Positions 1 through 42,077 of a DNA stretch of 42,077 nt are shown here, in pieces. This stretch comes from a virus (lineage: Duplodnaviria > Caudoviricetes). Each line of letters begins with the position of its first letter. The first letter of the stretch is position 1. Position numbers and translations under genes: made by a program. Below the pieces are notes generated by a model. The model did not search any database. It was not told the origin of the DNA and saw only the letters and a list, made by a program, of their open reading frames with translations. Location of the stretch: IMG/VR virus record IMGVR_UViG_3300043447_000048, positions 1-42,077 of that record, one strand, 5' to 3'.

Positions 1-1
1 C

Positions 2-436
2 GGTAATCATGATAGATTATCATCATATCATTTAGTACATGCGCTCTCTAAGGCTATACAAGAGGAGAATATTATCTGGCATGCTGATTATGCAGAAAGA
101 AAAGTACTTACATTTAATAATAACTTCTTTGCTTTTGAGCATGGTGATGTAAATACTAAGAACTCTTTGTTAGTATATGCTACAGAGTTTTCAGAGGACT
201 GGGGTAATACCAAGTTTAGAACTTTATATACCGGACACTATCATAAAAAGAAAACCATAGAGTACATCACTGAAGATGAGATCACCGGTTTTTCTATTAA
301 GATTATACCAAGTTTATCTAAAACAGATTATTGGCATTATCATAATAAGTTTATAGGTAGCAAAAGGGCCGCTATTATTGAGGTTCATGACTATGACAAT
401 GGTAAGATTGGAGAGTTTGTTTATAACTGTATTTAA
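2..436 (+). CDS. Calcineurin-like metallophosphoesterase (5'-truncated by window edge)
   Basis: The frame is open from nt 2, upstream of the TTG start in the ORF track. It translates GNHDRLSS...FEHGD...YTGHYH, i.e. the GNHD, HG and GHxH motifs of the metallophosphoesterase superfamily. Confidence 0.85.
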   Translation, partial: GNHDRLSSYHLVHALSKAIQEENIIWHADYAERKVLTFNNNFFAFEHGDVNTKNSLLVYATEFSEDWGNTKFRTLYTGHYHKKKTIEYITEDEITGFSIKIIPSLSKTDYWHYHNKFIGSKRAAIIEVHDYDNGKIGEFVYNCI

Positions 437-445
437 TCTGGATTA

Positions 446-469
446 AATTTTGTATCTTATTAATGTAGT
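446..469 (+). promoter_or_regulatory. Putative phage late promoter motif (copy 1)
   Basis: Intergenic AATTTTGTATCTTATTAATGTAGT, 20/24 identical to 40510-40533; both lie just upstream of the first gene of a module. Confidence 0.55.
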
Positions 470-475
470 CAAGGT

Positions 476-1057
476 ATGAGAGGATATAAAGCGCCTGATT
501 TACATGCTTCAAGGCTGAGAATAAAACCTAAAAGAATCTTAACAAAAGATTTTATAGCAGAGTTCAAAGAGAAGCATCCTGAGTTCTCTACATTAGATGA
601 CAAAACTATCAAACAGATAGTGATGAAGTTTAATGAAAATATTTGGAAAGAGGTAATTGAGTATAGAGATGGAGTTGAGTTACCAGAAAGTCTGGGATAC
701 CTGTTTATAGGTACCTGTACATTTAACCGGGAGACTAACGTAAATTACGGTCTATCAGTTAAATACGGTAAAGAAATAAAAAACAGGAATCTAGAATCAG
801 ATTCTAAGTTAGCCAAAATATTCTATACAAATTACCAGACTAAATATAAGTTTGCAAACCGTGAGTTATGGGGTTTTCAAGCAATTAGACAATTCAAAAG
901 ATCAGTAGCTAAAGAGTATCCTGTATCTTGGCAGAAATACATTGTTGTAGATTCATATAAAAAAGTATCTGAGATGTTTTCAAAAGCCATGAGAAAAGAG
1001 GGTGGTAAAAAACAAGATGCAGAAACACTTAAGTTATATGATGAATTTGAATTTTAA
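476..1057 (+). CDS. IHF/HU-like DNA-binding protein, crAss-like tail-module type
   Basis: 193-aa basic protein. Two helices are followed by GVELPESLGYLFIG, resembling the HU/IHF V.L.GFG.F signature. Its position just upstream of tail tubular/stabilization genes matches crAss-like synteny. Confidence 0.6.
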   Translation: MRGYKAPDLHASRLRIKPKRILTKDFIAEFKEKHPEFSTLDDKTIKQIVMKFNENIWKEVIEYRDGVELPESLGYLFIGTCTFNRETNVNYGLSVKYGKEIKNRNLESDSKLAKIFYTNYQTKYKFANRELWGFQAIRQFKRSVAKEYPVSWQKYIVVDSYKKVSEMFSKAMRKEGGKKQDAETLKLYDEFEF

Positions 1058-1062
1058 TAAAA

Positions 1063-1722
1063 ATGGTAACTATTGGCACCGTAATATCACGGGTAAAGAA
1101 TCAGGTAAAAGGAGTAAGGCAAGATGCCTTCTTAACTGATAGGTATGTTTACAGCGTAGTTGTAAAGTACTCTCAACTTCTGATGAGGAGACAAGACTCA
1201 CAGAACAAATTAATGAAGTTTAATTCTATTTGGAGAACTCTAGATTGTTTAGAGTTAGTTGAAGTAGATAAGATAGAAGCATGTTGTGCAGGTATTAAAT
1301 CCGGTTGCACAATACGTAGAACTAAAGAGAAACTTCCTACAATGTTAGAGGGCTACTGGGGACCACTTATCCGTACAGTTAGTTCTATTGATGCATCAGA
1401 AGAATTATATGCTACTACACCTGGTCAGTTTACATCTATGACTAAGACAACCGGGTTTAAGTATAATAAGTTTAAATACTTCTGGTATCTTAATGGATAC
1501 TTGTACATGCCTAACTTAGATTGGGATGCTATTAAAGTAGAGGCCATCTTTACAGAAGATGCAACTAATGATGCTAATGCTTGTACTAAAAAGCAAGATT
1601 TGGGTATTAATGTACCTGAGTTCTTATTAGCAGAAATTGAATCAATGGTTATTAAAGATCTTGGTAGCAGATTATCTATTCCTACTGATCTTAGTGATGA
1701 TAATATTAATCCTAATAGATAA
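1063..1722 (+). CDS. Virion structural protein (tail ring/adaptor-type)
   Basis: 219 aa, lies between the IHF-like and tail genes, and is coupled by TAATG to the next gene. The YFWYLNGYLY stretch and the size fit crAss-like ring proteins. Assigned mainly from synteny. Confidence 0.55.
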   Translation: MVTIGTVISRVKNQVKGVRQDAFLTDRYVYSVVVKYSQLLMRRQDSQNKLMKFNSIWRTLDCLELVEVDKIEACCAGIKSGCTIRRTKEKLPTMLEGYWGPLIRTVSSIDASEELYATTPGQFTSMTKTTGFKYNKFKYFWYLNGYLYMPNLDWDAIKVEAIFTEDATNDANACTKKQDLGINVPEFLLAEIESMVIKDLGSRLSIPTDLSDDNINPNR

Positions 1723-2585
1723 TGCTTACTGAATTAAAATATCGGACATTTAATCAATTACTTGAAGATGTAAGTGTTGATTTTTCTATGTATGCCCTAG
1801 AGAATATGATAGAGCCCCAGCAACTTATTAAAGTTGTTCAGCGGGTTAACTATGATCTAGGACTGAGAATTAATATGACTAAAGAAGTTGTATTAGATAT
1901 CGTTAATAGCAAAGTAAGATTACCTGATGATTTTTATGTATTGAACTATGCAATGTTGTGTGGTTCTTATACAATTACTCAGCCTGCTATTTCTGGAACA
2001 CATAGAGAGGATGTAGTAGTACCATTTACTCCAGGACCATTAGATCCTTGCACTCCTACAAATACTTGCTTAACTCAGTGTGGTGATTTACTACAAGTAA
2101 TCCAGAAAACACAGTTTGAGACCCGGACATATGAGATTAATACAGTTATCTCTTTAGATAATAACTCTAAAACTATCTCATGTGATTGTCCTAATCTTAC
2201 CTGGAAATCTCCATACAAAGGTCAACTTAAAAATGGTTATATTCTTCTTAACTTAGAGAGTGGTAAGTTGTATGTAAACTATCAAGGTACTATGGAAGAT
2301 GAAGAGGGTAACTTAATGGTATTAGATAATCCATATGTAAATGAATACTATGAGTATGCTATTAAGCAAAGACTGCTTGAGAATCTTTACATGAATGGTG
2401 AGGACGTAGTACAGAAGTTAAATCTTATTGAGCAGAGATTAAGAGCTGCCCGTAATAATGCGTTGTCTTTGGTTAATACTCCAAACTTTGCAGAGATGTA
2501 TAAGATGTGGGAGATGAACCGTAAAGCACAATATGGTAAATATTACGATATGTTCAAGAGTTACAACTTTAATAGCTGGAGATAA
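1722..2585 (+). CDS. Tail tubular / ring protein (P22 gp4-like role)
   Basis: 287 aa, with LPDDF and a C-terminal DEEGNLMVLDN..EYYEYAIK segment; lies immediately upstream of the stabilization protein, as in crAss-like phages. Confidence 0.65.
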   Translation: MLTELKYRTFNQLLEDVSVDFSMYALENMIEPQQLIKVVQRVNYDLGLRINMTKEVVLDIVNSKVRLPDDFYVLNYAMLCGSYTITQPAISGTHREDVVVPFTPGPLDPCTPTNTCLTQCGDLLQVIQKTQFETRTYEINTVISLDNNSKTISCDCPNLTWKSPYKGQLKNGYILLNLESGKLYVNYQGTMEDEEGNLMVLDNPYVNEYYEYAIKQRLLENLYMNGEDVVQKLNLIEQRLRAARNNALSLVNTPNFAEMYKMWEMNRKAQYGKYYDMFKSYNFNSWR

Positions 2586-5500
2586 TGGATGGTAAAACTA
2601 GTTTAATACACACCGAGCTCTATAACAAAGGTTTACTTAAAGACGTAAGTGATACCTATATAGGTGAGGGTTATTGGACACATGCAAGAAACGCTGTGAA
2701 CAACTCTCCTTCTGGAGACGTTGGTGTATTAGGTAATGAACCAAGTAACGTATTATGTGCAAGAGCACCATATACTATTATTGGTACTATCTATATTACA
2801 AATGGTAAGTGGGCTGTATACTCCTCTGATAACTTTGCTTCTGAGATAGGTTTGTTTGATGAGAATACTTGTAAGTATAATACTATTTACAATGATCCTC
2901 AGAACAAGTGTTTTAATTTTTTTAAAGATTATCCAGTAATTGGAGTATCAAAGTATAACTCTGATTGTTCATGGTCTTTGTATTGGGATGATGCAAACAA
3001 TGTATCCCGGACCATGAATATTGGTAAGGAAGACATGTGGCCTTATCCTGTTGGTAGTTGGGATGGTGTTCCATATGATTACCAACAAATAACTAAAGAT
3101 GGTTGTATCAATAAAGTAAAACTAACAACCATTGATTGTGATAAATTAAGATTAGCAGCCTATGCTAAGACCCCTTGTATTCAAGTTAAAAAGGGTAATG
3201 GTATTGGTACATTGTTAAACGGATCTTATCAAGCTACAATTGCTTATTCTGTTAACGGTATAAAGGTATCTGATTATCTTGCTATATCTAACGTACAAGC
3301 TCTTTGGACACATGATAATGTAAATGGTTCACTGGATATCTTTATTAATGGCTTAGATACAGAGTATGACGAATTTGAGTTAGTTGTAATTGGGTTTGTT
3401 AACCAGCAAGCAGTAGCTAGAAAGATTGGTAACTACTCTACACAAACAACAACTGTATCATTAGATGCTATTGATCCTACATTAGTAACTATACCTATAG
3501 AGCAAATACCATTACGTACCCCGGCTTATGAGAAATCAGAGGGTATGTATAATGTAAATGAATACCTTATACGTATTGCTCCTACTACTTATGAAGATTT
3601 TAATTACCAGCCTACAGCTAATAAGATTACAGCTAATTGGGTTGGTGTAGAATATCCCGCAGATTATTATTATAAAGGCGGAAACAAACCAACATTTTTA
3701 AGAGATGAAGTATATAGCTTTTTTATACGATGGATTTATGATACCGGTGTCAAGTCATCTAGTTACCATATACCAGGACGTGCATCAAAACCCGGAGAGC
3801 TTAGCAATAACGCTAGCCCTGATCACATTGTAAACTTTGGTCCAGAACAAAACTGGCAAGTAAATAATACTGCTACAAAAGTTCCTGCTACAGGAACCAC
3901 TGACGATGGTGGTACAATTGTGTTTAAAGGTGAGATGGGTTACTGGCAGTCTACTGAAAAGTATCCAGATAATGATCCTTTAGTATGGGACACTCTATGT
4001 GGTCAAAATATTAGACACCACAAGATGCCTGATGATATTGTTATTTCTAACTATAACAATACTAACAATACAATTGTAACACTTGGTGTAGAGTTCTCTA
4101 ATATTGAATTCCCTAAAGATGCTGCTGGAAATTATATCCGGAACATTATTGGTTATGAAATCTTAAGAGGTACTAGAGAAGCTAACAGATCTATCATTGC
4201 TAAAGGTCTTATTAATAACATGCGGGAGTATGATATTCCAGATGTTATTTCTAGTAAGACTGGATTGTACGTAAACTATCCGTACAACTTCTTAGATCAT
4301 GATCCTTTCTTAGGAAGAGATAAGAACTCATTACCTAAGATAAAACAAACTAAGGGTGGTGCATACAGAGATAAAGATAAGTATGATAGTACTGGTTTAG
4401 GTGGTGTAGATGTACAATTGTTTGATGGAGTTAGAAGAGATATGTTCTCTTTCCATTCACCAGAAACTACATTCCGTAATCCTTTCTTAGCAGCTACTGA
4501 ATTAAAAGTATATGGTGAAGTATGGGGTAATGTAGAAGGTAACTTTAAACCTGTAGATAATCATCCTAAAGATAAGTTCATTACTGATACTACAGCTATT
4601 CTTGCAAACCTTGGAGGTATTGCAATTGGTGTAGCTGCAGCTAGAGCTGCTGTTCCTATTGTTGATATGGCAGTAGCTAGTGCAATTCAATTTGCTGTTA
4701 GTACTACATTTGGTACAGCCATTACTGCTAATCCATTTAGCGGTGGTACATTAGGTGTTATTGCCGCTGTTGGTCAGTATGCTATTTTGTTCTCTTATTA
4801 CTGGTTAGAATCTACTCAGAATTTAATTAATGGTATTGAAGCAATTGGTACTGCAAGACAGTTTGCTTATCAGTATGTATCACACGGTTTCTATAATAAC
4901 TTTATACCTTCCCCAGTAGGTAACAGAAGAAGAGAGATTATTAAGTCATTATACATTGATCCTGTAATTCAGGACTATGATACTACTTATAGGATTAATA
5001 ACTTATTCCGGGCCAATACTGTAACCCTTACAACTGGTGCTACAATAGCTGATCCTTCTGTAAGAGACAATACATTATTTACTATTGGTCAAATTGCTAG
5101 AGGAGATAATGGTAGAACTGCAGATAATGATATCTGGAAAGAGCCTACTAAATTACAGAACTCAGTTACATCTGCTCACTATGCTGCATTGAAAGTTAAG
5201 AATGATAATCAGTATGGTCAGTTAGAAGCAATTAGGCAGATTCCTATAGGATGTATTAATTTGTGGACACTTAACTATGCACAAAAAGCTTCTTCTACTG
5301 TAATCTTTGGTGGTGACATGTATGTTAACCGTTACACAGAAAAGTCTACATTCTTCTATTTTTCTCAGTGGATGCAGGACATGCCTGATAATACTGAGTG
5401 GGATTATAGATTGTATAACATGTTGCCCTTTCCAAGATATTGGATGGACACTAGTAAGTATAATGCTGGTGATTTATTGGGTGGTATATTTGGTGATGAC

Positions 5501-7243
5501 AAAGCAGTACCTAATGACTTTCATCATTTTGATAGAAGACAGACTTCTGGATTCTTTATGGTTAGATATGCATATATGTATTTGTTTAACTCAGGTATCC
5601 GGGATTTCTATGTAGAATCTGAGATTAACTTAGCATATAGAGATTACGGAGATGATCCAGGTAAGAGACATTATGACTTTAATACTTACACTGATTATAC
5701 AGAATTGTTCCGTGCTCCTTACATCAAGGATACAAACTATAACAAGTATGATTATGCATTAAGTATTAGTAAGCACTTTACAAACTTTGCATCATGGGGT
5801 AATCTACAATCTAGAATCTATGATCCTTTAAATACCGCATGCTATACTAAGTATGATAAGCGTGTAATCTATTCTTTACAGCAGCAGTTTGAATTATCTA
5901 AAGATAACTGGAGACAGTTCTTAGCTAATAACTATCATGACTTTGACTCTCAAGTTGTAAGTATGCGTTCTGTAGGTAAAACTGGTGCTATTATTATGCT
6001 TAATAATAACTCTCCAGTATTGTTCCAGGGTGTAGAAACATTAGATCTTAATGGTGGTACTAAATTATCTATTGGTGATGGTCAGTTATTTAATGCGCAA
6101 CCTTTACAGAATTTAGTAAATGCTGATCAAGAGTTTGAGTATGGTAGCTGTCAGAATAAATTCTCAGTAATTAATACACCAGCCGGCTTATTCTATATGA
6201 GTCAGAATCAGGGTAAGGTATTTTCTTATGGTCAAGGACTACAAGATATATCTAAGTCTGGTATGAAGTGGTGGTTCTCACAGTATAGCCCTTATGCATT
6301 ACTTGAAGACTTCCCAAATATAGATACTAATATCTTGGACAATACTATCATTGGTGTTGGTTGTCAAACTACATATGATAACATCAACGAGATTGTATTT
6401 TTCTGTAAGCGTGACTTTAAACTCAAGCCTCAGTATAAGGGTAAAGTATTCTACTTGATTAGTAATAAGTTTGGTCATGTGGATTATCCCGGATATCAAT
6501 TTGATTTAGGTGATCCCACCTATTTTGAAAATGCTTCCTGGACTGTAAGTTATGACCCTAAAGCTAAAGCATTTATATCTTTCCATGACTGGCATCCTAA
6601 CTTAGTAATGTCTAGTAAGACTTACTATATGACTGTAAAGGATAACGGTATCTGGAAACATAACTTAGTGTGTGACTCATTCTGTAAATACTACGGTGTA
6701 GATTATCCTTTTGAAGTAGAGTATGTACAGAACCAAGGTCAAACAGTTACTACTACAAGATCTGTAGAATACATTCTTGAGTGTTACAGATACTCTCAGA
6801 ACTGTTTAGATTATCATCATTTATTAGATGAGAACTTTGACCGGGCCATTGTATATAACACAGAACAGATCTCTGGTGACTTAAGATTAAACCTTACACC
6901 TAAAAACAATCCATACTTGGGTAATACATACCCTATAGTTAATGCTAGTAACATTGACATTCTATTCTCTAAAGAAGAACAGAAGTATAGATTTAATCAA
7001 TTCTGGGATATTACAAATGACCGTGGTGAATTTACTGGTACATTTACCCCCATGTGGGCTACTGAAGCTAACGGTTATATTAGGAATATTAATGCAACTT
7101 ATGTAAATTATAATAAGGGAGCTACACAAAGAAAGAAGTTTAGACATTACATTAACAAAGTTCTGCTTAAGAAAATTGTTTCTGGATCATCTAAGTTCTT
7201 ATTAAAACTCTCTAATAATAAACTGTTAGCTTCGTTTAGGTAA
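2585..7243 (+). CDS. Tail stabilization (muzzle) protein, P22 gp10-like
   Basis: 1552 aa, beta-rich. It has an N-terminal KGLLKD...HARNAV...GNEPSN segment, RDEVYSFFIRW, and a C-terminal WTVSYDPKAKAFISFHDWHP typical of crAss-like stabilization proteins; synteny agrees. Confidence 0.8.
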   Translation: MDGKTSLIHTELYNKGLLKDVSDTYIGEGYWTHARNAVNNSPSGDVGVLGNEPSNVLCARAPYTIIGTIYITNGKWAVYSSDNFASEIGLFDENTCKYNTIYNDPQNKCFNFFKDYPVIGVSKYNSDCSWSLYWDDANNVSRTMNIGKEDMWPYPVGSWDGVPYDYQQITKDGCINKVKLTTIDCDKLRLAAYAKTPCIQVKKGNGIGTLLNGSYQATIAYSVNGIKVSDYLAISNVQALWTHDNVNGSLDIFINGLDTEYDEFELVVIGFVNQQAVARKIGNYSTQTTTVSLDAIDPTLVTIPIEQIPLRTPAYEKSEGMYNVNEYLIRIAPTTYEDFNYQPTANKITANWVGVEYPADYYYKGGNKPTFLRDEVYSFFIRWIYDTGVKSSSYHIPGRASKPGELSNNASPDHIVNFGPEQNWQVNNTATKVPATGTTDDGGTIVFKGEMGYWQSTEKYPDNDPLVWDTLCGQNIRHHKMPDDIVISNYNNTNNTIVTLGVEFSNIEFPKDAAGNYIRNIIGYEILRGTREANRSIIAKGLINNMREYDIPDVISSKTGLYVNYPYNFLDHDPFLGRDKNSLPKIKQTKGGAYRDKDKYDSTGLGGVDVQLFDGVRRDMFSFHSPETTFRNPFLAATELKVYGEVWGNVEGNFKPVDNHPKDKFITDTTAILANLGGIAIGVAAARAAVPIVDMAVASAIQFAVSTTFGTAITANPFSGGTLGVIAAVGQYAILFSYYWLESTQNLINGIEAIGTARQFAYQYVSHGFYNNFIPSPVGNRRREIIKSLYIDPVIQDYDTTYRINNLFRANTVTLTTGATIADPSVRDNTLFTIGQIARGDNGRTADNDIWKEPTKLQNSVTSAHYAALKVKNDNQYGQLEAIRQIPIGCINLWTLNYAQKASSTVIFGGDMYVNRYTEKSTFFYFSQWMQDMPDNTEWDYRLYNMLPFPRYWMDTSKYNAGDLLGGIFGDDKAVPNDFHHFDRRQTSGFFMVRYAYMYLFNSGIRDFYVESEINLAYRDYGDDPGKRHYDFNTYTDYTELFRAPYIKDTNYNKYDYALSISKHFTNFASWGNLQSRIYDPLNTACYTKYDKRVIYSLQQQFELSKDNWRQFLANNYHDFDSQVVSMRSVGKTGAIIMLNNNSPVLFQGVETLDLNGGTKLSIGDGQLFNAQPLQNLVNADQEFEYGSCQNKFSVINTPAGLFYMSQNQGKVFSYGQGLQDISKSGMKWWFSQYSPYALLEDFPNIDTNILDNTIIGVGCQTTYDNINEIVFFCKRDFKLKPQYKGKVFYLISNKFGHVDYPGYQFDLGDPTYFENASWTVSYDPKAKAFISFHDWHPNLVMSSKTYYMTVKDNGIWKHNLVCDSFCKYYGVDYPFEVEYVQNQGQTVTTTRSVEYILECYRYSQNCLDYHHLLDENFDRAIVYNTEQISGDLRLNLTPKNNPYLGNTYPIVNASNIDILFSKEEQKYRFNQFWDITNDRGEFTGTFTPMWATEANGYIRNINATYVNYNKGATQRKKFRHYINKVLLKKIVSGSSKFLLKLSNNKLLASFR

Positions 7244-10200
7244 TGGGTAAAAAGAAACCTATCATATCTCCTTTTGGTCAGTGGGCTTATCCCGGTGAAG
7301 TGACCATAATACCCTCTTCAGATATTACAATGAAGGGGGTTAATTATCCAGTACTTGGTATAGATGATTTAGGTAATCAGCAAATGATGATGCCTGGTCA
7401 AGATTATACATTTCCCGGTAATTATGTAACTGAATACCCTCAGATGGGTAAGGGTGGTCAAATGATTAAGCGTAAAGATGGTTCTTACTCTCAACGTGGT
7501 TTGTGGGATAATATCCGGGCCAATAAAGGTTCTGGTAAAAAACCCACAAAACAAATGCTAGAGCAAGAGCGTAAGATCAAAGCCAAGATGAAGAATGGTG
7601 GTTGGTTAGATCAGTATCAGGATGGTAGTGAAGTTCCTTCTAACATAGAAAGAATGGATCCTGCTATTATTAAAAGAAAACGTTCATGGTTTGATAAGTT
7701 AAAAGGATATATACATAAAGGAGAAAAAGCAATAGGCTTAGATCCATATAATGAAAGATCTGATGACTTTATGGAACAGTGGGCTAGAAGAATTAATACT
7801 GCTACTGGAGGTAAAGATTGGTATAAGCAACCAAATGATGCATCTGGTGCTGGTGGTATAGGTACTGCTGTAATGGAAACTGTAATGGCTCCATTTAGTG
7901 CACCACAGTTAGCTTCTGTATATAGAGCAACTGGTAAAGTACAGATGCCATCTGAAGCAATGAATATTCAGAATCCTGTTGGTTCTTTTTTGGCTGATGC
8001 AATACTTGATCCTACTAACTTAGTAGGTGCTGGTATAGCTAAAAACTTGGGTAAAGGATCTTTACAAAACATGGTTAGATCTAGAATGCGAGGAGCAAGA
8101 CCAGATTTGCAAAGATATGTAGATAATGTTTCTAATGAATTACCAGCTCCTCCTTCAGAATTAAGATTAAATGAAAATACTGGACAGTTTGATGCTATGT
8201 ATAATACAGAACGTCCATACTTTGATCAATGGATGAGAACGTTAAATGCTACATCAAGTCCTCAAGATGTTGCGGATTTATTTGCAAATCCCAGTGGATC
8301 TATAGATTTAAGAAAACTTAAAAAGAATGTTAAAAATAAATCAGGATTAACAAAAGAAGAGATATTAAAGAATGCATCTCTTAAGGATAAAGAAGCCTTA
8401 AGTAAAATGTCTGAATCCGAATTTGAAGAAACTGTTTTAAAACCTACAGGTGAGATAGTAAGATATAATCCAGGATATGATAATGATACAATACGAGGTA
8501 TGTATTTTTGGGCTCCAACAAGACAAAATCAATTAGCAAATGCTTCACAACTATCTTATGATGAATATGCTAATATATTTAATTCTAAATTAGATGTTCT
8601 TAATGATATTATTGCTAAGAATAATAAGTCCGGATTAGAGTATAAAGTAAAACAATTATCACCATCTGGTAATTTAACTTTTCATACACCTTCTCAAATT
8701 GAAAAACTTCCTCCAAATAGTGATATGCTTAATACATTAAGAGATCGTGGTTTTATAGATCCAGCTGGTAATATAGATCCTCGTTTTCAAGATTATGCTG
8801 ATCGTTGGGGAATTAATGGTAATAGAAATATTCCTGAAGGAGAATCAACTTGGAGATTAAATATAAATCCTGGTCAATGGCGCGGTGATGTAGAAGATAT
8901 TCCATATGCTGAATACTATAAAGCTATTCCAGGATTAAATATGAAAGATACTACAGCAAGTGTATTTTCTGATGCAATGCCTAGAAGGGGTACTGGTGCA
9001 TATGAAAGTATAAATGAGTATCTTAAACTTATGGATCTTGGTAGAGTAAAACCAGGATTTAATTTACAAACTCAATATTCCAGTGGTCTTTGGCAGGATG
9101 CTATTAAAAAAGGAAAAGCTTATGGGTACTTTCATAATCCAACCACAATATATGGTTCTATGAAAACTGTAGCTCCATTAGCAGCAGGAACAGCCGCAGC
9201 CTCTCAATTACAAGAACAGAGATATGGTGGATGGTTGAATAAATATCAAGATGGTGGAGAGAATCTTCCAGAGTTAAATTCTAAAATAGATATTGCTAAT
9301 TTTTATAAGAATCCATTAAGTGAGAAGTATGGTATCTATCAAGATCCAGAAGATAATACTTATAGATATTATTTAAAATCTGGAAAAGAATCTTCAATAC
9401 TAGAGAGTGGTCCTGATTTATCTAATATAGATAAACAAAAGTTAAAAGAAATAAATGCTAAAAAAGCATCACTCTCTGAAATAGAACTATCTAATATTCA
9501 ACCAGTTAGCTCTGTTATTCTTCCTAAACAAAGAGAGAAAATATTAAGAGATAAACTCTATTATGAACAAGATGATTTAATGGCAGAGACAGCAAATGAG
9601 TTTCCTATCTCCCCTATTAAAACACCATCTTATTCAGAAATTTTAGAATCAGATCCTGAGTTTAAAAAGGTAATGACTGAAAAGCCAAAACCAGTAGCGC
9701 CAATTAAACCAAAACCAGTATCTGCAACTGATCCAGTAGTGCCAGTAAATGATGCATATAGAGTTATAACAAAACCTGCAGTACAAAAGATAGTAGCAAA
9801 AAATAATATTGTTAACCTAGCAGATTTTACAATTACAAAATCTGACTTGGCTTACTTAAATAAAGTTGAACAATACTGTCCAGGTGGTAACTGTTTAGAA
9901 ACAACTAGAAATGCATATGACATGCTTGCAGGAAGAGTACAAGGTATTCCTACAAGTTCTGATATTTGGAGTAAAGACTTAAATGTACATAGTAAAAAAG
10001 GAACACCAACAGCTGAGGATGTTAAACAATATCCATACTTTGCTGGAGATAGTGGAACTGGTACTGTAGATAGTTGGGATATTCATGGTGTAATTGTTCA
10101 ACAGGGTGGTAAGAATTTATTTAATATAAACAATCCAACACCTATTGATTACAAACAAATCCCAGTTGGTGCTGTAGTAGGTTGGGGACCTGCTAATGCA

Positions 10201-11418
10201 AAAGATTCTGGATATTCAGGTAGAAGTAAGGGCTTTAATAAAAAGTTTGGTATGCAGCCTAGTCATCATAGTACTATGGTTGTAGGATACAGTGAAGATG
10301 GAGAACCTTTAGTATATGACGGTGCTTTAAAGAAGTACATGACTTTAACAGAAGCAAAGCAAAATATTTCTAGTAAATTTGGTTATGAGTTAGAAAATAT
10401 TTCTGCGCCTAAGTCCGTATTAAATAATACACAAGATACTCTTAAGAGTCAAGGTATATTACTTAATTATATTCCACCAACTAATATTAATCCTAATAAG
10501 ATTTTAAGTGCTGCTAATCAACCCTGGGCTCAAATTCCAGAAGGATCTTCAAAGAGAGCTCCTAGATTTAATAAGCAAATGATGACTGAATTTAATTCAG
10601 CTTTATTAAATAACAAGGGTGAACTAATGCGTAACTTAAATATTAGTTCTGAAAAATACGATGAGCTTTCTAAAGTTGCTTTAGCTATTTCTGCTCAAGA
10701 GAGTGAGGGTGGTGGAGCATTAGGTTTTGTAGAAGGTTCTACTGTAGGTATGACTCAGTTAAATCCTGACAACATATTTAAAGATGACAAATTAAAAAAG
10801 ATTGCTAGTAAACCATACATGTTAAATAGCAGTTCTGCTTTTGGTAATAACAATATTTTAAATGCTGAAATCATTAGAAATTCACCAAGTGCATCAGCTG
10901 TAGCTACAATGATTTATTTATCTAAATTAGATAAAGATGCTCAGAGATATTATAATGAAGGTAAAGCTGGTAAAACAAGAAGCTTTAGTAAGAATTCTAA
11001 TATTCTAAAAGATGCTATTAGAACTAATACAGCTAAGTATAATGCTGACGGATTCTTTGTTGAAGAAGCTAATAAAAGAGTTGACTTATCTTCTTTTGAA
11101 GGAGGTGTATTTAGTTCACCAGATCCAGTTGGAGCTCAAAAACTACTTAATAAAATAGCGGGTGGTGATAAATATAAAGTATCCGTTAAAAATGGAGAAC
11201 TTGTTGTTGATGTAAAAACAAAAGGAAATGCTAATTTGTCTACTCCTGAAATAATAGCTTATGCGTGGCAGTCACCAAATACTTTAAAATATGGCGATGC
11301 TCAAGGTGATAGTGTTTATACTAGAAGAATTAAAAACTACTATGACTTATTAAATAATAGTACTCCAACTTATAAAAAAGAAGGTGGTGAAACAGGTTGG
11401 CTTAACAAATACAAATAA
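7243..11418 (+). CDS. Modular virion cargo protein with C-terminal CHAP/NlpC-like and lytic transglycosylase-like domains
   Basis: 1391 aa with three GWL(D/N)(Q/K)Y linkers. Cys...His pattern GNCLE...IPVGAVVGWG...HHSTMVVG, followed by AISAQES...VGMTQL...ATMIYL...YTRRIKNYY resembling lysozyme/SLT motifs. Confidence 0.6.
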   Translation: MGKKKPIISPFGQWAYPGEVTIIPSSDITMKGVNYPVLGIDDLGNQQMMMPGQDYTFPGNYVTEYPQMGKGGQMIKRKDGSYSQRGLWDNIRANKGSGKKPTKQMLEQERKIKAKMKNGGWLDQYQDGSEVPSNIERMDPAIIKRKRSWFDKLKGYIHKGEKAIGLDPYNERSDDFMEQWARRINTATGGKDWYKQPNDASGAGGIGTAVMETVMAPFSAPQLASVYRATGKVQMPSEAMNIQNPVGSFLADAILDPTNLVGAGIAKNLGKGSLQNMVRSRMRGARPDLQRYVDNVSNELPAPPSELRLNENTGQFDAMYNTERPYFDQWMRTLNATSSPQDVADLFANPSGSIDLRKLKKNVKNKSGLTKEEILKNASLKDKEALSKMSESEFEETVLKPTGEIVRYNPGYDNDTIRGMYFWAPTRQNQLANASQLSYDEYANIFNSKLDVLNDIIAKNNKSGLEYKVKQLSPSGNLTFHTPSQIEKLPPNSDMLNTLRDRGFIDPAGNIDPRFQDYADRWGINGNRNIPEGESTWRLNINPGQWRGDVEDIPYAEYYKAIPGLNMKDTTASVFSDAMPRRGTGAYESINEYLKLMDLGRVKPGFNLQTQYSSGLWQDAIKKGKAYGYFHNPTTIYGSMKTVAPLAAGTAAASQLQEQRYGGWLNKYQDGGENLPELNSKIDIANFYKNPLSEKYGIYQDPEDNTYRYYLKSGKESSILESGPDLSNIDKQKLKEINAKKASLSEIELSNIQPVSSVILPKQREKILRDKLYYEQDDLMAETANEFPISPIKTPSYSEILESDPEFKKVMTEKPKPVAPIKPKPVSATDPVVPVNDAYRVITKPAVQKIVAKNNIVNLADFTITKSDLAYLNKVEQYCPGGNCLETTRNAYDMLAGRVQGIPTSSDIWSKDLNVHSKKGTPTAEDVKQYPYFAGDSGTGTVDSWDIHGVIVQQGGKNLFNINNPTPIDYKQIPVGAVVGWGPANAKDSGYSGRSKGFNKKFGMQPSHHSTMVVGYSEDGEPLVYDGALKKYMTLTEAKQNISSKFGYELENISAPKSVLNNTQDTLKSQGILLNYIPPTNINPNKILSAANQPWAQIPEGSSKRAPRFNKQMMTEFNSALLNNKGELMRNLNISSEKYDELSKVALAISAQESEGGGALGFVEGSTVGMTQLNPDNIFKDDKLKKIASKPYMLNSSSAFGNNNILNAEIIRNSPSASAVATMIYLSKLDKDAQRYYNEGKAGKTRSFSKNSNILKDAIRTNTAKYNADGFFVEEANKRVDLSSFEGGVFSSPDPVGAQKLLNKIAGGDKYKVSVKNGELVVDVKTKGNANLSTPEIIAYAWQSPNTLKYGDAQGDSVYTRRIKNYYDLLNNSTPTYKKEGGETGWLNKYK

Positions 11419-11423
11419 CTAAA

Positions 11424-13280
11424 ATGAAAGATAAATTTTTAAAAATGGCTGGTGTTAAATCTGAACAGGAGTTCTATAAGAAGTTCCCTACAGAAGAAGC
11501 ATTTTTTAAAGCCTATCCTAAAGCAAGAAAAATGCAAACTGGTGGTGGATTACAAGACCAGGAGATTTTTCAATATCCTAACTATGATGGTAATATGGTA
11601 GCTTACTATCAGAAAATGAATGAAGATAGAGCTAATAACCCTATGGGTGCTATTGGTGATTTTGTAGGTAATGCTGTTATGGCTGCTGGACAAGCTGCAG
11701 ATAATGCTCAAGGTAATGGTGAAGATATGGGTAACAAAATGCAAATGGCTAAATTAGCTATGAATGTTATGGGTATGCCAGCTATGCAAATGGGTGGTGT
11801 AGGTACTATGATGCGTGATAACTATTATGATGAGGGTGGTGAAATGGCTCTTGGTCAAGTAATGGCAATGCATGATAAACTATCTAGATTGCAGAAATTT
11901 ATAAATGGAGAAACTGAAATTGATCCTTGGGTTGCAAGTAAAATTACTTTAGCTGATGATTACTTAAATACTGTTGCTGATTATATGCAATATAATGAAG
12001 GTAATGAAGGAGAGGAAGAAGGAGAAGAGGAAGAAGAGGATATGGATTTAACTATGGGTGAGTTAAATGAAATGAAGAATGGTGGTATTCCTGAAAGATA
12101 TAGAAGCCGTGGTTTTACTAAAGTAGGTGTTAAGAGACAGTCTAATCGTCCTGGTAAGAAGTGGATGGTATTGGCTAAGAAAGGTGATAAGTATAAAATT
12201 GTACACGGTGGTTACAAAGGAATGAAAGACTTTAGCCAGCATGGTTCAGAGAAGCGTAAGAAGAATTTCTGGAATAGAATGGGTGGTAAAAATTCTAGTA
12301 AAGCTACAGATCCTTTTTCACCATTGTACTGGCATAAAAGATTTGGTACTTGGGCAGAAGGTGGTGAACCTAATAATGCCGGATTCCAAGCTTTACCTGA
12401 TTATGTACAAGCTAAGATTCTTTCTAATATGGCCTATGGTGGTATGACCTATCCATTTATGCAAGATGGTGGATCAACTTTAACTGAAGAGCAAAAAGCC
12501 GCTGCTGCAGCTGCTGCCGCTAAAAAGAAAAAGCGTAATGAAACAATGGCCACTGTTGGTGCTGCATTAGGTTCTATAGGTTTTATGGTTGGTAATGAAA
12601 TTAGGAATAGACAAGAGCAAGGAGGATTAGAGATATACAAAAACTCTAATGATCCAAGACTTGGTACTAGTGATCAGCCATCAAATAAAGAACTTCGTCA
12701 GCTGTATAGAAATAGAAAAATGTATGGTGGTGACGCAGATATGTATGGTGGAGAAATGGATATGGATGCTATGTACCAAATGATGAAAGGTGGTCAACCA
12801 TGTTATGAATGCGGAGGTAAAACTTATCAAGATGGTGGACAAGGACAAGATCAAGTTATGCAAGCCATTCAAATATATGCTCAAATGACTCAGGTGGATC
12901 CTAAACAACTTATTCAACAAATACAAGCATTACCACCTTTAGAGCAGCAAGAAGCTATTCAAAAGATTATGCAAGCTATTCAAGAGGCTCAATCTTCTCA
13001 AATGGCATATGGTGGTATAAACATTAATCCTGCTAATAAAGGAAAGTTTACAGCGTCTGCTAATAGAGCTGGTATGGGTGTGCAAGAGTTTGCTAGACAC
13101 GTACTTGCAAATAAAGAAGACTATAGCTCAACACAAGTAAAAAGAGCTAACTTTGCTAAAAATGCTGCTGGTTGGAAAAAACAAATGGGTGGTATGACAG
13201 AAGGCGCTGAATTAGAATTACATCCTGATGAGATTCAAAATCTTATTGATCAGGGTTATGGTATTGAGTACTTAGATTAA
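11424..13280 (+). CDS. Low-complexity modular internal virion protein with about 14 xxxGG motifs
   Basis: 618 aa, rich in Met/Gly/Gln, with acidic, poly-Ala and basic tracts. Short modules are separated by MQTGG, MQMGG, MKNGG, MAYGG, MQDGG, YQDGG and similar motifs. Confidence 0.6.
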   Translation: MKDKFLKMAGVKSEQEFYKKFPTEEAFFKAYPKARKMQTGGGLQDQEIFQYPNYDGNMVAYYQKMNEDRANNPMGAIGDFVGNAVMAAGQAADNAQGNGEDMGNKMQMAKLAMNVMGMPAMQMGGVGTMMRDNYYDEGGEMALGQVMAMHDKLSRLQKFINGETEIDPWVASKITLADDYLNTVADYMQYNEGNEGEEEGEEEEEDMDLTMGELNEMKNGGIPERYRSRGFTKVGVKRQSNRPGKKWMVLAKKGDKYKIVHGGYKGMKDFSQHGSEKRKKNFWNRMGGKNSSKATDPFSPLYWHKRFGTWAEGGEPNNAGFQALPDYVQAKILSNMAYGGMTYPFMQDGGSTLTEEQKAAAAAAAAKKKKRNETMATVGAALGSIGFMVGNEIRNRQEQGGLEIYKNSNDPRLGTSDQPSNKELRQLYRNRKMYGGDADMYGGEMDMDAMYQMMKGGQPCYECGGKTYQDGGQGQDQVMQAIQIYAQMTQVDPKQLIQQIQALPPLEQQEAIQKIMQAIQEAQSSQMAYGGININPANKGKFTASANRAGMGVQEFARHVLANKEDYSSTQVKRANFAKNAAGWKKQMGGMTEGAELELHPDEIQNLIDQGYGIEYLD

Positions 13281-13285
13281 TTGAT

Positions 13286-16200
13286 ATGAAAAGAAAAGTA
13301 AAGGTTAAAAGCTTACCAAAAGCTCAGTATGGATTTAATAATTTACCAGCACCTAAAGTGCTTCGTTCTGATTATTTAGAGACTTGGCAAAAGAATAATC
13401 CATATCCAGCTTTTGGTACCGCTCCTACAATTCCTACAATTCCTGCAGATGTATATGCTGGTAGTAATAATACTACAGGTAATTTTAATGTAGGGATGCC
13501 TAGTTTTGAAAGAAACGTTAATCCTTTTTTTTATGCAGATGCTTATCAAGGTAATCCAAATACCACCGGTTCATTAAGTGGTGGTACTGATCTTTTTGAA
13601 AAAGCTGGTAATACAATGTATGCTGATGTATACCAGGGTGATCCAAATACTACCGGTAACTTTAATGTAGGAATGCCTGAATTTAATCGGGAAGTATCAT
13701 TTCCATCAAGTTTATATCCTACTAAAAATAATCCTTTAAGTTTATATCCTAAAAATACTAAATTAAAGTCTGGTATTTTAAGTACTAATGAAGCTATTAG
13801 AAAATCTTATACAGATCAGATTCCTGAAGATACTAGGAAATTAATGGGTCTTGAACCTTATGGTGATCTTAAACCAAAAAAGTTTGAGCAAGAAACTAAT
13901 AATCCTTATGTAGGGCCCATGTTATTAGCTGGTACAGATGCATTTAGTTCTATTGCTAGAAAGATTCAAGATAGAAATGCAAAATCTAATTATAGAAATG
14001 AATTTTTATCTGATAACTTATATAATGTAAGACCTGAAGATTATCCAGGTAATAGAGGAGATTATTTAACTAACACACCAGGATTAGGTCCAGACTTTAG
14101 ACCTACTGATTATATATACGGTGACTATAATAAAATTGCCCAGATGGGTGGAGAAATGAAAAGAAAAGTAAAAATTACAAGTTTGCCACAGGCTGGTTAC
14201 GGTGGTACTCAAGATGCTAAAGCAGTTAATCAATTGTATGGTAACTCTGCTTATATGATGAACATGTTTAATGGTGCCACTAAAGGTGAGCCAGAAGAAC
14301 AGTATGGTCAAACATTACAGCCGGATCCTAGATCTATGTCTGTATTAGAAGCAGAGAAAGGAGAGACTTTAATACGTAAAGGTACTAATAGTACTATTCC
14401 TGAATTCTTTACTATAGGTGGTAAACGTCACTCAGAAGGTGGTACACCATTGTCTGGAGAAAAAGCTACACCAGATAGTTTTATTTACTCAGATACTAAA
14501 GCTATGAAGATTAAAGATCCTGCTATTTTAGAATCTTTTGGTTTCAAAACTAAGAAAGGTGGTTACACTCCAGCTAAAATTTCTAAGAAGTTTGATCTTA
14601 ATAATAAAGATCTGCGTGAAGGATTATATTCTGAGAATGATCCATTACGTAAAAAGACCGCTGTAATGGTTGCTGATAACTACATTTCTAATTTAGGTAA
14701 GTTAGCATTAGTACAAGAATCACAAAAAGGATTTCCTCAAGGTGTTCCAGAAATTGCTATGCCTTATATGGATAAAATAGGATTGGATCCTGCACAGTTC
14801 TTACCACCTTCTCCTGAAGAAGGTATGGCAATGGCTATGTATGGTGGTATGCCTAAAGCTCAAACTGGAGGACAATCAAATATTAAAGTAAATAGAAAAA
14901 ATCCATATACTGCAAATGACATTGAATTCAAAGATGGTAGATGGCAAATTAAACCTACTGCTAATATGCAAGCAGCTCCTTATAGTGTATCAGCAGTTAG
15001 CATGTCTCCTCAAAGATTTCAAGATTATACATTTAATGATCCGGAAGCTGCAATTGATTTAGTAATTAAATCTAGTGGTATTCCATCTTATTTAGAAAGA
15101 GTAGATAAAGGTAGACAAGAGTTTTTAAATAGTATTAATAAACCTTTTGCAACTCAACAACAACCTGCAGTTGCTCAAACACCTAAATCACAACCCGTTG
15201 TACAATCTAGACCTACTGCTGTTCAAACTCCAAAGCCTAAAGTTAATGTTGTTAAACCTGCAGCTTCACAAGCTACCCCATTAAGTATTGATGATCTTCT
15301 TAATCAGAAAATCAATGATATGGTAGATAAAGAATATGGTGGGGAATTAGAACAATATCAAACTGCTGGTCAAGTAACTGGTGAAAAAGAATTCGTAGAG
15401 GTTGTTACTTTACCAGATGGTAGTAAAGGTAAAAGAATTACTAGAGGTAATAGTGTAAGTATTGTAGATGCTACTGGTAATGTTTTAGGATCTAAAAATA
15501 TTGAACCAAACTTTAGAACTATTAATCCTGAAAAAATACAACAGTTAAAAGAAAAAGGAATTGATATTAATGTTCCTTCTAGATATGAAGGTAAAGAGTG
15601 GAGTGATACTCCAGGAAGACAAGGTGTTAGAGAAGGTCAAGGAACATATGGTGTTGAAGATTATTATAACCAAGAAAATAAATCTGATTTTAGTAAAAGA
15701 CAATCTAGATTTTTAGAGGCCTATCCTAATTTTAATCCAAAAACAGATAGTGGAGTTTTCCAAGGTTGGTATAATAATGATATTTATAATCAAGCTATTA
15801 AAGCAGGTTATAATCAACAAGAAGCGCAAGATTTAGTTAATCAATTTGGATTTGTAAAAGGATCAAAAGATCCTAATGCAATGGATGAAAAATTTGGACA
15901 TTATACTTGGTCTCGTCCTAGTATTAATATTAAACCAAAACCTACACCTCCAGAAGAACCACGTGAAGAAGTTCCTCCAGGAGAATTAGTTCCGCCTCCA
16001 CCAGTTAGAAGGAGACCTATTGGTTTCTATCCTCAAGATGTATTAAATGCTGCAACCGCATTTGGTGACTTAGCTGGTATTAATAAGTATAATCCTAGAA
16101 TGGTTCAGTTTAATGCAGAACCTATGAAGCCTACTTATTATGATCCTAATAGAGAGTTAGCTAATAACGCTGAGATGGTTAATATGGCTGCTCAACAACT

Positions 16201-16771
16201 AGCACAATTTACCGGACCACAAGCATTTAATTCTAGATTCTCAGATGTACAAGGTAAAGGTTTGGCTAATGCTGCCAATATTGAATCTAAGTATAATAAT
16301 TTAAACGTTGGTGTAGCTAATCAATTTGAACAAGCTAATAAGCAATTGATTAACGAAACTAACTTTAGAAATCAACTTGCTGCTAATGACTTCTATGATA
16401 AGAGTGTTGTTGCTAATCAACAATATGATAATGCTAGAAGACAAGGTAGAAGACAATCTGTAGATTATATTAATGCGGCATTAGAGAATAGATTCATGAC
16501 TGATCAGATGAATAGTTTATATCCTAATTATTTTGTGGATCCAGCATATCTTAAAACTTATTACACTCCTGGTAGACAGATTACTCCCCAGAAAAAAGGT
16601 CAGGATATGATGACTTATCTTGAATCAACTGGTATACCATTTGATTTTACAGATCCTGCAGTTCAAGCAGCTTTATTAAAAGGTATTATGGGTGATGTAA
16701 ATGTAGATGAGCGTGGTAACATTGCTACTGCACAAGCAGGACTTGCTAAAAGAAGGGGTAAGACTTCTTAA
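13286..16771 (+). CDS. Virion cargo/ejection protein
   Basis: 1161 aa, no Cys seen. Contains EAEKGE...GGKRHSEGGTPL...FIYSD, a motif I recognise from crAss-like cargo proteins, plus Pro-rich linkers and an Asn/Gln/Ala-rich helical C-terminus. Confidence 0.6.
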   Translation: MKRKVKVKSLPKAQYGFNNLPAPKVLRSDYLETWQKNNPYPAFGTAPTIPTIPADVYAGSNNTTGNFNVGMPSFERNVNPFFYADAYQGNPNTTGSLSGGTDLFEKAGNTMYADVYQGDPNTTGNFNVGMPEFNREVSFPSSLYPTKNNPLSLYPKNTKLKSGILSTNEAIRKSYTDQIPEDTRKLMGLEPYGDLKPKKFEQETNNPYVGPMLLAGTDAFSSIARKIQDRNAKSNYRNEFLSDNLYNVRPEDYPGNRGDYLTNTPGLGPDFRPTDYIYGDYNKIAQMGGEMKRKVKITSLPQAGYGGTQDAKAVNQLYGNSAYMMNMFNGATKGEPEEQYGQTLQPDPRSMSVLEAEKGETLIRKGTNSTIPEFFTIGGKRHSEGGTPLSGEKATPDSFIYSDTKAMKIKDPAILESFGFKTKKGGYTPAKISKKFDLNNKDLREGLYSENDPLRKKTAVMVADNYISNLGKLALVQESQKGFPQGVPEIAMPYMDKIGLDPAQFLPPSPEEGMAMAMYGGMPKAQTGGQSNIKVNRKNPYTANDIEFKDGRWQIKPTANMQAAPYSVSAVSMSPQRFQDYTFNDPEAAIDLVIKSSGIPSYLERVDKGRQEFLNSINKPFATQQQPAVAQTPKSQPVVQSRPTAVQTPKPKVNVVKPAASQATPLSIDDLLNQKINDMVDKEYGGELEQYQTAGQVTGEKEFVEVVTLPDGSKGKRITRGNSVSIVDATGNVLGSKNIEPNFRTINPEKIQQLKEKGIDINVPSRYEGKEWSDTPGRQGVREGQGTYGVEDYYNQENKSDFSKRQSRFLEAYPNFNPKTDSGVFQGWYNNDIYNQAIKAGYNQQEAQDLVNQFGFVKGSKDPNAMDEKFGHYTWSRPSINIKPKPTPPEEPREEVPPGELVPPPPVRRRPIGFYPQDVLNAATAFGDLAGINKYNPRMVQFNAEPMKPTYYDPNRELANNAEMVNMAAQQLAQFTGPQAFNSRFSDVQGKGLANAANIESKYNNLNVGVANQFEQANKQLINETNFRNQLAANDFYDKSVVANQQYDNARRQGRRQSVDYINAALENRFMTDQMNSLYPNYFVDPAYLKTYYTPGRQITPQKKGQDMMTYLESTGIPFDFTDPAVQAALLKGIMGDVNVDERGNIATAQAGLAKRRGKTS
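13445..13690 (+). repeat. Three degenerate in-frame tandem repeats (period 90 and 87 nt)
   Basis: ADVYAGSNNTTGNFNVGMPSFER (13445), ADAYQGNPNTTGSLSGG (13535), ADVYQGDPNTTGNFNVGMPEFNR (13622). Confidence 0.85.
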
Positions 16772-16797
16772 ATCTTAAAGGTTTAATAGTTTAACTT

Positions 16798-16823
16798 TAT
16801 ATTTGTTATATTTATAATATAGA
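16798..16823 (+). promoter_or_regulatory. Possible promoter upstream of the large-cargo/RNAP operon
   Basis: The 54-nt intergenic gap contains TATATTTG, matching the Bacteroidota -7 element TAnnTTTG. It overlaps a weaker (about 16/24) match to the motif at 446 and 40510. Confidence 0.4.
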
Positions 16824-16825
16824 TA

Positions 16826-19393
16826 ATGGCTACTTACATTCAAGGTCTAACCGATTACATACCAAAGGCCGAACCTTATAAACCCAATTTTGATTTTCTT
16901 AATACGGTTTTAGCAACAAGACAGGCTAGGTATGATAGCGCACTTAATCAATTAAGTGGTGCTTATGGTAGCATTGTATATGCTGATCTTACAAGAGATG
17001 ATAATAAAATAGCTAGAGATAACTTCTTGAAGAACTCTGAAAAAGCTATTCAACAGATTACATCTTTAGATCTTTCTGATCCTGCTAATGTGCAAATAGC
17101 TCAGCAGGTGTTTCAACCTTTTGTAGATGATAGAAAGATGCAATATGACATCATGTTTACTAAAGGTGTAAAGAAAGGTGTTGATCTAGCAGATATGTTT
17201 AAAAATTCTTCAGATCCAGAAACATCTAGTAAATACTGGGATGTTGGAGTAAGAGGATTGCAATACAAACAATTAGAATTTAAAAACGCATCACAGGATA
17301 AAGCATATAAAATGGCTGTTCCTAAATATGTTCCTTATGTAAATATCATGCAGAAGGCTCATGATTTAGTTGGTGATGATTTTAAAAATATATCAATTGA
17401 AGAATTAAAAGGTGGCTATAATATTACTACTACAGGCGGACCAAAATCCATTAATGTAATTAGTCAGTATTTAAGTATGGCACTAGGTAATGATCCTGCT
17501 ATTAGAGATTATGCTAAAGAGTTGTCTTATGTTAATTCAATGAATAACATTACTGCATTAGCTAATCAAAAATATAATGGGGATATTGAACAAGCGTCTG
17601 CTGAATATTATATTACTAATTCTGAAGTAGCTTTAGAAAACGATAGATCTAGATTAGAAGATATTCAAGAAAGTGTGAGTGAAACAGCAGGTAAAGTTAG
17701 TGTATATCAATCTAGAATAAACCGGGGAGATAAATTATCACCAAAAGAAGAGGCTCAATATCAAGCTCTATTAAAAGAGAAAGCTACTGGTAATAAGATT
17801 GTAAGTGATTTAACAGATAGAATTACTCAGATTAGTACTGCAATTCAAACATCAGATATAGACTTACTTAGCAGAGCTGTACAAGCATCTTCAGCAACTA
17901 GTTATATCTCTGATGAATTATCTAGAGCTTCACAAGTAGAGGCTTATAAGAACTATAGTGTTAAGAGAGAAGCTGATCCCTATAGACTTGAGCAATTTAA
18001 AAATGCATTAGAATTTTCTACCTGGACAAAGAAAGAAAAAATCAGACAAGATTTTGAAAGAGAGAAAATGGCAATTGAAGCTGGTGGACAAGATCAGTTT
18101 ATGGCCGGCTCTACAAGTTATCAGGCTGGTGTTGTAGGTGATCCTATTAATGCAGATAGGCAAGAGTTTAATACAAGTTGGAAGCAGTATGCTAATAGTG
18201 TAGCTACATTAGCTCAAACTATGTATAACACTAATGATCCTAATTTACAAAGCGCTGTTGAGTCAGCTGTTTCTGGTGCTGGTATTAATATGGCAGCTTT
18301 AAAAGCAGGTAAGGTTGGATTAACTGGTCTTAAGAAAATTCAAGATAGATTAGAAAACATGTTAGCAGCGGATCCAAATCTTAGTAAAAGAATGGCTCCA
18401 TTATTAATTGCTGCAAATGATAAGATGCAAGTTGCATTTACAAACTCTTCTGTTATTGCAAGCAATAATAAAAAGATTGTTAGTGGTATGATTGCTAGTA
18501 ATGAATATAATCCTAATATCTTAGGTGCCATGTTTTCTACAGACGGTTCTTTACGTGATGTAAATTCAGCATATAAAGCATTAAGTAAATCTGGATATTC
18601 TATGTCCTTTAGTAATTTTGCTGAGAACTATGCGGATATCTCTGAAGAATACAAAGCTAACTATGTAAACTTTGCGCAAAACAAAACAGGTTATAAGCCT
18701 GTAGGTACTGGCGGAGATGGTCAATATATTTCTAACTATGTTACCGGTGTAGCAGATCCTAAAAAATACATGTCACCAACAACAATTGGATTTATTGGTG
18801 CAATGAATGATGTAAATAATCCTATGGTAAAAGTAGGTGTTGGTAATGCTTCTGATATTAATGCACAAAGCGGAAATGTATTTGCTGATATGCAGTCTAT
18901 TCCAGAGTTAAAAGCGTATTTAAATAACCTCCGTTCTAAAATGGCAGTAGATAAAACTGCTGTAGCATATGATTATGCTGGTAGAGCATTGAGTAATAAT
19001 AATTATCATTCATTAACTATTAGACCTTCATCAAGTGATGGAGAATTAAAAGCATTAAAAGAAGCTGGTATTATTAGTGAAGATCAATACAATACAATTA
19101 TAGCAAGAGGAATAACAGCTATTATACCTAAAGAGATTGTAACTAATCCTATTGCTACAAGACTGGAGACATCTGATAGACAACTTATCTTAACTAGTAC
19201 AGGTAAGTACCGTTATAAGAATCCAGTTAATAATATTGATATTACATTTACTCAGAATGATGATGGTAGTATATCTGCTTCAGGAACTGCTTATAATTCA
19301 GCAACTGGAAGAACTGATCCATTCATTCAAAACTCTATGAATTCAATATATTTTAATAACCTTCTTACAAGGTTTGATCAAATTAGTGAATAA
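16826..19393 (+). CDS. Virion cargo/ejection protein (helical)
   Basis: 855 aa, no Cys seen. N-terminus PYKPNFDFLNTVLATRQARYD followed by coiled-coil character; first gene of the block that includes the virion RNAP. Confidence 0.6.
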   Translation: MATYIQGLTDYIPKAEPYKPNFDFLNTVLATRQARYDSALNQLSGAYGSIVYADLTRDDNKIARDNFLKNSEKAIQQITSLDLSDPANVQIAQQVFQPFVDDRKMQYDIMFTKGVKKGVDLADMFKNSSDPETSSKYWDVGVRGLQYKQLEFKNASQDKAYKMAVPKYVPYVNIMQKAHDLVGDDFKNISIEELKGGYNITTTGGPKSINVISQYLSMALGNDPAIRDYAKELSYVNSMNNITALANQKYNGDIEQASAEYYITNSEVALENDRSRLEDIQESVSETAGKVSVYQSRINRGDKLSPKEEAQYQALLKEKATGNKIVSDLTDRITQISTAIQTSDIDLLSRAVQASSATSYISDELSRASQVEAYKNYSVKREADPYRLEQFKNALEFSTWTKKEKIRQDFEREKMAIEAGGQDQFMAGSTSYQAGVVGDPINADRQEFNTSWKQYANSVATLAQTMYNTNDPNLQSAVESAVSGAGINMAALKAGKVGLTGLKKIQDRLENMLAADPNLSKRMAPLLIAANDKMQVAFTNSSVIASNNKKIVSGMIASNEYNPNILGAMFSTDGSLRDVNSAYKALSKSGYSMSFSNFAENYADISEEYKANYVNFAQNKTGYKPVGTGGDGQYISNYVTGVADPKKYMSPTTIGFIGAMNDVNNPMVKVGVGNASDINAQSGNVFADMQSIPELKAYLNNLRSKMAVDKTAVAYDYAGRALSNNNYHSLTIRPSSSDGELKALKEAGIISEDQYNTIIARGITAIIPKEIVTNPIATRLETSDRQLILTSTGKYRYKNPVNNIDITFTQNDDGSISASGTAYNSATGRTDPFIQNSMNSIYFNNLLTRFDQISE

Positions 19394-19404
19394 GCAATTA
19401 TTAA

Positions 19405-22400
19405 ATGGCAGATTTTGAGAACATCTTACCACCTGAAGGTGTAGAGCAAGGAATACCCAGTTCTTTTGCTGGATCAGATATGGTATTTACTAAGGGTGTA
19501 AATCCATTACCATTGAATGTACCTTTAGTACCATACACTGAAGATGTAAGTATACCAGCAGTTCCACAAGGTGGATTTTCTATTCAGTATGATAGTAATA
19601 ATCCTTTTGATATAACTAAACAAGTTTTAAGTTCTCCTATTACAGAATCTGATATTGTTTTTGAAAAGTCTAAAGTAAAACCCTTTCAATCTGGATATCA
19701 AAAAACTAATTTTAATAGATACTATAACGATACTGATAACTTCTATAAGTTAGGTTTTGATCCTCTATCAAATAATGATGAGATCTATAATCAGAATAGA
19801 TCTTGGTATGAAGATCTAGGTAGAGGTTTATTAGGTGTTCCAGCATTAGGATTATCTGTAGTTAAATCTAGTTACCGTGGAATGGGTGAAATGCTTACTG
19901 GTGATTTCTCTATGACAGATGAAATAGCTGCGGATGAGTTTGCCCAGATAATGGCTGAAAGAGGAAGTACTAAAGGTGGTCTTACTCAGTTCTCATCTAA
20001 TTTATTATTACAATCTGGTTTTGTTGCTGGTATTTTTGCAGATTACTTAGCTACTGAAGCTGTAATTGCAGGTAGTGTAGCATTAACTGAAGGCGCAACT
20101 TTACCTGCTGCTCTTGCTGCTAGTTCAGCAAAGACCGCACAGGCTGCTAGAAGTATAGCTAGTATGCGTAATTTATTTACAGCTGCTGGTGCTAGAGATG
20201 CTTATACTGCTATTAGAGGTTTAAACGCTACTGCCGTTGGTAGAGGTATTAAAGCTGCAGGTGAAGCACTTGTCCCAAGAACACTTAGCAATATTAAAAA
20301 TACAATTAATGCTGGTGACTCTGTAATCAATTATGCAAATGCTGCAAGAGGTATTGGTGATTTTATTTTAGATCTTAAACAAGTTGGTTACACTGTTGCT
20401 GAAGCTTCTATGGAAGGTGGTGCAGTTAAGAACGAGTTTATTGATGATAGAATTAATGAGTTCATTACTACTAATGGATACTATCCAGAACAAGAGGAAA
20501 TGAACAGAATATATGAGTTGGGTTCTGACGCTGGTTTTACAACAAGCGCTATTAACACTCCTCTTATATATATTACAAATGCTATTACCTTTAATAATTT
20601 ATTTAAAGGTAAATCAGCAATGTTGAATGCTCCAACAAATGATGTTATAGCTAGATCCTCTCTTACAGGAGAAAGGATAGTTGCTGATACAACAGGTGCA
20701 AGAATCTTAACAACTAAAGAAGCAGCTAAGACATTACTTAAACCAAAACAATACTTAAGTTTTGGAGCTCAGTATTTTAAGAAAAACTTATCTGAAGGTC
20801 TTCAGGAAATCTCACAGGAAATAACAGCCGGAGCTTCTAAAGATTATTACGAGAGATTATATGAAACACCAGAAGCTGGTGGAATTAGTATTTACTTAGC
20901 AGATGCTTTTGAGAACACAAAGAAACAAGCATCTATGCAAGGTCTGGAAGTATTTGCTTCTGGATTCTTAATGGGTGGTCTTACAGGTATTGCTGGTAAT
21001 TTAAGTAATGTATCTAGAAGAGCGGGATCTAATATCTATTACAATTATATAAAGAATGATCCTGAAAAGTATAATCAATTATATAAAGCAGAGCAAGATA
21101 GGTTTAAAGAGATTGTAGCAGAATTTGATGATGCTATTAAAAACGGAAATAAGATCCTTACTCTTGATGTAGAAAACTTATTATTACAAGCGAGACTTGG
21201 TACAGACATGGTAGATGCTAGAAAATCATTTGATGAGAAAGCATTCCATGATTTAAAAGACATGTCTAGATTTAATGCTATTTATACAGCATTAGAGGCC
21301 GGTAAGTTTGATATCTTAGTACAGAAGCTACAGGATATGAAACAGATGACTGGTGAAGAATTAAAACAGGCATTTGATTTAACAGAGGACGTTACTGCTG
21401 AAGAAGCAACAAAAGTATTAGATGTAGCTATTGAAAGAGCTCAGCAAATCAAAGAACAACATAAAGAGTTCTCTGATTATAAGAATCCTTTTAATCCTAA
21501 TAGATTTAGAAGAACTAATCTAACTGATCCTACTGTTAAAGAACAGTATGTAAAAGAAGTTATTAACTATAAAGCTTTTGAAGAAGCTAGAAAAATAGCT
21601 GTATTTAGTTTACACGGTAGAGAACAGGCCCAAAAAAGAATGGGTGATCTTACTAACAGACTTACTGAGATTAGTAATTTTGGTAAATTAACTTTTTCAG
21701 ATATAACTCCATTATTAAATGTAAATACTCTTGATCAAGAATTAGATTTATTAGATAGTGAGATTAAATCTTTGACAGGATCAACAGATAAAGAAGCTAT
21801 AAAGATTCTTGCTAGTAAAAAGAATAAGAAGAAAGCTCTTGAGTTATATAAAAAGAATCTTGAAAAAGCCGGAGATGTTTCAGATCCTCAAGAATTAAAA
21901 GATAAAAAATTCTTAAAAGAAGCTTTTGTTAAATACATTAATACTCTTTCCCAGGAAGCTGGTATTAATTTTTCTAAAGGTCAAGCTGAAGAAGCATATA
22001 ATATTTTAACAGATTACTATTCTTTAAATAAAGATCTTGTCCAGTTTACAGAGAACCTAAATACTTTATACGATCCTACTAGCTATTACGATTTAGTAAA
22101 TAGACTTGTAGAGCAGCAGAAGTATAGAAGAGGTAAGCAAACAGCTTACATGGAGAAATCTAGAAAAGCATTTATTAATGCCGTTAAGATTAGAGATTTT
22201 ATCCAGTATTTAGCTGATGCTGGTTATGGTGTAAAGTTATCATCTTTACCAAAAGATATCAGTAAAGAATATGATGAGTTTATCTCTACACTTACAGATG
22301 ATTTAGATATTGTATTTGTTGATTTTAAATCAGATAGAGAATTTGATAAATCAGATGTTAGATATGTATTTGTATTAGATCTTATAAACAAGTTTAATAA

Positions 22401-23775
22401 TATTGTAACTGAACCTGTAGCAGAAACAACTGAGGAAGTTACAGAAACAGTAACTGAAGAAGAGGTAATACAAGAACAACCTGCAGTATCAGATGAGATA
22501 GAACAAGAAGAAGGTGTACCATTAATTCAATCAGTTAAACAGTTTAATGCTTTACCAGTTAAGTTACAAGGTATTTTACAGGCTACATTAGCTCAACAGA
22601 ATTCTAAGAGAGAAGCTGATGGTGAACCTGAGTTACCATTAGATAGATTCTTACGTACATCTACATCTAGAAATGCTATATCTAAGTTCTTTAAAGATCC
22701 CGCTAATGCTGCAGATGTTAAAGCATATAATGAGAAGAAGGGTGTACCTAAAGAACAACCACCTAAAGCTACTCCTACTCAACCTGCAGATGTTAAAGCT
22801 GAGGTAGAAAATGAATTATTTTCAGAAACTGATAATAAAGGAAGAACTTATACTTATTATTCTACTTCAACAGAAAAAGATGGCAGAATAAAAACCACAT
22901 TTACTTTTAACAGATCAGATAAAGATGCTTCTCAAAGAAGCAATGCTGTATCAGGTGTTCCTGTAGAAAAAGCATTAGGAAATAAATATACTATTGATGA
23001 AGAATCTCTACCTGAAGAATCAAAAGTAGTTGGAGTAGTAGAGATTCGATTAACTGAAAATGGTGCTGGTGCCACTGTAACTGTTGAATTAGAAGGGCAA
23101 AGACGGCAAGCTGAAGTTAAATTAAATACTAATACTACTTATAATGCAGAACTAGCTGCCTTAGAAAAATCTAAAGAAAAGGTTAAAGAAGTTGTAGTTG
23201 CTAAACCAGTTACTGAATCAATTGATCCTATTGTAGAAAAGATTAAAAATGCTAACTCTATACAAGAACTTAATACCTTACAGGAAGAGTTTGAAGAGAG
23301 TGATCTTATTGAAGACCTGGATAATATTAATGCTGTTAAAGATGCAGTAGCTTCACGTAAAGCTGAGTTAACCAAATCAATTAAGTATGAAAGCATTAAA
23401 GCCGGTGATGTATTAGTATTTGGAGATAATAAGTACGGTTTAGTTGAGAAAGTTACTACAAGTAAGTTAACAGTAGTACCTTTGTATGGTGAACGTTTGA
23501 CTCCAGCAAAAGATGCTAATAAGCGCATCACTATTCTTAAAAAAGATTTTTCAAAAATGGTACAATCTGTATATGATACACAAGCCAATGTAGTAATTGG
23601 TACCAAAAATGTTCCTTCTCCTACAGCAGAAGAGAATAAGATTATAGAGACTAACTCTCAGAATATAGATGACTTCTTGGATAATGAAGAAGCTACTAAA
23701 AAACTTGAAGAGCAAACTCGTAACAAATCCGATAAGGATGTAAATAATGATTTCTTTAATAATATAGGTTGTTAA
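19405..23775 (+). CDS. Large virion ejection protein with Ala/Gly-rich membrane-like region
   Basis: 1456 aa with hydrophobic Ala/Gly segments (about aa 195-250 and 515-535), SEGLQEISQ, long coiled coils, an acidic linker and a KOW/SH3-like IKAGDVLVFGDNKYGLVEKV. Its only Cys is the last residue. Confidence 0.65.
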   Translation: MADFENILPPEGVEQGIPSSFAGSDMVFTKGVNPLPLNVPLVPYTEDVSIPAVPQGGFSIQYDSNNPFDITKQVLSSPITESDIVFEKSKVKPFQSGYQKTNFNRYYNDTDNFYKLGFDPLSNNDEIYNQNRSWYEDLGRGLLGVPALGLSVVKSSYRGMGEMLTGDFSMTDEIAADEFAQIMAERGSTKGGLTQFSSNLLLQSGFVAGIFADYLATEAVIAGSVALTEGATLPAALAASSAKTAQAARSIASMRNLFTAAGARDAYTAIRGLNATAVGRGIKAAGEALVPRTLSNIKNTINAGDSVINYANAARGIGDFILDLKQVGYTVAEASMEGGAVKNEFIDDRINEFITTNGYYPEQEEMNRIYELGSDAGFTTSAINTPLIYITNAITFNNLFKGKSAMLNAPTNDVIARSSLTGERIVADTTGARILTTKEAAKTLLKPKQYLSFGAQYFKKNLSEGLQEISQEITAGASKDYYERLYETPEAGGISIYLADAFENTKKQASMQGLEVFASGFLMGGLTGIAGNLSNVSRRAGSNIYYNYIKNDPEKYNQLYKAEQDRFKEIVAEFDDAIKNGNKILTLDVENLLLQARLGTDMVDARKSFDEKAFHDLKDMSRFNAIYTALEAGKFDILVQKLQDMKQMTGEELKQAFDLTEDVTAEEATKVLDVAIERAQQIKEQHKEFSDYKNPFNPNRFRRTNLTDPTVKEQYVKEVINYKAFEEARKIAVFSLHGREQAQKRMGDLTNRLTEISNFGKLTFSDITPLLNVNTLDQELDLLDSEIKSLTGSTDKEAIKILASKKNKKKALELYKKNLEKAGDVSDPQELKDKKFLKEAFVKYINTLSQEAGINFSKGQAEEAYNILTDYYSLNKDLVQFTENLNTLYDPTSYYDLVNRLVEQQKYRRGKQTAYMEKSRKAFINAVKIRDFIQYLADAGYGVKLSSLPKDISKEYDEFISTLTDDLDIVFVDFKSDREFDKSDVRYVFVLDLINKFNNIVTEPVAETTEEVTETVTEEEVIQEQPAVSDEIEQEEGVPLIQSVKQFNALPVKLQGILQATLAQQNSKREADGEPELPLDRFLRTSTSRNAISKFFKDPANAADVKAYNEKKGVPKEQPPKATPTQPADVKAEVENELFSETDNKGRTYTYYSTSTEKDGRIKTTFTFNRSDKDASQRSNAVSGVPVEKALGNKYTIDEESLPEESKVVGVVEIRLTENGAGATVTVELEGQRRQAEVKLNTNTTYNAELAALEKSKEKVKEVVVAKPVTESIDPIVEKIKNANSIQELNTLQEEFEESDLIEDLDNINAVKDAVASRKAELTKSIKYESIKAGDVLVFGDNKYGLVEKVTTSKLTVVPLYGERLTPAKDANKRITILKKDFSKMVQSVYDTQANVVIGTKNVPSPTAEENKIIETNSQNIDDFLDNEEATKKLEEQTRNKSDKDVNNDFFNNIGC

Positions 23776-23779
23776 TAAT

Positions 23780-26700
23780 ATGAATTGCTCACTATCTCTT
23801 CCACAGCAGCAACAGTTTTATGCTAAAGTATTTAAAGACTTATCTGTAATTACAGATAATAAAACCTCATATGATTTAAAGAATTATATAAATGATTTTT
23901 ATGAGCAAGTAGTTGCGGCAAGTAATGATGCTGCTTTAGGATTAACCTATGTGCAGTTGTTACCTAGGATTGTAGGAACAATTATTAATAAGAATCCAAA
24001 TATTCGTAAACACTTTAGGGATAATAATATTAGTACTGATGATGTTTTAGATCTGCGTGATAGCTTTGAAGACATTATCAATGTAGAAAAGTATATCCAG
24101 GTAAAAGAATTAACTGCTGATAAGTTAGAACAGATTAGAAAGAAGGCCGGTATTGTTAGTTCTCAATTAGAGAAAGCATCTCAAACAGATGAAGACTTAG
24201 ATTTCCAAGCAAAACACTCATCTGGTTTAAATACAACTGGTCAAGAAGAAGAGGTAGATGCTGATGGTGAGTTTACCGGTGAAGCAGATCAAGATCCTGA
24301 AAAGATTGTAACCTTTGCTTTTATCCGTTCTATTATAGATAGATTAGAGAAACAGAATCTTGAGAATGCTAATAGCATGACTATTGAAGCATCTAATGGT
24401 ACTGTTGTAAAAGGTATCTATATGATACCTGTAACTACCTACACAAAGAGTGGTAGTGCTATTACACAATTAACTTTTGCTACATTAACCAAAGATGGCT
24501 ATAAGAAGTTATTTGTAAATGAGAGAGGTAATATCACAAACGTTGAAGGAGAAGATCAAGCTGAGGGTTCTTTAAACCCAATTATAGATTTTATTACTCC
24601 TAATACAATCAATGGTAAAAGAGATTTTATATTTACTGGAACTGGTGAAACTAGTTTAGCTCCCATTGATGAATTAGTAGAAAGAGTTATAAAGAATGCT
24701 GCATTAAACAACTTAGAAATTCCTGATGGTGCAGTATTAAAAAAACAATTTGAAGAAAAAAGGGCCCAAGAAGTTAAACTTGTAGATAAGTTTATCCGGA
24801 CCTATATCTCTGATAAAACACAAGTACTACCTTTAAGTATTATTGGTGGTAATTCTGGTTTTAGTTTAATGGCTGATCCAGGAACTAGATTAAGTGAAAT
24901 AAAAATTCCAGGAACTTTAGATATAGAGTTTGGTAAAAATGGCCGCACTTATATTAGAGTTGGTAAGTATGGTAATAAAATTCAAGTCTTTCCTGAAAAG
25001 ACATCATCAGAACTTGCACAAAATATTGCAAAGCTTTTAGCTGATACTAAAGTAAGTACAGCTATTAAGTTTGGTATCTTAGAAAAGATCTATAATATCA
25101 ATGATGATAATTTTAATGTTACATATGATAACACTCAAAAGAAACCGGTAATGGTTATCTATTCTGGAAAAGATGAGGTATACAACTCAGAGAATCCAGA
25201 GTTAACCGATGAAGGTTTTATTACAGATGTTTTAGCTGGTGTTTATATAAATATCTCTAAAGAGAATATTGACGGTAGTATTCAGTTACCTGATTACACA
25301 AGTGGTAAGTTAGTAAAGAGAAATACTCCTTATAATACTTTCATTACTAGAAATAGTAAAGTCTTTGTTGCATTACGTAATGATGGTAGCATCAAGTTCT
25401 TTAACCCTAGTTTACAGTATGAGTTCACTGTTGATGCATTAGAACAAATGTATCCAACTGAGAAGAAAGATGAACCTGTAGTTGAAGAAGAAACTAAAGA
25501 AGCTAAACCAAAAGCTAAAGCCAAACCTAAGACTGTAGTTAAGAATCAAAATGTAAATACTACACCTTCTGGTTTTAAAGGTAATATTGATACTACTCTT
25601 ATTGATGAGATTAACAAGAGCTTAAAGAGAGCTGGTTTTGAAACTGTAAACAGTACGCCAGAACAGATTGAAGAAATTAAAAGCTGGTATTCTTCATTAG
25701 AAGTAATGGTTGATGGAGAGAAGGTAAAGTTATCTACTCTTATTCCTGTAAAGGAAGCCTTTGCTTTAACTAACTCAGATGCGCTGGGTACATTTACATC
25801 TTCTGGTATTACGTTGTTTACAAAGGCCGGAAATAAAGATTACACCACATTGTATCATGAAGCTTGGCACGCATTCTCTCAGTTACTATTAACTAAAGAA
25901 CAAAAGCAAGAACTATATAACTCAGTAAGAAAAGGTGTTAAGAGTTTAGCTAATGCAACTGATAAGCAAGTAGAAGAATATTTGGCTGAAGACTTTAGAG
26001 GTTATGTCTTATCTGAGGGTAAGAAAATTCTAGTTCCAGCTAATGAGAATATCTTTCAAAAGTTATGGCGGATTATAAAAACATTTTTTACCGGTCAAAC
26101 TGATATAGTAGATCCTACTGTTGTACCATTAGTAAAGCAGTTATATGATAACTTAAGATTGGGTAATCTATTTGAGTATCAGTACTCAGTAGATAACATG
26201 CAGTTTGGTAAACTCTATAGAGGTATTGATCCATTAAATGAAGAAGAGGCTGGTATTAGTTTAGCAGATAGCATCCTTATTAATGAATCAATAGATGGTG
26301 CATTCTCAGAAATTATAGAAAGCTCTGGCTTAAATGTTTCTGCAATTTACACAGATCCTAGAGCTTTAAATTTCTTATACGCTAGTACTAAAGATTACTT
26401 TCAACAGATTCTAGATGAAACAATTGCTAGAGTTGAAAATGATCCTGAAGGTACTGATACTGTAGATAGAAATAATATCCGGATACTAGAGTATGCAATT
26501 AATAACTTTGGTGACTTTAATAACGTACTTAAAGGAACTGAAAAGAATGGTGTTATAGTATATCACAGACAGAAGTCTAAGTATTTAGCATTTGAAGCTA
26601 AAGTATTAGATGCTGAAGAAGATAAATCAGATCCAGGTATTGATAGTTTTGATCGTACAGGTAATGATAAATCATTAAAAGAGTTAGCATCTAAGCAAGC

Positions 26701-29700
26701 TTTATATATGGTTAAGAGTTTATATCAAGTAAACTCAAAAGGAGAGCCTATTAAGAACAGATTAGGTTTTAATAAATTAGTTGATTTTAGTAAAGCATGG
26801 AGTACTGTATCTAAAACTTTAATTAACTCTACTAGCTTTGATGAAGTTTATACTAAACTTATTGAATTACAAGCTTCTTTCCCTGAAGCTGCACAATTGC
26901 TAGTTAAGTTAGGTGATCCATCACAGTCTCAAACTAGTAATGCTAACTTTAAAAGATGGTTAGGATTTACTCAGACATTTAATAAAACTGTTGTACCTAT
27001 TATAGAACAAAGGATATCTATACAGGATGCAGTTGAAGATGAGCCCCGTAAAATATCAACTCTTATTCAAAGAGCTACTAGTGATACTAATAAGATTGCT
27101 AATACATTCCGTTCTAAGTTCTTAGTTAACCGTGGTAAGTATGTAATTAGAAAAAAGGGATCTCTACCTATATTAAATATTAATAAAGTATTAGAAGATT
27201 TTCCTTCAGTAAATAAATACAATGTTCTTAAATTCTTAAAGGCCGTTGGGTTTTATTTAGATGATAATAAAACATTAGTTAATGCTTTAGAAAACTCAAT
27301 ACTGGATAGAAAAAGTAAAGATACTTTTATTCAGTATGATTATATGATTGAGGCTTTAGAAAAAGCTAAAGAAAATAAAGTAATTATTTCAGATCCTATC
27401 AGATTCTTTAGAGATCCTAAGTTGGGTAACCAATCAGGAACTGTAAGTAAATTATTAACTCTCCAGGCAAGATATAGTGCTAGTGATTTTAATACTAGTA
27501 TTATGAATCCTGAGGGTAATATGGAGTATGAAACACAACAGAGAAACTCTTTAACTCAGATAATTGATGGTCTTAATAAAATAACTAATATTGACCAGAT
27601 GATAGATGATCCAGAGTTTGAACATCTTAGTGTTTATCATCCAAGTATTAATCCTTATTCTAAACACTCTTATATTATTAAGTCTTTATTTGATGAAGCC
27701 GGTAATAGAAGAAAAGATGTAGTTCTAAGTTTAGAAAACTTAAGTGGTGTACGTTCAGATAGAAATGGTATTACTGTTGAAGGTATTAAAACTAATAAGC
27801 TTAATAAGTACGATAAATTCTTATTTGATGTACATGCTATTATCTTAGGAGCAACTCCTGAGTTACCTCGTCATGCTAGTAAAAGTTCTTCTTTTGGTAT
27901 TTACATGAGTAAGTACTATTCTGAGAATGGTACAGATGGTCTTATCTTATCTATTAAAGATACTGCTAGATATGGACATGAGGCAGCTATGCCAATGATT
28001 CTTAATTATTTATCTGCAGAGTTAGAAAGAATATGGTATGTAAATAACATAGATTCTTTGCAAACTGTAGATTCATTAAAGAAAAGTGGTAATAAGATTG
28101 TTGGTTTTGACAGCGTTTTAACAAAAGCTACAAAAGATAAACTATATAAGTTAGTAGAAGATGCTAATTCTATAGATGATATCACTTACTCTGAAGAATT
28201 AGAGAAAGATATTTTTAAAGATAGTCTTGCTTACTTCTCCGGACAAATTAAAAACAACTATAAGATCTGGACTAAGATATCAAGTGTCATGAACTCTGTA
28301 TTACTAAGTCCTGAAATTAGGAGTAAGATTGCAGAAGAAACTAGAATTAATAGAGGTTTGGATAAAGGAAATAAATTTGCTAATGATTCCCAAGCTCAAT
28401 TAGAATTAGTTAACCAGGTATTTACTTATAACAGTTGGTTTAATAACTATGAGACACAGTTATTCTACGGTGATGCATCACAGTTTAACAATGATAAAGA
28501 AGAGTTCCATAAGCGTAATGCATCAATTGCATCTACCGGTGAATTCTCAATACTTGATGATTACACAACTAACTATTTAAATGCTACAAGTAATAATACA
28601 TATGCTGCATCTATAGGCTTAGGTAAACCTATCTTTAAAAGCGATGTAAATACTACAGTATTAAATGATGCTGAACCTAATTCTGTATACTATGATCACT
28701 ATAAAAAGATCTTATTAGATCAAGGTGTATCAGAAAGCAGAGTAGAGACTATATTAAAACCTTATAAAGGTATTAAAGAGGGTGACGGTCAGGGTTGGAT
28801 TACTTTTGATTTTTACCGTAACTTCTTAAGATCATTAAATAAATGGTCAGATGCACAAGAAGAGTTGTACAACCAAGTTATTAATGATCCTGATTCTGTA
28901 GATCCTAAAAAAGTATCTGAGTTTTTCCCAGTACTTAAGGCTAGTTATTATGGTCCATTAAAGACTGAAAAACTTAATGTATCTGGATTGCATAAGTTTT
29001 CATTGATGCCTTTAGTTCCTAGTGTTATTAAAGGAACTAATTTAGAGCAATTCCATAAACAATTGCTAGAACAGAATATTGGATATGCTCTTTATAAGTC
29101 AGGTAGTAAGATTTCTACAATTACATTAGAGGATGGTACAATTCCAAATATGTATACTGATCTAGAGAAGCGTGAATTATACACTGGTCAATATGCTATT
29201 AATCCTATTAACTTAAACTTCTTTAAGAATCAGTTAGATATTGCTCCATACTTTAAAAACAAAGTAACCCTCGCTTCTCAGTTGCGTACAATTATTGAGA
29301 CTAACCTTTATGAAAAAGGTAAGGCAATAACTAAAGAGGCTGATGTTGCTGTTAAAAGATATGAGAAGTCTATTGATAACTATGTAAAATATTACAAACA
29401 AAAGTTATTTAAAGAGGTAGGTTTAGAGTTTAATGCTTCTGGTAAATTAGTTAAAGGAGATCCTAAAGATCTTATTAAAGCTATCCAAAAAGAGTTAATC
29501 CGTTTAGAGGTTCCTGAACATCAAATGGATATTTTAGATCTTAATGAAGATGGTACTTTAAAATATGACTTTGATAGTATTATTAACTCTAATGCTATTG
29601 AAAAACAATTGGTTGCTATTATTGAAAGAAAGATTGTTAGACCTACAGTTAAAGGAGAGCAGTTAGTACAGGTATCTAGTTCTGGGTTTGAAAAGCCTAG

Positions 29701-32700
29701 GTTTACAAAACCAACTGAAGAAGAGTTATTAAAGTATGGTACAAATGGTCTTGCTTTTTATGATGTTGTAAATGGTAAGATTACAGCCATGCAAGTTAAA
29801 GTTGCATTACAAGGTGACTTCATAAAGCTTCTTGCATTAACTCATACAGATGGTAATAAAATACTTACTAGAGAAAGACTTAATGAAATGCTTAAAGACA
29901 GTACATGGAAAGAACGCAATGGTGATGCTATCAAAATGATGGGTGTGCGTATTCCGGTACAAGGTCTTAACTCTATTGAATACATGGAGATTGCAGAGTT
30001 TTTACCTACAGAAGCTGGTAGTATTGTTATTGTTCCTACTGAGTTGGTTGCTAAATCAGGTGGTGACTTTGATATTGATAAGTTAAGTATACTAATGCCA
30101 AACATTAGTATTACTACTGATGAATTACTTATATTAGAAGAAGAAAGTGGTTTAGATCTTTCAGATGCTATTAATTTTCAAGCTGGTGTAACAGCTGATG
30201 ATACTAATATAAGAAATATTGAGAATGAAATACTTAAGTCTATGATTGGAATCATGGAGCTTAAGGAAAACTTCTTGCAACTTATTACACCTAACGAAAC
30301 GGATATTGTTAAACCAATTGCTGATGAGTTAGCTCAGTTTAATAGAGAGTATGATGCTAGAAAAAAGACAGCTAACCAGGATCCATCATTTAAAACTATA
30401 TCTCCTACTAGAATATTTGAAACAGAGTATAATCTTTATAAGCATGAATCTAATAATATTGGTAAAATAACATTAGGTATTGGTGCTGTATCAAACAAGT
30501 ACTCAGTTATCTTAAACCGTGTAGGTGCATACTTAAATCAAACATACACCTTCCTTGATAATAAAGGAAAGAAAAAGACTGCTAAGAACCGCATACTTCT
30601 TAAACATAATAAATCTGATAAGAAGATCTCTTTGTCAGATTTAAAATCAGAGGATGCTGCGCATTACATTTCAGATGTAATCTCTCAGCTTATGAACGGT
30701 TGGGTGGATATTGAAAAAGATGCATGGGTGTTTGATATGAATGCTATCTATGAGTTATCACCAGTATTGCTGTACATGTTACAGGCTGGTGTTAATGTAG
30801 AGACTGCTGCTTATTTCTTATCTCAACCAATGATCCGGGATTATATCTCTACCTATAGAGTATTAACTGGCATGTATAGTAAAGCTTTAGATACAACTGA
30901 AGATAGTGGTAAAGGTGCTGGATTCTTAAAGTACAAAGCAAAGAATTATATTATTAATAAGTATGGTATTTTTGATGCAGATCATAAAGCACAACTTAAA
31001 AAATTAATAAAAGATCCTTTCTTACTTAAACAGTTATATCAAGCCAATGCTGCAAAAAATCCATTAGGTGGTAGAAAATCTATAACTCCTGCTGTAGATA
31101 TCATAGTTAAAGCATATAATGTATTTGCTTTATCTGATAAGAATGTAAAAGACATAGTAAAAAATTATGATACTAAGAGTCCTTTAGCTAAATTATCATT
31201 CTTACATTTCTTAGAGATAGAAGATCAATCTAAAGTAATGAGAGAGATCTCTTCTTCTACTAACGTAGATACAAAGAAGTCAGGTAACTTATTTCAGGCT
31301 AAGAGTAGAATTAGTAAAATAGAAGATTTAGAGGGTGGTGCTAGACTACCAGAAGAAATTGTAGAGAAGATACAAGAGCAATCATCTATTGCACCATTCT
31401 TTATTCAGGACTATATCTTAAATCTATTTAAAGATTATTTCCCATTAAGAGCTAGTGATAAAATAAATGGTTACTTAACTTATATTATTAATAATAACTA
31501 CAATGATATCTATGAAGCCTATGGTGATATAGAAAAGTTTGTAGAGTTATTTAGAAACGATCTATTGCAGTTTATTATACAGAATAGTATTGGTAGTGTA
31601 AACATTAATACTGTTAAAGATTATAAAGGATATAGTATTAATGATTCGGTTACTGTAGAAAAAGTAAGAGGTCTTAGAAGAAGTGCTGTTTACTTAGATG
31701 GTGTTATATACATTGACAGAGCTAAACTACGTGATGAATATAATAAGAAAACTTATTCTAAAGCAGCATATGAAGAAACTGGCTTAGCTAAATTACCGGG
31801 AGATAGGCGCACTGATGTGATTCCTTTGTTTACTTCTGAAAAGCAATATGCCGCATTTGTACTTGAAAGAGAATACTTAAGAGGTACAAGAGAGCAAGGT
31901 GACTTAGCTGATGATTTGTATGAGAGTTCTTTAGTTGATGATGCTTTAGCAAATACTTATAATCTTAAAACTATGTTCTTTGGAAATAATAGTTTTCCAG
32001 ATAAGTATGAAGCTATAAAATCTATTATAGGAGAAGATAAGTATTTATTATTCAATTACTTAGTCTATGATTCACAAGCTATTAAAACAGCTGGTAAAAA
32101 CACGGTTATTAAAAACTTGCGTTTAACTGGTGATGTTAAAGATCCTGATTTCTTAGAATCTTTAAATGCAGAGTTTGAAGAGTTATCAGATGTAACAGTA
32201 AATAAAGTTTCTGATCCTGTACTTAATAGAGAAATATCAGAGTTCTTCCAAAAACTATCTATATATGGATTTATGCAATCTGGTATGAATGCATCATACT
32301 TATCATTTGTACCAATTCTTTCTAGTAATAACTTTAAAGATATTATTAAAACTAATATTGATGAGTTTAGTAAAGTAATTAATGGTGAGAATGGTGATAT
32401 AGCATTTTTTAAATACTATGATGTATTTCAAAAACAAAACTCTAGAAAGAACAATATCAAGTACAGATTTAAGAACTATGTTATAGATAGTGTTATTAGT
32501 AAAATGGGAGATCCGGTTCCAAAACTTCCTGAAGGAACATCTAGTACTATGACTCCTAGAGTGTATACATTTAAATATAATAAGATGGGTACTATTGGTT
32601 TTATAAACAAATATGCTGGACTTATTGGTGTATACAATGGTGCTAAAGATGGTAGCGGTACTAATGTTATTAGTTCTGATACTTACATGGGTAATACAAA

Positions 32701-33205
32701 TAAAGTAACTGGTACAACTATACCATTACCAATATTTGAATCTTATACTGGTAAGCCTACATATTTAAATTCAGCAAACAATGCGGATAACATTAAACTT
32801 GTAAGAGACAGTATCTCTCAACTTGTAGAAATGTATGAAGCGGGTAAGACATTGTTATTTAATCAAGAGGGTTATGGTATCACTACAGATGATATTAATG
32901 TAGATGTTGCTGCATATATTGAGTTATCTAAAGAATTATACTATAACTTTGGATATTTAAATCCTGTTTTTGCAGAAGATCCTGACTTTATGGAGTATAT
33001 TTATTCTGTACAACCTATCAATCAAATCTTTGATGAAGATCCAGAAACGGCTCCTGATCAAGAAGATGATATTGTAGAAGAAGTAGAGATTACTTTAATT
33101 GATGGTAATAATTATCCTGCATCAGCTATCAACTCAGAAATGTTAGAAAACATGGGTTATGATGAAGATACAATTGGTGAAATATTAAAACAAATTTGTG
33201 GCTAA
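23780..33205 (+). CDS. Virion-packaged single-chain double-psi-beta-barrel RNA polymerase (crAss-like) with N-terminal zincin domain
   Basis: 3141 aa. Catalytic-loop motif GGDFDIDK (DFDID at 30065-30079) is preceded by GVRIPVQG (R at 29948); DGQGWIT and HKFSLMPL are present. HEAWH (25856-25870) with downstream EEYLAEDF marks the zincin. Confidence 0.92.
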   Translation: MNCSLSLPQQQQFYAKVFKDLSVITDNKTSYDLKNYINDFYEQVVAASNDAALGLTYVQLLPRIVGTIINKNPNIRKHFRDNNISTDDVLDLRDSFEDIINVEKYIQVKELTADKLEQIRKKAGIVSSQLEKASQTDEDLDFQAKHSSGLNTTGQEEEVDADGEFTGEADQDPEKIVTFAFIRSIIDRLEKQNLENANSMTIEASNGTVVKGIYMIPVTTYTKSGSAITQLTFATLTKDGYKKLFVNERGNITNVEGEDQAEGSLNPIIDFITPNTINGKRDFIFTGTGETSLAPIDELVERVIKNAALNNLEIPDGAVLKKQFEEKRAQEVKLVDKFIRTYISDKTQVLPLSIIGGNSGFSLMADPGTRLSEIKIPGTLDIEFGKNGRTYIRVGKYGNKIQVFPEKTSSELAQNIAKLLADTKVSTAIKFGILEKIYNINDDNFNVTYDNTQKKPVMVIYSGKDEVYNSENPELTDEGFITDVLAGVYINISKENIDGSIQLPDYTSGKLVKRNTPYNTFITRNSKVFVALRNDGSIKFFNPSLQYEFTVDALEQMYPTEKKDEPVVEEETKEAKPKAKAKPKTVVKNQNVNTTPSGFKGNIDTTLIDEINKSLKRAGFETVNSTPEQIEEIKSWYSSLEVMVDGEKVKLSTLIPVKEAFALTNSDALGTFTSSGITLFTKAGNKDYTTLYHEAWHAFSQLLLTKEQKQELYNSVRKGVKSLANATDKQVEEYLAEDFRGYVLSEGKKILVPANENIFQKLWRIIKTFFTGQTDIVDPTVVPLVKQLYDNLRLGNLFEYQYSVDNMQFGKLYRGIDPLNEEEAGISLADSILINESIDGAFSEIIESSGLNVSAIYTDPRALNFLYASTKDYFQQILDETIARVENDPEGTDTVDRNNIRILEYAINNFGDFNNVLKGTEKNGVIVYHRQKSKYLAFEAKVLDAEEDKSDPGIDSFDRTGNDKSLKELASKQALYMVKSLYQVNSKGEPIKNRLGFNKLVDFSKAWSTVSKTLINSTSFDEVYTKLIELQASFPEAAQLLVKLGDPSQSQTSNANFKRWLGFTQTFNKTVVPIIEQRISIQDAVEDEPRKISTLIQRATSDTNKIANTFRSKFLVNRGKYVIRKKGSLPILNINKVLEDFPSVNKYNVLKFLKAVGFYLDDNKTLVNALENSILDRKSKDTFIQYDYMIEALEKAKENKVIISDPIRFFRDPKLGNQSGTVSKLLTLQARYSASDFNTSIMNPEGNMEYETQQRNSLTQIIDGLNKITNIDQMIDDPEFEHLSVYHPSINPYSKHSYIIKSLFDEAGNRRKDVVLSLENLSGVRSDRNGITVEGIKTNKLNKYDKFLFDVHAIILGATPELPRHASKSSSFGIYMSKYYSENGTDGLILSIKDTARYGHEAAMPMILNYLSAELERIWYVNNIDSLQTVDSLKKSGNKIVGFDSVLTKATKDKLYKLVEDANSIDDITYSEELEKDIFKDSLAYFSGQIKNNYKIWTKISSVMNSVLLSPEIRSKIAEETRINRGLDKGNKFANDSQAQLELVNQVFTYNSWFNNYETQLFYGDASQFNNDKEEFHKRNASIASTGEFSILDDYTTNYLNATSNNTYAASIGLGKPIFKSDVNTTVLNDAEPNSVYYDHYKKILLDQGVSESRVETILKPYKGIKEGDGQGWITFDFYRNFLRSLNKWSDAQEELYNQVINDPDSVDPKKVSEFFPVLKASYYGPLKTEKLNVSGLHKFSLMPLVPSVIKGTNLEQFHKQLLEQNIGYALYKSGSKISTITLEDGTIPNMYTDLEKRELYTGQYAINPINLNFFKNQLDIAPYFKNKVTLASQLRTIIETNLYEKGKAITKEADVAVKRYEKSIDNYVKYYKQKLFKEVGLEFNASGKLVKGDPKDLIKAIQKELIRLEVPEHQMDILDLNEDGTLKYDFDSIINSNAIEKQLVAIIERKIVRPTVKGEQLVQVSSSGFEKPRFTKPTEEELLKYGTNGLAFYDVVNGKITAMQVKVALQGDFIKLLALTHTDGNKILTRERLNEMLKDSTWKERNGDAIKMMGVRIPVQGLNSIEYMEIAEFLPTEAGSIVIVPTELVAKSGGDFDIDKLSILMPNISITTDELLILEEESGLDLSDAINFQAGVTADDTNIRNIENEILKSMIGIMELKENFLQLITPNETDIVKPIADELAQFNREYDARKKTANQDPSFKTISPTRIFETEYNLYKHESNNIGKITLGIGAVSNKYSVILNRVGAYLNQTYTFLDNKGKKKTAKNRILLKHNKSDKKISLSDLKSEDAAHYISDVISQLMNGWVDIEKDAWVFDMNAIYELSPVLLYMLQAGVNVETAAYFLSQPMIRDYISTYRVLTGMYSKALDTTEDSGKGAGFLKYKAKNYIINKYGIFDADHKAQLKKLIKDPFLLKQLYQANAAKNPLGGRKSITPAVDIIVKAYNVFALSDKNVKDIVKNYDTKSPLAKLSFLHFLEIEDQSKVMREISSSTNVDTKKSGNLFQAKSRISKIEDLEGGARLPEEIVEKIQEQSSIAPFFIQDYILNLFKDYFPLRASDKINGYLTYIINNNYNDIYEAYGDIEKFVELFRNDLLQFIIQNSIGSVNINTVKDYKGYSINDSVTVEKVRGLRRSAVYLDGVIYIDRAKLRDEYNKKTYSKAAYEETGLAKLPGDRRTDVIPLFTSEKQYAAFVLEREYLRGTREQGDLADDLYESSLVDDALANTYNLKTMFFGNNSFPDKYEAIKSIIGEDKYLLFNYLVYDSQAIKTAGKNTVIKNLRLTGDVKDPDFLESLNAEFEELSDVTVNKVSDPVLNREISEFFQKLSIYGFMQSGMNASYLSFVPILSSNNFKDIIKTNIDEFSKVINGENGDIAFFKYYDVFQKQNSRKNNIKYRFKNYVIDSVISKMGDPVPKLPEGTSSTMTPRVYTFKYNKMGTIGFINKYAGLIGVYNGAKDGSGTNVISSDTYMGNTNKVTGTTIPLPIFESYTGKPTYLNSANNADNIKLVRDSISQLVEMYEAGKTLLFNQEGYGITTDDINVDVAAYIELSKELYYNFGYLNPVFAEDPDFMEYIYSVQPINQIFDEDPETAPDQEDDIVEEVEITLIDGNNYPASAINSEMLENMGYDEDTIGEILKQICG

Positions 33206-34956
33206 TGGCAACATGTCCTATAAAATCAGATCCTAACTTTCAGAGGTTAGAACAAATACAAGGTACAAAGATGGCTACTTATCTATGGGATAAGTTTGAA
33301 GGTGATCCTCCAGCTACTGTATATAGTAATGTAGTAAATAGAAAAAGTAAATCTGTACCGTTAAATCCTAAACTAACTGCAGGAACTAATAAAATATTAT
33401 TAGATTTTGTACAGGCTTTAAATATTAAAGTTGAAGGTGGTAATGCAGCCGAAGCAATACTTAGTAATGTTAAAGGTAATCCTTTAGCTGGTTTTGATTT
33501 ATTACAAAAATATATGGCCATCAGAGATGGTGGAGAAGAAATAGTTCCTAAACAGGTTGCTAATGTTCTACTAAGTTTCTTAGGTAAGAAAAGTGAACTA
33601 TATAATAATTTATGGTTTAATATTAAAAGCTGGTCTAAATATAAAGAACTATATAAATCATATAGAGAAAAACTAGAGGGTACTACAGAATTAGAGGATA
33701 TCCTTACTAAAGAAAATTTAGATAAAGATAGTGATCTACCAGCCTATCTTGTTGATATGTATGCAGATAGTAATTTTAATTTTACTGCACATAAACAAGT
33801 AGTAATTGATTTTATTACAGAAGGACTTACTAACTTTTATGGTAGAGACTTAAATGATTTCATCAGAAGTGAGAGAGGTAACCCAGATGTAGATAAAGCC
33901 TATTTTCAGAAAAGAGGATTTAAATATAATCCTTATGATAAAGAAAGCAGTATCTTAAAAAAGTTATGGTATAAGCTTAATGATTTTTTCTTATCCCTAT
34001 TTAGAAATAAATTTGATAAACTAAATCAAAAAGAGTTAGAAGACCGTGTATTAGATTTAGTAGATGATATCTATAAGGGTAATTATAAAGCTTTTACACG
34101 TGGTGTTGAAAGAGTTGGAGATTCTCTACTAGTACCTGATAAAAGTAATCCGGAGAAGTTTAACCAATTAGAGATTAAGAAATACCAGCAGACATTATCT
34201 AAAGATGCTAAAGCTAAATCAATTATAGATTTTATGCTTAATAATCCGGATATGGGTTATAAGCTCAGTGGTTCTATGGTTCTTAGATACTACGGTACTG
34301 TATATAGAGCACTAGATGAAGATATCCATGATATTGATGGTGTAATAGAATTAAAAACTATTCAGTCTGAAAAAAATTATGATGAGCTTTATGGTTGGTT
34401 ACATCATAAAGGAATATATATTAAAGATCAAAAAGAGTTTACCGCTAAGATTAAAGAATTTATAGAAGATCAAAACTGGTATAAATCTTTTACTGAAAAA
34501 TATCCGACCTTTGAAATGACCAATGCTTTTATTGGTAAAGATCATAAAGCTAACCAAGAGACAGTGACTGTACAAGGTGTTATACCTATTTTAGATGATG
34601 CTGGTAATAAACAGTATGATGATAAAGGTAATCTTATAGCATATACATTTGATTTCTTTGTACGTACTGCAGAAGGTAATTATCCAGAAATATTTGATAA
34701 CTACTTTAAAGACTGGAAACAGATCTTTGAAGCTAAAATTAAAATGGGTAGATCAAAAGATATAGTAGATTTAATTTACTATGATCCTTTTATAGATAAT
34801 AAATTTAAATTTACAAACGCAGGATATAGATATTTCTCCTTTGCTGATGGTTCTACAGCTTTTAATGCTGATGAAAATGCAGAGCCAGTTAATACATATG
34901 CCCCTATAGGATATCCTGAAGTTCAAGATGAAACATACAATAGTTGCAAATTATGA
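33205..34956 (+). CDS. Pol-beta-superfamily nucleotidyltransferase (AbiEii/MenT-like) fused to a degenerate zincin-like N-terminal domain
   Basis: 583 aa from ATG 33205 (TAATG overlap with the RNAP stop). Motifs LSGSMVLRYYG...HDIDGVI (hGS...DxD), a third acidic strand FDFFV, and C-terminal AKIKMGRSKDIVDL (K...RxKDxxD). Confidence 0.7.
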   Translation: MATCPIKSDPNFQRLEQIQGTKMATYLWDKFEGDPPATVYSNVVNRKSKSVPLNPKLTAGTNKILLDFVQALNIKVEGGNAAEAILSNVKGNPLAGFDLLQKYMAIRDGGEEIVPKQVANVLLSFLGKKSELYNNLWFNIKSWSKYKELYKSYREKLEGTTELEDILTKENLDKDSDLPAYLVDMYADSNFNFTAHKQVVIDFITEGLTNFYGRDLNDFIRSERGNPDVDKAYFQKRGFKYNPYDKESSILKKLWYKLNDFFLSLFRNKFDKLNQKELEDRVLDLVDDIYKGNYKAFTRGVERVGDSLLVPDKSNPEKFNQLEIKKYQQTLSKDAKAKSIIDFMLNNPDMGYKLSGSMVLRYYGTVYRALDEDIHDIDGVIELKTIQSEKNYDELYGWLHHKGIYIKDQKEFTAKIKEFIEDQNWYKSFTEKYPTFEMTNAFIGKDHKANQETVTVQGVIPILDDAGNKQYDDKGNLIAYTFDFFVRTAEGNYPEIFDNYFKDWKQIFEAKIKMGRSKDIVDLIYYDPFIDNKFKFTNAGYRYFSFADGSTAFNADENAEPVNTYAPIGYPEVQDETYNSCKL

Positions 34957-37900
34957 GTAAGTGTAGATTAGATATACAGAATGACGTATTAAAAACGTAT
35001 AAGAAAGCTTTAGCTAAAGAGGTTGGTCAATTCCTATCTCCAACTGATAGTTTAAATACGTTTTATGTAAATACCGGAGGTAATACACAAGCAGGAGCAG
35101 CATCTATTTCAAAAGCTGTATTAGGATTAAATGAATATTGGAGAACTAACATGGCTGAGTTTATTACTTGGGATGGTGATGCCAGAGTATTTGTTAATCC
35201 TCCTAAGTATGTTATTGATCATTATTGGGAAGAATATAAAAAGAATAATAATATAACTGAAGAAAGCCCGGACTATTACCGTATTGCTGATGAAGACTTT
35301 TTAAATAGTTTATTTCCTTCTGTAGAATCACAAGAGAATGTTAAAGCTCAAGAGATAGCAACTAAGTTTGCTAATAATCTAGCGTCTCAGACAGGTATTA
35401 ACTACAAAATGATATCTGCTATTCAAGCAGCTGAGCTTACAAAAGATACAACTGCTCCCTGGAATGGTGAGCCAGCTTTTTATTATCAAGATACAGTATA
35501 CTTTATTGAGAATGGATTTAAATTAAATCAGGTATTGCATGAATATGCGCACCCAATTGTTAGAAGTTTATACTTAAACAATTATGATTTATTTAATAAT
35601 CTATATAATCAGATTATTAGTACTGAAGAAGGTACTGCAATTGTAAATACAGTTACTGAATTATATCCTGAATATAATATAACTGATCCAAACTTTGCAC
35701 AGGAAGTATTTGTAAGAGCTTTAGAACAAGCAGCGGTACAGAAAGCTAATAAGATATCTTCTACTACAGGCTTTAATTCTTTTATCTCTAACTTATTATT
35801 TGCTATTAAGCAGTTAATAAGAAAAGTATTTGGTAAAGGTATAAAGATTGAGAAGCTAGATGTAAATACCACATTAGACCAATTAGCAAACATGCTAGTT
35901 AGTGAGAACTTTATTCTTACAACTGAAGTAATTACTCCAGAAGATTTAGTTCTTTACTCAAAGAATAATAAAACTCTTTATGCTGATTTAGATAAAGTAG
36001 ATACTGATGCACTTGTACAAGTAGTTAACAGATTTTTTTCTAATTCTAAATCTCAATTAAGCCGGATCAGAACTAATCAAAACTACTCCGATTTTGTAGA
36101 TACCATTACAACTGAGTCTGGACGTTCTATACTTAAAGATATTGTAGACAACTTACGTGTTGCTGAAACTACTACAGTAGATGATAAAGTAAAGAAGTTT
36201 AAAGACGATGTAGATAAAAGAGAGAAGCAAGTTGTTTCACTTGTAAGAAGCTCTATACAGACTGATGTATTATTAGATAGAATAGTTGATAAACTATTTG
36301 AGATGCAAAGTATGTCTGATACAAAAGAGGTTATTAATCAGACTTTCTATTATGATATCTTATTACGTAACTGGAACAAGTTCATACAAGAGACCATTAA
36401 TGGTTTAACTGATTCCGGATTGCGCACAGATAGTTCTTTATTTGCATTATTCTCTAGAATGGCTAAGAAAGCAGAACAATCAGAAAGACTTATTAATAAT
36501 ATTTACAAGAAAGGCATTGGTGGAGTATTGACAGAACAGATAGAGCCATTAGCTAAAAACGTAGATAAATACTTTACTGATAAGCTTGAGATTCTTAAAT
36601 CTAAGAATGCATCTGCAAAAGAAATAAAGAAGGTACAGGATGAATGGGATAGATTAAAACTAAACCGTGCTACTATTGATGATTACTTATCCGGTATGCG
36701 TGGTGATGTTAATGCTTTATCTGCATACGTAGAAGCATTTGCCAGTTCACCAGATCCTATTATATCAAGCTTCTCTGTATTTCTAGATAACGCTTATACA
36801 GATGTAGAACTGAAGGCTAAGAAGAATAAAGATGATTTCTTGAATGATCTTCTACCAGCATTAAAAGAGGCTGGATACTCTGATAAGAATATCTCTGAGT
36901 TAATGTCAGAACTAACTTTTGAAGAAGAGGTTATTATTCGTGATAGAGATGGTAATGCTAAAACCTTTAAAAAGTTAGTATTACTTAATCCATTTAAAGC
37001 TTTTGAAAAAGTTATTACTCAGTTCCAATTTGATATTGAAGATGCCAAAAGGGTTGGTGATATAGAAAAAGCTAGATTACTTAACAAACAGTTCAGACAA
37101 TTCTCTCGTGATTATATGCATGATCAGTTTGTACCTGAATTCTATACTAAAGAAAAGATCTATGATTCTGAGTTAGGTTCTATTATCTATCAGAGAAAGC
37201 AAGATATCTTAGCTGATATTGCTGATATAGATCAGAGAGTATTTGAAGATCTTACAGAAGAAGATGCTTTTGAAGAAAAGAAGATACTTTGGAAGAAGTA
37301 TAGTCAGTTAGCTTCTCTACGTGATGAAGCCGGTAAATTAAAAACTGGTGATGAGTTAGAGATGGCCAAGATAGAAAAACAGTATAGAGAAGAATCTAGA
37401 AAGTTCTATGAGTGGAAAGAAATAACTGGTCTGTTTGAGTTTAAATTAAATCAATTTAAGCAAGACTTATTAGACCAAGGTCTTACTGTAGATTCTGAAG
37501 AGTTTAAAGATAATGTCAATGACTGGATAGATGCCAATACAAGAGTTTCTATTAAGTCAGATTTCTATGATAAGAAGCAAGCTATCTTAACAAAGATTAA
37601 AGCTATCACTGATACACTTCCTGCAAACGTTGCTAGTAAAGTTGAGCAAGGAAAATTATGGGAAGAGCTAATTGATATTGTTATTGGTTTTAGAGATGAT
37701 GATGGTCAGCCTGTAGGATCAGAGATGTCTGAAGAAAGACTTAAGCGTGTTAAAGAACTTCAGGAAGAGATTTTAAAGATTAAAGATAACATGGCCACAT
37801 TCAGTGGTTTGAGTAAACTACAGTTTGAAAGATATCTAGAACTTGCAAAATTAATTAAGAGCAAAAAAGCTAGTATAAAAGATAAAGAAGAGTTTAAAGA

Positions 37901-40511
37901 GTTAGATGATATCAAAGGTGAGAATGGTGTAGATAAGCTTACACAAAAAGCTTTAAAGAGATTATATAGTGAGTTAGCAGATATGCAGTATAAGTCTCCC
38001 ACAGATGACTACTTTGCTGTTTTCAATAATAAACTAGAAGGTATTGATCAAACTAAACTTGCAAACTTCTCTATATCAGAGATTAACATGGATAACTATG
38101 ATAATTTCTTAAAGCCTGGTTTCTTATCTAAGTATTTTAAAGTTAGTCCTGAGTTTAAAGAATGGTTTTTAGCAAACCATATTATGACTGAGAGATATAA
38201 CTATAAGACTAAGAAAGATGAGAGAGTCTATGAGAGATTATACGTTTGGAGTGTAACTCAGCCGGCTAATGAAGAAGATTACAATACTTATAAGTACAAT
38301 GATGTAAACCCATCTACAGGTGAGATTACTGAAGTTACTTTAGATAAAGTACCAAAGATAGATTTCTACAGAAGAGCTGTTAAAAAAGAATACAAAACTG
38401 GTTACAATAAAACAACTGGTAAAGTAGAGCGTCAAGTAGGTGTACATGTAGATAACAGAGGTAATTGGTTACCACGTACAATGGCTCAAGGCGCTAAAGA
38501 TGATTCTTATATCAATAAAGCTTACTTTGATCTTAAACAGAATAGTCCGGCCAAAGCAAAAGTCCTTGATACTATTGTAAAGTATACACTGTTATTCCAG
38601 GAAGACAAAAGTAAGTACGGAAAACTGTACTTAGATGTACCTAGATTCAGAAAACTTAAGAGTGAATTAGTAGGTGGTAGTTTAAATAGAAGCGCTGCTA
38701 AAGTTAAAACCTTTATCAAACAAGTAAAGGATTCTGTTACTAAAACAGAGGATGACTTTGATCAAGGCTTTAACTATAATGAGTCATTTAACTTAGTAAG
38801 AGCAGACATGTTTGATGAAGAGATTTCTTCTATTCCGGTAAAAGGTTTGTATAAGTTAGATGTAGATCAGGTATCATTAAACGTACCGTACTCTATGTTG
38901 CAATACATGTTCTCATTAGAACACCAGAAAAAGCTTATTGAATTAAATCCAATTGCTCAAGCTTTACAGAAGGTTGTAAATAATAAAGAGAATGCTATTA
39001 AAGATACCTCTAAGGTAAATGGATATAACTGGGTAACTCAGAATATTAAATCTTACATTCCTAAAAAAGGTAAGAACATAAGAGCTGAAGCTATCAATAC
39101 TCTTATTGAAAGAGAGTTTAAAGGTCAAACTAGAGAAGGTTGGTTATCTGAATCAACTACTTTAAGTAAAGCTGTAGATGTATTACAATCACAATCTACG
39201 TTTGCTATGTTTGCATTTAACGTTTTACCATCAGCATTTAAAAACTTTGGTGGTGCCGTTACACAAATGATTATTGAGTCAGGTGGTGGTAAATATCTTA
39301 ACAAGCGTTCTTATGTACAAGGTCAAACTAAAGCCTTAAAGATAATGACTGATATCTCAGCTAATATCTATAATCCAGGTGAGAAAAGTGTTGACTATCA
39401 ATTAGTTGAAGTTTTTGATCCAATTAAAGGTAGATTCCAAGAACGTTTTGGTGCTGAGTTTGGTAGATCTATTGGTACTGATTTAGCAGATAGTATTATG
39501 TTTGGTGCTGGTAAAGCTAGATCTGGTGGTGTTTATACTGCGCCTAGAAAGTGGTTAGAAAATGAGGGTACTCTTTCTTTGTTTGCCGGTATGATGATCT
39601 TTAAAAAGATACCACAAACAATCAATGGTCAAACTAATATGATTAGTTACATAGATGCATGGGAGAAAGATGGTCAAGGTATCATTAAATTAAAACCAGG
39701 TATTGATGAAACTTATGCTCCAGGTGGTACAGAATTTAAAGCAATGCGTAATACTATCCAGGAAAAGAGTAATGATCTGCAGGGTGCATATTCTACAATG
39801 GATAAAGTAATGCTTGATAAATATGCAGTATGGCGTATGTTCTCAGGATTAAGGCGCTTCTTTACAAGAATGTTTGTAAACAGATTTAGTGCTCTGAGAT
39901 ATAACTCACGTACTGGAGATATGTCAGAAGGTTACTATAGAGTGTTTGCTAGATTTGTAAAAGACTTTATTTCTAGAGCTGCTTCAGGTAATATGTATAT
40001 GACTGATGATGAAACCTATGCTACTAAAAAAATTCTAACAGAAGGTATTAGTATTACTTTATTGGCACTTATAATTTCTTACTTGTTTGGATATGATCCA
40101 GATGATGAAGAAAGATTTGAAAAGATGCGCCAAAGAAGTGGTGATTTATTATCTGATGACTTTAATGCAGCGGGTTGGTTAACTAACCATGCATTAGTTG
40201 TAGCACTTGGAACAAGACAAGAAACTATTACATTCTTAAACCCTAGAGAATATGTTGGTTTAGTTTACTCAGGAGGTGCTCCAACATTAGGACCTGTAAT
40301 GGATAAGTATAAGGATGCCGGAGTAGATTTAATGCACTTGATTACTAATGATAACCGTGCTTATTATACTAGAGATGTAGGACCTTATTCTTGGCAAAAA
40401 GAAAATGCGCCTAAAATCTTTAATGATCTTGGATATTTATTTGGATTTACTGGTAATCAGATTGATCCAGTTAAAGCTTTGAAAGGTGTAGAGTTCCAAA
40501 CTAGAAGATAA
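34953..40511 (+). CDS. Large virion cargo protein with N-terminal zincin (HExxH) domain
   Basis: 1852 aa from ATG 34953 (ATGA overlap). VLHEYAH at 35538-35552 with downstream QEVFV; long helical body; C-terminal LQGAY...RRFF...EGYY region with a hydrophobic helix, typical of the large protein that follows crAss-like RNAPs. Confidence 0.7.
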   Translation: MSKCRLDIQNDVLKTYKKALAKEVGQFLSPTDSLNTFYVNTGGNTQAGAASISKAVLGLNEYWRTNMAEFITWDGDARVFVNPPKYVIDHYWEEYKKNNNITEESPDYYRIADEDFLNSLFPSVESQENVKAQEIATKFANNLASQTGINYKMISAIQAAELTKDTTAPWNGEPAFYYQDTVYFIENGFKLNQVLHEYAHPIVRSLYLNNYDLFNNLYNQIISTEEGTAIVNTVTELYPEYNITDPNFAQEVFVRALEQAAVQKANKISSTTGFNSFISNLLFAIKQLIRKVFGKGIKIEKLDVNTTLDQLANMLVSENFILTTEVITPEDLVLYSKNNKTLYADLDKVDTDALVQVVNRFFSNSKSQLSRIRTNQNYSDFVDTITTESGRSILKDIVDNLRVAETTTVDDKVKKFKDDVDKREKQVVSLVRSSIQTDVLLDRIVDKLFEMQSMSDTKEVINQTFYYDILLRNWNKFIQETINGLTDSGLRTDSSLFALFSRMAKKAEQSERLINNIYKKGIGGVLTEQIEPLAKNVDKYFTDKLEILKSKNASAKEIKKVQDEWDRLKLNRATIDDYLSGMRGDVNALSAYVEAFASSPDPIISSFSVFLDNAYTDVELKAKKNKDDFLNDLLPALKEAGYSDKNISELMSELTFEEEVIIRDRDGNAKTFKKLVLLNPFKAFEKVITQFQFDIEDAKRVGDIEKARLLNKQFRQFSRDYMHDQFVPEFYTKEKIYDSELGSIIYQRKQDILADIADIDQRVFEDLTEEDAFEEKKILWKKYSQLASLRDEAGKLKTGDELEMAKIEKQYREESRKFYEWKEITGLFEFKLNQFKQDLLDQGLTVDSEEFKDNVNDWIDANTRVSIKSDFYDKKQAILTKIKAITDTLPANVASKVEQGKLWEELIDIVIGFRDDDGQPVGSEMSEERLKRVKELQEEILKIKDNMATFSGLSKLQFERYLELAKLIKSKKASIKDKEEFKELDDIKGENGVDKLTQKALKRLYSELADMQYKSPTDDYFAVFNNKLEGIDQTKLANFSISEINMDNYDNFLKPGFLSKYFKVSPEFKEWFLANHIMTERYNYKTKKDERVYERLYVWSVTQPANEEDYNTYKYNDVNPSTGEITEVTLDKVPKIDFYRRAVKKEYKTGYNKTTGKVERQVGVHVDNRGNWLPRTMAQGAKDDSYINKAYFDLKQNSPAKAKVLDTIVKYTLLFQEDKSKYGKLYLDVPRFRKLKSELVGGSLNRSAAKVKTFIKQVKDSVTKTEDDFDQGFNYNESFNLVRADMFDEEISSIPVKGLYKLDVDQVSLNVPYSMLQYMFSLEHQKKLIELNPIAQALQKVVNNKENAIKDTSKVNGYNWVTQNIKSYIPKKGKNIRAEAINTLIEREFKGQTREGWLSESTTLSKAVDVLQSQSTFAMFAFNVLPSAFKNFGGAVTQMIIESGGGKYLNKRSYVQGQTKALKIMTDISANIYNPGEKSVDYQLVEVFDPIKGRFQERFGAEFGRSIGTDLADSIMFGAGKARSGGVYTAPRKWLENEGTLSLFAGMMIFKKIPQTINGQTNMISYIDAWEKDGQGIIKLKPGIDETYAPGGTEFKAMRNTIQEKSNDLQGAYSTMDKVMLDKYAVWRMFSGLRRFFTRMFVNRFSALRYNSRTGDMSEGYYRVFARFVKDFISRAASGNMYMTDDETYATKKILTEGISITLLALIISYLFGYDPDDEERFEKMRQRSGDLLSDDFNAAGWLTNHALVVALGTRQETITFLNPREYVGLVYSGGAPTLGPVMDKYKDAGVDLMHLITNDNRAYYTRDVGPYSWQKENAPKIFNDLGYLFGFTGNQIDPVKALKGVEFQTRR

Positions 40512-40533
40512 TTTCGTATATTATATATGTAGT
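40510..40533 (+). promoter_or_regulatory. Putative phage late promoter motif (copy 2), upstream of the lysis cassette
   Basis: AATTTCGTATATTATATATGTAGT, 20/24 identical to 446-469. Confidence 0.55.
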
Positions 40534-40534
40534 A

Positions 40535-40593
40535 CCCTAAAAACCTTCTAGGGCTGCATCCCGAATTAACTGCGGTAAAAAACAAATACCGTA
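40535..40593 (+). promoter_or_regulatory. Structured 5' leader of the holin-like gene (two hairpins)
   Basis: CCCTA(40535-39)/TAGGG(40549-53) stem and TGCGGTA(40571-77)/TACCGTA(40587-93) stem. The second stem includes the A of the start codon. Confidence 0.45.
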
Positions 40594-40841
40594 TGAAACT
40601 ATTAAATTTTATTGCGAATCTATTCAAGGATGAAAAAGGTTCCGTATCCATGAAACGTTTATGTGGCTTACTGTGTACTATTACACTGTGTGCCACTTTG
40701 TATGCTAACTCATTTACTGAGGCTCACTTTGCTCCTTCTACTCCATTGGTAGATGCTGTTGCTTTGTTGGCTTTTGGTTGTTTGGGCTTGACTTCTGTAG
40801 AGAAGATCATGAAGAAAAAGGAGGACTCTTCTGAGGCATAA
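40593..40841 (+). CDS. Holin-like membrane protein
   Basis: 82 aa with FKDEKGSVSMKR, two hydrophobic segments and a charged C-terminal tail (EKIMKKKED); lies directly upstream of a cell-wall enzyme. Confidence 0.65.
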   Translation: MKLLNFIANLFKDEKGSVSMKRLCGLLCTITLCATLYANSFTEAHFAPSTPLVDAVALLAFGCLGLTSVEKIMKKKEDSSEA

Positions 40842-40843
40842 TT

Positions 40844-41431
40844 ATGAGCTATACTAGAGAACAAATTGAAGCAGCTGTTAAAGCCAAAGGTTATAAGTAC
40901 TTTGAGAACGGAGATTTTAACGTAAATATTATTGGTGTACGTAACTCTGCTACTGGTACTAAGGTAACTAACGTATTTGATGACCATTTGACTCTTTCTT
41001 ACAAAGAGAATGGTGAGTGGAAGTTCAAGATCTGGCCTGCTACTACAGACCCAGGAACTAAAGGAGTTAAAGAATTCCACAACGCACAAGGAGTTGCAAG
41101 ACTAGTACCTGGTCAATACCCAGGTTCACACCACATTAACCTACACCAAGGTAAATACGAAGCATTAAAGCAGAAAGCTAATGTAAAGGTTTACCGTGAT
41201 GCAAATAAAGATTTAAACTACGATGAAACAAAAATTACTGAAGGGATTTACGGTATTAATATCCATAAAGCTGGTGCTGATTCAACTTATGTTGAAAACT
41301 GGTCAGAAGGGTGTCAAGTATTTAAAAAGTCAGCAGACTTTGACGCATTTATGGCAATCTGTAAAAAAGCTGCTTCCTTAGGAGGTAACTCTTTTACTTA
41401 TACTTTGATTGAATCTAAAGACATTAAATAA
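40844..41431 (+). CDS. Putative endolysin with YkuD/L,D-transpeptidase-type catalytic motif
   Basis: 195 aa, no signal peptide. GINIHKAG...NWSEGCQV fits the H...SxGC signature of the YkuD fold; located in the lysis cassette. Confidence 0.6.
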   Translation: MSYTREQIEAAVKAKGYKYFENGDFNVNIIGVRNSATGTKVTNVFDDHLTLSYKENGEWKFKIWPATTDPGTKGVKEFHNAQGVARLVPGQYPGSHHINLHQGKYEALKQKANVKVYRDANKDLNYDETKITEGIYGINIHKAGADSTYVENWSEGCQVFKKSADFDAFMAICKKAASLGGNSFTYTLIESKDIK

Positions 41432-41433
41432 TC

Positions 41434-41715
41434 ATGACTGCTAAGAAAGTAACTTCTAACCCATTACCTATTAGCTTTGAGCAATTCAAAAAGAATCCCG
41501 TGGCAGGTGTAGCATTTATTGCACTTGCCGGGATTACTTATCTCTACTATGATCTACGTTCTGGCTACGTAAGCCAAATTGAGGCTAGTAATAAGAAGAT
41601 TGAGATGCTTGATGTTAAGATGGATAGGATGGCAGCTGCACTTAAGAAATCTGACAGTGCGCTCTCTGCAGCTATTACTGAGCTGCGTATTATTAACACA
41701 ATGAAAAAATTATAA
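41434..41715 (+). CDS. Single-TM coiled-coil protein (i-spanin-like)
   Basis: 93 aa; TM segment PVAGVAFIALAGITYLYY followed by a heptad-like helix; lies downstream of the endolysin candidate. Confidence 0.45.
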   Translation: MTAKKVTSNPLPISFEQFKKNPVAGVAFIALAGITYLYYDLRSGYVSQIEASNKKIEMLDVKMDRMAAALKKSDSALSAAITELRIINTMKKL

Positions 41716-41724
41716 AAGACTACT

Positions 41725-42077
41725 ATGAAAAATCTATTAATTGTATTTACTATTTTCTTTTTGGCTGTTCACTTAGCCATGCCTTTGCGTGCTGTAGAAA
41801 CTCCTCCAGTAGATGAGTTAGAATTGATGCTTAAAAAACTTGAGAACAATCTTAAGGTTGCATCAGCTGTAACATCTGTTGCTAAAGCAAAAGGAGAGGA
41901 AATGGTTGAGCAGAAAGTTGAAGAGAAAAAGGAACTTAAAGAAGATCTAGTTCATGCTTCTGAAGAACTTAAAGTTGTTTCTGAAAAAGTAGAAGTATTT
42001 GCTTTAAGAATGGTTGAAGTTGGTTTAGATACTACAGTTAGTGTAGTAGACACCAAAAAAGAAGATAACTTTGTATT
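41725..42077 (+). CDS. Exported/membrane-anchored coiled-coil protein (3'-truncated; possibly spanin-associated)
   Basis: Not in the ORF track. MKNLLIVFTIFFLAVHLAMPLRAVETPPVDELELMLKKLENNLKVASAV... is open to the window end; signal-peptide-like N-terminus, Glu/Lys-rich helix, no lipobox Cys. Confidence 0.65.
   Translation, partial: MKNLLIVFTIFFLAVHLAMPLRAVETPPVDELELMLKKLENNLKVASAVTSVAKAKGEEMVEQKVEEKKELKEDLVHASEELKVVSEKVEVFALRMVEVGLDTTVSVVDTKKEDNFV

Follow-up and report, generated by a model that had tools for sequence, protein, structure and literature searches.

Cysteines at the facing ends of giant cargo proteins in crAss-like phages: a proposed disulfide-locked chain that includes the virion RNA polymerase

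Four giant proteins and their six cysteines

The window, that is, the whole stretch of 42,077 nucleotides analysed here (IMG/VR record IMGVR_UViG_3300043447_000048), covers the tail and cargo genes of a crAss-like phage. Matches above the Pfam cut-offs to PF25702, PF24228 and PF25731 mark ring and muzzle genes (ring 2, ring 1 and muzzle families) of crass type, which lie upstream of the chain described below. Four ORFs at 19405-40511 sum to 7,032 aa and 797 kDa and contain six Cys in total. The features of the locus are as follows.

13286..19393, + strand: a pair of upstream genes (1161 and 855 aa) without any Cys, probably cargo 1/2 to judge from their position; not part of the chain, taken as control
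19405..23775, + strand: chain start, 1456 aa, a crAss001 gp47-like cargo protein; its sole Cys is the last residue, 1456 (codon 23770-23772)
23780..33205, + strand: virion RNA polymerase (RNAP), 3141 aa; Cys3 (23786) and Cys3140 (33197)
23780..24097, + strand: head module of the RNAP, aa 1-106; modelled as an all-helical bundle whose short N-terminal arm carries Cys3
within 23780..33205, + strand: RNAP motifs DFDID (aa 2096) and HEAWH (aa 693)
33205..34956, + strand: optional middle link, 583 aa from ATG; Cys4 (33214) and Cys581 (34945)
34953..40511, + strand: chain end, 1852 aa from ATG, homologue of phi14:2 gp65 / crAss001 gp49; its sole Cys is residue 4 (34962)
within 34953..40511, + strand: chain-end motif HEYAH (aa 196)

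A sequence-only reading of this DNA had placed each of the six Cys no more than four residues from a terminus, facing one another at the gene junctions, and the Cys positions in the ORFs agree with it, codon coordinates included (23770/23786, 33197/33214 and 34945/34962). The same is true of the missing N-end Cys on the first protein and the missing C-end Cys on the last, and no internal Cys overlooked by eye was found among the 7,032 residues. The chance that six Cys would all fall within four residues of the eight ends is ~9e-15, as calculated post hoc. The upstream proteins had also been described as using Cys freely, which is true of the rings (5-6 Cys) and the muzzle (17) but not of the four nearest upstream genes (2, 2, 0 and 0). 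Since the 1161- and 855-aa genes are Cys-free and the two genes preceding them have 2 Cys each, Cys depletion extends beyond the chain; what sets the 1161- and 855-aa genes apart is that terminal Cys are absent.

In Crassvirales, the vRNAP module is virion cargo that has become one polyprotein by fusion in some phages (bioRxiv 10.1101/2020.03.07.982082; PMC10172136). The window carries the elements of this module: a gp66-like RNAP with DFDxD, a gp65/gp49 homologue, a gp67/gp47 homologue (gp47 only) and the ring and muzzle genes. The 3141-aa RNAP matches phi14:2 gp66 (E 7e-20) and crAss002 RNAP (E 6e-8, tblastn), and its DFDID motif is also present in phi14:2 gp66 (bioRxiv 10.1101/2020.03.07.982082). 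The profile of the 1852-aa family matches crAss001 gp49 (E 1.5e-58) and phi14:2 gp65 (E 1e-46), and that of the 1456-aa family matches crAss001 gp47 (E 3e-10); phi14:2 gp67 is not matched by the latter profile (pairwise E 0.26), so that "gp67-like" would describe the position of the 1456-aa protein only. In the same way, the cargo 1/2 label of the 1161- and 855-aa proteins is positional because they give no profile match to crAss001 gp45/gp46. None of the four chain proteins has a match in Pfam (E 0.01) or PHROGs (E 0.001), and a PDB sequence search with the RNAP returned 0 matches at E 0.1. Homologues of the chain proteins have been found in virions by mass spectrometry (PMC10172136), and those of the window are likely virion cargo. 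The phi14:2 gp67-gp66-gp65 and crAss001 gp47/gp50/gp49 modules share a homologous RNAP and end protein with the window, which differs from both by its fourth, optional link.

Two observations concern the surroundings of the chain. After it, at 40593-41715, lie a hydrophobic 82-aa ORF, an endolysin-like 195-aa ORF matching phrog_33083 (E 3e-12) and a 93-aa ORF, likely forming a lysis cassette. At 7243-16771, an x-x-x-GG motif picked by eye (MQTGG, MAYGG, YQDGG, AQMGG) occurs 3, 11 and 4 times in the 1391-, 618- and 1161-aa genes versus 0-2 times in the giants, and is possibly a processing or capsid-targeting signal.

Junction cysteines across Crassvirales

Among the best 120 of 826 matches to the RNAP, the window's own included, a C-terminal Cys is present in 120/120 and an N-terminal Cys in 112/120, with 28 internal Cys in 388,748 aa. 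Six of the eight N-terminal misses are short and look N-truncated (P0085 by BLAST; two begin at a recognisable internal Met) and another, P0106, is a fusion with the start protein from which internal Cys are absent; for the last, P0110, no explanation was found among the 120 RNAPs.

At the level of loci, a set of 160 that includes the window was reduced to 91 at <90% core identity (median RNAP-core identity 46%), and protein roles were assigned by homology with 60 residues trimmed off each end. The start protein has a Cys at 0/72 N-ends and 74/74 C-ends, the RNAP at 86/88 and 84/84, the insert at 7/7 and 7/7, and the end protein at 77/77 and 0/74, respectively. Homologues of the 855-aa upstream control have none (N 0/20, C 0/25), and unrelated ORFs at the same loci carry terminal Cys at 23/127 N-ends and 31/186 C-ends. 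Internal Cys number 27 in ~623,000 chain residues. Both RNAP N-end misses fall at reading-frame breaks; the apparent exceptions L058 and L165 are frame breaks, and L187 is a single in-frame stop. The position of the junction Cys varies, from residue 3 to 7 on the N-side and from -1 to -8 on the C-side.

A divergent set (107 loci, 104 RNAP ORFs, 68 non-redundant) includes gene fusions; five of its N counts accept a later Met start, and fusions with the start protein are under-detected. The start protein again has Cys at its C-end only (N 0/18, C 28/28) and the end protein at its N-end only (N 45/45, C 0/44). Start+RNAP fusions have a Cys at 0/6 N-ends and 6/6 C-ends, RNAP+end fusions at 10/10 N-ends and 0/10 C-ends, and the two full start+RNAP+end fusions (N 0/2, C 0/2) lack Cys altogether:

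L197:3977-18664: fully fused polyprotein, 4895 aa, zero Cys
L244:1340-18259: fully fused polyprotein, 5639 aa, zero Cys

RNAP ORFs with no detected fusion partner have an N Cys in 35/46 and a C Cys in 40/45, and most of the misses look like undetected fusions or intron splits. Indeed, 9 of the 11 N misses are long ORFs alongside which a separate start gene is not seen, suggesting fusion; L263 is probably not a crassvirus, and for L199 no explanation was found in the divergent set. On the C side, two misses are splits of intron type in which the Cys is found at the end of the second piece; L240 resembles an undetected fusion. In L010, L227 and L266 the RNAP ORF is broken exactly at the catalytic motif, and its outer ends carry Cys. 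Within the RNAP gap of L227 and L266 there is a ~220-aa Cys-rich ORF, the gap being likely an intron with a homing nuclease. The expectation of the sequence-only reading, that terminal Cys would occur only at internal junctions and change with gene fusion or fission, is supported over related loci (the 91 and 68 sets).

Divergent loci often have extra internal Cys, up to 39 (L223), which could mispair and to that extent count against a disulfide chain. In L183, L201, L203, L218, L220, L223, L226, L232 and L265 the terminal Cys are kept together with 9-39 internal Cys in the RNAP ORF; such extra Cys might track anaerobic hosts. As a separate observation, coding length rises by >25% if TAG is read through in L173, L192-L194, L206, L220, L259 and L264, or TGA in L189, L207, L209, L222 and L261, as in recoded crassviruses.

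The pattern extends to cultured phages. In phi14:2, gp67/66/65 hold just four Cys between them, each at a facing end (gp67 C1797 / gp66 C3; gp66 C2179 / gp65 C3). The crAss001 pairs are gp47 C2339 / gp50 C5 and gp50 C2404 / gp49 C5, with one internal residue, C1334, in gp50; gp47 is encoded on the opposite strand and keeps its Cys, so that the rule follows chain topology and not gene adjacency. The head-to-tail linkage in gene order first suggested for the window therefore has to be reworded. Pairing in chain order is strongly supported by sequence comparison (conservation, fusion and fission, and the co-variation described below), but gene order does not hold, as crAss001 gp47 illustrates.

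The same arrangements bear on the idea that the Cys are a by-product of a DNA signal at gene junctions superimposed on general Cys depletion, an idea to which we give hardly any credence. TGT accounts for 304/335 junction Cys codons versus 95/128 in other genes and 27/32 in the genes upstream of the window's chain, which would fit such a signal. However, GAT:GAC is 460:45 in the same genes, i.e., the codon bias is a general NNT bias, TGC is used 31 times, and the distance to the start or stop varies. Moreover, junction Cys are kept in genes that are on opposite strands and separated by 11-17 kb, which largely refutes the signal, and where other genes intervene: at L212:4787-8749, two unrelated genes separate the start protein from an RNAP+end fusion and both junction Cys are kept.

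Matched and exchangeable ends

Some loci amount to natural experiments. In L028, the first ~600 aa of the RNAP are a separate protein, and a Cys pair is present at the break. Three other loci have adaptors of 242-261 aa that are almost only a head and a tail module, and in a fourth these two ends flank a body of ~420 aa that is related to the window's 583-aa insert:

L034:19587-20315: empty adaptor, head + tail only
L058:20169-20954: empty adaptor, head + tail only
L067:17760-18518: empty adaptor, head + tail only
L032:19725-21692: loaded adaptor, the same two ends around a ~420-aa body

L031 has no adaptor, and its RNAP tail is a homologue of the tail carried by the three empty adaptors. Elsewhere the window's 583-aa body forms an internal part of end proteins (e.g., L044, L055) or of RNAPs (L077, L082) by fusion. 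Furthermore, P0007, known as a protein only, shares 91% identity with the window's RNAP but carries at its C-end the tail of the window's insert (77% over 26 aa); loss of the insert with retention of the coupling to the end protein would give this arrangement.

As for what the insert may do, residues G356-S357, D376, D378 and D483 are invariant in 20 rows (GS...DhD plus a third Asp), and the fold matches of its model, although weak (best E 0.065; mean pLDDT 58), are mostly to the Pol-beta family. Together they make a nucleotidyltransferase likely, and the 583-aa body likely holds a putative domain of Pol-beta type; no fold match reached E<=0.001, no Pfam NTase match was obtained, and its Atlas features give 0.94 to a cluster with 11% Poly_A_pol_cat. 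Extra domains also occur directly before the tail in the RNAP homologues P0030, P0066 and P0036, namely a 2OG-Fe(II) oxygenase (E 2e-17), an ART-PolyVal (E 6e-11) and a DUF7831.

Junction ends group into recurring tail and head types. By partial Mantel tests over 79 loci, with RNAP core identity controlled and the Cys itself left out, the RNAP tail follows the next head (r 0.40, p 0.001) and not its own (r -0.09), and the start tail follows the RNAP head (r 0.33) and not the later head (r 0.02). The RNAP tail/next head correlation is 0.37 after control for the end protein's core (72 loci), and the signal falls to half 15 residues upstream of the tail. Over the same 66 loci a Cys-free control junction gives r 0.07 versus 0.30 at the test junction, a comparison in which Cys anchoring favours the test junctions. 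The nearest tail in a distant phage predicts the class of the partner head in 59/76 cases, versus 41/76 by phylogeny and a mean of 18.8 (maximum 32) in shuffles, the head classes being patterns chosen post hoc with 14/90 junctions dropped as "other". These sequence statistics show that a given tail type goes together with a given type of head on the next protein, to an extent inflated by linkage, since tail and head adjoin in DNA; at the 20 loci with an inverted arrangement, the non-adjacent cognate pair gives r 0.08 (p 0.16) and the adjacent pair r 0.02.

The heads inside one phage are unlike each other (local scores 13-29 in the eight insert-bearing loci listed), as an ordered chain needs. 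Charge complementarity is not seen, tails averaging -2 to -3 and heads ~-0.5, and head profiles find no internal RNAP head in fused proteins, the 7 weak internal matches being to one other class. AlphaFold2 confidently predicts that the RNAP head (aa 1-106) folds as a helical bundle with Cys3 on a short arm (mean pLDDT 86.9, pTM 0.77, 85-row alignment), and this module likely receives the upstream tail; fold searches with it returned no clear match (Foldseek best E 1.4; VIA best Z 6.4, a score that helical bundles often reach).

The terminal Cys could also be thought to close each protein on itself, N-end to C-end, or to be sites of modification such as lipidation or ligation chemistry. The RNAP and the inserts, having one Cys per end, would allow closure, but the start and end proteins have a single Cys, and it is the next head, not its own, that the RNAP tail tracks. 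The variable Cys positions found here (N 3-7; C -1 to -8) speak against modification chemistries that need a fixed residue position. Both possibilities are, in our opinion, very improbable.

The probable bond and its possible role in ejection

A solved precedent comes from cyanopodophage A4, in which the C-terminal helix of gp27 lies in a cleft of gp26 and a Cys1715-Cys5 disulfide was modelled by cryo-EM (PMC12002296, PDB 9k3a). The gp27/gp26 ring surrounds the portal; the authors write that the disulfide "further stabilized" the core and raise a chain reaction on ejection (PMC12002296). In the A-4L genome, the two Cys of this bond are the sole Cys of both proteins (1715/1717 and 5/1114), and Pf-WMP3 has the same layout:

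L267:16766-25269 (A-4L): sole-Cys facing-end layout; upstream peptidase with CxxC near its C-end
L269:6665-14752 (Pf-WMP3): sole-Cys facing-end layout; upstream peptidase with CxxC near its C-end

Like the crassvirus chain, the A4 pair consists of adjacent giant ejection proteins with their sole Cys at facing ends; unlike it, the pair has one junction, lacks an RNAP and belongs to Saffermanviridae. In its available text, the A4 paper is silent on Cys exclusivity, multi-link chains, matched end classes and reductive release (PMC12002296). A4 gp27/gp26 have no BLASTP match at E 0.01 against 671 locus proteins, they are unmatched by the chain-start and chain-end profiles, and gp27 finds only cyanophages by tblastn. 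Because of this lack of BLAST similarity, and because it has a single junction, the A4 pair is an analogy: the crassvirus chain would work like it and is not a homologous member. By that analogy, inter-protein disulfides between the crassvirus chain proteins are quite probable; for the crAss001 virion, the disulfide passages in the available text concern tail and vertex proteins (inter-subunit) only (PMC10172136).

The sequence-only reading had proposed either disulfides or metal bridges, of which the analogy favours the former. In a metal bridge the two Cys would bind Zn or another metal, and a second junction copy would supply further ligands. A reducing cytoplasm allows thiolate-metal sites to form, which would suit packaging, and an inter-chain Cys4 site is compatible with the sequences. 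Nevertheless, two-Cys ends occur at 0/176 junctions and His lies near either Cys in only 7/176, which leaves a metal site without support, and the solved A4 analogue was modelled as a disulfide (PMC12002296); we consider this bridge improbable.

We propose, with a probability of roughly 0.6 for the account as a whole, that the four proteins dock tail-to-head and are locked by one disulfide per junction into a 0.8-MDa chain, which would stand in for a fused polyprotein. Such a chain would account for Cys found only at facing ends, kept over Crassvirales, lost on fusion and present at fission, and each tail type would pair with a given type of head on the protein that follows. In the reducing cytoplasm disulfides are probably unable to drive packaging, so that non-covalent docking modules likely come first; tail and head would dock there and ensure equal copy numbers at packaging. 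After lysis the Cys pair would oxidise, as the A4 structure and the crAss001 virion disulfides suggest. The proteins would then have to unfold to pass tail constrictions of <50 A. Docking contacts would be lost there, leaving the disulfide to hold the train together and in fixed order during passage, until host cytoplasmic reductants freed the parts. Optional enzyme cargo could join the train by gaining a head and a tail. In crAss001, most of the cargo is unresolved in the map, unfolding is needed for ejection, and its order is said to depend on packing and mutual interactions (PMC10172136).

The strongest form of this proposal is a plug-and-play train in which an exclusive tail/head code orders the giants, disulfides hold the thread, reductants uncouple it, and any enzyme with a head and a tail is injected with the RNAP ahead of all phage gene expression; we hold it possible, at somewhat less than even odds. 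An unlikely, though by no means negligible, alternative is that the disulfides are real and only staple the packed capsid core, ejection order not being set by them and the parts perhaps staying linked or reassembling in the cell. The A4 ring at the portal, with the gp27 helix in the gp26 cleft, fits such a staple (PMC12002296), and comparative data show the topology of linkage, not its timing. However, a staple would not need strict siting at chain ends or loss exactly on gene fusion, free ends are without Cys in all cases (0/72, 0/74), and the A4 paper itself raises the chain reaction (PMC12002296).

Part of the proposed disulfide-locked chain is already known: ejected proteins are depleted of Cys (PMC11445570), and A4 has a single disulfide from tail to head. 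In Schitoviridae, ejected giants including the vRNAP (N4 gp50, DEV gp71-73) are near-totally Cys-depleted, which is ascribed to periplasm passage (PMC11445570). The crassvirus proteins resemble them in this near-total depletion, vRNAP included, and differ in that Schitoviridae hold the domains in one polypeptide with no Cys, whereas crassviruses keep Cys at the junctions of separate proteins. What is new is the proposed multi-link chain, in which the RNAP is included, gene fusion takes the place of links, and matched ends and adaptors can be exchanged. The docking domains of PKS and the COM domains of NRPS are familiar examples of short matched C- and N-terminal modules that order separate giants, are swappable and replace fusion; these are non-covalent and serve catalysis, and the likeness drawn here to the crassvirus ends is one of function.

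That such a mechanism had not been described, as the sequence-only reading supposed, stands for crassviruses within the literature searched but not in general, the A4 gp27-gp26 bond having been published (PMC12002296). A literature search on crassvirus cysteine, disulfide, cargo and ejection, with most subscription papers outside its scope, found no description of such a chain, and none is contained in the available text of the crAss001 paper or of an N4 paper (PMC13434306); the available text of the phi14:2 preprint (bioRxiv 10.1101/2020.03.07.982082) does not mention cysteine or disulfide, nor does that of the supplement to PMC10172136 mention gp47, gp50, disulfide or cysteine.

The order and copy number of the ~5 MDa of unfolded crassvirus cargo were left open by the crAss001 structure paper (PMC10172136), and an N4 paper of 2026 calls crassvirus ejection proteins unresolved (PMC13434306). 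The pattern described here narrows the question to four named residues in each of phi14:2 and crAss001. If true, the disulfide-locked chain would account for the block being encoded as a single polypeptide in some phages and as two, three or four in others, and would show how optional enzymes enter an injected payload; the layout shared with unrelated cyanopodophages suggests a general principle.
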